Positions 1 to 64,000 of a stretch of DNA of 64,000 nucleotides are shown in pieces (positions within the stretch are counted from its first letter, which is position 1; the number at the start of each line of letters is the position of its first letter). This DNA is from Fimbriosthenelais zetlandica (Eukaryota). Position numbers and translations under genes: made by a program. The stretch is taken from contig OZ365112.1 of the NCBI GenBank assembly GCA_977030845.1, forward strand, positions 22,506,001-22,570,000, written 5' to 3'. The notes below the pieces were generated by a model, which saw nothing but the letters and a program-made list of their open reading frames with translations, did no database searches and was not told where the DNA came from.

Positions 1-3000
1 ACAGGTTCGCCTGCATTGTGAATGTAGCCATCATCAATCATGGGTATTTTATCCTCATCAACAGGGGACGTTACCTGAGAGGTCTCTAAATGAACATTGG
101 TAGTTGTTACACATGGGTAACTTTCACTTTGACTATCTCCAATGATTTCTTGTGTAGAATCTTTCACTGGTAGTGGCGATACACGATCAGGGGGAGCATT
201 TTCTAGTTGACTGGCAGTCGGCAACTCATTTTTCAATTGATGAGATTGGCCTTTGAAAACGATACCACCCCTCAATCGTCGATCAACTGCAGGCCCTACC
301 TTTATTACTGGCCTGGATTCTATGGTTGGATTAAGCAAGACATCACCTTCAAATTGACCTTTAGGAATACTTTCAGGTGGCGGGACTTCTATCAGTGTAA
401 GTGGTGATTCTACCCTTTCTGTCACATTTGTGTGTCCACTGGTTTCTATATCTAGTCCCTCCTGACTTCTTCCCTTATCGATTTCCTTTGGAGGTCTCGA
501 TTTAAATGGTTCTGATTCTAATGCAGTCTGTCCAATCATTTGTTCCCTACTAGCCATCCGATGTTCTGCTTCCTCTCTCTCCAGTACCTGAACTAGATCC
601 TCCATTTTAGTACATATTTCAGAAATAGTTTCAGGAGATTTAGCACTATCTCTCGATGTCTGTTTTGATCGTTTTCTCCTGGGTTTGGGCTTGGGCGGAG
701 GCTCTGAAGACTCGTCTGTACTCTGAACTTCAGTCATTAATGAAGGGCCTTCCCTTCTATCAGTCATGCTATCATCTGTCTCATAGGCCTCGTTTACAAG
801 TCCCTGGTCAGATAGGTCATCAACAGAACGTCGGCTAACTAGGGGAAGACCAGTGTGGTCGATTTGTGGTGAAACTTGCATAGAAGAATAGCCCTTTGGT
901 TTATAATCCCTTACTGTTTTGCTTGATATCTCGTCAATCATTTTGGAGACTTCTTTCTTACCATTTCCTGACTTTACAATCAAGCCATAGGTACTGTTTG
1001 GGGACACAGTGGCAAGCCGTGTATTTTTCTCTGCGATGTCTGTATAAATAGGCTCTTTGGATGTGGCCTTAGTGTCAGAATCACTGCCGTGCATATCACT
1101 GACTACTTTGTGCTGGTGTCGTTTATTCAGTTCTGGCGTTACCAATACTCCAGGCTTTGCCTCATCATCAGCAGATCCCATTGCTGAGGGATCTCTTTCA
1201 AAAGCTCTCTGTTTTTTAAGTTTTGATCGTCTTGGCGGTCGTGGAGGAAAGCCAGCGAGATACCCTGGATCTGGTGAGAGTGGGCTCAGCTCAGGTGAGG
1301 TGGCACTGCTAGGGCTGAGCAAAGCTACTTCTGGTTCATCAAGATCTAGTTTTAATGAACCCAATGATGTGTTGATGTGCCTTTTTCTCCTGGGTGATGG
1401 CTGTATAAGGCACTCTGACTGACGAGCCCCCACTGTAGCACCATTTTCCTGCCTTTGACTTTCCACCCCTTCACCCTTTGCCTGCAAAGAAAAGAGTTTA
1501 TCACTTTGGGTAACGTCTTGATTTGGACACACTGACTCTCTACTTGATTGCACTAAATCGGTATCGAAATTATAATACTGTGAAACACCTGCATGATTTG
1601 CTAAAGGTGCAGCTTTTTTACCATCTTCCCATCTTTGCTTCCCATCAGTTCTCTTCATGGCATGTGGGGCCTTGGCAGAACCTGCTGCATTGGCCAGTCT
1701 CTGTTTTGAGGCAGCCCGTGAACGAGCTCTGCGAGGTGGGGGCACTGGGAATGGAGTAGATAGAGCAACACCTTCTTTGATAGGGCCATGTTTCTGTTTC
1801 GACTTTAGGTCCCCATCAGACTTACTAACAACCACTTTAGTTCCTGGGGTAAGTTTCTTATCAGACCGCCTCTCAGTACTCCGTCCTCGCCCCCCACCAT
1901 CTTTCCTTCGCTCAATGCTTCGGCTCTGATCACGCCTTCGTTGCTGACTAGTAGCATCAACTCGTTTGTCCTGACGGCCTCGGCCACTTCGAGACTCCCT
2001 GGCCCCAGCCTTATAAAGATTGTCATCAACAGTATTAGACCGCTGTCTTACTAACTGTTTCTCCTGAGCTTCTTTCTCAGCCAGGGCTCTTTTCACAAGC
2101 TCTGCATTCCTCTGTGCAGCAGACATACTGCTACTCCTATTGCCTTTTCTAGGTGGTGCTGTGGGGCTTTTTTGTGGTGTGGATTTAACAGATGACCTTT
2201 TAGATCTGGTTGGAGATTTGCCCTCATTTGTTATGTATTTCAATATATCAGGGGTCTTTATTTTGGGAGCTTTATCAAGAGATATCATTCTTTTAAGTTC
2301 TGGGGGGATATTGGGCCGTCGGGACCTTATACTACCACAGCAGAGGGCTGATAGGGGACCAGATGGAAAGTCATGAAGGCTATCACGGTGTATGTATTCC
2401 TTGTTTTTGGCTTTGTGAGAGCTCATTGAATAGTCAGACACCCTTGACCTGAGTGAACCTCCCCTTAATGAGGATTTTTCATCATAAGACACCTTGGATG
2501 ATATTGAGTACATGCTTCTCACTGTACTCGTTTTACTCATGGCATCATCTCTTTCCAGTGGCATATTAGAGCGGTGTGATCGGTGGGAAGACACTGGACT
2601 ATATTGGGACACAGCAGGATTTTCATTTTCATATTCTCTCCGAGATGAACCAGCTTCCTCAGGATAACCATTCACCTCTACAGAAGGCCAGTGAAGTCCA
2701 TAACCATCTGATGTACTTGGAAGTGTCGACTCCCCATCAGCATCATCATCACCGTTCTTTGCTTGTTCACGTTTCCTCTGTCTCTCCTGCTCTTCCTCAT
2801 CAAGCAGTGCTAATTCCAGAGGCAGACCTGTACGTAATCTATCAGCAAGCTTAGAAGCTTCAGTGTCTAACTGTAAAGGTTCATAAGTAACAGCCTCCTC
2901 GGAATTGGCCCTCCCCCACTCCTCAGGGGCATCGTTGGGTGACATGGCATACAAGTATGCACTCTCCCCAGGTCTCTGAGACAAAGCACTCCCCAGCTCT

Positions 3001-4738
3001 GCCCCTTCTAAATCTGCTACAGCATCTTTATTCACATCTGGTGCCTTATCTAAGGTCTTGAGCATGTCTTGCCTCCGTTTGTTTCGTTTATCATATAATT
3101 CCTTTTGTATTTTAGTCATATTCTGTTTTTGGTCTTCTTCCTCCTGCTTCATTTTTTCCTCAATTACTTTATCAAAGCTTTTTTCATTTTCTCGATCGTC
3201 ATCTATAGTGCGTTTCCTTATGGAAAAGAATTGTCTGCTTGCAAATTTCAGGTCATGGTCAAGGTCACCCGGTTTCACTGTAACATTCCTTGTTCCAAAT
3301 TTCGTCCTTTTATTATCCTCATCACCTGAACTGAGATCACTGTCTTCACTTTTATGAACATCTACTGTGATTCTCCCTGCTTGGAATCTTTGTCTCAAAT
3401 CTGTGTATATCCCACTAGGTTTATTTGCACCCACTGCAGAAGGCTGGCTCTTGAGAAAGCGTTCTTTCATAGCCAGCTCTTCTGGATTAGCTGTAAGCAA
3501 ATCTAAGCCAAGTTCTGTACCAAGTAGTTTTGGATCCAGTTTTTTTAATTGTTTCTTACCTGAGGTCCCCTTTTTCTTCCTATTTCTATGTGAGTCATTC
3601 TGCCCTTCATCAGAGACTTGGGGGTCCTCCTGGTGTCTCCTTTCCCTTTTTGTCTTCCTTTCTTTCTGACCATATTTCTGATCATAACTTTCCTGAGCAT
3701 TATATTTAGCTTTTGGGCGAGCCCCACCAAAAGCATCTTTTTTCCCTTTCTTCCTTGATTGGGGTTGTTTGAGTATACCATCTGTGGTAGACTTTCTTGT
3801 TCTATCTCTCTCGAGCTGAGCCAGTCTTATTCCATACTCATCACTAACTAGCTTGGTTCCAAACCTCACTTTCCTTTCTTCGTCCGAACCGTCATAATCC
3901 TCCGATTCCCCACCTTCTAAAGGGACCAGACAATCCTCAGCAGTCGGAGCACTTTCTACTGTACAGTCATATGGGAGGACGTGTACACCATAGGTTTGTA
4001 ACTCTGGAGAATGTTCTGGTGACTTCTCGGGTTTGGGCGGTTCAGGACGAGGTGGAAGTCTCTGAATTTCCAGTGTGGGATCACCCACTTTCATTAATGC
4101 ACGTCTAAGATGACCTACAGGCTCTTGCTCGATCTCATTGTCATCCTCTGCTGATGAGTAATCCTTGTATCTCCTCCCCCTCTTGTGATCCTCATCAGAG
4201 CCAGAGGCTACATACCCGTCATCCATACTATTTAATCTAGGAGGGGAGTTTCGTCTACCTGGTGGGGGCCACACAAAGCCTCTGTCGTCATAGTTGTTCT
4301 TGTTCATCAAAAACTCACGATATCGCTGCATTTCCTCTTCCCTTTGTCTCATGAGTTCTCTCTTTTCTGCTGCTAAAGCAATCTTTTTCAACTTCTCATC
4401 CTCAATTCGTTGTAGCTCACGACCTAGTTCCCTTTTGGCTTTCCTTTCTTTGGAAGCCTTTTTCTTCTTCTCTCTTTCCTCTTTGTCAGACAAATATAGA
4501 CTTGCCCTGCGGACTTCTAATTTTCGACGTGAATAGTCCCAATCACCACCAGATACCTCTTTTTCGCGTTCGGTAAGGTAGCTAGCAGCCTCCTGGGCCG
4601 CTGACTTCCTCCTGTCATACCGTTCTACTTCACCCGTGTTCCACTTTTTGTGTGTGTACACAGAACCATGGTGGTCAGCATGTTCCATGGCCTCCTGTTG
4701 TTCCTTTTCCCGGAGTCGGCGTCCGAAGACTGAGTTGC
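1..4738 (-). CDS. Giant internal coding exon (at least 1578 codons, open to the left window edge) of a large charged, low-complexity, probably disordered protein; nested gene or amphiphysin alternative exon
   Basis: Manual translation of the minus strand (codons starting at positions = 2 mod 3) gave no stop from 4736 to 1: NSVFGRRLREKEQQEAMEHADHHGSV...EEREKKKKASKERKAKRELGRELQRIEDEKLKKIALAAEKRELMRQREEEMQRY...IHNAGEP. Preceded by acceptor tgtatgctgtAG (phase 1). Missing from the ORF track, presumably because no stop falls inside the window. A run of plus-strand antisense shadow ORFs (1057-4536) is consistent with it. No domain recognised. Confidence 0.85.
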
Positions 4739-7055
4739 CTACAGCATACATTATTTCAGCAAATAAGTATATGATCTTCCAGAGAAATATCAGGAATATT
4801 GTGGATATCACATAAACACCTAGCTCATTTAAAAAGATTCCATCTGACATTAAAAATAAGTTATGTCATAGTGATGGAATAGTTCAATATCAATCGTAAT
4901 ATAGTTACTTGATTACTTTAGTGTGGAGTTGTGGATTATGTCCGTGTCACTGGAAAGTAGAGTTCTGTTGTCTCATTCAGGATGGTATAAATTCACACAA
5001 TAAGAGTAATCTCCTCTGAAACGGCTTCCACACATTTCATGCTTATTAATTGAGATATTAGTAAGTAATGGCCAGGGTTTATGGATTGGGAACACTGGTG
5101 AAGGAAGGAGTCAGGTGAAGGATGTCAGTAGTTTAGTATCCAGACTAGGTCAGCACAAAAAGTCATAAAGCTATACCCACCATTGACTCTTGAATTACGG
5201 TATCTGATGCACTGAATCAGCATCAAATGAGCTGAAATCACGTCTACACATTCACATGAGCAGATCAAGCGCCTGCGAAACCTACTGGTTAGTAGCAGTT
5301 TGCTCAACACAGTTCATAGCAAAGTTCAGTCAAGTCTAGCACAAGTCCATGTCTTAAATAATAGAAATACACCATGCCCAGGAGCATTAGAATAGTTCAA
5401 CAACAGCAACAGAAGCCATGCTCAGTAGATGGGTATCTGCAGGAAAGTATAATCAAATGAAGACTCATGCCAAGTGAGTGATAGGAAAGGACTCGGAAGA
5501 ACTCTGATTAGAGACAGAAGGACGATTAAAGGTAGTAGAGAAGCGTAACACAATATTTGGAATGTAATAAAATGCAAAACGGTTCAAGATGCTGGTTATT
5601 TTTGAACCACAAATACTAAGGGTAAGGTATTATTGGTGTCAAATAAAACTGTTTGCTGGTGGCGATCACACACACACTATCTCCCACAGTAGGTTGAGTG
5701 AAGAGCGTCCTTTATACCTACAAAGTAAAGCTTGATGTTTAATGTATTGTTTTTAACATGAGGACTCAAGACTCCCAGGTGTGCCTCCACATGTAGGTTG
5801 TAGATCAGAGAGCTGTATAGGCCAGCTCGAGGGTATCAACTCAAGAGCCCTCAAACTCCTCTCTCACAATGTTACTGCTCCAAAGCAGTGAGTTTAAATG
5901 AAGCTTTCCACACCTAATTGATTCCTTATTGTAAATTTAAATACTTCGTTATGAAGTTTCTTAACACAGTCCATGAAACGAAGCGATGATGTGATGTGGT
6001 CACTAACACGGTTTTTCTGTCTATCTCGTTTCAGGTTTCAGATGAATATGATGCACCACTGATGACTCACGAAGCATGAATATGAATTATCGTAATCATA
6101 TCATTGATTTTTCCATTACATCGGTTAGAGATATGCTATTCCTCATATTAAACCTGCAATTACTCCAACCAACAAGTCACGGTAGGGTGTCACGACCTCG
6201 ACCTGATCAAAATGCTAACAACCAAACGTACTGCTGAAGCAAAGTCACTGGACTCACAAACGAGCTTCCTCTGTATAGAGAAGATGCTTACAGAGTCTTG
6301 ATGGTTGTCAGGCTGAATAATTTTAAGAATTTTAATGTCCCCTCTCCTCCTGGTGACTTCCCCAACAGCTCTACCCTCTTCACCTACACAACTACTCCAG
6401 AGGTTCACCTTTATATGTATGTAAGTCCATGAGGGCAGCAGGGAGAGAGAGACTAATATACAGTTTAAAGCCCCAGGTTATAATCAGGCAAGGTAGCCAG
6501 TCCTGGTGACGCTTGGTGGGGGAGGAGGCCAGGGGCTCCAATCCCCCGGGTTAGCATGGGGCATCATGCCATGACAACATGAGATCAGGCCGTTATTACA
6601 AACTTCCAGCTGCATTGATCCTAAGTTGCTATAATTAGCTTGTACATTAAACTTATTGGCTGAGTGGCCTACGTGGGACTAGTCCATTTTAGGTTATCTC
6701 CCCTGAATTTGTCACGATCATAACAAAAGCGCGTAAATCTACCAGTTCTCAAGTTGGAATATACACGACGAAATAAGCAGCCATCGAAACGGGCCCCATC
6801 AGAGATTCAGCACAGGAGCAGGTGACTGATGTGTGTGACATTAACCCACTAATCTAGCAGGCACTAGGTGATGGCGGTGGTGGTGGTGGGGATGTGGGTT
6901 CAAGTCTTTACGTTACAGTCTGGCCCCACATCATAATGCACTGTCAAGTTATGGCTGCTTGTTATCCAAGATCCATCCACAAACTGTTTCCATTCCAGCT
7001 TAACCCTTTTATCTTAAAATCCACCACAGAGACCGCAGATGGTTAGCCACCTCAC

Positions 7056-7145
7056 ACACGTTGTGGACATGTGCTTCACGGTCTTGGGTCATGTTCAAGT
7101 ACTTCTCCTTCTTGTTAAAACCTTGTTTCGTGCGGCAGCCGGATG
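7056..7145 (-). CDS. Candidate 90-nt symmetric (phase 1-1) coding exon upstream of the giant exon
   Basis: ctgacctgttacttgtcggtAG | CA TCC GGC TGC...CAC AAC GTG T | GTgagg. Encodes SGCRTKQGFNKKEKYLNMTQDREAHVHNV and joins the giant exon in frame (...HVHNV-C-NSVFGRR). The other two frames contain stops. Confidence 0.5.
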
Positions 7146-8677
7146 CTACCGACAAGTAACAGGTCAGTTCCTTATGTGCAGGAAAAATTGGAAGTCAATC
7201 AATAATACCCTCCTCCTCCTCATCCTGTACTCTTCTGGTTGGTTTTTCACTCCATACATCTGTAATACAAGAAGAGCTATGGCACATCTACACTTGCTGA
7301 AACCAGCATTGGACCTTTAAACTGCCAGCCGGTACATCCACACCAACAAACCTACATACACATGTATACAAACTGGCACTGCTTATATCCCTCATACCTC
7401 CTACCTGCCCTGCCTCACTCAAACCTTTATATTCTTCATTATGTTCTGAGCTAACATAAAATGTCCATTATTGTACTTTATATATAGGCACTACATTAGA
7501 TTAAGCTGGGTTCGGTAAAGTTATACGGTATAAATTGGCCATAATAAAGCACATACATAAGGGTTGAGGCTATAATCGAATAAAAAATGCCATTGCCTAC
7601 TTTCGTGCAGGCTGACGCATCCTGCTGAACCAGGTCTGACTGGATGAGCCATTACTTCCTGTTCATAAAATGACAGACAATGTTCAAATCCATTCCTGCT
7701 GCCCAATCTAAATGCACGCCCATTCAGATGATCATTCTAGTGGCATAATGTAAGCCTCTGCCTGCAGGAGGGGTTGTTATAATCATAACAATTGCTTGGC
7801 TTGCATGATGCTTCACAGCAACCTGTTCTATAACGTGGAGTTAAAAATGTCCCACTCATCACTCAGAGTGACTGTCCATGATGTAGGCGACTACACAAAT
7901 CATGCATACAAAGTGAAGGCATCCATGCAAGAGTACCTTGGCCTTGGTATGTTTGTTTTTACAAAAATTGGTTCAACTAATTTGCAAGTCAGCATCATAC
8001 CATCTCAATTGTGAGCCTATTCTTCATTCAACACAGATTTCGGGTGTGTGCTTGGTCATAAGATCTATTAATACATAAAATTCTTTTGTGTCACAAACTT
8101 CAATATTACATTGGTCAGTTTCCTGAACTTGGACCAGAAGAAGTGGGCGTATACCTAAACCCAAATATTCGGCCTGACGGGTAGAAGATAGGCATTAGTC
8201 GCTGGTCATTATCTCATTAATACTCAGTATACAAGACGGGATTCCCATGGCGCCATCACAATTAGCAGGTCTGGAGTATTAATAATGAGCAGTGAGAGGG
8301 CCAAGCAGGAGGGCTATTGTCATACAGGACAAACATAAAGTGATCCCCCAAAACAAACACAGCACACTCTATACCCAGCATGACACACCATCAACCCAGT
8401 CCCAGCAATGAATTCATAAAACCAGATTCATACAGTCATTCTCATCTACCTTAAATCCATTAAACATTTCTTCACTGGTCCCCACACTGATGTAGTAATC
8501 AAATTTGTTGGCCAGTGGACCATAGGGGGTGAGACTAATTTGAAGAATGTCACTGTATAAAGGGAAATCGCATCAAGAGCGTAATCCACCCGTATATATA
8601 TAGATCTATTGTGGGATTGATTACATTTACATATCTATCTCTCTCTGCCAGTTTTCTAATCTTCCTATGTGAACTGG

Positions 8678-8691
8678 GTTGTCATGGCAAC
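8678..8691. promoter_or_regulatory. RFX X-box motif GTTGTCATGGCAAC
   Basis: Exact match to GTTRYYATGRYAAC. Confidence 0.55.
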
Positions 8692-10960
8692 CCACCATTT
8701 GCTCGTCTCTAGCTCTGTTTCCGCGGGTAGGGCTTTCCTGACCGAGGCTCATTTGTCTCACGCACAAGAAACATGTGAATTATCTACCTGTCATTATTCA
8801 AAATATACCTTATAAATAAAGAGCATATCACATTATGCCGTCTGTACATTTTGAATGACAGATCTATAGTATGCTTTATTTTTAGGAAACATGTGAAGGT
8901 TTCAAGATATGAAGGTTTCGAGATTCACATGATAAAAAATTGTCCATTAAAATATTGGGGAGATTGACCAGCCCATTAAACCTTTATAACATTAGTGACC
9001 TGAGCATGCTTGAGTTAGTGTAATGAACTCATATCATGGCATTATCCTGGCAGGACAGCCAGCAGAGATTTTTTGATTTAGTATCATGGGGGAGATGTCA
9101 ATCATGTCGTTGGTTACAGAGGGTTTGTTAGGCGGGTAGAGGCTTATCTCTGCCCGCCAGCCAGCCTCCTCTCTGCCGTGACCAGCTCACAATAGGAGCG
9201 CAGTGAGACCTATTCCCATACTCTACCACTGTTAACTTTAATCCCGAGCAAATTTGCTGAGTAAGATGCTATGTCAATCTTATGTTATATCAGACATTTC
9301 TAAGGTTAAACCTATACAGGTTATTATCAACTTATGCGAATATATATCGGGGACCAAAAATTAGAAAAAAAAATGGAATGTCAATGTCATTATTTTTGGA
9401 AGGCTAAATCGTAAAATAGTATGAGGTTATAAATGCTGGTTGCCCCCTATCAGATTCTAGGAATCGGTGCCTCCCCAACCTCAGTAACACAAGTAAAGGA
9501 TGTGGCAGAGAAGGAACTGCTTGAACAATGAGTAAGACTGAGTTCATACCAAGCTGTCGGAGCCACCGACATAAAGCTAATGGTCAATCAGTTTACCAAC
9601 CAAGTACAAAATCGGTACAAAAGGTTTAAATATGAACATAATTCACCTGTCTAAAGATTCAAGAAGTCATACCAAGGATACCAGCTTGCCAAGGATAAAA
9701 AGCAGAGCCAAATCCCCACAAAACCTTTCAGATAAATGAATTAAATGTAGGCTAAGTTGGCTGGCAGATTGAATTTAGTGCATTAACAACCAATAGCCTG
9801 TCCAGCAGAACTGATGGATGGTCATGACCGACGATCAATCTAGATTAATAAGTGTCACTTTTTAATCAAGATTCAATCAATGCCAATAACATTCCCCCAC
9901 ACCCTACACACAAACCCACACAGCCACTCACAGACACAAGTTAACTCACACATACAGGCTAATCAATAAAGGTCCAGAGCTGGTCCATCATATAGGTGTT
10001 CTGGTGTGAGGCTTTACTGACGGATCCACGTCAATATTTACACGTGCATTTTGTCACACCAGATAAAAACACCAAAAGTAGACCAAAAGGAAGATGTAAA
10101 GAAAAAATATGCCGAGAAGAGTAAAACAATCTAAATTGTATAATTGATACCAAAATGGATAATAAATTAGGTAATAAAAAGATTATACATAGCCTAAATT
10201 GACCGGGTGGTTTTGTCCTACAAGTATATGACTTTTATGAAGTTAAAACTGAACACAACTCAATATGTAAAAATAGAGAAAAGTGCCAATATGTGATAAA
10301 TGTATGGATTATCCATTTGAGGGGAGAAGGAGGTGTTACCAACCCGGTGGGTGTATGATTGGGGGAGCAGCAGGAGGAGGAGGAGGAGAGGTAAATCTTT
10401 CTGCTTGTTAAGACTCAGCCTGTCCTCCCTCTGTCCACAACACTCATCAAGCCTGATCCTCACACACCACTCATCTACAGACTCAGGCAATCACAGTGGG
10501 ATATGGTCTCCACATCTGCCGGCCTCCAGACGAGCTATCCTTGTGTGGTCACAATGTTATCCTCACTTAGTGTTAATCCTGGATGGAAGATGAGTCTGAG
10601 AGAAGGAGAAGGGAGAAGGTATTGAGGGTGGTAGTGGTGGTAGCAGCTCCTGTCAGTGCCTGTAGTTCTCTGTAGTAGCTCCAAGCAACAAGCTCTCCCA
10701 GCAGTCACAACATGAAGAGGTCCTAGGACAGCAAGCCACCACCACTATGATCCCACACCACCCACCACCACTACCACCACCACTACCACCGCCACACCAG
10801 CCTGTCCTTTACTCACTGTCCAGCTCAATGTAACTGTGGCAGGGGCCCTTTTAAAGGATAAATAATTTTTCCAGTCCTTCTTCTTCTCCCCCTCTTGTTT
10901 GAGCACCTGTCCCTTTCTTAGCTCGTATCCAGGTAGTTCTCAGGTTGAGGGGCTCATGGT

Positions 10961-11045
10961 GCTACCATGACAACATGACCTAGATAGGAAGGAGCTGGAG
11001 GAGCAGAAGGAGGAAGAGCTGCTCCTGTCTGGTTGCCATGGATAT
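10961..11045. promoter_or_regulatory. Pair of near-consensus X-boxes (GCTACCATGACAAC 10961-10974; GTTGCCATGGATAT 11032-11045) at a candidate internal minus-strand promoter
   Basis: Two X-box-like palindromes about 70 bp apart, just upstream (minus sense) of a GTGAGT donor at 10816-10811. Confidence 0.45.
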
Positions 11046-13629
11046 TGGTATAGGGTGAGAGGGAGAGAAGGGGCGGTGGTATAGGGCTCTGTGGTCGGTT
11101 GGTCGGTCGCTACTACTGCTGTTCTACTACTGCTGCTGCTTCGTCTCAGAGATAGAAAGCTCTAGTGGTGGGCAAGCTAGGCCCCTACGTCCATCCCATC
11201 CCCCCCAAGACAAACCTACCCCTACCCCCCACCCACCACAGTCATATACCTCCTTACAACTGTAAACCCCATAAAACAAGGTAAATATTTACCAAACAGT
11301 CAACTGGTAACTTGTAACACAAGACAGATGAATCCTCATTCCAGAACCCAGCTAGGATTTTTTGTTAGATTTTTTTGTGTGTGTTTGTACCTTCTGTCAT
11401 TGATTTACATATAATAGTTCTGTGCTGGCTTGATCATCGGTTATCTTATCCATAGACACATCGTTGCAAACATCTGTCAGGAAAAGTCATTCCCTCCTTT
11501 GAAATATAAATATTATTCATCTCAAACTGTAAAAACCAGCTGTAGTGCCTCCAGTACAGGCAGTTTAAATGACCATGAATCATGCACCTATCTCCACTAT
11601 TAATTGATTTCAATTACAGATACTGCAACCTAAAACACAATTATAAATTGGCTAAAACATAATTGAAACTCCCTAACAACAATGATGCAATAATTGAGGT
11701 ATTTAAAATCATCGTTTTAGGTTCTGACCCAGTAAGAGTGTGGAATGAAACAGAATGGAAATATGGGAACATGTAGAGATTTACAATAAAACAATACCAC
11801 TCTCTCTTCCTGTATTGGAAATCAATGGCTAATATATGGAGGGGTATATATACCGAGGTTTGTTCATGTCTTTGGTCATGACACGGGGTCATATGCTGTA
11901 GGGAGGTAGGAGAGAGGGTTGAGAGGGGAGACAGGGTAGAGGTGAGGGTAATATACTCTGCACTGATTCCATGATAGATGATTCAGTCTCATCCATGCTA
12001 TAGTCCACGTGGAACTTATACTGATTTCCCAATGAGTCATGTAGCTTCAATGAGGACAGGGATCAATTATGTCATTAAAATTCATTATACTCTAGTAGGA
12101 TATCAATTCATTCAAAGTTTTCTGTCGGGCAAAGTTGCTAAATGATGTCTAAATGTGAAATATAAGCCTTGGAATTGCACTCCGTTCTTTTATATTTTTT
12201 ATTTCGTTTGGATGTAAGAACACCTTGTAATCAGAATGTGGTACCTCTGGCTTGGATCCAGAACATGGCCATGCATCTATTATCCGTGTTGTACAAACCA
12301 ATAGGGTCCAATTGCAGGAAAAACTGTCGATGCACAGTTTAAATTGATTGCACTTGAGGCAAAATGATTTCATTGCCTTCCTGTCATTGTATTGAGCCCG
12401 AGGGTCAATAATCCGAGGCTCCAGTGCACATTGAAAAGGCTTATCAGAAAAGCCACACAAATAATTGATAAAGTATGAATACACAACTGTCAACTCGCTG
12501 GCTTCCAATTCCATCTACTCCTCCCAAATAGCCAGTTTTCATTGCTAACAATGTTTATCTGTCAGGTTTTTTCTTCCCCTTTGGAGCAGTTATATCAATA
12601 TGATTGCTCTAAAAGCCTAAATCAGGAGTTAATACTATAGGACTCTAAAGTCAGAATATTGGAAATTTGGAATATTTAAGAAGCCAGTGCTGTCGTTTGG
12701 CTTGTGCAAATATCATAATTCATGTCCCCTATACCAGATGATTGATGGTATTTCAGAGCTAATGTACAGGTCTCGGTTTTGATATCAAATTTCATAGGGT
12801 GAGCAGCTGTGAGCAGGTCAAGACTACTCACATTGAATTAGATGAAAAGGCCATGAGAAACTACCTTCACACTTCCCAATTATACTACTGAAGATTACAT
12901 TGCTGGCAATAATTTCCTTAACGCAAATTTGCCAAAAGTCAAGTACTTGGTACACTATTGGAAGAAGTGAAGCATGAAGAAGGATGAGTGTGGATCTATA
13001 CCATATCTCATACCTGAGCGTCTGGTGTGCAGCCACAGTGATAACATGGATAACCCGGGGAGGAGGGCTGACTGGGCCACGTGCAATGAGCGGGTCAGAA
13101 GGGCTAGGTTCTGGGGGTAAAATATCACGCTGTAGAGTGAAGTCAGTTGGTCTCAGGTATGTCAAACATAGATACATTGAGAAAATAGTTACCTCGCTGA
13201 CTTCCTACCAATATATAGGTCAGACAGGTGCGGTAATGTCTGTATAACTGGTGATGTAGAAAGCTTTATCAATATCCTCAAGTCGGAAATCAGTACAAGA
13301 ACCAAAACTACGCTGTAGATATGGCAGATGAGCTGAAAGATGCTAACAATTTATCCATAGGAAACATAAACTTAGCACAATCAGCAGGGGTGAATACCTT
13401 AGCATAAGATCATAATTCTCAGTCAGATGTGACTATAGTGCACATTATTTGGGCACGATGTTCATATGTTTTCCATTTTGAAATTAAATGGTACAAGTTG
13501 AATTGCTCAGACGTACTGAGATAAGTTGCTCCTGATGTAAAGTGTCTATCTTATGGCGTGAGAGGTATACACCTTCATATTGATGTATATAAGATATTGT
13601 GAGATGAAGACCTGGGCAGCATGCAGGCC

Positions 13630-14230
13630 CAGTGGTGGGCTGTACCCATGTCACTGCAGTATGCACCATCCATCACAAGCCGGCCATGTTTGCTGGAGCA
13701 GAAAGCTGGCAGCATGTAAAACATGAGGGGCAGAAAAAGGTCCTCCATGCATTTAACATCCAGCCCTCAACACTACAGCTTTGTGCCAACTCTATTGATA
13801 AATCACCTGGGCAGGACAACAAAAAATCCAGAACATGGTAATCACTCACACCACTAAATAGAAATATAATGCTCGGAAATTTCATTGCCAAGCACCCATT
13901 GATACAATTAATGTTATCAATAACAACCCAGATTGGACGGATAAGATGAACAAGAGGGAAGAGAATGTCAGATGCATGCAGATCCAGAATAATGATCTCT
14001 GCAAAATTTCCAATATGGGAATTGTGATAAAGGGAAACTTTCTGTGAAAAAGTTGAGACGTGCTGCCAATGCCGAATATGATTTGATCTATAGGGAAAGT
14101 ATGCTGGACCTGATGGTGCCTTCATTAAATATAGATATTCTGATGGTCCGTCTGTGGAGGGGGTCTTCACAGAGAAAGTTAAACAGGGGTTACATACAGT
14201 GCAAGCACTTATTACATGGCAGGGTTGGGG
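13630..14230 (+). mobile_element. Highly decayed non-LTR retrotransposon (LINE) reverse-transcriptase relic
   Basis: Fragments KPAMFAGAESWQHVKHEGQKKVLHAFN...SIDKSPGQDNKK and VKQG resemble the RT segments K-x-x-G-x-D...EHLKxGG...LFN...PIxKxxGKD and GVxQG; multiple stops and frameshifts. Recognition by eye only. Confidence 0.3.
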
Positions 14231-17200
14231 GTAGCCTCCTGGGGTAGACGGAGTTTACCAATATAATTCCCCGTCCACCATGGAAATCTGTGAATACAGC
14301 CCAATTTCCTGGCGCAATTTACAAATGAATATTTCATCATGTTATTCTTCAATGGGAGAAAAGAGTCCATCTTGATGTGCATTTGTCGTTTACTCTGGGG
14401 TTATTTAGCATTTAAAAGCAGGAGGACTTTGCATGTTGGGGTTCCGTATTGGCGGTCATCATGAGTTGGCATTATTGGCGGTAATGGTCGGGCACAGTTT
14501 GTATACCATCACACAATAAGATGGCCAATAATTGAGCCTTGACAAAAAAGAGCAGCAACAAACATTGAGTCGGAGGAGAAAACACATCTTAGGTATGCTC
14601 AGAATGCCCAAGACTCATAAGTATATTGTTATAGATGACAATGGGGTATTCGGGAGATTTTCATGTTGGTAAATAGCCCATTCTGCATGGTAATAGGTAT
14701 GGGCTGGGGAGAAGGTAGAGAGAGGGAATGAGTGGTAAACATTAGAGGAGTGTAAAGGCTGGTGATAATGAGGGGAATAGAGGCCAGACAGTTGAATGAT
14801 GGATCTAGTTATAGGACTGCTTAAAGATGTGGCTGCTATTGTCAGCAAATGAGGGATGCTTCTCAAGGGATGCCACTCACAGAACTGGCCAATATTTGGG
14901 CTAATGATGAATTAATTTCTGGGAAATTTTCTGTTTGCCCCAGAAGTCGTTGGGATTTACAAGCAAATACTTCGTTAGAATTATCATTATAAGACTTCTT
15001 CCAATGACATTGAAGACAAAAAGAACTAGAGACAACAAATGTCAGCCTTGGCTGTGAATAATAGTTTAAAAATTGTTTAAATATTATATGAATCGTCCCT
15101 AGACTGTATTCCTCAGGGACAAGTTTTGCTGGATCTTTTGAGGCAACGTTCCATTGGTTGATGCCCTCAACGTGGCCTCAATACGACAGGCCGGGGGACT
15201 TGGGGTAATGTCTGGCAATGGCCTGGGGAAATATTGATATCTCCAGCTAGAAGCAGGCTACTCTTCCCACTCCTCCTTATATCTATACAATCGATCCTCC
15301 TCCAGTCATAGGTACAGGTTCATATTTCTTGTCTGGGAGTTGACTTCTAACGTGTCATATATTGATTCTGACTTGACTCTTCCTGCTGGGAATTTTAGCT
15401 TAGAGAGGCTAATATTGTCAGGGTATGAACAGTCTCTGAGATTCTAAACTCACAGGCATGTGGCTCATACCAAGCATGCTACATCACTTAACTGATTTTA
15501 ACTGTGAATTTTTGCCTCGAAAATCTTTAACATGTTCATTTTATTTCCCACTGAGCATGGTCGTGGCTTGGTACCTACAATTTGCTTTCTGTTTTCATTA
15601 GTTTTTCAAGTTGCACGGAGATCTAAGGTTTAATAGTAGCAATCATCTGTGCCTCTTTCTCCCACCGCCCCAGCAGGGACCAGTGGCGTGGAAGCTTCAC
15701 ATTACTTAACACCAGTAAACAGGGCAGGGAGAAGCCAGGTGCACTGGGTGGTTTTTTACTGTTTCTATAAGCAGGAAGGTGCCAACAAAGTGGTGGAAGC
15801 GAGACTAACTCTGTCAAGTCAAGACCTACACAAACCTCCATAAACACATTCTCTATTACATCTGGTATCAGGAGGGAGATAACCAGTCTACTCTACATCA
15901 CCTTCTACATTAATCTTCACATCTCTTAACCTGTTATATAATCTATAATTAAGTAAAATGATAAAGCCTCAAAAAGGTTCAAGGGCAATTGATATCTGAA
16001 CTTCCGAATGATATCCAAATCAAAATGTCGTTGGAATTCTTAAATAATTATCCATACATTTTGATATGAATTGGTATGGAGCATTTGTTATATTAATAAA
16101 TTGTATAGGTATTAGTATTGGAGAAGAGTGGTAGTTAAAGAGAGGTAGATGAGGGAGTAAAGGAAGGTAAACAGCCATGGATTCTGTATACACCTGGCCA
16201 ACCCCTATCCACCTCCACCACCAGCCCTTCACACACATACAATAAACCTCCGCCTATATAACAAATAACCGCCTGGGTTGAGTCCATACGTTCCCTGGCA
16301 TTCACAATGACAATATTTCTACACAACGACCCCGACCTGTATAAACAAGCCACCTTATAGTTACATCTACACTCCTACCATCAACCCTACCTGGTACTTC
16401 AACCAGGTTATAGATAAGACAGAAATTATTTGATATAATGTAAATATACACTACCAGAAGGTTGGGTAAAAATAATGGGCCCATTTTACTGGGATGAATG
16501 CCCGACTTTCTTAGGGTACAAGTAGAGGCCCTGGTTATTTAGCTGGCTCCACGGAGGGCCCGGAGTCGGAGCCATCTGGCGGCCCTTGACACACCTGTTC
16601 AATATCAGGAGGAGCTGCTCGGAGCAGGAGGTCTTCAGGTGCCATACCTCCACAATATACAACCCACGATCATTCCCTCCTGCTCACAAGATACATACAA
16701 GCTATAGCATCTTTATCTCAAGCCAAATACATACTATATGAAGCAAGTACACCAACAAAAAGGCATCCAATCCAATTGTTCCACATGGCAATCCATCTTC
16801 AGCAGTACCAAATTACCCCACATACCAAGCTTTGACATGGTTGGGCAGGGCTAGCTTGAGTTAAACGCTGAACGAGAGTATTAAATGGAATGGCATCATG
16901 CAGGCTCGATTGATACTGTTCAACACGGTATGGACCTATCTACATGCATTGTTAAAATATGGGTCCTGGGAGGGCGAGAAAGGGATGAGAGAATGTGAGA
17001 GAAAGAGAGAACAAGAAAGAGATGGAACATGTTTGGAGGATCTCCAAAAAGTAGAGATGAAGAAAGATGGAGATGAAGAGGCAGGTGGGAGAGAAATGGA
17101 GAGAAAGAGATGGATGGAGAGCGAGAGGAGATTGTGGAAGCCAGTGGTACAACACATCAGTTGTGACCCATATTTGGGCAGGACCAGACATGGTGGCGCA

Positions 17201-20200
17201 TGGTGTGGGTAGGACTGTGAGTAGTATAGGAGTGGGCCGTATAGCCAGGCTTAGGGTCAGCCCCAGCTCGGGGACCATTTGGCCTCTCCTGCTTCAACAA
17301 GTACCTCCGACTAGCTATGACAGGGGACAGTCATTGAGAGGTAGGATAAAGGAAGGAGGTATTATATAATATATTTATTAAATAATCGCTATAAATTAGT
17401 CTAAGTGATCTTCACTTTGTGCAGGAAGAGACTGAGGAAGAGATGTAAATGGCCATCTATACACTATGCGCTATGTATGGGTAACACTGCACGGGGGATT
17501 TATAGCCGCAATAAGAGTAGTTAGTGTACATTGTGGCGTATATATAGAGTCAAGGTCCGGGAAGCTAATTGTGTTGTCAGAAGCAGGCTGTAATACCACA
17601 GCCAGGCAGCTAAATCAATATCAATAACCCTGTAGAGGATCAATAACACTGCCATGGGCACAAATCGCAAGGTTTTTATGTAAAGTCCCCGGCAGAGGTA
17701 ATCATTTCAATTGTAATCACATTCATTGTAGCAGATCCTTAATGAAGGGTATGAATAGGGTTCATATTCCCTCAGTGAAATCCCCGGGGCAGGGACTGGG
17801 TGCATGGGCTGGATGATAGGGTGGAGGGAAGCGTAGTGGAGGGTAGGCCTAGATATGGAGGAGATACAGGGGGGACAGAGGCTGCGTAGTGGTATTAGTG
17901 TCGGTTGGAAAGGACGGGATGAGGATAGAGAGGATGGTGAAGGGGATGGGATGGAAGAAGTTTTTAAAGTAGGGACAAGTGGAACGGGCGGGTTTTTATA
18001 ATTCAATGCACGTTTTAATCAAACAAGTTGCCCTCTGGAATGCAGACATCCTATTAGCAAGCCATTTAATTAGTATTCACAGGGAAAGCAGCAGAAAGCC
18101 CATGTGGCCTGCCCCGATGGCCCTGAGCTCATCAGAGGGATCGGGGTAGTAGAGAGGGGGTCGTGTAAGGGGGGTAGCGTGGGGGATGCGGGTTTGTAAT
18201 GGGGTTGGGGGTGGGATAGAGGAAGGGATGGGTGTGGTGGTAGTGGTGGAGGCTTGTACAACACAAGGGTATCAGGATAAGTGCTGCTTTCAGGAACATT
18301 AGTAGGGTAGTAGCCCTGATCACGCACATACACATCACAAAAGCCCATACAACAACACGCATTATCTTCATGCCAATCTTATACAGCCATTGACCCTCTG
18401 ACCAACCAGTTAAAATATGCATGTATACAAATTTACATGCGATTCATGCTTTGATATGATAGGAATACACATGCAGTTATTTTTTTCTCTGACTGTAGTA
18501 AAATCATTTCCCATCATTAATGTTATAAATGGCTGAGTTTTTAAAGCGCCACCTGTATAGATACCAGCACATGTCAAGGCCTGGCCTGTAACAGATTAAT
18601 AGATGGAGGTTTTCAGTTAGAGCATTGTGTGGCCGCTTCCAGCAGCACAGAACGATGATGGCTCCAGGCCCTATAGCTACAATACAGGTCATTCACTAAA
18701 TGACTTCATACCTTCACATGTCTTTATCACCATGAGATTAAAGCGGTAGGTGATGGCCTACAGTGTACACGACCAGATACAATGGGCTTTTATCAGGGCA
18801 ATATAGGCTAAAGCCACAAATAAATGGATCAACCCCTGACGAGGCTAATTAAGGTATTGATCGATTAACAGGTGTCAGAATAGTGAAAAGAGGGTAGAGA
18901 TCAAGCCTGATTAAAGCATCTGATCATATTAGATGAGGTGGTCTAATACTTTTGGGAATAGATCAATCCATTTAAAAGTACCAGTATTGACCAGAGTGAT
19001 GTCTATAAGTGACTTCTTGTATGTCCTAGAAGTTTGTCCTAGTGAGGTTTACCAAGGAAATTCCCCTGTTTCCTCTGAAGGCAAAGAACTAGTGGGAAAC
19101 CACAGACCAGAGAATGACTATCATACCAGGCGGAGCTTGTTCAACAATAGAGGAAAACATGAGGTGGTCATTAGATAGTCAGTCCCATTCCATGCCCAGC
19201 AGACATGCACATAGCTTCAGGTGAAGATTGCTCTCACAAGAATTTGTCAAATCTTGGAGAGATTAACCTAGTTCCTACACACAAGACCCACCTTGTCCCG
19301 TGTAAATGTAATACTATCTTTATATTCAGTTAGCTATCTGGTACCATTCTTCACAATACAAAAGCCCAGATTTTCTGATAGAGACAGACCACATGCAATG
19401 TGAGGATATATGGCTGTAATTATGAATGATTTATCAAATACTGTCATAATTCATGGTGGACCCCAGCAATGACCGGCTGTTTAGTGGGGGGTGTAAGAAC
19501 TGGGCTCTTTATATGCAGTATCAGGGCCCTCACCACTTGCGGGGAGAGTATAGTTTATTACATTTAATACACCTCCCCCTGGACTGCTTTTCTAGTGAGC
19601 GCCCTGAGGGTAGTGGAGGGGAGTGGAGCTGGCTAATCTCTGTAGACCGGGACGCTATACCAACCCTTTCTCTTACCAAACGGTCGATAAAATGCTGCCG
19701 AAAAGAAGCACAAGCTCTACACAATCTTGTCAAAGGGTTTCTTATTTTTTCTATAAAAAAAGTTATTGTTATTTGACCAATATCAAATCCAGGTCTCTCA
19801 GACGTGGCTACTTACATCAAGTCCATAATATTTATAATTTACTGATAAAAAATAATATTGACCCTTTGGACCACAAAAGCAATTGCCGTTGTGCTCTATT
19901 AAGTACCTCTGTTTCACAGATGTTCTAATTAAGTTAAAATATTTGAGAAGAATTCCCTGAGTACCAAACAAGACCTGGCGTTGGGAGGATGGCCTTGTGT
20001 GGAGAGCTGGCAGGCGCACTGGTGGGACGCCTGGTGGAGAGAGACTAAACTAATAGAGGAATCAATGTGGAGGTGTAATGGGAGGAGATGGAGTGGCAGC
20101 TTGGTGCGTGGTAAGGTAGGGGGCTCTGCCACTCCATTGTTTCTTTAAATTCGCAAACTCCACACACCCAAGGCAACAAAAAGAAGATCAGAAGGAAACT

Positions 20201-20490
20201 AAATCGGAGACAGAAATAAGTCTTTGTTCCAGTCTTATTTACCTTTCTAAAAAAATACATGTATTGATTGAGATGCACTGACGCTGGAAATATTTTATAA
20301 TGCAGTAACAGTGAAACTCTGATAAAATGCGGATTTATAAGAGTAAATATATCACTGAATATTAACCATGAGAATGAAACACATACATAATGACAAATAA
20401 CGTAGGAAAAGGGGTAATCTGTTTCAAATTTGAACAGGGATCCTTTACAGAATACGAGGGATGATGGCAAATACGTAGATACTTACTCAC

Positions 20491-20515
20491 TCAGCAAATA
20501 ACGAGAGAGAACCAT
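20491..20515 (-). CDS. Candidate start-codon exon (MVLSRYLL, phase 1) of the giant-exon transcript; whole exon 20491/20487-20531
   Basis: Strong acceptor tttgtttcctttctcttcAG (exon starts 20531), ACCATGG Kozak context at 20515, donor GTGAGT. The phase matches both the 7145 exon and the 4738 exon. Linkage is inferred from phase only. Confidence 0.4.
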
Positions 20516-23500
20516 GGTAAACAGCACATACCTGAAGAGAAAGGAAACAAACTTGGTTAATACTGCTACATGTGTGAATAGGGCAGTGGGTGACATAGTA
20601 AAACATGATAAAATCATGAACGACGATAGGTGCAATAATTTCATGTATTAATGCTTAATTTCATCACTAAAGTTTTTTAAAAGTAACTTTCTTTGAACAC
20701 AGAGTGTGTTTCAAACGGCCACCTAGTCAGTTAAATCTAACATAATGAGATTGAAAATTTTAGTGTGTTTTATAAAGAGGCAGCATATTCTAATGACAAT
20801 GGCGCAGTGCTAATTTAAGCAGAGCTCCTGGGAGTCTCCTGGATGTTTGTGAATCAGCAGAAAGGCTAACCGCAGCCTGGCAGCCATGCCTGACCAGGCT
20901 CTCATTTAGAGATCCTCCTATTTACAGACTCATGATTAGCCTGAGGATTGACAATTCCTCACGCTTCTTATTCCCATCCACTCCAAGCTTTCATATCGAC
21001 CAAGCTCTTGGGATGGAAAAAGTTACCCATTAAATTCTTAGAGGAGAAAATAACATCTATCCGGATCGAGAGCCTTCTAAAGAATCGTGAGAATAATAGC
21101 ATTCAAGAAAAGAATACTTTCTGGAGTTTCAGTTAAAGGAAACATGAATCTGTAGAATTAGGTGGGGCTTTATCAGTAGCAAATCATCACAACTCATTTA
21201 GGAATTAATTTCTCTCTTCTGGGAAAACGAAACGGACAACTATAATTTTTGGTGAAATCAAGTATCTAATGAAGTACCTAGGAAAATCACCTAGCGTTTC
21301 ATATTGCTTTAAAACCTCAAACCCAAATTCTCTTTGATAAATTCACCTTGCCAATTGTATGCGCCAGGTAACTTCATACTCTCTAGTCTTTCATACCTGT
21401 CTATTCAATGTCCGCCCTCAGGTATATATAACACTACTCGTAACTCCCTCTAACCCACCTCTGTAGAATACAGACGGACTTGAGGCATCACAAAGCTACT
21501 TAAGGTTCTTTAGTGATTCAGCTCTACCAACTGTGTAGGATGTACATAACCTGGAGGCCTGCTATATACATTCATACTCTCACACAGGCTTCAGTAGGAG
21601 CGGCCAGAATGTGTAAAGTCACTCAGTATTCAGCTCACACCATCTCAGGCTATTACATTCACTCATTCGCTTGTTTAGATTTTTCGGTTGACATCAAATG
21701 CCTTTGAGTTTGCCTGAATCACCTCTTTATGTCAAGGTGTAGATTGTCATTTTGCTTCATTTTTCATTGAAGATATATCGGTAACATCATTCATCAACAG
21801 CCACAGGGCACTTTTTAATCCACATCTTAATACTTCTTCACACAAATTTTAAGAAATATAGATTATCATCGCCAAACACCTGTTTGGGAATAACCTTGTC
21901 TATATTGTTTTTTTCTGTTCTTGTTTTGTTTCATTTTGAGCAGCAAGGGCCCCACGCCGACTGTTACAACTTGAGGTCATATAGGTTGACTAGAGTCACA
22001 CCTGTCTCTCCCCAGTCAGGTAAACAGGTGTCAATTTCTTAACACCAGTGCCAAGAAATCACTCACATTTAACTGTTTATACCAGCAGAGCACAAGTATT
22101 TTTTGGCCTTAGTACCAGTGTTAGGTTACATATTATCCCCATTAAAATCAAAGTAGCTTGTTTTCCAAATGGTCACATCTGTACTTTGATCTGCATTATG
22201 TCAGATTTTAAACTTACTGCCAAATTATAAGTTAGTAATACAACAATCTTAACTCTTATCAAAGACGCTATTAATCTAATCTGTAATTTCATCGTTTATA
22301 ATCTGCATGGTTCCCATGCTATTAACCACAAAAGGCAGCCTTGCATGGCTGGCTATATTATAAGCTATCAATTCCTACCATCCCACGTAATGTTATATAA
22401 ATGTTCCTAATTTTGAATACTAGTAGTCATACGAAATATACCTGCTAGAAATATGCGAAGGCTTTGTTTTAAACATTAGTGTAGGTGAGGGTGAAAACCA
22501 AATGAGTTATATCACATCCCTACTATATTTAAAGCTGTGTACATATACAAATCCAAAAAAGGTAGCATCAACATGGCTGTAGAAAATGGCTATAACCAGC
22601 CTCAGAATCAGCCTATATCAACCACTTCGCTGGTAATACAAAACATTCCCCTACCCACCAACCCCGGCCCCCCACTGGGCAGAATCAGATTTAATTAGAA
22701 ACCATTAGGCAAATCAATATTAAATGAGATCCCATCAAAATATCTTGGCTGTGAATATTCCCTGTAGTATGAAAAAAGGCCATGTTGCAGTTTAATTCAG
22801 GAGGTCCCTCAGGGGCCCCACATTCCTCCACGTACTATACCCCCCTCTCCCCCACCCTCCCTTTCTCTCCCCGTACCCCCTACCCTCCCATCTCTATTAA
22901 CAACTCTATTTATATATTAGGTAATGGCTCATACCTTACACTAAGGCATCAACTTCATCATTCCATTTTTCCTTGAGGAATGCATAGGTACAATCAATCT
23001 TCTTTTTTTATGAAAGTTCTGTAGCAATTTTTAAAGCAAAAATATGTTTGGGTTAATGATTTCGCAGCAGGTGGAGAGTGAAAAATGTGTATACTGAGAT
23101 AAATACTTGAATACAGAGTGGAAAATAATCTACCTTCATGTAGGTAACCCAGTTACTTAATCTGGCGGCCTATCATATATATGAGCTGGGGTGGTGGTGG
23201 GGGGGGGGGGCTGAGAGATCTGAGGATGTGAGTGTCTGCAGCAGACCGTATCCAAGTTATATAGGGGGCAGATTAGCTTAAATATATATACAAGGTAACC
23301 TCATCCTGTTGAATGGGAGGCCACCAAACATGTGGCAGTGTATCAAAGATGGAACAAATTTCATTGATAAGGTACAGCAGAGAACAGAGTATGAATGATA
23401 GCGTGTATCAGATCTACAACTGTACCAATACCCACGTTTAGCATTTTCATGAAGCATGAACTCCCCTCACAACATATTAATCTTGTTGTGTGTGGCAAGA

Positions 23501-25815
23501 TCTAGTTATAAGAATACAGGCAAATATCATTCACATTCAGACAGGGCATAAGACCAGGTTTTATGATGACCAATCAGGGCCAGTACCGTATTCATTACAC
23601 TATTGTGTTTTTAGAGAGATGAAAGCACTTGGAATAAATTGCCCCATCAACAAGGGCAGTGTGGTACAAGCACACACAGTGCCAAAAACCCATTCAATTA
23701 ATCCTGAAACGTCCAACACAATCATTCCATCACTCGCTGCTGCTGGCTGCTGGGCCTGTATTTTTTCTTCCTCACTATTTGGATGCAGGTGGGCTGAACT
23801 TGGTACCAGGATGGGTGCTAGTCAACCCAGTTTTTACTACGGTTACCCCCAAACAAGAACTCACATAACTAATCTTAAGTACCCTGCAACATGGCTAAGG
23901 TATTGTGAAATCAAGAAAAGTAGATTAACTCAGAAAATAGAGATTACCTAACCAAAGTGTGTATAATGTAGACCTATACTATTATGTATTTCTAGCCATA
24001 AATATAATTATTGAAACACTCGATGTGATGCATCGACAGGGCATTTTTGCAACAGCACATAAGAGATTGGTATTTGGTATAACATATGAACCTTGTCTAC
24101 CATTTTTCACCCTCATATTGCAGGGTGAACCCTGGCATAAGCTGGCAGTGAGCTGTGCCCTGGCAGCTTGTAGTGCCAGTTGTAGGAGCAGCAGTAGCAG
24201 CAGTAGTAGTAGATCTGTAGCAGTGGTCAGCCCTGGACCATCACGCCTGACCTCCCACCATTAATAATGTACATGCAATTAGTAGGTGGAAAACTGGTCA
24301 GTTTTCATGTACAAAAACACTCGTCAGTGTCGCTGCCTTTCTTGGACTGAACTCGCTTTTACAAGGGAGCTTGTCACTTTTGAATGGCTCAGCAAAAAGT
24401 AAATCAATATTTCTTTTGTGAATTCTCTTGAAAGTTGCAATATTTCCCCCATTATTGACCCTTTATTAATGGATTAATTAATCAGGGAATCACATTTAAC
24501 CTCATCTTGGCTGTTACTTTAAGGTAATATGTGTGGTTTGGGGTTTGGATGTCACCTGATAGGGTAGCCCCCAGGACAGGGCTTCAGAAGATTCCCTATT
24601 GGCAGCCAACATCAGTTTGACAACAGCTCAATCATCATCGGTGAATTGGAGCATCAATCAATACAATTTCCTCCTGTACCACACCGTGAGCTGACAGATC
24701 ACCTGAGCTGCTCACTCTCCTGGAGTTCCACTAGTCAATATTTACACCTGAGTAACTTATTCAGTTACAAGTGATCATTTCACTACTCAAAACTCGATCA
24801 GGAATGATCTCCATCATTTAAAAATGTTAATGATCCAGTTTTTCCCACAATATATAGTTTTACCATTGGGCCATATTCTACATTTATGTATTGATCATTG
24901 ATGCATCATGGTATAAGTTACAAACATGATATCTTGTTGATATGTAATAGCAAACGCCTTATGACTGAAATCAGGATTAAAGCAAGTTGGCATCGGAGCT
25001 TCACCACTTCATACCTGAGGCCACTAAGACCTCTAGCAGATTTTGCTTGGCAAAGCAGTAGCACGGAAGCAACAGTCTGCCTGGTAACACCTCCTCCCAT
25101 GCTAGAGCTGGTCAGGACCTTACCCCCAAGCCCCCAGCCCACTTCCCAATTCCCACCCACAGGCTCTCTTCCCTGAATAGCTGTAGAATCTCGAGAGTCC
25201 TATTGATTGGGGGCATCATCTGGTAAAAGCCCTGGCTACAAAGCCAGCAGCACACTAAAAGACAACAGCCGGGGGCTGGATTTAATACATCACCTAGAGA
25301 ATAGTTAGCAGGATAGCCCTGTGGACTGAGGTATCTCATCATCTCCTCCTCCTCCTTCTCCTGCTAGCCTACCCCCCACCCCCACCACACCCCTTCTGTC
25401 TGATGAAAGTGGAACTTGAAAGGAACTTAATCACATCCTATCAACATAAGTATCGATGGAAAAATATCATGTCCTCTGATCATGATTTTATCAAAGATAT
25501 AACTTCTTTTATAAAGAAAATCATTGCTGCTGCTCTACCACAACGTTTTGTATCTATATTTCTTGGATTTTCTGCTTTACCTATACATTTGCCATTGTTT
25601 GTATTAAATTCTTGCTTCATCACTATTGGTAATTCAATGCAGCCCAGCTTATTCACAGCCTCTCATATTTGTGGTATTTTTTACGGCACTAGATTTGCCG
25701 ACTCTTTCACCATCAAGTACTATTCTTCTTCCTCAGTGGTATCAGATAGCCTTTAACCCTAAGCTCAGTCAAGATCCCTCTTCCTTCCTCCATTTCCATC
25801 ATCCTGACGATGAAA

Positions 25816-25829
25816 GTTACCATGACAAC
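25816..25829. promoter_or_regulatory. RFX X-box motif GTTACCATGACAAC
   Basis: Exact consensus match. Confidence 0.55.
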
Positions 25830-26713
25830 AGTAGATATACCCCATGCCAACCTTTCTTCACAGTAGAAGATCAAAGGCTTTGTGTAGAGGGCTTATGAAG
25901 TTCTATGGTGAACAGGGGGTGGTAGAGAGTGTAGGTATAGAGGAGTGCCAGGCGGCATCAGGGCAGAGTGCTCTCCATCTGGCCACCAACGTCATCCCCC
26001 AACGTCCTCACTACGTCAAGGTCAGCCGGAAGAGGGCGAGGAGCAGCCGAGGTATGAGCAATAATCAATGAAGGACACAATCTACAGTCACTAATACAGC
26101 CTTACAGGATCCACTATAACTAATATGACCAGTCCACCGTCCGGCCTTCACCAGTAGGCTGAAATAACCTCACATCAGGCTTGACAGTCTTTAATGCAAT
26201 CCAACAAAGAATATGTCAGGGTCGCTAGTCTTTATGCTATCCTCAACCACAAAGTTACCAGATCAAGGAGCTTCTATACTGCCAACTGCTACTGGAATAT
26301 ACTATTAATACTAGACATGAAGGCAGCCTTCACACTGCAGTCACTGATCAGGACATCTTCAGTCACCTGTGCTTCAAACATTGGAGGACATCTCCTGAAG
26401 ACATCTATCTGTATGTCTGTAACACCTTTGTGTTTGAGCAGCTAATTTAATGAGCATGGCGACCACATTGGGCTGTATATAGGTCTATATAATAAAGGCA
26501 GGCATCCCATGCTGGTAGCCCTGACCTTGCCATAACCAAAACGCCAATGCTTTCATCTAGATGACCCGCAACCATAGGCAAAACTGATGAGTTTACCAAG
26601 ATATAGGCCAAAGCCGGTGAGACACATAAAAACCAATATATGGCGTATAGTAAAAGCAAGAACCCTGGGCGAGGCAAATGTCAACAGAGGCAGGCTCCTT
26701 AACCTGAGATGAA

Positions 26714-26727
26714 GTTACTATGGCAAC
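26714..26727. promoter_or_regulatory. RFX X-box motif GTTACTATGGCAAC
   Basis: Exact consensus match. Confidence 0.55.
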
Positions 26728-27361
26728 GTGAGATGCTACCTCAGGTACCTGCTGCCAGCCCGACAGGTGTCAGGGCCACCACCAGCACACAGAGTGAGAG
26801 GGCGGGTTAAAAGCTACCTCTGGAATCACTAGAACATGATTTTTTTCTATTTGAGACAATGTAAGCATCCTGCTTTGTATATTAGCAAACGCTCAGTGGA
26901 GTGTTTGTAAACTTGTCTAACTCACCTCTATCATCATTTGATCAACTCATGATTAGATGCAGGCATTAAATCAAACCAATTTTACAAAGCAATCCAATCA
27001 AAATTCCTGCACAAACAAGCTCTTCACTTTTCAAGAATCTCCTTTGTTATCTCCCCAACAAAAACAATAATGCCAATAATAAGTGTTGTTCAAGGAACGC
27101 CGTGCAAATGACCATAGCACTTCTTCATTTGGTTTGTGTTAAACTTTTTTCATCTTCGAACTTTAAAGAGTTTGTGGCGTTGGAATTAATTTAGTTTCAT
27201 GATAAAGCTTGAAGACAAGAAGGGAGGATTGACAGGGAGAGAGGATGAAGGAGGAGAGGAGGAGTAGGTGGGAGGATGTGGAGGACAGGTTGGGGATCTA
27301 GTTAGGTACACTAATCAGGTCAGGTTGCTAATTAACGTGGCACGCTCTGCTAGCCTTATGA

Positions 27362-27392
27362 CCCCCCCCCCCCCCCCCACCCCCACCCACCC
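27362..27392. repeat. Poly-C / C-rich simple tract
   Basis: C17 followed by ACCCCC/ACCC runs. Other simple tracts include poly-G near 23196-23210, CAC-rich 10735-10800 and GA-rich 16975-17130. Confidence 0.9.
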
Positions 27393-30300
27393 TACATCAG
27401 AGGGTCGATATATTTATCACCTGAGCAACTTGATACACCACAGAGAAGGCCAGAGATAAGTGATCCTTTACACGTATAGACTGTACTATAACGCTAAATA
27501 TATCAGTTACAAATGATGAGTAAAGTGAATCAATTTTCAAGGTATGAATTAGCACCTTTGTAATTGATCGTTTCACTAATCAATCCATTTTTATGTATAA
27601 TATACAGGAGAATGATAAATGACAGGCAAATGATCCAGAAAATCAAACTACGAGTAAAAGCTATTATGAAATATATAGCTTTTTACTGATCTTTTCAACG
27701 ATACAGAAATATTAGAATGGCTCTTGGCCATACAGGCAAATGATGAGCAGAGGAGTCTGTAGCTAGATAGTGCCTCAAACGTGTTGTACATGTATGCTTG
27801 GCGTGATAGTAGGTATTATTCATACACAACTATCCTCTCACATGCTACGCCACTGACTGAATGAGATTTTTTTTTGTTTCTGCGTCTGAAACATCACATA
27901 AACTACATCAGACATGGATATAAAATGTCCATTCACCAGTCCGAATTAAACCTACATTTTGTGGAGTCTGAGGAGATTTTTGGCAAACAACTGATATATT
28001 GAAATTCACAAATCTGCATCTCTTATGATTGCATTATTTAGTTGAGCCTCAATATTTCTCTGATACTTTGTCAAAGAGTCCAGCTGACATATTTTAATAT
28101 TATCACATAAGAAAATACTTGTACCTGCATGTGTAAAATGTAAAATATATGTATCTATAAATTTATATATCGATAGAGATACATGGCACTTTGAAAAGAT
28201 GAGGGAGTATGAGAGTTTTGATCACAGCTTGAACAAAAAAAAATGTACCAAAGTGGAAACTTATCCTTTAGCCTTTCACACAATTACTGATGACCTTTTA
28301 ATTAGAACTCCAGCGTTCTTACGGCTTAGCCCGCCTACGCTACACCATCCACAGTAAACCACCATTAATACAACAGGCCAAATGTGTTACTTCACTAAAG
28401 GCAGGTGCTTCTCATAAAGGCCTCAAGCACACTCAGCCCATTTTGCAAAGAGTGATCATGTCATAGCTGATTAAATCATAAGAAAATCAACCCCAGGGGC
28501 TAAAGTTCTTAAATGATCACGCAATTCTGGATAACAGGGGGAATATTCTGGATGATATTGGTATGAATTAATCAAAGCCCAATTATGGGCAGATGGCTTA
28601 GTACATCTCCAGCTTCCGTTAGAGGAAGAGGCGACCAGGGAGGTTTGAGCCGAGAGGAAGAAAGAAGATGACTTTTGATGATGAAGCAGTGAGGGTAAAT
28701 TAGCCCTCAATAGTGGTTAGTGAAGTAGGCGAGGTGAAGTGCTGGGGGCGAGGTGTAAGCGGTGCGTAGACATCTTTTTCTTACATCACACTCATTCATG
28801 GTGCGCGTGCAAGGAAATTCAATTAGCAATTTCTGTTTGTGGGGAATAATCAGAGATCATTTTTAATCAAAAAATATAATAATATAGGACCTATTGGTTA
28901 GGGATTTGTATGACTGTAGATAAAACTGGTAGAGAGGTTTGAGGTTGAATGACTTACACTTTGCACAATAATTGTTTTGTCATTCAATATTCAAAATTAA
29001 ATATATATAAGTTTGATTTGGAATCTAATCTAGTGGGCTCGGGAGTTATGTTTGGAAATGAAAGAAAACTAACTAGCTTGGGGCAATATAAGGTGGTGCA
29101 TTAAAGCGGTGCCAGTAGGGGCGGGGCGGGAGCAAATAAAGCAGCATTATACATGTGGACGAGCCTCCAGGATCACCCACAGACATTATACATGTTCAAG
29201 GGCCGCCAGGTCGAGGCAGCGCATCCTAAATGCCAAAAGGAAAAACCATTAGGATGGAAATAAATGCGAGCAAGTGATCCTCCGGAATATAACAAAAACT
29301 TCCGGCTGTAGGCTATAGTGAGAGCCGGATGGAAGCAAGAGAGGCTTGCTGAGAGATAGTGATATGGACAGAGACTCTCAACAGACAGACTGATTGGGAT
29401 TAGAGTGGACATCTAACTAGAGATGGACAGAAGCATAGAGATTGCAGACAGAGGAGACTGATAGACAGATGAGCTTGTCAGAGAGATAGATGGGTCCGGC
29501 ACTAATTACATTGCTAAACCTATCAGGCATAGAGCTTTACACAGTATTTTGTGTTGAGTGTGTGGGGGTGAGGGGCTTAAGTTTGCATGTACTGACTCTC
29601 CTCTTAATCCTCCACCATCTGATTATAGTGAGGATCATCTCTTTGAGAGGGGTAAGAGAATCAGGCGCAGGTGGAGCAACTCAGAGCTACTCCACTCATA
29701 ACTAGGCCCCTGGGTCCAATAAAAGCAGTCCCCATATAAACTAACTATACCATTTTTATAGTATAGAATCAGATTTATAAGGAATTGAGAAAAGACGCTG
29801 AAAGGGGTGAGTCTGGCACAAATTCTACATAATACATTGTATATCTAGGTATAGATATAATATAATCTTAGAATATTGTATTATATCGGACGGTATATTA
29901 ATACCCAGGCTTTAATGGAAACAGTTTGATCTATTATGAATTAGAAGACTATGATTATCCACACATCTAGGAATGAAGGTGGGTGGGTGATCAAGGGGGG
30001 GGGGGGGAAGTGCATACATGTTCCTCCACAAAGAGGTGTTCACTATTCCAACCCTCTACACCGGAGACCTGTATATTGTATGGATAAAAACGGTAGTAAG
30101 AAGGGAGCCTATAAGCTTCAGGTAAGTAGGAGGAATTATAGACTAGAGTCCATCACACACAAAAGATCTGGGTGAATAGAGGCAGGTGTAGATTGGAGCA
30201 TTAGTGGAGGCAACTCTCATTTATAAATAACTAAAGCTTCACTGAAAATAATGTGCAAAAAAATGCGGTCCATAAGTACTGCAACACTATTATAAAATGG

Positions 30301-32800
30301 CAAAAAGTTGCAACATTTCCAATGTGAAGGAAGTAAAGCATGATTAGTATTCCACAAGACTATTGGGACTATTCAACACATAAAAGAATGAATCAGATAC
30401 GTTTCTTTGCTTGTCTCAGTCCATGTATATACATGGAGGTTTATAATATGTTCTGTATTGCATATATAGCATCGCTGTTCTTTTGTGAGCTTGTCAGAGG
30501 ACAGTGGACTATTAGCTTCCACATTAGCGCTCCATGGCCCACCCCCATTATCTCTAATGTATCTCACACAACCCTGACTGTATAGATATATTCAATACTA
30601 AACACTTCCACCCAGTGTATTCCTGCTAAACGGCACATACCCTATGAATAATTGACATCAGACAATCTCATGGAATCAATGATATTATCACACATACAAT
30701 CTTAGCATAGAACTGAGAAGACTTAGCTCAGAAGATTACCAAGTCAATACCTCACAGAGAAAAGAATTCATGGAAGCTTCACGAGCAAAATGCAAATCAC
30801 TTTTCCTCAGGCATAGAAAAAATACCAGGTCATAAATCTTCCCGTACTAATACACGAGTGAGGACACATGAACCGTTTTAAACCCAAGATTTTTCTACAG
30901 CTCCCCCTAAAAATATATTATCTCCCTTAACCCTGAAGGCCAGGTGCATGCAGGAATGATACTCTGCCTGTAGAAGTGTATACTATTACTTCACACTGCC
31001 TAAACAATGTATTAAACAAACGCCTATGACCAGGAACACCACAATATACACAGGGAAGCTAAACATATATATCCCTGAGAGTAAACTGAAGATCACTAAT
31101 GTTGGATGGTGACACCAAACTCGGAAGCGGACCGATGACTAAGTGTTTACTTGGGTGCAAATCTACCATCCCTTGAATGTCAGAAAATGGCAGAGGCTGA
31201 AAGGATTGGCACAATAATGTATAATTCAATAAAAATAGGGAATGATATGATCCAAGAGAAACAAATATTTAGAATGCATAAATACCGCTATATTAATTTT
31301 CATCCGAGTTTATTTAACTTTAATAAAACATTAACATTAAGGCAATCAATTTTGCTGTATAAAAGACTAAAAAACAATTACAAAGTCGATGTCAATTGCT
31401 CCATATTTTATAAGATCCAGGGCATATACAATAGGAGTATGCATATATGTCAAATGGGGAAGGGAAGTAGAGGGCTATTGAGGGCCCATTGACAGCTCTG
31501 ATCCAAAATATGAGCAATAAATGGCCGGGCGTCAGCCAGAGATGTAGTCAGAAGTAGCATGTCATTCCTGTATCTATCATTAACAGCGTGCATACCTACC
31601 ATTACCACACACACCCTATATCATTCACACCCTATAGCCAAAACACACTCAACGATCAAACTAGAATAGGAAAATTGGCAGGCCACAAATATAATACTAA
31701 GTATACACACAGTCATTCACTGATGGACAGTGGAGGGGTTGATGGATAGACAAAGAGACAGACAGGGAGATATGGGAAGTTAGCAGCGATGTGAAAGTAT
31801 CTGATAATCCTATATGATATCAAACAAGGAACAGGGAAAACATTAAAACATGCTACATTATGAGGGCCTGCCAAGTAAGAGACCCACATACCATCTTCCC
31901 ACATAGTCATGAGACAAAGTCAGGGAGGCCTCCGACATGGCTTCCTGCCATACTCCAAGGTTAAGCTTGGTCTAATCTACACAAATGCCAAAAAAGTCGA
32001 CCTGATTCCAAATTCCTGGCTGATAACCTACCCATTATGTAAGCAGGGACATTTTTTTAAGATTTAACATTAAAGGCAGAGAAAACTATTGACGCCAGGA
32101 GAAAGTAGCAACATCCTTATAATATGTTTCCACATGAATATAAAGTTTTTGAAGAGAACATATCTGTCAAGAAAGTCAGAAATTAAGACCTGTAGGGAAT
32201 GAACAGTGATGTAAAGGCCTGATAATGCTGATATAACTCTATTTTTGTTGGGTTTTTTAACCTAGTTAAGAGATGGAGAGTAAGAGTGTTGATGTGAGCA
32301 GGGTGGGATGTACTATAGGAGGAAGATCTATAGGTGAGGGTCATGTTTGCCCTGGAAAAACTTGCTCTATTTTGTCTACATGCTAACGACTTGCTCTTCA
32401 TCTGGAGTCCTTCTTATACTGATATGTCAAGGGCCCGCTTCACGAGTAAAGTATTTTGAACAGATTTCCAACAATCCTTAACCCAGCACATACCATAAAA
32501 TCTATAAATAAAATGCTATTATCCTTTGGATCCCATACAAGGGGAACCTTGGGTGAGGGGGTTAAAAGGTGTCAGGTATGCAGAGTTCAGATGAATGCGG
32601 TTATATGTATCAATACAACATATTTATAGAGAAGATGTGGTCAGATTCGTGTGTATTTATTAATTTATACTCGAGCACACCACAAGGTATCTTAACGGCC
32701 CCTCATTAAGGGCTGAGAGTCACAGCTTTAACATAGGGGAGAACGAGAGTGTCATGCTAGCCATGAGGTAATGTGTACAACACTAGTCTACTGTCACTCC

Positions 32801-32980
32801 CAGTGGCGGATGCAGGGGGATTCGGGGGCGGGGCTGGGGCTGGGGCCCCGCACTATTTTTTTTAAAGAATAGATTACAAAAAGATCGGAACTGCCAATGT
32901 TTCCGCACTTTCCACACTCAAGTCAATGTAAAATCTCCATAGGTAATCATTTGCCAGGCATCAGCCCTCCTCCTCCCGAC
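32801..32980 (+). mobile_element. Truncated MITE / non-autonomous DNA transposon terminus
   Basis: Begins CAGTGGCGGATGCAGGGGG...GGGGCCCCGCAC, a terminus style common in invertebrate MITEs; the partner inverted repeat was not found. Confidence 0.3.
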
Positions 32981-35525
32981 CTACACACGTACTACACGTA
33001 CATGACACGTCCTGTCAGCACCGTGTAGAGACAGTGTTAGGAGCAACTCGTAGAGACATCACTCATCACACTACACGCTTCATGATTAAACTGCTATACT
33101 ACCAGCCAGGAGCAACTCCCGACATGTGAGACGACGAGAGAGAATTGTATTTGATAAATGACGGTTTTGATAAGACATCTAATAAAAAAAAAGTTCATCA
33201 ACTACTGGTACTCGTTGTGAGTGCTCTCAATTGATAAGGTGGAAATTATATACATGACATTACAGTCAAAACATATTAGGTATGGAGGTATGTAATGCTA
33301 TTAAATATTAATAGTCTGGAATGTGGTATTGGCGCATTGTATATCATATATATGTATATCATTTTAACTTGCACTTGAGCTGACTCATCAACGAAGGACC
33401 TAAATGCTCACGTCAGTGGATAATCAAATAGCATAAGTATTGAGGAGAAAATGTGTTTCCCCCTGTGTTCCTTTCCTATGGTCTTATCTATCAATGTATG
33501 GGGTCAAGAAGTGATCAAGTACACTCAGGCATTGTGACGGGCGGATAGGAATAGAATGAAAAAATCTGAAATATCTAATGGGTGAAAGGCCAAAGGAAAA
33601 AACTTAAAGTACACATATTTTTCAGTGGGCTGACAAATATACCAGGGCAAACTTGCCGTCTAAACAAGTCTAAAGAATCAGTGAAGCTCAAAAGAGTATG
33701 GGAATGGTTCCCCTGTTTGTCTACACTACATAAGCGTGTAAATTATGTCATGATTAACTGAGCAGAAATAACAGGGTGCATATCACATTGTAGACAGGGG
33801 TTAACCACCACGTAGCCTTGGCATGATTCAAAGCAAGACTTTTGATAGATATTGATTTGGTCCTATCCAAGATATCGGCAGAAATTCTTTTTTTTCTTCT
33901 AAGTAAGTCCTGCCCTCAGCAGGTAAGAACCAAACTCTGCAAATCCGGCTTGCCATCTTAGTACATGTCCGCCTCAAGAGTCATGAATCATAGCTGACCT
34001 AGGAAGGTATTCTAGTGGGGAGAGGTAATTAGAAGGTGTATCAAGCCAGCCAGAAAGTAGCTCTGTGTGAAATCATCAACTGATAATGATGCCAATCCCA
34101 GTGTTTGAAAAGGCAGAGTTCAACCTGCTACTTTTATCCATTCCTACTTCATTTGGATCTTTGGTCATTGAAATAAAATATGAGTAAATTAAGGATACAT
34201 GTTCCACATACATTACTGTACATTGCAGGGTAAAGCCCTAACTGTATCTATACTCTTTCGCACCTACAATATCCATTGTAATAATTTGTATGTAGGGATG
34301 TATTTTACTTCAGTTTTTATGTACCGGTAAGGAATGCCGAGGAAAAGGAAGTAGTACATGGATCATCATAATCAAGGGTCCTGTGTATCTATACACCCAT
34401 TAGGAATGTGTTCCATTTCTATGCTGGAAGATCTAATTCATTCTTGGGTTCTTTACCCATAAATGGGAGGGATCATCATTGAATGACAGCCAGCAAGGTT
34501 AGTGTGGCAACTAGTAGGACAGCATTTGCTTAGATGTAAACCCATCAGAGCATGTAATACACTGGTGACATTCGCCCTACATCCATCACTAGCATAGGTT
34601 TAATCCTTCTCTATCATACTTAGTACTTTTAAACATAAATAGCAACAGAGATAACAATTGCAATGTTTTAATATATTGTATCAACTAAATGAATTAATGG
34701 AAATCCAAAGATTCTTATAAAAAGCATTTAACAAAACAGAAAAGATTTTGGATGGGCTTCCACTCAAACAAGTCAAATAAACCCACTTAAGCTACTATCT
34801 TGAGACTTGACCTTATTAATTTGGAAGAAACATAAGAAGACCCAGTCCACGGGGGTCTACTTTATTTTAGGCCCAATGACAATGGAACTGATTTAAACTG
34901 GAACGAGGATGTTCATTAACAGGAGGCCAGTACAATAGTGAATAGATGCCAATACACATCGAATATAAGTCAAATTCAGTTAAGTTAGGCCTAGCCTAGG
35001 CTATATCAGCAAGGTGAGGAGGAGGGTAAGGTAGGCCTAAACACCTGCAATCATGTATAAATATTATAATAAAGAATGGGGAATCGCCAGTAGTAGAATA
35101 CAACTGGTATGTACAGAAACACTTGCAAGTCTACTATAAATACAGATCATCATCATCACACACACAGACTGACACAGGCAGCTAGCCCCACCTGCTGTAC
35201 TTCAACCCTATCATCTCGCTTACTGGGGCAAAATTCAATTTCCCGGACCAGGGTCGGGATAACTACCATAGAAATGAAAAAAATATGTCAAGAAATGTCA
35301 AATATTAATCTACATCTTACAGGCTATCTGTTCTTTGTCATGGTTTTGCAAAGCCATCTGTCCCACGGAAGGGGCCCCGACGTCGGCCAGGATTTGGATC
35401 CCTGACTAGGTATCTCCGCCCACTAGGATAGCAGGTTGCAGTATAATTTCACGCCACACCAGCAATATAATGTTGACACTAACTGATGCAAATGTTTCCC
35501 TGCTTGGACAAAAATATTCTCTTAC

Positions 35526-35603
35526 CTTTTCTTTTGTCCTGAAGACCCGTTTTTGTAAAACTTTCGCAAACGTACCACCCCTAGACGGTCCACTCTCCGC
35601 CAT
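35526..35603 (-). CDS. AMPH: Amphiphysin/BIN1-family N-BAR protein, coding exon 1 (N-terminal amphipathic helix H0)
   Basis: ATG at 35603 gives MAESGPSRGGTFAKVLQKRVFRTKEK followed by AAG|GTAAGA (phase 0). Aligns to human amphiphysin GIFAKNVQKRLNRAQEK and BIN1 IASNVQKKLTRAQEK, ending at the same EK position. Remaining BAR/SH3 exons not found in the window. Confidence 0.72.
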
Positions 35604-35923
35604 GTTTAGAGTCTTAACAAATCGTTGGCCGAGGTGAAGGAGAGAAGGCCTCTGATTGGTCAAGACTGACCGAAATATAATTCAGCCAAATTCAATATTC
35701 TGCTCTAGCTTGATACTTTTTAGATTTATTTTAATTTGATATTTACTGGGAATTTTATATAACATTCTATATCCCTTTTGTAGGTCAAGAAAAAATATTC
35801 AAATCCACAGCTGTAATTTTCTGCGGAGCTACCGTGCGCCGCCATGTTGATGATTTTCCTTGCTCATGCCGGCAAGGAATAACAAGTTTATCTCGGAATT
35901 CTTATCATAATATCCATATTAGA
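35604..35923. promoter_or_regulatory. Bidirectional promoter region between amphiphysin (-) and PSMD3 (+)
   Basis: Divergent ATGs only 320 bp apart; local CpG enrichment; a CTGATTGG (CCAAT box) just upstream of the amphiphysin ATG. Confidence 0.65.
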
Positions 35924-38900
35924 ATGAAACGGGATACACTGAACGGTACAGCAGCTATGAAGGAAGCAAAGAAGACCAAGGCGGTCAAGAAAGAACCCGT
36001 CGATGTGGACATGAAAGACGCTGAAATAGCGTCTACAGAGGCAAACAGCAACAATGAAGAGCCAAAGAAAGACGCAGATCTGCTGACACTGGAAGGTAAA
36101 TAAATTCCTTTTCTCCCTTCCAGCGTCGAACAAAACAACATTCCATCTCGTATATTCTTTTTAAGATTTGAAAGATGTTACTTGAAATTTTTTTTGTGAG
36201 TTTCCAGTGTAAAATTGGACGTATTCTGACTCTTTAAAGGAGTGTATTCTGGCGTCCTAGTTTGCTGAATCATTGCCTGACACCAGGCAACTTTGTTGTG
36301 TTGACAGTTGCTGATTGTACGAACCCAATACACAAGATCTTCCTGTATATGTCCCCCTCGGTCAGTTCTTATTATAAGAGGTCGACAACTTTCTTAACCA
36401 TATTTTTGGTTCATATTTTAACAATCTCCCTCCAAATGAGTACCTGTAATAATATATGCTGAAAGTGAAATATCAATACACAACTGGTCTGATGAAGTTC
36501 TGACATCTGTCATTGACATTGTCTAAATAAAACAGGTAAAATCGGGTAAATCTATAGGCCTGCACATACATGTATCTCGTAAATCACTAAGACTAATTAA
36601 TTGTTTTGTGATTTCCTTTGGCTGTCATGATCTAGCCTTATTCTAGGCATAAAATAGAGGTAGCAATCTGTTTCAAATTTATAAAATATAATTTTAATCA
36701 AGATTATTTCAGGGAGAAAAACTATGCAGGTTTTCAGATACGGTTCACATTTGTCGCCAATTAATTTAAAAATAAAATTATCGGTTTTGGCGATTATTGC
36801 CTTGCAGTTGGCTACAATATTGTCAGACTACAGTACTCGTTTTGCCTTTTGGTTATCGACAGGCCACTCCATATAAATTATTGTAATAATATTCCTAATA
36901 TCTTAGAGACGCCGAGGTAGTGGTAGTAGTACAGAAGCAGTACATAAAACCAGTGGAGTGTGAGGGTAAAAGCTATGACCCAGACTGCCTCGAACCCGCC
37001 ACCAGCTACCCTCACTACGACTAGCCTAACACCCCTCAGTGCTGTCAGTGTGTCTATAACAGGGGAGGTGGGGCGGGGGTATATTACATACGGAAGAGTC
37101 AGTAGGGGGAGGGTGAGCTAGAAAACCAGGTAAAAGCTAAGAGTCGGGGTGGGGGGCGGGGGTAGCTGGTGGAGGATTCGAGGCACAGGACAGGCCTTAG
37201 CTTTCACACCTGCAGTATACGCTCTGCTGTGCGCCTACTGGGTAAAGATTGGGGGTCGGGGGCGCTTTAGTGTAAAGAGGCACAGGTACTAGTAGGTTGT
37301 GGGGTGGGTGGGGTTGGTAGGTTCGAGACGCAGGACGGGACTTAGCTTTCACACTTGCAGCAGACGCTTGGTGCAGGGTAAAAGTGGACACTAATCCATC
37401 GGCAATATAGCCTAATAGTCAACTGAAATGACCAAAGCAGTATATTAAACTACCTCCGAGTAAAGTCATGATTACCCCCACCCAACCCTGCTTACTTTTC
37501 TTTTCGATTTGGCTTATAGGGAGCCCCAATTGGCGACAAAATTGGCTCCTGCTCCGAGGTCTTGCTGGAGCCCTACTATGGGAAATGTTAGGATAACCCA
37601 TAATGCTACAATATGTTGTCACTGTAGGCCATCCACTTATACATAGTATTTCTTCTCCTATTTTACAGATATTAGAGAACATGTGCGCCACATCGAAAAA
37701 GGTGTTGCTACTAAGGAGCCACGCTTCGTATACAGGGCAATACGTGCTTTGGTCACAATACGGCGAAAACTTAACCCTAATGTCCTGCGTAAAGCCTTAC
37801 TGGGTTATCACCCAGCCTCATCTGCAGTCAAAGATCCACTCATTGCTTATTTGGGAGAGGTAGGTTACTCCACTATTTATTCACTAACATGTCATCCTGA
37901 ACTATTGTAATCCATTAAATTATATGGCGTATTTATGTCACTTTTGCTGTTAACATTTTCTATATTTCACATGCTTCTTTCAGGAGATGGAAGCAGACAA
38001 TAACACAGTTTTCCGTCCAAGGACTGGCAAACTTGCCAACCAACCACTTCTACCAGAGACGGACGCTTACCTCCACCTGCTCCTGCTCATCTTCCTCCTA
38101 GATAACAAAAGATACGACGAGGTCCGTAATTAATCATCCAAAACTTAAGATTAATCCTAAATATTGAAATAATACTTGTTCTGTCTAAAACTCTAGGTTA
38201 AAAGGCATATAATTGTTAAAACTCGGTAGGATTAGGTTGGATATAATTTAGCTAGAAATATATTTTCATGGAGCAGCTATCTTTCTTTTACAGGCTGTGA
38301 AGTGTTCGGATTTACTCATGGACAAAATAACGAGTCATAACCGCCGAACACTAGACATGATAAGTGCCAAGTGTTACTTCTACCACTCACGGGCGTATGA
38401 ACTCACAAACCAGCTAGACAAAGTGCGAGGGTAAGTCAAAGTCCCCTGTAAATAATCTTATTTTTGTGAGTCGGCTCTCATCTGTGAATATTTCTATAAG
38501 GACTGTCATAGGTAATCATTTTGCTTTGTGTAAATCTCTTACTGTTTGTTCTCTAGTTTCCTACACTCCCGCTTAAGAACGTGCACCTTACGATCTGACT
38601 ACGAAGGCCAAGCCTGTCTCCTCAACTTGCTGCTTAGAAACTATCTGATGTATGATTTGTATGCTCAAGCTGATAAATTGGTTTCCAAATCAACCTTCCC
38701 CGAGACGGCGACGAATAACGAGTGGGCTCGTTTCCTCTATTATCTAGGTAAGGATACTTGGATTATAATATAGGCTCAGATTTGATTCACTTTTAATGTG
38801 AATAATGAGATATCTGGAAAAGGATTTTTTGATGAAAAAATATCTCTAATTTTCTCCTATAGGTCGAATCAAAGCTGTTCAGTTGGAATATTCAGAGGCC

Positions 38901-40481
38901 CACAAGAATCTGGTACAGGCCATTCGCAAAGCACCGCAGCAAAGTGCTATTGGCTTCAAACAAACAGTAAGTGACAATTTATTGTTGTGCCTGAAGTGAC
39001 TTTTAAAATGTATTTATTCATGAATGTTTAACTTTTAGATCAATTCAACCCATCCTTCCGTTTGAACATACTAAACTAGTAATATGGACCAAGTAATGAG
39101 GTACTGTGAAGACAAATACTAATAACCTCACTTCATATTTTCCCAATCTCTTTGAACTTCAGGTACAGAAGCTTGCCATCACAGTAGAATTGTTGCTAGG
39201 AGACATTCCGGATCGTGCTGTCTTCCGTCAGCCATTCTTGAGGAAAACTCTAGCCCCCTACTTCCAGCTTACACAAGGTATTCTAGCCAGTACTCCTAAT
39301 GAAGTGTGTTGCTTTCCATTGTTAAGGACATCAGTAGCTTGTTTGTTTTTGCTTTTTTTGCTTATCATATATTTTTTATCAACTTCAGCTGTGAGGGACG
39401 GAATGCTGGCTAAATTCAACAAAGTTTTAGAGGAGTACACAGACAAGTTTGTAGCTGAGGGCACGTACACTCTCATCATCCGCCTGCGTCACAACGTCAT
39501 TAAGACCGGTGTGCGCATGATCAACCTCTCCTACTCCAGGATCTCGCTGACAGACGTGGCGCACAAACTTCTCATGGATAGCCCGGAAGATGCCGAGTAC
39601 ATTGTTGCCAAGGTGAGTTTCATTATTTTTTCTGCCAATTTTTGGTCAAGTCAGACCAAAAATCCCCTACCAATTACATGTTTATATCATATTTATCAAG
39701 GGATGCCCCACCGCGCATGTAATTATAATTAGAGGCTAAAAATAAATGAACTTCTTGATCCGATGTTATTATTTGTAAAGCCAAAGTTTAGATTATTCAA
39801 AATCTCTTTTCCATGATATAATTTAATTTCGCAATCATGTTGACTATAAATTTTATATTTTCAAATCCTCAGTCCATCCGGGATGGTGTAATAGAAGCAA
39901 CGATAGACCATGAGAACGGTTACGTGCAGAGCAAAGAGAATATTGATATATACAGCACCAGGGAACCCATGGCTGCCTTCCATCAACGTATCAGCTTCTG
40001 TCATGACATTCACAACAATTCCATCAAGGTAATCATTGTCTCCTTTTAATTCCCCTAATATAATAATCCTGTGTGATTCACATGTTCATTTTGCAAGTAG
40101 CCTCGTTTAGTCGTCCTTGTGTTTAACTCGTCTTGTTTTCATTTTACAGGCCATGAGATTCCCACCCAAGTCTTACAACAAGGACCTGGAGTCTGCAGAG
40201 GTAAACCATGATTCTCCAATAAACTTACCAAGAATTTTAACTTCAGATATAGGACCTTTTATTATACGTTGCATAGACTTTGCTAAATTTTCCTACAGAT
40301 AAGATTACCAAAGTAATACGACATGTCCAGAATTGCAGTAAACTGATTTTATTTAGGTACTTTTCCAAGCTCATGAAGTAAAAATATTTTCTTTTCTAAT
40401 TAGGAGCGTCGTGAGCGCGAGCAACAGGAGCTTGAGAGTGCTAAGGAAATTGCTGACGAAGATTTCGATGGATTCCCTTGA
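35924..40481 (+). CDS. PSMD3: 26S proteasome non-ATPase regulatory subunit 3 (Rpn3/S3), 11 exons, about 518 aa (507 aa if the ATG at 35957 is used)
   Basis: Exons 35924-36095, 37669-37859, 37984-38121, 38294-38430, 38557-38747, 38863-38966, 39163-39277, 39389-39612, 39873-40028, 40150-40200, 40404-40481; all GT-AG with consistent phases. Family motifs: [85 protein letters not shown]. Confidence 0.98.
36964..37368. repeat. Three copies of a 50-60 bp unit in PSMD3 intron 1 (one inverted 36964-37011, two direct 37160-37223 and 37311-37368)
   Basis: Unit core (GGGTAGCTGGTGG)nG(G/A)TTCGAG(G/A)C...TAGCTTT(C/T)AC; copy 1 is the reverse complement of copy 2 over about 27 nt with few mismatches. Confidence 0.75.
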
Positions 40482-41190
40482 AGGGAGTCGAAAATAGCAG
40501 CAATTCTTGTTCATAGGAATTTTTCTAGGAGAAAATGGAAGAAGCCCCTTACTATCTCACCTCCTATGTATTATTCAATTACTCTGAACATATGGTCATA
40601 ACTAACTGCGGAGACTCATTCTATATATTATATCGGTCTCGTTTGAAGATGGAGAAATCCAAGTGGAAGTCAGCACAGATGACATTGAGAGTGAGAGGCA
40701 AGAAAAGCATGCATGCAAGTGTTGTGAGAGCCAGGGTGATGTCTGCCAAACTTTTATTTGGATTTCTACATTCAAGAACTTTCTTTATGTTTCTGATTGA
40801 TTATATTATAATGTAAAATTGAAATAGTTCTGATGGGAAATTGTCCTCTACCCGACCTGGGGTGATATCTTTGATTGTATTTAAAATTTGTAGAACAGAA
40901 TATTGGCGCTTTGGTGAGAAAAAGCTGCTGTTTCCTGTTCCTTCATCACGTCGGTAGAGACAGTTTTGGAGTGGCCTTTTCCAAATAACAGGATCTTGTA
41001 CGTGTTAATGGAATAGGAAAAGAAAGATACCAGGCTCTACTAGGGAATTTCTATGTTCCCCAGTTTAGCGCATGGGTAGGCCATCTTCCCATTGTAACAT
41101 TATACCCGATACATAGCTGTTATTTACAACAAAAAAAGGAATATCCTGTTTTGCAAGATTGTAAAAAGTGATTTCATGTGATTTTGCGGT

Positions 41191-41196
41191 AATAAA
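41191..41196 (+). terminator. Candidate polyadenylation signal (AATAAA) for PSMD3
   Basis: AATAAA about 710 nt downstream of the PSMD3 stop; usage unverified. Confidence 0.35.
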
Positions 41197-41387
41197 TTCA
41201 AGATCATATGAATTTTCTGGGATGTAAATTAGTATTTACTATGTTTAGATGTAGGCCATTTGTAATGTTTTCTAATGCCTTTATGATGCTGATGACTTTG
41301 GAATCCTAATATAACTTACGAAGAAAAACAAGTAGAAAGAAATGGTAGGAATGAGAACCAAGTCATTCAAATAAGCGGTATGTAAAA

Positions 41388-41393
41388 TTTATT
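41388..41393 (-). terminator. Polyadenylation signal (AATAAA) for the serine protease
   Basis: tttatt on the plus strand, about 84 nt beyond the TAA stop. Confidence 0.55.
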
Positions 41394-41476
41394 GAACCAT
41401 CATTATGGTTGGTCTTTCCATGATTAGAGCACTTTGTCGGTTTTGAGGGATACACAGCCAGGGAAGTCTGTCCATA

Positions 41477-42971
41477 TTAATTCCTGATGTTGGTATCGAT
41501 CCAGTCGCGGTATTCAGATACACGAGTGTAGGCTCCAGGGTATGTAGGATTGCAGCCTCCTGCAACCCAAGACGCAACTCCCACAACGTGGTACTGGCCA
41601 TTCCTCATGCAATGTAGTGGACCACCGCTATCACCCTATAAAATAAGAATATCCATGTTAGAAATTCACCAGAATACTACCATTAAATCATAAGGGTTTT
41701 TACTAGTGGGTACCTGACTCAGATATCGACAGATATCGCCCTCATTTCAAACTTTAATTACCACAATTTGTCCATAAACCACGCCATTTTATAAACGAGA
41801 AAAAATGCTGTCCTAAACATATACTTACACTACAGGCTGAGATAGCTTTGTTGACTGTATCGAAGATACAGATATGGCCAGAGGTTATTGAGCTGCCCCA
41901 ATAATAGCGACACGCGTTATTGGTTGGTACATCAACTTTGGCTTCATTCAGGATCGGAGCCACTGGTCCACCATCTGGTCAAGATAAGAATTACATTAAT
42001 GAGAACTAAAATACACACCTTATAACTGAATGTATTTAAGGAGCTGATTTGGTTACAGCAATCTATGGAAGTGATATGATTTAACGCGATTCTCAGATTA
42101 TGTACTTGTATAACTTTTAGAAACGTAAAGTAACCTCTCTCTAGGCCCCAGCCTGAGATGTAGCACGTGTTGCCAGCGTAATCCTCGTTGTCGTCTGGTG
42201 CGAGGACGGCCAGCTTGACGTACTTGCCATCCAGAGTGAAGGGTTGATTCACATTTACCAGGGCTATATCATTAGGGTAGTTACCGCTCGGTATGTAATT
42301 AGGGTGCTGACCAAAAAAATAGGTTGGGCTTTATGAAGATTTTGGTAATATATAATGCTCAATGTTCAATTCTCTTTGAGTAATAATAGATATATTTGTC
42401 CATGATTTGTTCCTACCTACCACGATATAGGAGCGGACGGTTTGTCTTTGTGGTGTAACTATACTACCCGCCTGATCATGCATTCCCATTTTGACAGAGT
42501 AGTCTCGCCTGTAGTTAATTTCATAATTTATTGAAGGTAGCCCAAATTTGGCTAAAAGTAGGAATGGGTTATTTTGGGGAAAGAAATACTTTAAGTGATA
42601 AAGATAGGGTGAATTCTGAGAGTTGTTAGATCTGTAAAGTGCAGACATACTTACGCTGAACCGCTTACACAATGTGCTGCGGTGAGGATCCAGGTTGTTG
42701 TAAGCAGTGATCCTCCACAAGTGTGGCTGCCATATTTAAGAAGACTGGCCTGCACTGGCCACTTACCCACTGTAACTCTATCGCCACCCACAATGTAATT
42801 ATCATCAAGCCGGGCAGAAACTAGAAACCATTTAAATGCAATTCATAGTTAAAATTTGAGAGGATTCTTTTTTGGGGTATCAATTCAAACTTTACCTTTG
42901 CCAAAGGCTTTGAGAAAATATTGTAACAGACCTGCCGCAGCAGAGATGAGTAGAATTGCCAAACTCAACAT
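41477..42971 (-). CDS. Secreted S1A serine protease (chymotrypsin/elastase-like), 6 exons, 256 aa
   Basis: Exons 42971-42932, 42820-42655, 42508-42421, 42306-42135, 41974-41829, 41635-41477. Signal peptide [17 protein letters not shown] mature N-terminus, catalytic triad motifs LTAAHC, NDIAL and GDSGGP, plus CYISGWG and [11 protein letters not shown]. Confidence 0.96.
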
Positions 42972-43300
42972 GATGAAAAGCCGGTTGATTAGAAATGTTC
43001 GGATATTGATATTATCATTCATTTTATATCCTACAAAGCCTTTCACACTCGGTATTTTCCCACCTGATAATTCTGTAAGTCGTGAAACAAGATTAGGTAG
43101 ATGATAATGTAGACTGTAAAGTTAGGGCCGGGTGTATTATTTCAGCATACCTACAGGATGTAGGACCTACAGTCATATATGCTTGTAAATTGTTCATTCT
43201 ATAACTCGCATGTGAAACAACAGCTGCGTTAGGCCTATTTAGCAGAAAACATTCCAACCCAGCCCTGATAGTGATAAGGACAATGACATTGGCCTACTAT

Positions 43301-43743
43301 TATGGCAGGTGGTCGATAAAGACCTTCATAATGTAAGAACGTAGTTTTATAAGTGATACTGAATATTTTCATTTTAGTCCATTTAGTAACTCATTCGTTA
43401 ACTTATAAAAAATGTGGAAAATCCCCGATGGAGCATATATGTACAAGTAGTGTGGCGGGAACGTGTGATGCTAGAGACCATCGGTGGGAAAACGGTGAAC
43501 TAACCGGAAGTTACATTACTGATATGGCAGGTGGTCGACAACTCAGAAGACCTTCATAATGTGATAACTTAGTTGAACCAGTGATATTGTACATTTAGTC
43601 TATTTATAACTCTTTCGTTAACTTGTGATCATAAATGTGTAAAATCCACGATGGAGCATGTGCACTTAGTGTGGCGGAAACGTCTATGATGCTAGAGACC
43701 CTCGGTGGAAAAATGATGAACTAACCGGAAGTCACATGACTGA
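43301..43743. repeat. Diverged tandem duplication (2 x about 222 bp) in the divergent protease/SCLY promoter, each copy ending in an ETS motif ACCGGAAGT
   Basis: Copies 43301-43522 and 43523-43743 both begin TATGGCAGGTGGTCGA and share GACCTTCATAATGT, TTCGTTAACTT, GATGGAGCAT, AGTGTGGCGG, GATGCTAGAGACC and GAACTAACCGGAAGT. ETS sites at 43503-43511 and 43724-43732; GTCACATGAC at 43731-43740. Confidence 0.9.
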
Positions 43744-43786
43744 AACAGTCGGCCTTGACCTTCAGTACGACCGATAACCGAGAAGC

Positions 43787-46700
43787 ATGAATGAAAAGTG
43801 GTAAGTACTTTAGGCTTAATCTATTCATCAGTACTATCTTGTCATTCTGTGAAAATGTCGCATGACAGTATAATGAGTAATTCTGTGCCAGGTGCCTATC
43901 ATTTTGACATCGTTTGCCTGTCCTGTAGGTAAGAAATTGTGTTTAACAAGTGCCGCGTGGCCGGTCCATGGGCATGGCCATGCCGACTGCCGACGTGCCG
44001 TGGCCAGTCTCCAGGCTCCAGGACTGGTCTGGGATGGTTCGATGTTGAATGTATGAATGAAATGGTTCCCTTTCCCGGAATGTTTTCAGTGTCTATCTCG
44101 ATTATAATGCAACGACTCCTCTGGAGAAAGATGTCCTTGATGAAATTCAGAAAGCCTTGGCTACAGCATGGGGCAATCCTAGCAGTCGCTACACTGAAGG
44201 TGGGTATATATAGTATAGAGCTCTGCTTGCCCTATTTTAGGCTATTATACGCCAATAGGCCTAGAGTTACAAGGTCATAGACTTAGAGTAGACCTGTATG
44301 CATAGTCCATAGGTCAATGACTTACGAATGAGTAGACCCAAAGGAAGGCCCTATTAAATTTTAATTGAAATATTAATTTCACAGTTAAAAGTCTTAGTCG
44401 GACAGACAAACTCCACAGACTATCCATTGTGTATTTCTTTTGCAGGAATAAATGCCAAAGAAATTATAGAAAAAGCCAGACATAATGTGGCGTCAGTGGT
44501 GGGAGGAAAATCCAAAGGTAATCTATGAGATCTTCTTAATGAATTATTCCGTTTAAGTCAATGGAATGCGAGTCTGAATCAATATTAGGCTAAATGATGA
44601 CCATAGTGTAATTTAGTGGGATATAACTTAATAACCACCCTTTTTATTCTAGATGTGATCTTCACTTCTGGCGGAACTGAGGTAAGAAAAATTATAATAG
44701 CCTATTGACCAGTATAACTACTAAAAAGGTTTAACAAAAAAGGACTAATACTTCCCTTATAAGCCCGTTAATTTTGTGGTTGTGCAGTAATTATTTTTTA
44801 TGATTTGACTGGTTTCAGGCTAACAACATGATGCTGCGGACAGCTATCAAGTATTTTCATCAAGATTTGAAATCCAGACAAGAGCCATGTCCTGTCCCAC
44901 GCCCCCACATTATCACATCTAACCTGGAGCACGACTCAGTCCGCCTTGTCCTCCAGCACATGGAACAGGAAAACACAGCAGGTGGGACATTATTCTCATC
45001 CTTTCTCCACTGACATTCTCTTCCCACTGAAAATAGCCTTAGCATTTTTTCGATTGCATACAGCCATACATTGCTTCTTTTTAAAAACCCGTAATCTTCT
45101 CCTGAGTAATACTTTTATTGTTAATTAATTAAATCGTATTGGTTTTTCTTGTAGATGTCACCTATGTCCCTGCCTCTAAGAAGACTGGACATGTGATGGT
45201 AGATGACATCGTGGCTGCCGTCCGTCCTACTACAGTCCTAGTCACTGTTATGCTGGCTAATAATGAGACCGGTGTCATACAGGTAGGCTCTTTTTTCTAC
45301 CTTAGCTAAAATCGGCGCTTTCAGTCCAAGAGGCTTATTATTTGGAAATGAATGAAAAAATTGACGTAAAAGGGTCAAATTTACATGGAATATGTTCAAA
45401 GATATGTTTAAAAATTAAATGTTTTGGGCATCGACCCTAACTGAAGTTGAAGTGTTTGCTTTAGATCAATATTTGATTAACCTGGTCCCAGATAATTCCA
45501 AGAAGAAGAAAGGCCAGACATGTACACGTATCACAATATTTTGATGAGATTTTTATCTTTCCAGCCTGTATCTGAAATTTGTAAACGTGTCCGTGGATTG
45601 AAGCGTACCGCATCTCAAGAGACCAGGAAAATCTTGCTGCACACTGACGCTGCCCAGGCTGTGGGTAAAGTGAGGGTGGATATAGAGGAATTAGACGTGG
45701 ATTATCTCACGATAGTTGGACATAAGGTAAGGCAACAATCATGTGGGGTTAAACAAGAAAATAATCTGAAAATATAGGAGCATACCTCTAGTGTCTTATA
45801 TTTCTTTTTTAGGTAGAAATTAAACTGAGTTTTTATTTTACGTAATCTAGTTTTATGGTCCGCGGATTGGAGCTCTTTATGTGAAGGATGTAGAACGTGG
45901 TACTCCACTTTTCCCAATGTTCTTTGGTGGAGGTCAAGAAAGAAACTTCAGACCAGGGTGAGTATTTCTCTTGATAGCTTTAACCTGATCAAAAATCATG
46001 GACATTTTCGGTAGTGTAATATCATATAACATTTTCTTTTCTAGGACAGAAAACACAGGCATGATTGCTGGCCTTGGCAAGGTAACTAAATTTTTATTGT
46101 GATCCTCTGTCCAATCTTCAATTTTTTGAGTTGTACATGTTTCTAAATTTTTTTTAAACCACTTTATTCAACCGTCGCAGGTACAAGTAAGTTCCTGGTT
46201 TCACAAAAAAAACTAAATTTTTATTGTGATCCTCTGTCCAATCTTCAATTTTTTGAGTTGTACATGTTTCTAAATTTTTTTAAAACCACTTTATTCAACC
46301 GTCGCAGGTACAAGTAAGTTCCTGGTTTCTGTCAGGTCGAGAAACAGACACAAAAGAAAGAAAAAAGCAAAAAAAAGCAGGCCAACAGCAAATACAAACA
46401 GGAAAAAAAACAGACAACAATTACACAATTACACAAATGTTGTATTTTTTCCAGGCATCCGAGCTGATTGTGTCCAATCTAGAAACCTACCAAACCAGCA
46501 TGAAGGAGGTAAGGGACCAAAATCGCTTGCAAATGGGATCTTTGAATTCTAGATTCCTGTTGACTATTTGCATTTAACTTTTGTGAAATATATTTTTCTT
46601 AAATTAAACATTATTCTTTTTTAGACTCGTGATTATTTGGAAAAACGACTAGAAGAGGAGTTTGAGGGGAGAATCACTTTCAATGGGAGATATGCTGGAA

Positions 46701-47095
46701 GCCCACGTCTCCCCAATACGTGTAACGTGTCTATACTTGGTCCTCAGCTCCATGGTTCTCGTATACTTCAACATGCCACCCATCTCCAGGCCAGTGTTGG
46801 TGCCGCCTGCCATTCCACGGACGGCCCCAGGTTGGTTCACTTTCTTCACGCCTTCTTCATCAGTTGGCATAACTAAATAGTTCTTTAAGATTAAAATAAA
46901 TGCTAGATCTGAAATTTGATCTAATATGTTTTTCTTATATCTTTCAGGGCTTCACCAATATTGCTAGCCCTGGGAATCCCTAAAGAGGTAGCACTGAACG
47001 CACTTCGTCTCAGTGTTGGACGATATACAAGCAAAGACGATATTGACCTGGTCATTTCTGATCTAGTGAGGGTTGTGAAAGAATTAGAGGCTTGA
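43787..47095 (+). CDS. SCLY: Selenocysteine lyase (PLP-dependent, class V aminotransferase fold), 12 exons, 409 aa
   Basis: Exons 43787-43800, 44090-44199, 44446-44517, 44653-44681, 44819-44981, 45155-45282, 45565-45726, 45851-45957, 46045-46081, 46455-46508, 46625-46830, 46948-47095. Motifs [48 protein letters not shown] (PLP lysine), [14 protein letters not shown] and SVGAACHS (catalytic Cys). SVGAACHS and EHDS are SCLY-type rather than NFS1-type (SSGSACTS). Confidence 0.96.
46084..46328. repeat. Near-identical tandem duplication (2 x about 118 bp, period 127) in SCLY intron 9
   Basis: 46084-46201 and 46211-46328 differ only at one T/A position in a homopolymer junction; spacer CACAAAAAA. 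Confidence 0.92.
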
Positions 47096-47270
47096 CGGTC
47101 TTCCTTCTAGAATGTCCAAGTAAGAAACTATTTATTTAAAATAAATTAAAAAAATTTATTTACAGATATTTCACAGGCCTATACCCCTATTTTAGGCAAT
47201 CCATTTGTTGGGTTGTGAAACAATTAGACGCTTGATGGATCTCTTTTTAGAATGTTCAGGTAAGAAATAT
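47071..47270 (+). repeat. Diverged duplication (period 140 bp) of the SCLY terminal codons, stop and proximal 3' UTR
   Basis: GGTTGTGAAAGAATTAGAGGCTTGACGG...TAGAATGTCCAAGTAAGAAA (from 47071) versus GGTTGTGAAACAATTAGACGCTTGATGG...TAGAATGTTCAGGTAAGAAA (from 47211). Confidence 0.85.
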
Positions 47271-48099
47271 TTAATTTAAATTACATTTTTCATCATAATT
47301 TATTTTTAGAAGAGTCAAGGGCTGCATTTATGCCCTTGTGCTAAGCAGCCCATAATCACATGTAGGCGTATGATCAGATTTTGTTTGCATTCCCTGCATC
47401 ATGCACCAGCTAGAAATATCAACCCTCAATGGGTGATATGAATGCTCTGGTTTTTCCGCTATGTTGCCTTTCCTCTCAGCTTTGTAACAGAGTATGGTAA
47501 GTGGGGTCTTGTTCCTCAGTTTGATAACATGGCACCATACATCTCTCTTTTCCCTGAGGCCTCACTGCTCCACATGCAAAGCCGCCATTATTGTAGACTT
47601 ATGGACGTCAAATGCTCATGAGCAGGTTAGGAACTGATGCGAGCCGAGTAAAGTTTCTTTCTTCAGGAATTCTGTCATATATAGTATACATGTGACAAGA
47701 AAGGTTTTGCCAAATGTACCTTGATTTCCCTTTCATGTTGAATGGTAAATATTTCTCATGCTAATGCAATGCTTGTAAAGTCTGCACTCATTATCCACCA
47801 CCAGCCTCCTGTTCAGACAAAGCGTCTGTCCTTATTCAAGTTTTGCTGCTTCTCACTAGAGGGCAGTATTTGCATGCACCAGTCCTGGCATCGTGTTACA
47901 GCAAATTGAGGGTCGTGCGGAACTGGTGGCCCTACTTCCCAGGGCCGCTAAAAAACAAATGTTGTCATAACTAGTCAGGGGAAGAGTGTCCTCTTACTGG
48001 TACCAAAGGCCTCTAGCTATTTCTCTTCGAATGTCGGATAATGTAGTTCTTTTCTGGCATGTTCTAACTAGAGCAGAGACGGTACAGCGCATTGCAAAT

Positions 48100-49066
48100 A
48101 TGTAATGTTTGGGGAGATGGAGCTGTGCTGCTTCCTGATGTAATGATGGGGGAGATGGAGCTGTGCTGCTTCATGATGTAATGTTTGGGGAGATGGAGCT
48201 GTGTTGCTACTTGATGTAATGTTTGGGGAGATGGAGCTGTGCTGCTACTTGATGTAATGTTTGTGGAGATGGAGCTTTGCTGCTTCATGATGTAATGTTG
48301 GGGGAGATAGAGCTGTGCTGCTTCATGATGTAATGTTGGGGGGAGATGGAGCTGTGCTGCTTCATGATGTAATGTTGGGGGAGATAGAGCTGTGCTGCTA
48401 CTTGATGTAATGTTTGTGGAGATGGAGCTGTGCTGCTACTTGATGTAATGTTGGGGGAGATGGAGCTGTGCTGCTTCATGATGTAATGTTGGGGGGAGAT
48501 GGAGCTTTGCTGCTTCATGATGTAATGTTGGGGGGAGATGGAGCTTTGCTGCTTCATGATGTAATGTTGGGGGAGATGGAGCTGTGCTGCTTCATGATGT
48601 AATGTTGGGGGAGATGGAGCTGTGCTTCTTCATGATGTAATGTTGGGGGAGATAGAGCTGTGCTGCTACTTGATGTAATGTTGGGGGAGATGGAGCTGTG
48701 CTTCTTCATGATGTAATGTTTGTGGAGATGGAGCTGTGCTGCTTCATGATGTAATGATGGGGGAGATGGAGCTGTGCTGCTTCATGATGTAATGTTGAGG
48801 GAGATGGAGCTGTGCTGCTTCATGATGTAATGTTGGGCAGTGCTGCTTCATGATGTAATGTTGGGGGAGATGGAGCTGTGCTGCTACTTGATGTAATGTT
48901 GGGGGAGATGGAGCTGTGCTGCTTCATGATGTAATGTTGGGGGAGATGGAGCTGTGCTGCTACTTGATGTAATGTTTGGGGAGATGGAGCTGTGCTGCTT
49001 CATGATGTAATGTTGAGGGAGATGGAGCTGTGCTGCTTCATGATGTAATGTTGGGCAGTGCTGCTG
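48100..49066. repeat. Minisatellite, about 38-bp unit, about 25 copies
   Basis: Consensus ATGATGTAATGTTGGGGGAGATGGAGCTGTGCTGCTTC with variants (TACTTG, TTTGTG, variable G-run); head-to-tail with no unique spacers. Confidence 0.97.
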
Positions 49067-52031
49067 ATTTAGAATGTAATATGGGGCTAACAGACATTGT
49101 GTGTGTTTATGATGTATTAGCTCTAGATGCTGAGATACTCTGGTTGAGAGGGTAATTGAAATGATGTTCCCTGACGTGTGAGTGTACAGGGGACACCCCC
49201 TCGGAGCAAAGCGCAGAAGTTGATCTAGTAGCAGCCGGGCTGCCTGGACAGACAAATTGGTGTTGATTGGAGAGTTGGAGGGGCGGATAAAGAGAGACGC
49301 CTTTTGTCGATTGTCACTTGTAAGTTGCAACAAACAACACATCATCAATCAACGTCAGGCTGATGATAGCCACTGTAGCTGTAAATCATTCGGGCTCCTT
49401 TCTTGTAACTTCACCAGATCTTGTCTTAGGACAAGCTCTCTGTGTGAATGTGTAAACGGAGCAGGACAATGCGGGATGAAGACTACAATCTGATAATAGT
49501 TTCTATCCTTCATTCTCATTGATGGTTCGTCCTTTTGATAGAATGGCCAATGTGTATCATTGTGATGCAGTAGATTGATTGTGATAGTGGATGTCCATGT
49601 TCTTATACATAGAATTGTTCTTGTGAAACATCTGAGACTCACCCAGAAGAATTAATGACAAAATTAAGATGTCATGCTTGAATTAGATCTTGTCTTATAT
49701 TGATGATGAAAGTATGTGTTACCTTTCACAGTGAAGGATTATAAGTTAGAGTGATGGGAAAAGATACGTGTGTATGTGGATATTGTTTGATAGGAGAGGA
49801 AGGGAACGGACTCAAAGTGTTAGATGTGTAGCCACTATAAATCACGTAGAGAGGTTGACAGTTGGTAGTATAGGGGTAAAAACCTCCCAGTTTGGGCGTC
49901 AGAGATGGCGTTTAAAACCAACATATGTCATGGTGTGCATGTTGGGGGTTGGCTGGGGAGTAGGGCCCAGTCTGTTATTACCTGTGTACACAAGGGGCCT
50001 GCCTTAGATAAGTGGGACTGAGAATAGGCTTAGAGTCCCTACTAAGTAACACTCCCCCTTCTCTTCCCTTCTCTCCGCTCTCCACGGCCATTTTTTATCT
50101 GGCCTCACTCGACACCTCTTCACTGGTTAAATATTTAAACACGCACCCTATACTTAAATGCTGGGCTCGTCAAGCCCCAATTTACATACAGAGCCAGTGG
50201 ATATATGGGTGTAAGTTTTCAGTGGAAAACGAAGATCTACGCCCAGTAAGATATGTCCCCTTGATACAAATTGATACTTTCTAAATGATATCCGTTTTCT
50301 CAAGGGTAATATATTTAAAAGAAATGTCACCCAATAAAAAATATCGGCCAGTCTAATATATTGGCCTTTCACAGATAACCAATGTTATCTACAAGCCTAG
50401 CCATTTAAACATTACTTGTATAAAGGTGATATGATCTCGGCTCATGAATCTGATTCTGCACATTTACATCTCCGATTCGGATGTAGATTTCATGAGAATC
50501 TTTAAAAAATAGTCATCAGGGTCAGAAGGATAAAAACGAATTCATCTAGAAACAAATATCCACCTTCCATGAGATTTATAAATGCATGGTAAACGGTCTC
50601 AATTTTGTGTAGGTCCCTGTAGATTTGATGAATATAGATGTAGTTTTGCCCCACCTGAAACAATTTTTAGATACTTTCACTTAGGAACTTCTACAGGTTC
50701 CTCTTGCCAATATATTCACTGGCTTAAATGCTTCATACCATCAGACAAAAAGAGTCAGTTAAGTCAGATTGGTCTCCACCTGTTTTAGGCCCCGAGGGTA
50801 CATAGTGCAGTATGTGTAGGTCTCTCGGTCATTTCACATGCTTTTAGCTTTGATGTATGTGTGTAGGACAGAGATGGATCATGAGTGATTAACACTGTCC
50901 ATAAGTTGACCAGGCCAGCTCTATGGTCAGTGGTAGAGGTGGTGGTGGTAGTAGCCCCTGTGTCCAGGCCCTGGTCAATCCTGGTCAGCATGCATGCAGC
51001 AGAGCCCTGGGTATCAATCTACATACCTTGAAAATAACTTGTCTGCACTAACTGCATATTGTTGGTTATAGTTAACGCTGACATATCTTTCTTTTGAACT
51101 TTTCTTTTGATAAAATATCATGAAAATGTTCGGAAATATCCGTTGTCGACAGACTTTACTCATTGAATTTAAAAGGTACATTTTGCCAGACAGGATACTT
51201 TCTAAAAACAAAAATAAAAAGGTTAGAAATGTACTCTAAACTTCATATTTCCACAACCACTTAATATCAAGATAATCTTATAGAATACCTTGATCGCCAT
51301 ATCAATTTTATTGTGTTGAACGTTAGGGGAACGATTGAAAATATTATTATTTGTGTTTGAAGTGTAGGTATGTGGATAGTTTGGAGGAGCGGGAGGAGGA
51401 GGAGGGGGAAGCCCGGGGCGGTGGTAGGGATACATGGCGGCTGGCCCCCGGGCACCTCCAGCCTCCAGCGCTCTCTCTATCTGCTCTCTGCTCTTACCGA
51501 CCTTTGCTTACTCTGGCCACAACCTATAGCGCACCTGTCGGCGTCCCTGGTCAAAAATAATGGGAAAACATTCATATATACGCCTGGAGAATAGAGATGG
51601 CATGGCTGGGGGCGGGGGAGGTGGGAGGGGGTCGCCAGCAGAGATGAGGCATGCATGCTGATTTTTAAACTGGCCAAAGTTTTTTTTCTCTTGGAGGACT
51701 ATCTATAAACATGATATGCAGTTGTTATAGCGAGGTAAATTCATTACATGTATATGGATTTCTCAGTTATCTTTAAAGATGTGAACAAATGAGGCAGTGG
51801 GTAGTTTTTGAGTATCGACTATGCAGTAGTTGCAATGTGGACGCTGAAAATCTCTCATTAATTTTGTCACTCTTTGGTGTCTCGGAGATACTGAGAAGTC
51901 ATTCTATGCCGTCCATCCCTTCCACAATGCTCATTTGTTTCACTTTTCCCCCAGTTTCCCCATCCATTCCATCCCCCTTTCCCTCCTGCATATTCCATTC
52001 CATCTCCCCCGACTTACCTGCGACCAGCCAA

Positions 52032-52102
52032 CCAATGAGGAGACGTGCCTGGATGACGTCACGCGGGCCTACCTGATTGGGTCACACCTGAGTTCTCACG
52101 TG
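52032..52102. promoter_or_regulatory. CCAAT - CRE - ATTGG - E-box cluster, candidate promoter/enhancer of the downstream transcription-factor-like gene
   Basis: CCAAT 52032-52036, perfect CRE TGACGTCA 52054-52061, ATTGG 52076-52080, CACGTG 52097-52102, about 1.2 kb upstream of ATG 53331. Confidence 0.45.
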
Positions 52103-53330
52103 TACTATATGGATGGAGGCCATGGAGGAGGGAGGACGTCCAGGTTAACTTTACTCCTCCACACTACGTGAATATACTCATCAATACTCACAGACACACG
52201 TCTCTCTCATCATTATTGAGGCACCACACACCTGTATTGGAAGGACAACAGAAATCAGTGAAGGCAGCATATATTTCGGTGATCACCAAAAGTTCTGAGG
52301 ATAGAATATTCTTCTCAACAATTTCTCTATACCCTTCAATCATAGCTGGATGGTGAATATAGGAGGAGGTCCAGGACTTGTGTATTGATCTCTCTGTTCC
52401 TGTGTCTGGGGACTGGTCACGGTTTGATAGTTTGATCACTAACTACATTCATCATTTTTGCAGTCCTGATAAATGGATCCTATCTAATTTCGTCATGAAT
52501 TGTTAATGTTCGTCGAGTACTGAAAGCTTCCTCATCGTTTGGACAACTTGTAAGGCATTTTATAATACAGGAGCAATATTGTATTTTGACTGATTAACTT
52601 CATGAAGTCAAGTTCGAAATTCAAGTTCATCAAATTGGTGATCTGAGACAGTGAGAGTGATCTCTTAATGAACAGTCATCATTTTATGAGTGCGCCTCTG
52701 ATCTGAGACCAGGTTGTTGGAGATTTGGTTGAAGGAATGACTGTGGCAGAGAGGTCTTGAATCTTCAAGGTCTGCCTACCCACCTGTAGCTGGTCATCTG
52801 AGGTATTCCTGGATCCATTGCCAGTTCTCTATTGTCCTACTCCACTCTCCCGCCATTGCCGACGCCAGCCCGCCCTTTACCTCGCATGTCAAACTGCAGT
52901 CTGCCAAAGGGAGGAGAGCTGGGCATTTTTGTCCTGGTCCTACATGCCAACTATTTACATGGGTCTTTCTTACCAACAACATTTTCTCAATTAGTTTACA
53001 AATTGTGACGAGTCTCCTACATACATGTACAGTATTCTGTGCTGTGTTCAGAGAGTGTTCCACGCTGAACTGTTAAGCTTGTCGCCAAGTTCATAGAAAC
53101 TTGGGTATAAACCTCCATATTACTGGAAAATCTGTAAAGCCTATACTCTCAGATGCCAGGCCAAATAAGATATTAATTTTTGCCCAAAAGAGAAGGCCAA
53201 GAAATGCCATGATTGAAGAAGACTGTACCAATACCACCAGCCTAAGAATTGTTGTTTAATATGTTACGGACCAATCTACTTTGGTGAATATTTATTAACA
53301 TAAATTGTGTGTAAAGATCCTGTTGGTATT

Positions 53331-54420
53331 ATGAACATGGACATGAGTTCGTGTGTGGTGAGTGGACCATGGCATATGCCTGTCTCATACAGGGATGACC
53401 TATCAGCCAGCCCTATGGGAATGATAGGTGGTGGAGTGGGAGGAGGAGGGGGAGCATATCAAAATATGCAACCATCTTTATCCCCTCTGTCTGGTTCTTA
53501 TAACGGCTACACCACCTCCTCATACAGAGACAGTTCCTCCTGCTCGCAGATCCTCTCCCCCACCACTGACCATCATCCCCATCAGGAGGGGGACGAGGAG
53601 GAGGCCTCCAGTGGCTGCCATGGCAATGGTACTGGTCTAGAGAGTGGACTTATGGTGGGTGGACTTGGTCACCAGAACGCTGGCATGGGAGGAGGTGGTG
53701 GGGGTCTGGATAGGAAAATCCTGACTAATTTAGACACTTATAAAGACACTTACATGAAAGATGCCTATGGATGTATGCGCTCCAACAACCATGGAGGAGT
53801 TGGGGGAGACATGTTAGGGCACGATATGAAAGACAAATCCCCAATGGTTGACTATGGGATGAAGGACTTTACTAATTGTGGGTATAATGATAACTTTGGG
53901 TTGGGTTTGAAGTCAGAGAACTCCTGTTACAGATCTGGTTCTCCATTAGGGGTCACTTCTCTTGTTCAACAAAATCATCTGCCTCAATATGCCATGTCAG
54001 GTTATTCACTGCCCGCCTATAGCAGTGCTACTCCTGGCTTACAAACCAACCATTCAGCAAGTGGTGGAGGACTTATAGGAGGGGGAGCCATGCCTGCCTG
54101 CTCCTCGTCCTACCAGGCGGGCGGCCCGCCATCATACACCCCGCCTGAACCGCTACAAGCCATCCCGTCCAGCCCCTCTGCCGGAACCACCTTTCCCACC
54201 AACAGTTGTATGTATTCCCCATGGGGAGCTCCGCCGACTTCCCCGCCCGGCATGCTGGGATCAGCGGGCGGGGTAGCGCCTCACCTCTCCCCGCCTGGCG
54301 TGGGCGCTGCGGCCGCCGCTGCTGCCGTCACGTCGGTACCTCTCAAACCTTCACCAGTCATTATGACCACAGCTACAGCGGTCAGCCTGCCCAGTACCAT
54401 GTCTACATACGCTCTCAAAG
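53331..54420 (+). CDS. First large coding exon (363 codons + phase 1) of a probable developmental transcription factor; Gly/Ser/Pro/Ala-rich activation-like region, no DNA-binding domain within the window
   Basis: ORF 53307..54464 in the track; ATG at 53331 (MNMDMSSCVV...); donor AAAG|GTAGGA at 54420/54421; GC-rich relative to flanks; poly-Gly, poly-Ala, SP/TP repeats and a PPSY motif. No downstream coding exon recognised up to 64000. The transcription-factor call is inferred from composition only. Confidence 0.7.
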
Positions 54421-57400
54421 GTAGGACAGAGAGATCCTTTAATTCCCTTTCTTTAAAAAGTTGAAAAAGATTCGCGTCAAACTCAACTTTAATTTCAAAA
54501 GTCGCGTCATTTTACTCCTGAAAAAAGTATTTATGAAGGGTGATGCCTTTGGTCAAATTAATTCAAGGAGTATTCTTTCTTTTTCTATCATTGTCCTTTC
54601 AGTTTAAAATTTTATTTACTGTTTGCCATCCTAAATGTTCATTTGCGCGCTTCAGAGCAAGACAAATTAACATCTTGGAAGCTTATTTTCATATAGACCT
54701 ACACCCACTATAGTATTATTAATTCAGAGAGATACTTTCAGTGAGAACTTTGTTAATGACATATTATTCCATCAAACTAGAAACAAAATGAGTCTACTAA
54801 AGTGCCAGGTCTACTGTTCTTCCCGTGGGAAAATAATTGGTCGCCTTTTTGTGGACGCGAATCCCGCGTCAATGCCCCACCCCCATATACTACTTACACT
54901 TTCCCGTCAGTGAACGCTATGAGAAGCGCGAGACGCGCCTGGCGCCTCTTCTTGGAGGCCAAGGACGGACACTTAATATTCACTTCTGAGGGTCGGTCCA
55001 CTATTTGTCATTATTTTAAGATATTGCTAGACCACATGAATCAGAAGATTGGATATATTTGAGTCACTGGGGTCGAAAGTGGGGATGTTCCCATAGATTC
55101 CAGGGCCGGAGTAGGCTACTGGGGACCCCATTGGAAGCAAGAAACAATATACAGCCTTCCATACCTTTTTATCCCTGTGTCGCCGACTATATAGTTACAT
55201 GCCACTACAACCAAATGACTATATCGATTTCCAATGATAAGCGTGTGTTATAACTCTAATCATAGCTAGGCCGCAGTGGGGAGCAGATGGGAGGGCCAGC
55301 TCGCATGCTGATAAGAGTAAAGTAAATATGATTACATAAGCTGTGGTTATGGGGTGGTAGATGGGAGAGAGAGCTGTCCAAATCATCACTCACTTCTCCT
55401 TCACTGTCTCCCCGCAGCTGCGCCCACCGCAGCCCTCTTTTACCCTCCAAGGTCATCTGGGTCATCAAAACTGTCACGTCAAAATAGATTCCTTCTGCCC
55501 CATTTTCAAAATTACTTTAACTTTCGGCAATTAAGAATCAATTCTTGCTGAAACCATTTGGTGCCGTGTTCAGCTTGCACCTTAAATTGAAAAATTTATA
55601 GTACAAATCTCCCATTTAAAATATTGGCGATATTTCACACTTTGATAAACGCTATGACAAGGCGGACCTAGGCATTTGGCGAGGTTAGAACTGCCAAGTG
55701 GACCTGGTATAATCTAAAAAGGCCAAATGCATTTCAAAGCATCTGTTACATATGCGAGTCATGTCCCTTATCTTTTGTTGCATAAAGATAAGGGCATGTC
55801 AGTTTCAAAACGAGCTGTTTAACTATTTCTCGAAGAGGCCCTAATGAATGAAGTTGCCTTGAATTTTTTTTACTTTTTTTTGGATTCTTGCTATGCATGC
55901 TTCCCCCACAAAGCTCAAAAACCATGCTTCCCCCATTAAATAAATCCTTGGTTTGTTCTTCATGGATTCAAAGGGCCATTATAACATAAATAATTGCTTT
56001 TTGGCCTTTTTTGCAATACTCAGTTTGAATCTTTGAAAGTTGTGGTGGAGGGTTTTTGTTTTCACCCGAGCGCGGCGGCTCATTCTGGAGGGAGGGTAAA
56101 TCCTTTGTGGCCTTGGCTACATAGTCCCGGCAAGCATGAATGATGAGCCTCAACAGTTGATATTTCTTCAACAAAAGCCTTGTTGGCATTGGGTACTTGC
56201 ATGAAATGTTAGCAATGTCAACAAACAATAAGGGAAATGGTTTTGTTGGCAGTTCTGGTGACAGCGTCCAGACCGTGTTGGTGAATATTCTATAACTAAA
56301 ACATCTCACCAATAGGTCTTCCTCTGCTCCATGATACAGTGTTGCCACTTACGTTTAGATAACCCAGCAGGAGTGCAAATTTAACTGTAATCTTACCTAT
56401 AAAATAGTCAACATATTGTCCCTAAAACCAAAGATAACGCGCTTATGAACTTGCCCTAATATTGCATTGGTATAGCGAAATTAAGATTTCATGTTATAGG
56501 GCCTAAGTCTCTCCTGAGATTTCATTTCACTCATTATGTGAGGCAGGGAATACATTCAACTGCGTGACTAAGAATTATCTTGGTGACTAAATATGGTTCA
56601 TGGTAGTGGTTGCCTATAGTAAGCCGACTGGCCACCCTCCAAGACACAGTTGGGCAAAGGACCCATTAATATAATGACCACCACTTACCATAACTAGTGA
56701 GAGACGGATTGTGCAATGGCAAACAGTGAATCTCTTGCCATGTAACGCCCATGTTTTCAGTTAAAATAACCATGAGGTGACAGTAGTAATGATAGCAAAT
56801 TTGTCAAGGTAACCCTCGAGAGAAAAGCAAATAATATACAATTTACTGTTGATTTTGTCCCTCATACAGCAAGGAGCCCTTTTTATTTAAGAGGATTTGT
56901 CCACCTCCGATGATATTATTAAATAACAGGGACTTACAAGCAGGTATAACAGTTTCTAGCTGATATATTTACACAACATTAGTTGTTCCTCATGCACGAG
57001 TAGTAGAGTGCTCTGAGGAAGTCATCTGTGACTGGAATCATAACAGATTCACAACTCAATGATCCATGAAGCTGAGTAGTTCAAAGCCAACTAAGGTCGA
57101 TCAGAACCAAATTTGAATGGAGATGGAGGCTGAATAATGAATAAGTGAACCTCCTAATGGCACTTATCAAATATTCATCGAGAATTTCAACTCTTCCTGT
57201 GATACCAAAATGTGTACCCATGGAGTCAGACTCAGTAGGAAATGTCCATAAGGAAAGCCTGTAGCGATTTACCCTACAGTTAAATAGATTTTAGTATATT
57301 TCTTGAATGGGACATTGAAGCGCATGCCATTGTCATCCTAAACCCTGCACAGCTTTAACTTATACGTGCTTCTAATATTGTAACAAAGCAAAATGTAGAT

Positions 57401-60400
57401 CTATATGTTGACATTAGATTTAGTAAATTTATGTCTTAGTCATGTAGAGTGAACGCACAAGAGAACTTTTAGAATCCTCTTGGCACAAACTATCCAAGCT
57501 ATGAGGAGACGGGGAAAGAATTGTTCTGGACAAGACATTGTCCACTGCCTGTTGCGTGCCCAGTCCCATTAAAAATGTATCAAATCTGGTCAATTATGTA
57601 TTGACAAATGTTTAACTCGCGTGTCTTGTGGACATTCTGTTTTCCCTTGCCCACCTTCTCCAGCTGGGGATGTATGTGGAGCTGTTGGTAGGACCGCAGA
57701 CAGAGGTGGGTGTAATAAGGGGTTGGTGGTAGGGTGCGACACACCTCAGGTGTAAAGACGAGTGAACTCACTCACCTCCACCCGTGACCGGACGTGGGAA
57801 GATGTGGGGTCATTTTCTCAAGCTTCTTTGTGACCACCTGAGGTCATGGCTGGACAGTGGTCAGTGCCGCTATAGTGAGGAGAGGGACGCTGATATATCT
57901 GCTGTGCCTGTCTTAAGGCGGTGTTGGGGTCTTGTAGGGACACGGCCATTATCTGCTAAAGTGATCTTTACAAATGTTTGACATCACAAACAAACTGTTT
58001 GTTTCTCTCGTGTCATCCTTTCCCTGTGAAGCCTCAAGGCTTTTAAAAAGTGATAAATCATCATTTCTTTCCATATCAGATTGATTGGGGAAAGATTTGG
58101 TCCTAATCATATGATGCCCTTTGCATGGTCTGTACTCATATGGGATTGTTCTTGCCTTTGTTTTCTCCTGGTTCCTGATAACAATGAGATGAATATGACC
58201 CCAGACTTCAGTGCTTAGTTTAAAATTGGAAGCCCAAATGAATTTTTAAAGTTCAGCGATTCTCTTATCAGCATTCGGCTCGGGATATTCTTTATATTAA
58301 TGATACTTTTCTGGTATATATTTACGCTGAATTATATACAAAAAGAAGAGATCAGGGAAAGAGATGAAGGGAGGTAGATAGAGACTGATGCGGGGATGGA
58401 GAGAGAGGGAAGAAGAGAAGTAGGTCTGGCCTGACTGAGGTAGCAGCAGTCAATTATCCTGTCACTCTAACCAATCCACCTGACAGTGCCAGTCATGATG
58501 CACCTGTCTGAACTATATTTGGTTAGTTTAACCACCAACTATGTCACCTGTGGAGGCCAAACTGTATTATTGTGCTGTACGAATCTGTGAAGCAGTGGTG
58601 TGGAGCTGATTATATACTGCACACCTCATTCTGAGCCCTATACACATATATGTACATAGCAAGAAAGCATGTGTGAGCATCCATGTTTATAAACCACATC
58701 CCACAATCCATGGTCATGCCTTACCCCAAAACTACCCGAGCTTCTCTGAGCTGTGCGGAACATGAGACTCTTGTCGGACGTAATAGGTGAAATGATATCA
58801 TTTTATTGTACATAATTCACAAAAATGATTTCTTTCTATACTCGTTGTACTCACCAAAGCATTGTGTCGATGGAATGCACACGCGCACATATTTCTTTTC
58901 GGAAGGAATTCCTTCTATATCGATTGCCCATTTAGAATATCATTCTGAATGCACAATTATTTGGCAACAATATCATTAGCTGAGATGCTTTTGGATAGAT
59001 GAGGTAAATACTAGGGCTGGTGTTCATGAATAATCTATAAGATATCTGACGTTATGATAAACTGTTAGCCTCCTCTGCTACGACAGATCATTGTAATATT
59101 CATGGCTCAGGGCTGCCTGTCGCTGATGAATAATATAATGTTCCACTTTGGAGCGTTTCAAATTCATCTGACTCAGGGAATGAGAGATCAATTGACCCAA
59201 TAAATTGGAGGTTTATTGGAGTTTAGTCCATCCTTTTGGCTTTGTTGAGAGGTGCACAAGTATGCTATAGTAGATGACACACTGAATCACATGCCTCATT
59301 TTAGCTGCAAAAGTAAATGTAACGGTCTTGGGCCAGATTCTGAGTTTTGTGCTAGCTAAAATGCACAAATAATTTATATAGGGAAAAAATCCAATGTTTT
59401 TTAAAAGCCGCGAAAGTCCCACCTTGTTTCCGCCCACCAATGATATCTATGGACATGATAAATGACAATAGACTCAGCAGGGAAGGATAGCACCACCGCA
59501 GGGATGAAATAACTTAACTGCAGGGAATGATATGATGAATCTGAAATTTTAAGTAGCCTAAGCGACTGGTGTAAACTGGCCTTTAAAAGATTTTGTAATT
59601 TGTACAAATATGCTCAGGAATAATCTGTTGAAATGAATAACTTAATGATACTGAGTTGACTCCTTTAAATGGAGATTTTATGGGCGTCCACCTTCAAGGA
59701 AGCCAGTATCCCTGCAACATTTCCCAAGCACTTGGCTTCCACTGAGGCACGAGTCTGACATTGTTTGCATATACAAAATCTAATCGACTTTACGATCATA
59801 AAATACAACCAACATGCCCAAAACCCCACCTCTATGCACGAAGCCTGGTGGCCCTTTTTGATGTGGTTGATGTATTTAGGTGTTGACTTTGGACCTTGCA
59901 TTGCTCATGTTAGAGATCATAAATGTTCCACGTCTACTTTGGGACGTGAAGAACAGGTCCAGGATCGGTCGTAAACGTCGCCGTTTACCCTGCTTTTGCA
60001 TGTTTCAGAAATGGGGAGGGTCTAGACTATATAACTTATTATAGGACCTACATAGAGAAGAGGGACGTTGGCTTGCGGGTCTCTAATAGCATTGTATAAT
60101 ATAACATACACCGGATATAAGGGAGAAATTTGAATGAAATTCTGACCCAGGTTACAAGTCTTTTCATGAATATTCATACCTGGTTGACACGATGATAATT
60201 GTAAAATAGCCCGGAGACTCATGGACCGATTTTCTCCCGTGTATTGAGGTCTTCTGTTCAGCAGGGGAAATGACCACTGGACTGATCTATATACCTACTT
60301 GGGAATTTTCTCCAATAAAAACAGATGATCTGAGGTGTAACAAAATATATATACTAACTTCCCTTTATAGCCTCTCATTTAAATCTCACACTTATTCTAA

Positions 60401-63400
60401 ACATGATAAATCTACCAGTCATTGCAGGACAAAGAACTTGCTATTATAGAAAATCGCAGAGACACAAAACTCGGGCAGCAATCATCCCTGTGACAAATAG
60501 TATCCTGGTTTCGACTTCGCCGCCCAACATTTGTCTTGGGAAAGAAACAAATATTTAAATTATGAATGGTAAACTAAGATTGTTGTCGGTCCCTTCAACA
60601 CTTGCAGGTTTAGGCCTACAGGCATATAACATGTGAGTACATGCATACATGAATGCTCAGATTTAGCTCTTGCTAAAGTCCGATATTGCACTGCCTGCGA
60701 TGTGTTTATGCAATTTCCTTGAAGTAGCCCTAACGTTACTTTTCTAAGTGATCGACATAGGCAGTGCAAATGTATATTACAAAATACTTTGACATATCTC
60801 TAAAAGCAGGCCTATAGTGGCAGTGTTGATTTGCCTATGCCCCCTGCTTCCTGTAGTGCCCTTTGATGAATGTTCGTTTTGAAGCCATCAAAAGCACCCT
60901 ACCTGTCCCTATGAAGATCTTCCGAGTCAGAGAGAATGAAGAAGACGGCTTTTTATTCAAGTCAGTTTATGTAGTTGGTTGTTGCCAGCTTGGGGCTAGA
61001 GAAGCAGAGCAGACAGCTGACATCTGAGGTCACTCCGGGTCGTCTCAGAAAGCTACCGTATCATTACCTATCGTGGGGGTCATCTTTGTAGCAAGGGTCA
61101 ACTAGCAGCCCCTTCCCTACACCTACCTTGCCTCCTTTACCGCCCCTTCTCTCCCACTAACATCTAATCATTGGGCTTCGGCTCCTTTTTTCACAACCGA
61201 GGTGCCACAATCAGCCCCTACCCTGTTGAAATTCCCCCTCAAGCTTTGCCCAGCTCACAGCTGGGGTGATAATTTCGCGCGACGCGACGCCCAATCCGCG
61301 TCCCCAAGGGGGCGGAAGTGTTCTGTCGTTGTCATGACTCGCACGATAACATTATCTAGCCCGTCGTCTCTCACAAAAGAAAGAGAGAGAATGACTTTTC
61401 AATTACACCCTATTGAGATTACATGCAGCTTTTGTTTGTTGTATGGTGTTGCGCCACTGAAGAAGTAGTTTGCATGTTAGGCATGGCAGGAGGGGCGGCT
61501 CTCCCTCACTCCCGCCACTATAATCGCCCGCATTTTTAATACAGGCGGTGTTCACCATGACAACCTGCTGTGTAATCTACCCTACACTTCATATTTCACC
61601 TCACCACAATCATCTCTGGCTATTTCTATTCCATGTCTCCCAACCTGACATCTCTATGGTAACCTGGAATGTTGCTAGAGGTATATACACTAACTATGCA
61701 TAAGTGGTATGAAAAGCCCTGAAAATTGCCCACATTTCTACCATGTTTAATACAAACGTGTGTTGGCAGTACTTAGGCCCTATGTTAATATTAGAGTATG
61801 CTCACATTATCCAGGTCTATTGATATCCCAAATCTAAGTTATATAAGTTAAACATTAGAGGTCATGCTGCTGAGCAAGTAGAACCCCCGAGACTGATTAG
61901 GAATGTCGAGATTAGCCTATTTGAAAGAGATCGTTTTAGAGAGATCTTCCAAGAGAGCGTCCTTTATGGTTAATTAGGATTTATTAACTTAACAACATTG
62001 CCATTGCCACAGTAGCTTGTTAATTATTGGTTTAAGGCTTGGTTTCTTCCCTTCCTCTCACTGTTTCTTGTCAAAGCTTAGTTGAAATGGACACAATCAA
62101 TAGATGAAGGACCTATTTAAAGATCCAGCCGTCTTGCCAGCGTCAAGTCAATCCTCTGATGGATCTTGCATCAATTAGTAGCTTGATCAACCTAATTAAA
62201 TCTTAGAGGAAGAAATGAAAGAATGATCATTGGATCAATTCTCCTCCCACAAACAAAAAGTGGTCTTTAGTGGTGAATCTAGGAGGAATCGTATTGATGT
62301 GGCGAGATTAAACAAGGAAAATGAAAAGTTCAAAGCGCCGCGCCCGCCCAGGTATCAGTCGTGTTGTTAATGATAACACGCAGAGCTTCCCCCTTCTCAC
62401 CTGACGCTGAAGTAGCGGGCAATAATCAATGTTTGATCAATTGCGGTTTAGGAAAATAAACATCAGCATGTGGGGAGCTGTTGTAAGTGGGTACTTTGAG
62501 CGTAACATAATGTTTATGCTGTTAAATGTTTGTCCGCACAAAGTCAACATTCACACCGGCATATCTTGGTGAATTCACCGTAACAGAAATGATCATAATT
62601 TGTTGGTCATGGTATAAATTGCCCTCTGTGTGTTGATTAGTTAAGTCAAAGGATATGTTAGTATCGTGAAATTATATGGCCGTGAAAATATGATTTTTGT
62701 CGTAGCATGAAGGTGTTCATGATGCCGCCTGGTAGCCTTTGTTTGTTTAAGGCTGGGGTGTGAGGGCGGTGGTGCACAGACAAAGGTTAACCAATCAGCC
62801 TCTGCTGCTGATGGATGGGATGTGTCCCCGTCAAAGACAACTTTGCGTGAGGACTTTACCTTCAATGCTGGTGAACTTCTGTTAGCCTTCAATTCCCAAA
62901 TTATTTTTTCATAATTTACAAAAAAAAATCTACTGCAGAAAAAGAGATTTTTTGAAAGGAATGGTCAGGTGCAGTGGAATAAATTAAACTGAGAGTGGCA
63001 TTTATGTTTGTGTGTAATGTTTGTATTCTAGGCAAACACAATGCCATGGTGTGTGGTGTGGTAAAGCAGTAAGAGTCTATTGATTTTATAAATCACACCT
63101 TGTCTTGATGATTTAGTGCTTACTGGCTAATCACCACCTACCCCAACATTTATCTTTCACCCGCACTGGCAATTGTTTGGCCCCTATTTTTTACATTTTG
63201 GAATTGGGAAACATTTTTGACGTGGGACTCTTTGTTTTGTGCAAATGGTGGAAGCGCCTATAATGTATGTCAGTGTCTTCATTTTCAATTGGAGGCTAAA
63301 TGTGAAAAATCATGAATGCTAAAATAACACCTGTTTGATTGTTCGGATTAACAGCTATAGTAGAGAGCAGGGTCCTTCTTCCTTGCAGTGTACCATGATG

Positions 63401-64000
63401 TAGATCCCAGGGTTGCTGAAGGCATGCGCGTGCAGTCCATGTTACATTGCTTATGAAGCCAGCAGTAGATAGATGCCTAGTTATCATCAATCTCAATCAT
63501 TCCCATGCCCAGCAACATGCAATTCAACTAATCAGCCATAAACAGTGGACCCGAGTGACAATTTGCCACATTGTGATAGTTCTTTAAATGATTAACACCA
63601 TATTTTAAATCCAAGCTGAGCTAAAATAGCTGTATATGTACCTATAAAATGTTTTATGGCTATCTGTAATCGTTAAGCAAATCATTTTGCTCGTACAGTT
63701 TACTTCAAAGGCCAGGCCAGTAGCCAGGTCCCGGCCGATGCCCCGGGCCTTAGTGTTGGAATCCTTTTTTGCCTGGCCCACATGCAATAGTAAATTATTG
63801 AACTTTTATCAGCAATGGCAAAGGAAATGCCACAGGGAAGGTGATCGGAAATTTGAATTAAATGAACTTTTTTTCTGGTTCGGTTAATTTCAAATTGTAG
63901 AGTGATCATCTTAATACTGTGACAGTATAATGATATAGACACATTCATGTGGCCCTTGTTATTTATACCTGATCTAGGTATAGACACTTTTTTGTATTAT

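Follow-up and report, generated by a model that had tools for sequence, protein, structure and literature searches.

Amphiphysin exon 1 and its surroundings

The window, by which we mean the whole 64,000-nucleotide stretch of DNA analysed here, carries on its minus strand a segment that by its sequence is a genuine amphiphysin first exon (35603–35526) and, downstream of it, a giant open reading frame (ORF) that continues to the window edge (Table 1). The exon reads MAESGPSRGGTFAKVLQKRVFRTKEK and is followed by gtaag, a donor scoring 11.1 on a rough, approximate donor matrix, and a CCAAT sequence lies immediately upstream of it. The H0 motif (..FAK.VQK....EK) in its peptide, GTFAKVLQKRVFRTKEK, scored 47, whereas the background over all six frames of the window did not exceed 26. 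When the exon was joined to exon 2 of a relative and used as a single probe, the match to Drosophila amphiphysin (1URU) rose from 26.8 to 43.1 bits and was colinear over the junction. The exon 1 peptide aligned colinearly with residues 5–23 of 1URU and 6–24 of 4ATM, adding 16–18 bits; the 26 residues alone matched nothing in the PDB at E values up to 10. A reading made earlier from the sequence only (the sequence-only reading) had placed amphiphysin exon 1 here, and the H0 score, the donor, and the colinear amphiphysin match bear this out.

The same reading had reported that no BAR exon 2 follows exon 1. Short-motif probes based on human and fly amphiphysin, with matches then checked by PDB searches, detected no BAR motif of exon 2 or of any later exon across the whole window on either strand, which confirms this claim, including for the 4738–35526 stretch. 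Judging from the relatives described below, exon 2 of the source species is expected several kilobases past the left window edge. Elsewhere, Pfam searches of 14 further ORFs of the window returned nothing relevant except one PSMD3 exon, and an Rfam search of the whole window gave no match.

Table 1. Features of the locus, in window coordinates
Feature	Positions	Strand	Remarks
Amphiphysin exon 1	35526–35603	−	ATG and H0 amphipathic-helix peptide, 26 codons; phase-0 end at donor AAG/gtaaga
Amphiphysin intron 1, portion inside the window	1–35525	−	No BAR motif in window
25-nt first coding exon proposed earlier	20491–20515	−	Without supporting evidence; outside the 10-kb upstream sequence of the relative
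Farther of two conserved non-coding blocks ahead of the putative nested gene	7778–7870	−	79% identity over 94 nt with L001
90-nt exon proposed earlier	7056–7145	−	Unsupported; no L001 counterpart between the two flanking conserved blocks
Nearer of the two conserved non-coding blocks, 1.7 kb ahead of the ATG	6566–6660	−	GCCAATAA and X-box-like GTTGTCATGGCA (6567–6578)
In-frame TGA	4866–4868	−	Five codons upstream of the ATG; no AG dinucleotide before the ATG
Coding exon of the putative nested gene	3–4850	−	ATG 4850–4848; 1616 codons inside the window and, from homology, a further ~1350 expected
Hydrophobic segment, residues 10–31 (LGVYVISTIFLIFLWKIIYLFA)	4758–4823	−	Hydropathy scan; conserved in P0001 and P0002
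Juxtamembrane helices, residues 72–184	4299–4637	−	Conserved DRRKSA..YLTERE..GGDWD..RRKLE; long charged helix ending ..NYDD.GLVWPP
PTAPPRK, residues 896–902	2145–2165	−	PxxPxR+ type; cf. PIAPPRR at P0001 residue 900 and PVAPVRR at P0002 residue 892
PVPPPRR(ARSR), residues 1035–1041	1728–1748	−	Aligned to PKRPARRSRSR of P0002
(F)PPRPPRR(SKLKK), residues 1202–1208	1227–1247	−	Exact PxRPxR; motif in all four proteins

Extent and start of the giant reading frame

Between 4865 and 3, the minus-strand frame runs for 1621 codons without a stop, and the other five frames contain 53–174 stops. The window ends within this ORF, and the expected positions of its stop and of amphiphysin exon 2 are judged from relatives. 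The sequence-only reading had described an exon of at least 4.7 kb entered through an acceptor at 4738; the open frame stands, but the acceptor does not, as coding begins at the ATG at 4850, and the residues encoded by 4850–4738, which include the hydrophobic segment and end in ...GNSVFGRRLRE, are kept in relatives. The ATG and the N-terminal peptide are conserved among family members (MSDGIFLNELGVYVIS, MPDEIVLNEVGVYVVS, and MVTDLSGASIVGWYVIS), DNA similarity between the window and the relative at locus L001 begins ~25 nt before the ATG, and in L001 and L003, too, in-frame stops precede the ATG, by 5 and 9 codons. The same reading had placed two small exons ahead of the giant one. The chain 20515–20491, 7145–7056, and 4738 onward does keep the reading frame, as it had held, but the comparisons with L001 and with the conserved coding sequence support neither the exon at 7145–7056 nor the acceptor at 4738, through which conserved coding sequence would be removed by splicing.

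The start region also bears on a conceivable fusion of H0 with the giant tail, in which exon 1 would be spliced to the giant exon and the latter would serve as an alternative last exon. The two lie on the same strand, and all three species share an AG ~100 nt ahead of the ATG. However, exon 1 ends in phase 0 and the frame before the ATG is closed by the TGA at 4868–4866; a splice to an acceptor-like ccag near 4950 would meet a TGA at once, and the sole phase-0 AG just inside the coding region (aaatgag/CTA) is out of phase in L001. Such a fusion is therefore extremely unlikely.

The divergence of the frame from its L001 orthologue (pN 0.22, pS 0.73), with dN/dS ~0.1–0.2 in every 200-codon block with unsaturated dS, shows at the level of sequence comparison that it is real coding sequence under purifying selection. 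The low-complexity composition of the ORF, together with the lack of a named homologue and of any Pfam family for the window ORF or its relatives P0001–P0003, might raise the suspicion that the frame is open by chance, belongs to a mobile element, or is a decaying pseudogene; an ESM Atlas feature search with residues 1–600 likewise gave a best score of only 0.58, which is noise. Nevertheless, three genomes keep frames of 1621–3262 codons open, in each case at the same place with respect to amphiphysin, synonymous divergence is saturated and non-synonymous divergence low, and the window ORF contains no tandem repeats, decapeptide repeats included. The divergence pattern and the open frames effectively refute a non-functional ORF, and the probability left to it is negligible.

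Of the two conserved non-coding blocks upstream of the ATG, the nearer one (6566–6660) shares 73% identity over 97 nt with L001 in surroundings that do not align, and is a candidate promoter or regulatory element of the putative nested gene.

Relatives and conserved gene order

An exhaustive search of 1.84 billion proteins yielded three unnamed relatives. Two of them are single uninterrupted frames of 2964 (L001) and 3262 (L003) codons, with the ATG at the same position and a stop of their own; the L001 frame had been called as 2951 from a later GTG, the full frame having 2964 codons. The third had been called as two adjoining frames of 1472 and 1036 residues. Protein identity to the window was 68% for L001/L002 and 35% for L003. 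A word-based protein search found no match with the window ORF and, with a three-sequence profile, found P0001 alone; two scans of JGI metagenomes, one using the KPPYTLWGE motif and the other the N-terminal alignment, returned no additional relatives. A literature search for a nested gene in amphiphysin found nothing.

The order of ORF and then amphiphysin exon 2 is conserved between species. Exon 2 (LLENLGKADRTTDE...), with canonical splice sites, follows the ORF on the same strand in L001, L002, and L003, at a distance from the ORF stop of 5.2 kb in L001 and 2.9 kb in L003. In L001 and L003 it is in phase 0, is preceded by a canonical acceptor, and begins at residue 24 of the BAR protein. 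A PDB search with exon 2 matched only amphiphysin/BIN chains (E 1e-5), and in L009 further BAR exons follow, recognised by motif and by PDB sequence search. AATAAA/ATTAAA signals occur between the ORF stop and exon 2 in L001 and L003.

A probable separate gene in amphiphysin intron 1

From these comparisons, the giant frame is probably a conserved, separate gene nested in amphiphysin intron 1 on the same strand. The sequence-only reading had left the choice between such a nested gene and a giant amphiphysin isoform, and the first of these has gained by the ATG behind a stop, the relatives' own stops, the purifying selection, and the downstream exon 2. The isoform would arise from an alternative promoter and a donor inside the giant exon that splices to BAR exon 2, so that a disordered N-terminus replaces H0. 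The giant frame does lie on the amphiphysin strand, within the amphiphysin gene and upstream of exon 2, in a conserved layout, and phase-0 GT sites of acceptable score exist within the relatives' ORFs. However, these ORFs terminate at their own stops, with the last decent phase-0 donor-like site 954 (L001) or 356 (L003) codons before the stop. Tails open over 356–954 codons would not be expected to persist in intronic sequence, and the main product is probably not spliced onward. The ORF ends of the two relatives are not alignable, so that no conserved donor is visible, and the family members from the 1.84 billion proteins all lack a BAR or SH3 domain. A giant alternative exon would have an in-frame acceptor and donor and no start or stop of its own, and this was not what we found. 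We therefore consider the giant isoform very unlikely, although a rare read-through or fusion isoform may occur.

The other arrangement to be weighed is one without nesting, in which the giant gene is an upstream neighbour, amphiphysin starts between the ORF stop and exon 2, and the exon-1-like segment at 35603–35526 does not serve as the first exon. This would fit the failure of the exon 1 peptide alone to match the PDB, the fact that exon 1 and exon 2 are never together in the window, and the situation in the L003 species, where 50.9 kb upstream of the ORF on a 2.5-Mb contig contain no exon-1-like peptide and no PSMD3. Against it, a phase-0 exon 2 that starts at residue 24 needs an upstream coding exon, and no H0-like peptide was detected in the 2.9–5.2 kb between the ORF stop and exon 2 in L001 or L003. 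Exon 1 itself has its H0 score well above background, an ATG, a strong phase-0 donor, the colinear gain in bits, and a CCAAT upstream. An upstream neighbour is thus unlikely, though somewhat less so than the giant isoform, and since exon 2 needs an upstream first exon, the gene is probably nested in the L003 species as well.

Under the preferred reading of a separate nested gene, the whole coding region would be a single ~9 kb exon, starting at its own ATG (window position 4850) and ending at its own stop ~4 kb beyond the window edge, which, judged from two relatives, would be a few kilobases upstream of amphiphysin exon 2. It would have its own promoter, possibly near the conserved block at 6566–6660, and a polyadenylation site ahead of exon 2. 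If its transcripts are polyadenylated there, the amphiphysin pre-mRNA must read through that site.

Predicted architecture of the protein

The product is expected to have ~2950 residues and to consist of a short acidic N-terminus, a single anchor, a charged helix of ~90 residues, and a disordered tail. The sole hydrophobic segment of the protein falls in its first ~30 residues, flanked by acidic residues on the N-terminal side and by RRLR on the other, and residues 10–31 are read as a signal-anchor. In a structure model of 300 residues, residues 11–30 form a helix with a mean pLDDT of 86–89; helices span residues 3–58, 72–90, and 94–184, and the remainder is disordered except for a short helix at 245–254. 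The pLDDT exceeds 90 over residues 111–180, and the pTM is 0.28. The tail, which would be cytoplasmic according to the positive-inside rule, comprises >2700 mostly disordered residues rich in Ser, Glu, Lys, Arg, and Asp, with short conserved motifs interspersed.

Proline/arginine motifs and a putative link to amphiphysin

PxRPxR is the characteristic site bound by the amphiphysin SH3 domain, whose preferred ligand is a class II motif with an extra Arg and which is engaged by multivalent binding (PMC6773865, PMC3219718). The consensus of these ligands (PxRPxR, or PxxPxR plus Arg; PMC6773865, PMC3219718) is present in the window protein, P0002, and P0003. The motif search was run post hoc, after PPRPPRR had been noticed; in it, PxxPxR[RK] occurred 3, 3, 7, and 6 times in the four proteins, against 0.11–0.15 expected, counts that no more than 1 in 1000 shuffles attained. 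PxRPxR occurred five times each in P0002 and P0003, against 0.06–0.08 expected and in none of 500 shuffles. The window protein contains one exact PxRPxR and three PxxPxR[RK]. At the PPRPPRR site, the three aligned proteins (window, L001, and P0002) share the F, the P, RPPR, and the K.KK that comes next without change, and at least two PxxPxR(R/K) motifs, often in the form PxRPxRRxR, lie at aligned positions between species.

The motifs PPRPPRR, PKRPARRSR, PTRPERRSR, and PVPPPRR resemble those of the dynamin proline/arginine-rich domain (PxRPxR; PGVPSRR) and of alphavirus nsP3 (PIPPPR), which they also match in being multi-copy in a disordered region (PMC6773865, PMC3219718). There is no sequence relationship, however, and the present motifs sit on a predicted membrane-anchored protein of ~3000 residues. 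The product might thus act as a scaffold, tethered to a membrane, on which SH3 proteins dock multivalently, with amphiphysin as the leading candidate partner, a motif-based and putative link that we regard as tentative. Arg/Pro-rich motifs can also be sites for kinases or for SH3 domains of other proteins, endophilin among them, and the window protein has a single exact PxRPxR. Again tentatively, host and guest may form a binding pair, in which the tail array would recruit or cluster amphiphysin and, via it, dynamin-type machinery at a particular membrane. With the guest kept in intron 1, where X-box-like sites cluster, the two partners would be coupled in their expression.

Comparison with known systems

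Genes nested in introns are common in animals, and the arrangement by itself is unsurprising: OMG, EVI2A, and EVI2B lie in an intron of NF1, and F8A and F8B in intron 22 of F8. The present gene would resemble these in that an entire gene, from start to stop, lies within a host intron, an arrangement kept between species. It differs in lying on the host strand with a single ~9 kb coding exon and in carrying motifs that fit a peptide-binding domain of the host product. As in the giant ankyrins, a multi-kilobase exon within a membrane-associated gene encodes a long disordered polypeptide; however, the ankyrin exons are internal, with in-frame acceptor and donor and without a start or stop, whereas the present ORF begins at an ATG of its own, preceded by a stop, and in relatives ends at its own stop.

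RRBP1/p180 and kinectin have a short N-terminus, one N-terminal anchor, and a very long charged cytoplasmic helical/coiled-coil region. The likeness is one of architecture only (N-terminal anchor, long charged region), as the four present proteins have no significant Pfam family and no decapeptide repeats. Membership of the RRBP1/kinectin family was considered and rejected, there being no match to Rib_recp_KP_reg, the Pfam model of that family, in the window ORF or P0001–P0003.

The family is without name or domain and has three detectable relatives in 1.84 billion proteins, yet it has been selected over >1600 mostly disordered codons, and the gene was missed by ORF-based and standard annotation. 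If the nested arrangement and the SH3 link are both true, host and guest would be a rare host/nested gene pair encoding interacting partners, adding a membrane receptor to the amphiphysin biology of lophotrochozoan-type animals. Every amphiphysin transcript would have to cross ~9 kb of guest gene together with its termination signals, which would make the locus a natural case for transcriptional interplay between host and guest.

A giant reading frame with its own start

The giant frame on the minus strand contains no stops, versus 53-174 in the other five frames, and is absent from the ORF track solely because it leaves the window. A word-based protein search with this frame gave no match, and exhaustively searching 1.84 billion representative proteins with HMMER returned three unnamed matches: P0001 (2951 aa, 68% identity, E 0; on two Logan contigs, L001/L002), P0002 (3262 aa, 35% identity, E 3e-60; on a 2.5-Mb ENA contig, L003), and P0003 (1472 aa, then an adjoining 1036-residue frame, 38% identity, E 6e-23; on an ENA contig). 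P0001 and P0002 are each encoded by one uninterrupted frame with its own stop, and no Pfam domain was found in any of the three proteins. This unnamed family was detected in four genomes or assemblies only, and neither an Atlas search nor two scans of metagenomes yielded further members.

The sequence-only reading had begun the giant exon at an acceptor at 4738. This start did not hold, because an ATG at 4850 follows closely behind an in-frame TGA, with no AG dinucleotide between the two, and the peptide encoded from 4850 to 4738 is conserved in the relatives; it includes LGVYVISTIFLIFLWKIIYLFA, the only hydrophobic segment in the whole protein. The ATG at 9962 of L001, where the gene caller had picked a later GTG, occupies the same position (MPDEIVLNEVGVYVVS...), and in-frame stops lie 5 codons upstream of the ATG in L001 and 9 codons upstream in L003. 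At the DNA level, the window and L001 become similar approximately 25 nt before the ATG. Across 1605 codons aligned between these two, pS was 0.73 (saturated) and pN was 0.22, with a dN/dS of about 0.1-0.2 in every computable block. Judged by its sequence, the giant frame is a real, selected protein-coding gene with a predicted translation start at 4850.

The chain proposed earlier, in which 20515-20491 and 7145-7056 were joined to the exon from 4738, is arithmetically in frame, but 7145-7056 has no counterpart in L001, and the chain would remove conserved coding sequence. The two non-coding blocks flanking 7145-7056 are conserved in L001.

Locations of features in the window and in related sequences
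Feature	Location	Strand	Details
Giant frame	4865-3	minus	open for 1621 codons; exits the window edge
In-frame TGA	4868-4866	minus	five codons, then the ATG
Amphiphysin exon 1	35603-35526	minus	reads MAESGPSRGGTFAKVLQKRVFRTKEK; strong donor AAG/gtaaga, phase 0
Conserved non-coding block	7870-7778
Conserved non-coding block	6660-6566		includes GCCAATAA and X-box-like GTTGTCATGGCA
X-box-like site	6567-6578	minus
X-box-like site	8678-8689	plus
X-box-like site	10963-10974	minus
X-box-like site	25818-25829	minus
X-box-like sites, L003 species	L003 4132-4143; L005 17424-17435; L006 716-727
Distal conserved island	P0001 1848-1878; P0002 2171-2202; P0003 1187-1215		KPPYTLWGED.W.R....HHPHFPN; beyond the window edge
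PSMD3 exons	39106-39732	plus	open stretch, two exons
127-bp unit	46084-46329		1.9 copies, 99% identity
38-bp tandem repeat	48100-49055		25 copies, 90% match; consensus ATGTAATGTTGGGGGAGATGGAGCTGTGCTGCTTCATG
ORF	53307-54464	plus	385 codons; no Pfam match
ORF, relative's amphiphysin intron 2	L003 28694-29164	plus	156 residues

Position relative to the amphiphysin exons

Short amphiphysin motifs, used only for searching, were scored against all six frames. The motif for H0, the N-terminal amphipathic helix, scored 47 at exon 1, versus a background maximum of 26 for this motif, and no exon-2 or later BAR motif rose above background across the 64 kb. The 26-residue exon 1 peptide by itself had no PDB match in a sequence search; because it was too short for one, it was fused to a relative's exon 2, purely as a search probe. 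Drosophila amphiphysin (1URU) matched the exon 2 probe at 26.8 bits and the joined probe at 43.1 bits; for human amphiphysin (4ATM), the score went from 22.3 to 40.3 bits. The alignment was colinear through the junction. This colinear gain and the H0 score together indicate that the exon 1 assignment of the sequence-only reading was sound; as that reading had also stated, the window holds no BAR exon 2 after it.

In the relatives, exon 2 was found on the same strand as the giant ORF and downstream of it, encoding LLENLGKADRTTDEVFEENVINFQKQQ 5.2 kb past the ORF stop in L001 and L002, and LLENLGKADRTTDEQFEENVQNFKKQE 2.9 kb past it in L003. This exon is 81 nt long and in phase 0, with canonical acceptors (..tttcag / ..ttccag) and donors (gtgggt / gtaagt). 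Its peptide matched exclusively amphiphysin, BIN1, and BIN2 chains in the PDB and begins at fly amphiphysin residue 24, the exact handover point for a first exon of 23-26 residues. Further downstream on the same strand, the L003 species has two additional BAR exons, both flanked by canonical splice sites (...FYAAIKETYEDDWIGYTEVVNAVE and SLSMLWEDYLTTLAEQVHAPLHAYIGRFPEVK), the latter aligning with 1URU residues 104-132 (E 1.3e-3), and all six of its PDB matches were amphiphysin/BIN proteins. In the window, exon 1 precedes the giant ORF by 30.7 kb. When the window and its relatives are combined, the predicted gene order is exon 1, giant gene, exon 2, and conserved nesting, which had been proposed earlier as a test, came out positive. 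It is unlikely that the giant gene is a neighbor of amphiphysin that is not nested in it: the failure to find exon 1 in the 50.9 kb preceding the ORF of the L003 species would fit such an arrangement, but no H0-like exon occurs between the ORF stop and exon 2 in either the L001/L002 or the L003 species. For the L003 species, nesting is predicted from the need of exon 2 for an upstream first exon.

A nested gene or an amphiphysin isoform

Nested genes are a known kind of arrangement, and the giant frame is probably an independent gene within amphiphysin intron 1, as its own ATG, the stops of its relatives, the selection on it, and the downstream exon 2 suggest. The same-strand nested gene was one of two readings proposed earlier; the other, in which a giant amphiphysin isoform is spliced on from the giant exon into the BAR exons, was not borne out and is very unlikely. 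The frames in L001 and L003 end in their own stops, with non-homologous, unalignable C-termini. Potential donors were scored with an approximate matrix that gives the true exon 1 and exon 2 donors 9.7-11.8. Past the last phase-0 donor-like site scoring 7 or more, L001 still has 954 codons to its stop and L003 has 356, and these tails contain no in-frame stop, versus 3-110 in the other frames. Such open tails are unexpected for an intron, so the main product should reach its own stop. The giant-exon isoforms invoked earlier as an analogy differ from the nested gene in the defining features tested.

Direct splicing of exon 1 to the giant exon also failed: the upstream frame is closed before the ATG, an acceptor-like ccag near 4950 (its AG common to three species) leads immediately to a TGA, and the sole phase-0 AG just within the coding region is out of phase in L001.

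As a nested gene, the frame would continue for approximately 1350 codons past the left edge before its stop, and an 81-nt exon encoding LLENLGKADRTTDE..., with a canonical acceptor, would follow within a few kb. AATAAA/ATTAAA signals occur between the ORF stop and exon 2 in the relatives; the promoter, UTRs, and polyadenylation site of the nested gene are putative, with a possible transcription start near 6566-6660 and an intron that would end approximately 100 nt ahead of the ATG.

Protein architecture and SH3-type motifs

The protein is rich in Ser, Glu, Arg, Lys, and Asp (7-10% each), with only approximately 20% hydrophobic residues. Its hydrophobic segment (residues 10-31) is preceded by acidic residues and followed by RRLRE, an arrangement for which the positive-inside rule predicts a cytoplasmic tail. 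When residues 1-300 were modeled with AlphaFold from a four-sequence alignment, helices appeared at 3-58 and 72-90, along with a long helix at 94-184 (pLDDT >90 at residues 111-180) and a short one at 245-254; all other modeled residues were disordered. This N-terminally anchored, charged architecture resembles that of p180/kinectin, yet the protein matches no Pfam model.

Conserved islands include DRRKSA..YLTERE..GGDWD..RRKLE, KRE..RQ.E...QR.RE.LM...NYDD.GL.WPP, GHLRRA, SRRP.IP.EL, SKS.G..KS..K...I.EG.AL, and DFP.RPPR..K.KK. In the distal tail, which otherwise cannot be aligned, the island beginning KPPYTLWGED is the most strongly conserved, with approximately 71% identity over 38 residues, in proteins that are approximately 32% identical elsewhere. 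Several islands share the pattern PxxPxR[RK], which, in a post hoc search for SH3-type motifs, occurred three times in the window protein, three in P0001, seven in P0002, and six in P0003 (shuffled expectation 0.11-0.15; observed counts reached in ≤1/1000 shuffles). In the window protein, these motifs lie at residues 896, 1035, and 1202. The stricter PxRPxR has a single copy in the window protein and in P0001 (a count reached in approximately 6% of shuffles), and P0002 and P0003 have five copies apiece (0/500 shuffles), mostly as PxRPxRRxR. At least two motif sites are aligned between divergent species (PVPPPRRARSR with PKRPARRSRSR, and FPPRPPRRSKLKK with FPERPPRKIKMKK), and a third pair (PTAPPRK / PVAPVRR) occupies similar positions, residues 896 and 892.

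PxRPxR has been described as dynamin's characteristic amphiphysin-specific site, and a class II motif with an extra arginine is "a preferred ligand for amphSH3", with multivalent binding (PMC6773865); amphiphysin SH3 domains are bound avidly by PIPPPR, a motif in alphavirus nsP3 (PMC3219718). We tentatively suggest that the product might be a membrane-tethered, multivalent SH3-docking scaffold with amphiphysin, its host gene's product, as a candidate partner. Other SH3 domains or kinases may also read the PxxPxR[RK] motifs.

Candidate regulatory elements and neighboring features

The X-box-like (RFX-type) sequence GTTGYCATGGYA occurs at four sites in the window, all in intron 1, versus 0.05 expected; the L003 species has three distinct sites upstream of its giant ORF. 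Several sites extend to GTTGTCATGGCAAC, and because their flanks are unrelated, they are not repeat copies. These sites may be candidate elements for amphiphysin, the nested gene, or both.

Approximately 3.5 kb from amphiphysin exon 1, two exons of PSMD3 (26S proteasome non-ATPase subunit 3) cover the last part of the N-terminal TPR region (E 1e-16) and the first part of the PCI domain (E 7e-8); since they lie on the opposite strand, PSMD3 and amphiphysin seem to be arranged head to head. The table also lists a 127-bp unit, a 385-codon ORF, and a 38-bp tandem repeat, which coincides with a strong GC-skew peak (0.40 in 48001-50000). By eye, the ORF within amphiphysin intron 2 of L003 resembles the C-terminal portion of a reverse-transcriptase ORF from a retrotransposon.

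What the first reader, a model, noticed from the sequence alone, without database searches (positions are those of the whole stretch)
1..4738. Hidden ORF of at least 1578 codons invisible to the ORF track
The minus-strand frame is stop-free over 4.7 kb in AT-rich DNA, far longer than any ORF in the flanking intronic DNA. The product has a K/E/R coiled-coil-like stretch (about 4500-4310), acidic and basic patches, and many SP/RS sites, with no recognisable globular domain. An exon this size is exceptional beside the 29-224 nt exons of the neighbouring PSMD3, protease and SCLY genes.
Basis: seen in the sequence. Interest (0 to 1): 0.7.

Follow-up and report, generated by a model that had tools for sequence, protein, structure and literature searches.

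The report
Giant single-exon membrane-anchored protein gene
The stop-free stretch is the first 4.8 kb of a real, intron-less 11.2-kb gene for a 3,725-residue, membrane-anchored and mostly unstructured protein with no known relatives. It lies inside the first intron of the amphiphysin gene here and in at least two related species.

Summary
The minus-strand frame is open over window 3-4865 and continues 6.3 kb past the window start: 3,730 codons stop to stop.

The exon boundary proposed at 4738 is wrong. The coding sequence starts at a conserved ATG (window 4850), with in-frame stops just upstream. Its first 40 codons encode the protein's only transmembrane helix.

The product (3,725 aa) has:
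- a signal-anchor helix;
- an 80-residue E/K/R helix;
- about 1,750 residues of conserved disordered sequence with short motifs;
- an acidic region;
- 79 tandem copies of a 16-residue unit;
- an acidic tail.

It matches no Pfam, PDB or named protein. An exhaustive scan of 1.84 billion representatives found three relatives and a word-indexed search a fourth, from three other species (two are haplotigs); the three with DNA held are single uninterrupted ORFs.

Evidence that it is a real gene:
- dN/dS is about 0.11 against the closest relative.
- It is single-copy.
- Its position just upstream of amphiphysin exon 2, on the same strand, is conserved.

I read it as an independent nested gene for a membrane-tethered cytosolic scaffold. 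Its invariant P-x-x-P-x-R-R-x-R-S-R-x-x-S motif fits the published amphiphysin SH3 ligand consensus, so it may bind its host gene's product. That link is untested. No RNA data were available.

The parts
1..4850 (-). Window part of the single-exon coding sequence: codons 1-1616 plus two bases of codon 1617. The ATG is at 4850-4848. The ORF continues outside the window to a TGA at G000:C13:22499675-22499673, for 3,725 codons in all.
   Evidence: open frame. (conserved ATG with upstream stops). (dN/dS about 0.11). (homologues are single ORFs).
4743..4817 (-). N-terminal transmembrane (signal-anchor) helix, residues 12-36. The N-flank is acidic and the C-flank basic (GRRLREK), which predicts that the large C-terminal part is cytosolic.
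   Evidence: Kyte-Doolittle 2.2, the only 19-residue stretch of the protein above 1.6; helix, pLDDT about 85; conserved in L006 and P0002/P0004.
4299..4541 (-). Long E/K/R-rich alpha-helix, residues 104-184. It is either a coiled coil or a single stable helix, and it is the best conserved block of the protein.
   Evidence: pLDDT 91-97; 82-97% identity to P0001 and 30-60% to P0002/P0003; many invariant columns.
1707..1754 (-). Invariant composite motif P-x-x-P-x-R-R-x-R-S-R-x-x-S, residues 1033-1048 (here PFPVPPPRRARSRAAS). It combines an SH3-ligand motif of the amphiphysin type with an adjacent RxRxxS basophilic-kinase site.
   Evidence: P1035, P1038, R1040, R1041, R1043, S1044, R1045 and S1048 are invariant in all five sequences.. 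Motif definitions come from PMC3219718.
1221..1250 (-). Second conserved basic proline motif, (D)FPxRPPR(R/K), residues 1201-1210. It fits the PxRPxR consensus.
   Evidence: present in own, P0001, P0002/P0004 and P0003..
35526..35603 (-). Coding part of exon 1 of the host gene, an amphiphysin/BIN homologue. It encodes 26 residues and ends in phase 0 at a GTAAGA donor. Exon 2 lies outside the window at about C13:22497140, so the giant ORF sits in intron 1 on the same strand.
   Evidence: exon 1. (downstream BAR and SH3 exons). (best PDB matches are BIN1, amphiphysin and BIN2, E about 1e-7 to 3e-8).

Best explanation
This is an independent, intron-less protein-coding gene nested in sense orientation in intron 1 of the amphiphysin gene.

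Shown:
- The coding sequence has 3,725 codons, from an ATG at window 4850 to a TGA 6.3 kb beyond the window start.
- It is conserved under purifying selection.
- It is single-copy.
- It keeps the same position relative to amphiphysin exon 2 in relatives down to about 35% protein identity.

Inferred:
- The product is a signal-anchored membrane protein. A short acidic N-terminus is followed by one transmembrane helix and a basic flank, so the remaining roughly 3,690 residues face the cytosol.
- A rigid E/K/R helix (residues 104-184) projects from the membrane.
- Next comes a long disordered region that works as a scaffold through short linear motifs. These include an invariant PxxPxRRxRSRxxS motif and a DFPxRPPRR motif, both of the amphiphysin SH3-ligand type and each next to an RxRxxS phosphosite. 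A third is the invariant KPPYxLWGExxW...HHPHFPxH motif, whose partner is unknown.
- The distal half is fast-evolving and acidic. In this lineage it has expanded a 16-residue charge-neutral unit, QASEEGREAVSPVRSR, to 79 tandem copies. Each copy carries an RSRQAS site and an SP site, which makes a large phospho-tunable spacer or multivalent platform.

Most likely role: it tethers SH3-domain endocytic or membrane-remodelling proteins, plausibly amphiphysin itself, to a membrane. Which membrane that is remains unknown.
For: Open frame:
- 3,730 codons stop to stop.

Start codon:
- The ATG is conserved in position, with in-frame stops 5-10 codons upstream, in own, L006 and L004/L008.

Homologues:
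- An exhaustive phmmer scan of 1.84 billion representatives found P0001, P0002 and P0003.
- The word-indexed search of the 90%-identity clusters found P0001, P0002 and P0004.
- P0001, P0002 and P0004 are uninterrupted ORFs of 2,951-3,349 aa. No DNA was held for P0003, which is 1,472 aa and is followed directly by a 1,036-aa ORF.

Selection:
- Over codons 1-1800, pN is 0.235 against pS 0.724, dN/dS about 0.11.
- Over codons 41-400, dN/dS is 0.04.
- Two haplotigs of one relative differ by four indels of 2 to 81 residues, yet both ORFs stay open.
- Within the repeat array, variation falls mostly on third codon positions: 99 against 28 and 48 at the other two.

Not a transposon:
- Single copy in the genome.

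Nesting:
- Amphiphysin exon 2 lies 2.5-5.2 kb downstream on the same strand in own, L006/L007 and L004/L008.
- The host gene is identified by its SH3 and BAR exons.

Independent 3' end:
- About 230 nt of non-coding sequence aligns at 81% mean column identity with L006 (106 nt at 81% by BLAST).
- It contains an AATAAA and lies 1.8-2.0 kb after the stop and before exon 2, while synonymous sites are saturated.

Architecture:
- One transmembrane segment.
- Helix 104-184 at pLDDT above 90, with the rest of the first 360 residues mostly below 50.
- Conservation profile.
- 48-bp repeat with 79.3 copies.

Motifs:
- Invariant columns P1035...S1048 and K1722...P1752.
- P.[RK]P.[RK] occurs 5-6 times in P0002 and P0003 against 0.3 expected; 0 of 1,000 shuffles reach that.
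- PxRPxR and P(I/V)(P/A)PPR are published amphiphysin SH3 ligands (PMC3219718).
Against: - There is no expression evidence. No RNA or DNA run could be listed for this locus.
- Topology, target membrane and every binding partner are inferred from sequence alone.
- The complex prediction of the host SH3 with the motif region gave no verdict (score 0.05).
- In this species the PxRPxR-type motif count is only weakly above chance: 2 observed against 0.36 expected, reached by 51 of 1,000 shuffles. Basic proline motifs are common in disordered proteins.
- The ORF ends at TGA, then four codons, then TAG, and then 135 further open in-frame codons. The annotated C-terminus may therefore be a recent truncation or an assembly or haplotype variant.
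- A highly charged region after a single N-terminal membrane helix could instead be lumenal, as in triadin.
Confidence: 0.6

Rival explanations
1. The giant ORF is not a separate gene. It is a giant alternative exon of amphiphysin, either a terminal exon spliced from exon 1 or an alternative first exon spliced on to exon 2. That would give a giant amphiphysin isoform.
For: The ORF has the same strand as the host gene, lies inside its intron 1 and is only 2.5 kb upstream of exon 2. This arrangement is conserved in other species. There is an AG at window 4740-4739.
Against: - Exon 1 ends in phase 0, and joining it to 4738 gives a frame with a stop after 37 codons.
- The ORF has its own conserved ATG with upstream stops. 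It also has a conserved transmembrane helix upstream of that AG, under purifying selection.
- No phase-0 donor of matching position is shared by the four sequences in the last 300 codons.
- All relatives end in a stop before exon 2.
- A conserved AATAAA-bearing element lies between the stop and exon 2.
Confidence: 0.08
2. The topology is the reverse of the one proposed. The N-terminal hydrophobic segment acts as a type II anchor or uncleaved signal, and the huge charged region lies in the ER/SR lumen or outside the cell. It would then be a triadin- or mucin-like polyampholyte rather than a cytosolic scaffold.
For: There is a single N-terminal hydrophobic segment followed by a highly charged, repeat-rich, domain-free region. 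Triadin-like lumenal proteins have this layout (own knowledge).
Against: - The charge distribution has an acidic N-flank and a net basic C-flank, which favours a cytosolic C-terminus.
- Cysteine is only 0.4% of residues, and there are only 10 NxS/T sites in 3,725 residues.
- The conserved motifs are of cytosolic types: SH3 ligand, RxRxxS and SP sites.
Confidence: 0.15
3. It is a decaying or non-functional ORF, a formerly coding region now drifting, or an ORF inflated by an assembly artefact in the tandem repeat.
For: - Two in-frame stops are followed by 135 more open codons.
- One third of the protein is a young 92%-identical repeat absent from the closest relative.
- There is no RNA evidence.
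Against: - dN/dS is about 0.11 over 1,800 codons against a relative whose synonymous sites are saturated.
- ORFs of about 3,000 codons are intact in two other species, including two haplotypes of one.
- The chance of 3,725 stop-free codons in 44% GC DNA is negligible.
- Repeat variants are biased to third codon positions.
Confidence: 0.05
4. It is a transposon or viral ORF.
For: It is a long intron-less ORF inside an intron.
Against: - Single copy in the 447-Mb genome.
- No reverse transcriptase, integrase, transposase or capsid domain in it or in its relatives.
- The position is the same in three species.
Confidence: 0.01

Closest known systems
RRBP1 (p180) and kinectin: ER proteins anchored by an N-terminal transmembrane helix, with a huge cytosolic part
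   Same: Both have a short N-terminus, a single N-terminal anchor helix, a basic membrane-proximal region, a long tandem array of short charged repeats (10-residue units in p180, from my own knowledge) and long helical or coiled-coil stretches. This is what the protein most plausibly works like.
   Different: There is no sequence relationship. No Pfam family, including p180's region family, matched at E up to 0.1. The repeat unit here is 16 residues and unrelated in sequence. Most of this protein is disordered rather than coiled coil. ER localisation is not shown.
Amphiphysin SH3 ligands: the dynamin proline-rich domain (PxRPxR) and alphavirus nsP3 (P(I/V)(P/A)PPR followed by basic residues)
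   Same: The invariant site reads PVPPPRRAR in this species and P0001. It reads PKRPARR in P0002 and PTRPPRR in P0003. These are the two published motif forms (PMC3219718). The host SH3 keeps an acidic stretch, DDPEDQDEGW.
   Different: Only the motif is shared. Binding is untested, since the complex prediction gave no verdict. The rest of the protein has nothing in common with dynamin or nsP3.
Sense-oriented nested genes in long first introns
   Same: It is an intron-less gene lying wholly within a 44-kb first intron of a host gene, on the same strand.
   Different: The nested gene fills about a quarter of the intron with one 11.2-kb coding exon. The nesting is conserved to about 35% protein identity. 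The nested product carries a candidate ligand motif for a domain of the host product.

Membership tests
RRBP1/p180-kinectin type ER anchor proteins | Sequence match to the family's Pfam models or to any named member | tested here: not met
   Pfam gave nothing at E up to 0.1 for the window part, the rest of the ORF, or P0001-P0003. No named homologue turned up in the protein searches.
RRBP1/p180-kinectin type ER anchor proteins | Single N-terminal transmembrane anchor with a large C-terminal part and a tandem short-repeat array | tested here: met
   There is one hydrophobic segment at residues 12-36. There are 79 copies of a 16-residue unit. This is an architectural likeness only.
Amphiphysin/BIN isoform | BAR or SH3 domain in the same reading frame, or an in-frame splice to amphiphysin exons | tested here: not met
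   There is no BAR or SH3 in the ORF. Joining exon 1 to the AG at 4740-4739 is out of frame. No conserved phase-0 donor lies near the C-terminus. RNA evidence is unavailable.
Amphiphysin SH3 ligands | PxRPxR or P(I/V)(P/A)PPR motif with following basic residues | tested here: met
   Residues 1035-1045 and 1202-1209 carry the motif. The first site is invariant in five sequences. The definition comes from PMC3219718.
Amphiphysin SH3 ligands | Physical binding to the amphiphysin SH3 domain | tested here: inconclusive
   Complex prediction with the SH3 given as its two exon pieces plus residues 1188-1227 scored 0.05 against a mark of 0.34. The tool's verdict was 'no answer'.
Transposable element ORF | Multiple copies in the genome and transposon or retroviral domains | tested here: not met
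   One match in the genome, which is itself. No Pfam domains. The location is syntenic in other species.
Functional protein-coding gene | Purifying selection on the reading frame across species | tested here: met
   dN/dS is about 0.11 over codons 1-1800 against L006. ORFs are intact in the relatives.
Functional protein-coding gene | Transcription and translation | not testable with these tools
   No sequencing run could be listed for the locus.

The most novel reading that the evidence does not exclude
The host and nested genes form a functional pair. The giant membrane-anchored protein encoded in amphiphysin intron 1 would be a lineage-specific receptor that recruits amphiphysin to a particular membrane. 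It would do so through its invariant PxxPxRRxRSRxxS site, switched by phosphorylation at RxRxxS. The conserved sense-strand nesting would then couple the expression of ligand and SH3 protein.
Probability: 0.2. Interest if true: 0.65.

Novelty: new variant of a known kind. Interest (0 to 1): 0.45.

Why it matters
- Annotation: this is an 11.2-kb single coding exon that gene finders and ORF tracks can miss or split. It encodes one of the largest proteins of this genome and belongs to a family with no named member in the databases searched.
- Biology: it is a clear case of a giant disordered protein whose membrane-proximal half is strongly constrained while its distal half turns over quickly. The turnover includes in-frame indels between haplotypes and a 79-copy repeat expansion in one lineage.
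- Possible host link: if the motif match to the amphiphysin SH3 domain is real, it would be an unusual example of a nested gene encoding a partner of its host gene's product. It would also point to a new membrane receptor for amphiphysin in this animal group.
- If not: it is an ordinary lineage-restricted nested gene.

Tried and rejected
- RNA or DNA read evidence: the look-up of sequencing runs listed no run for window 1-5500 (rna) or 3300-4900 (any).
- Domain and family searches found nothing: Pfam on all parts and on the relatives, a PDB profile search of the N-terminal 360 residues, and the ESM Atlas.
- A profile search with the full-length alignment returned only P0001, because low-complexity words filled the candidate list. 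It is uninformative.
- Complex prediction on the host SH3 (as two exon-encoded chains) plus residues 1188-1227 scored 0.05, 'no answer'. This is neither for nor against binding. The set-up, with a split SH3 and a short disordered partner, is outside the tool's calibration.
- Fusion to amphiphysin was rejected on frame at the 4738 acceptor. No conserved phase-0 donor was found.
- The 135-codon open stretch after the two stops has no counterpart in the relatives.
- A 42-nt GT...AG interval spanning both stops would keep the frame. I consider it too short to propose as an intron.
- A literature search for a gene nested in amphiphysin found none, and a search for the sample accessions also found none.
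- The organism was not identified. 'Probable annelid' is another agent's unchecked note.
- Fold searches of the N-terminal model were not run, because a lone long helix gives meaningless matches.
Full report
**1. The observation**

A six-frame scan shows one outstanding open stretch in the window: minus strand, window 3-4865, 1,621 codons. The next longest is 386 codons. The open frame is offset by one base and runs on upstream of 4738.

The window is G000:C13:22506001-22570000. With the flanking 10 kb fetched, the frame stays open for another 6.3 kb, to a TGA at C13:22499675-22499673. That is 3,730 codons stop to stop.

The ORF track missed it because ORFs that run off an end of the source are not listed. 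The coding strand is purine-rich, with strongly negative AT and GC skew on the plus strand over 1-4500. This fits the E/K/R/S-rich product.

**2. Where the coding sequence starts**

The first ATG of the open frame is at window 4850-4848. In three relatives with DNA available, an ATG sits at the equivalent position, with in-frame stops 5-10 codons upstream. These are L006 (true ATG at 9962; the database protein P0001 was called from a GTG) and L004/L008. The encoded N-termini align.

They show pN 0.118 against pS 0.566. They encode the only strongly hydrophobic segment of the whole protein, residues 12-36, with Kyte-Doolittle 2.2. AlphaFold2 predicts this segment as a helix.

The exon therefore does not begin at 4738. 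The coding sequence begins in this exon and contains no intron: 3,725 codons, 11,175 bases plus the stop.

**3. Is it a real gene?**

- **Homologues.** An exhaustive phmmer scan of 1.84 billion cluster representatives with the first 1,200 residues after position 4736 found three relatives:
  - P0001: 2,951 aa, 68% identity.
  - P0002: 3,262 aa, 36% identity.
  - P0003: 1,472 aa, followed directly by a 1,036-aa ORF on its contig.
  - A word-indexed search added P0004 (3,349 aa), the second haplotig of P0002's sample.
  - None has a name, a Pfam domain or an NCBI/UniRef source.
  - P0001, P0002 and P0004 are single uninterrupted ORFs on genomic contigs. No DNA was held for P0003.
- **Selection against L006.** A Nei-Gojobori comparison gives pN 0.235 and pS 0.724 over codons 1-1800, so dN/dS is about 0.11 with synonymous sites saturated. 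It is 0.04 over codons 41-400 and rises to 0.35-0.48 over codons 1601-2040.
- **Flanking DNA.** It is essentially unalignable between the two species apart from amphiphysin exon 2 and two short patches.
- **Haplotigs.** P0002 and P0004 differ by four indels of 36, 81, 28 and 2 residues in the acidic half, with both ORFs staying open, and have dN/dS 0.39.
- **Copy number.** The ORF is single-copy in the 447-Mb genome.

Together these points exclude chance, a transposon and a dead ORF.

**4. Genomic context**

The ORF lies in intron 1 of an amphiphysin/BIN homologue, on the same strand.

- Exon 1 (26 codons, ATG at window 35603, donor GTAAGA after 35526) is 30.7 kb upstream of the giant ORF's ATG.
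- Exon 2 (LLENLGKADRTTDE...) is about 2.5 kb downstream of the stop. Further BAR exons and two SH3 exons follow.
- The identity of the host gene was tested exon by exon against PDB sequences:
  - The SH3 exon hits BIN1/amphiphysin-2 SH3 at E 3e-8.
  - A BAR exon hits BIN2, amphiphysin and BIN1 at E 1e-7 to 3e-6.
  - A third exon gave nothing.
- The same arrangement, with the giant ORF followed 2.9-5.2 kb later by amphiphysin exon 2 on the same strand, holds in L006/L007 and in L004/L008. The nesting therefore predates a divergence to about 35% protein identity.

**5. Nested gene or amphiphysin isoform?**

Several observations favour an independent gene:

- Exon 1 ends in phase 0. Joined to the AG at 4740-4739 it reads the frame, which stops after 37 codons.
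- The ORF has its own conserved start and membrane anchor.
- No phase-0 donor of comparable position is shared by the four sequences in the last 300 codons.
- About 1.8-2.0 kb after the stop, about 230 nt aligns with L006 at 81% mean column identity (106 nt at 81% by BLAST).
  - It contains an AATAAA at the same relative place.
  - It lies upstream of exon 2.
  - I read this as the conserved 3' end of an independent transcript.

This is inference. Without RNA data a shared transcript cannot be excluded.

**6. Anatomy of the product**

| Residues | Feature |
|---|---|
| 1-11 | Acidic N-terminus |
| 12-36 | Transmembrane helix, followed by GRRLREK |
| 72-184 | Helical; residues 104-184 form one 81-residue E/K/R-rich helix at pLDDT above 90. 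This is the best conserved block (up to 97% identity to P0001, 53-60% to the distant relatives) |
| 185-1800 | Predicted or compositionally disordered, yet 50-85% identical to P0001, with islands conserved in all relatives |
| 1761-2040 | Acidic (net charge -56), poorly conserved |
| 2041-3306 | 79 tandem copies of a 48-bp, 16-residue unit |
| 3307-3725 | Acidic tail with two conserved patches and three more repeat units |

- **Conserved islands in 185-1800:**
  - NYDDxGxxWPPP
  - GHLxRA
  - RKVxFG
  - GGARPK
  - the invariant P1035-x-x-P-x-R-R-x-R-S-R-x-x-S1048
  - DFPxRPPR(R/K) at 1200-1208
  - K1722-PPYxLWGExxWxR...HHPHFPxHxP1752
- **The repeat array:**
  - The consensus unit is QASEEGREAVSPVRSR and copies are 92% alike.
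  - The array is absent from P0001, so it expanded in this lineage.
  - Each unit is charge-neutral and carries an RSRQAS (RxRxxS) site and an SP site.
  - Among units, differences fall 28, 48 and 99 on codon positions 1, 2 and 3.

**7. How it probably works**

Shown: the gene, its constraint and its architecture.

Inferred:

- The charge distribution around the single helix favours a cytosolic C-terminus. So do the very low Cys content, the sparse NxS/T sites and the cytosolic-type motifs. That makes it a signal-anchor protein whose layout resembles p180/RRBP1 or kinectin, without any sequence relationship.
- The invariant motif reads PVPPPRRAR here and in P0001. That is the P(I/V)(P/A)PPR form through which alphavirus nsP3 binds amphiphysin SH3 domains.
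- The same site reads PKRPARR in P0002 and PTRPPRR in P0003. [quoted passage not shown]
- P.[RK]P.[RK] occurs 5-6 times in P0002/P0004 and P0003 against 0.3 expected, reached by 0 of 1,000 shuffles. In this species it occurs only twice, reached by 51 of 1,000 shuffles.
- The host SH3 keeps the acidic stretch DDPEDQDEGW.

The most economical mechanism is a membrane-tethered, multivalent, phospho-regulated scaffold for SH3 proteins of the endocytic and membrane-remodelling machinery, with amphiphysin as the leading candidate. A complex prediction gave no verdict and counts neither way. Which membrane is involved is unknown.

**8. Loose end at the C-terminus**

The ORF ends TGA CAG AAT CTA GAG TAG. 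The same frame then stays open for 135 more codons of similar acidic, Ser-rich composition, up to a TAA. The other two forward frames of that stretch have 7 and 16 stops, and only 5 of 20,000 composition-preserving shuffles are stop-free. The stretch has no counterpart in the relatives.

It is probably a recently truncated or haplotype-variable C-terminus, and reads are needed to settle it.

**9. Novelty and verdict**

No described family, domain or named protein matches. No paper linking a nested gene to amphiphysin was found. The kind of object is familiar: a lineage-restricted, intron-less nested gene for a giant anchored disordered protein with a tandem repeat.

Three things are unusual:
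- its size;
- the conserved sense nesting in amphiphysin intron 1;
- the invariant motif that matches the host product's SH3 specificity.

Other notes of this scan on the same window had already raised the 'nested gene or giant isoform' question (s1-207644), and this report favours the nested gene. Another note calls the genome a probable annelid (s1-207641); I did not check that.

Noticed in passing
outside the window: G000:C13:22499253-22499675 (L003 3251-3673, minus strand): The giant ORF ends TGA, four codons, TAG. The same frame then stays open for 135 more acidic, Ser-rich codons up to a TAA. Only 5 of 20,000 shuffles are stop-free. The stretch is not conserved in the relatives. It may be a recent truncation, a haplotype variant or an assembly error.
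   Followed up: partly
outside the window: G000:C13:22497782-22498062 (L003 1780-2060, minus strand), aligned to L006 20650-20920: About 230 nt of non-coding sequence between the giant ORF and amphiphysin exon 2 aligns with a relative at 81% mean column identity (106 nt at 81% by BLAST). It includes an AATAAA at the same relative position. It is a candidate 3' end of the nested gene, or else an intronic regulatory element of amphiphysin. A second 43-nt patch lies at 22498673-22498715.
   Followed up: partly
window 35526-35603 (-) and G000:C13:22487873-22497140: The host gene is an amphiphysin/BIN homologue with BAR and C-terminal SH3 domains. Exon 1 is in the window and exon 2 onward lies beyond the window start. 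Intron 1 is about 44 kb, and the coding exons seen are 72-102 nt.
   Followed up: yes
L004 versus L008 (two contigs of one sample, ERZ25767047): Two haplotigs of a related species encode versions of the protein of 3,262 and 3,349 residues. They differ by indels of 36, 81, 28 and 2 residues in the acidic half and are 96% identical. This shows rapid length polymorphism with the reading frame preserved.
   Followed up: yes
contig of P0003 (ERZ26222911; no DNA held): The 1,472-aa homologue is followed immediately by a 1,036-aa ORF that overlaps it by 4 bases, and it is preceded by a 30-aa ORF. The gene is probably split by frameshifts in that assembly, so P0003 is likely a fragment of a protein of about 2,500 aa.
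   Followed up: no
window 53304-54461 (+): This is the second longest open stretch of the window, at 386 codons. It has no Pfam match at E up to 0.01. Its nature was not examined.
   Followed up: partly
window 5005-5015 (-), about 160 nt upstream of the ATG: A good splice-acceptor-like site (pyrimidine run followed by CAG) lies upstream of the start codon. The giant exon may therefore be preceded by a 5'-UTR intron. This cannot be tested without RNA.
   Followed up: no
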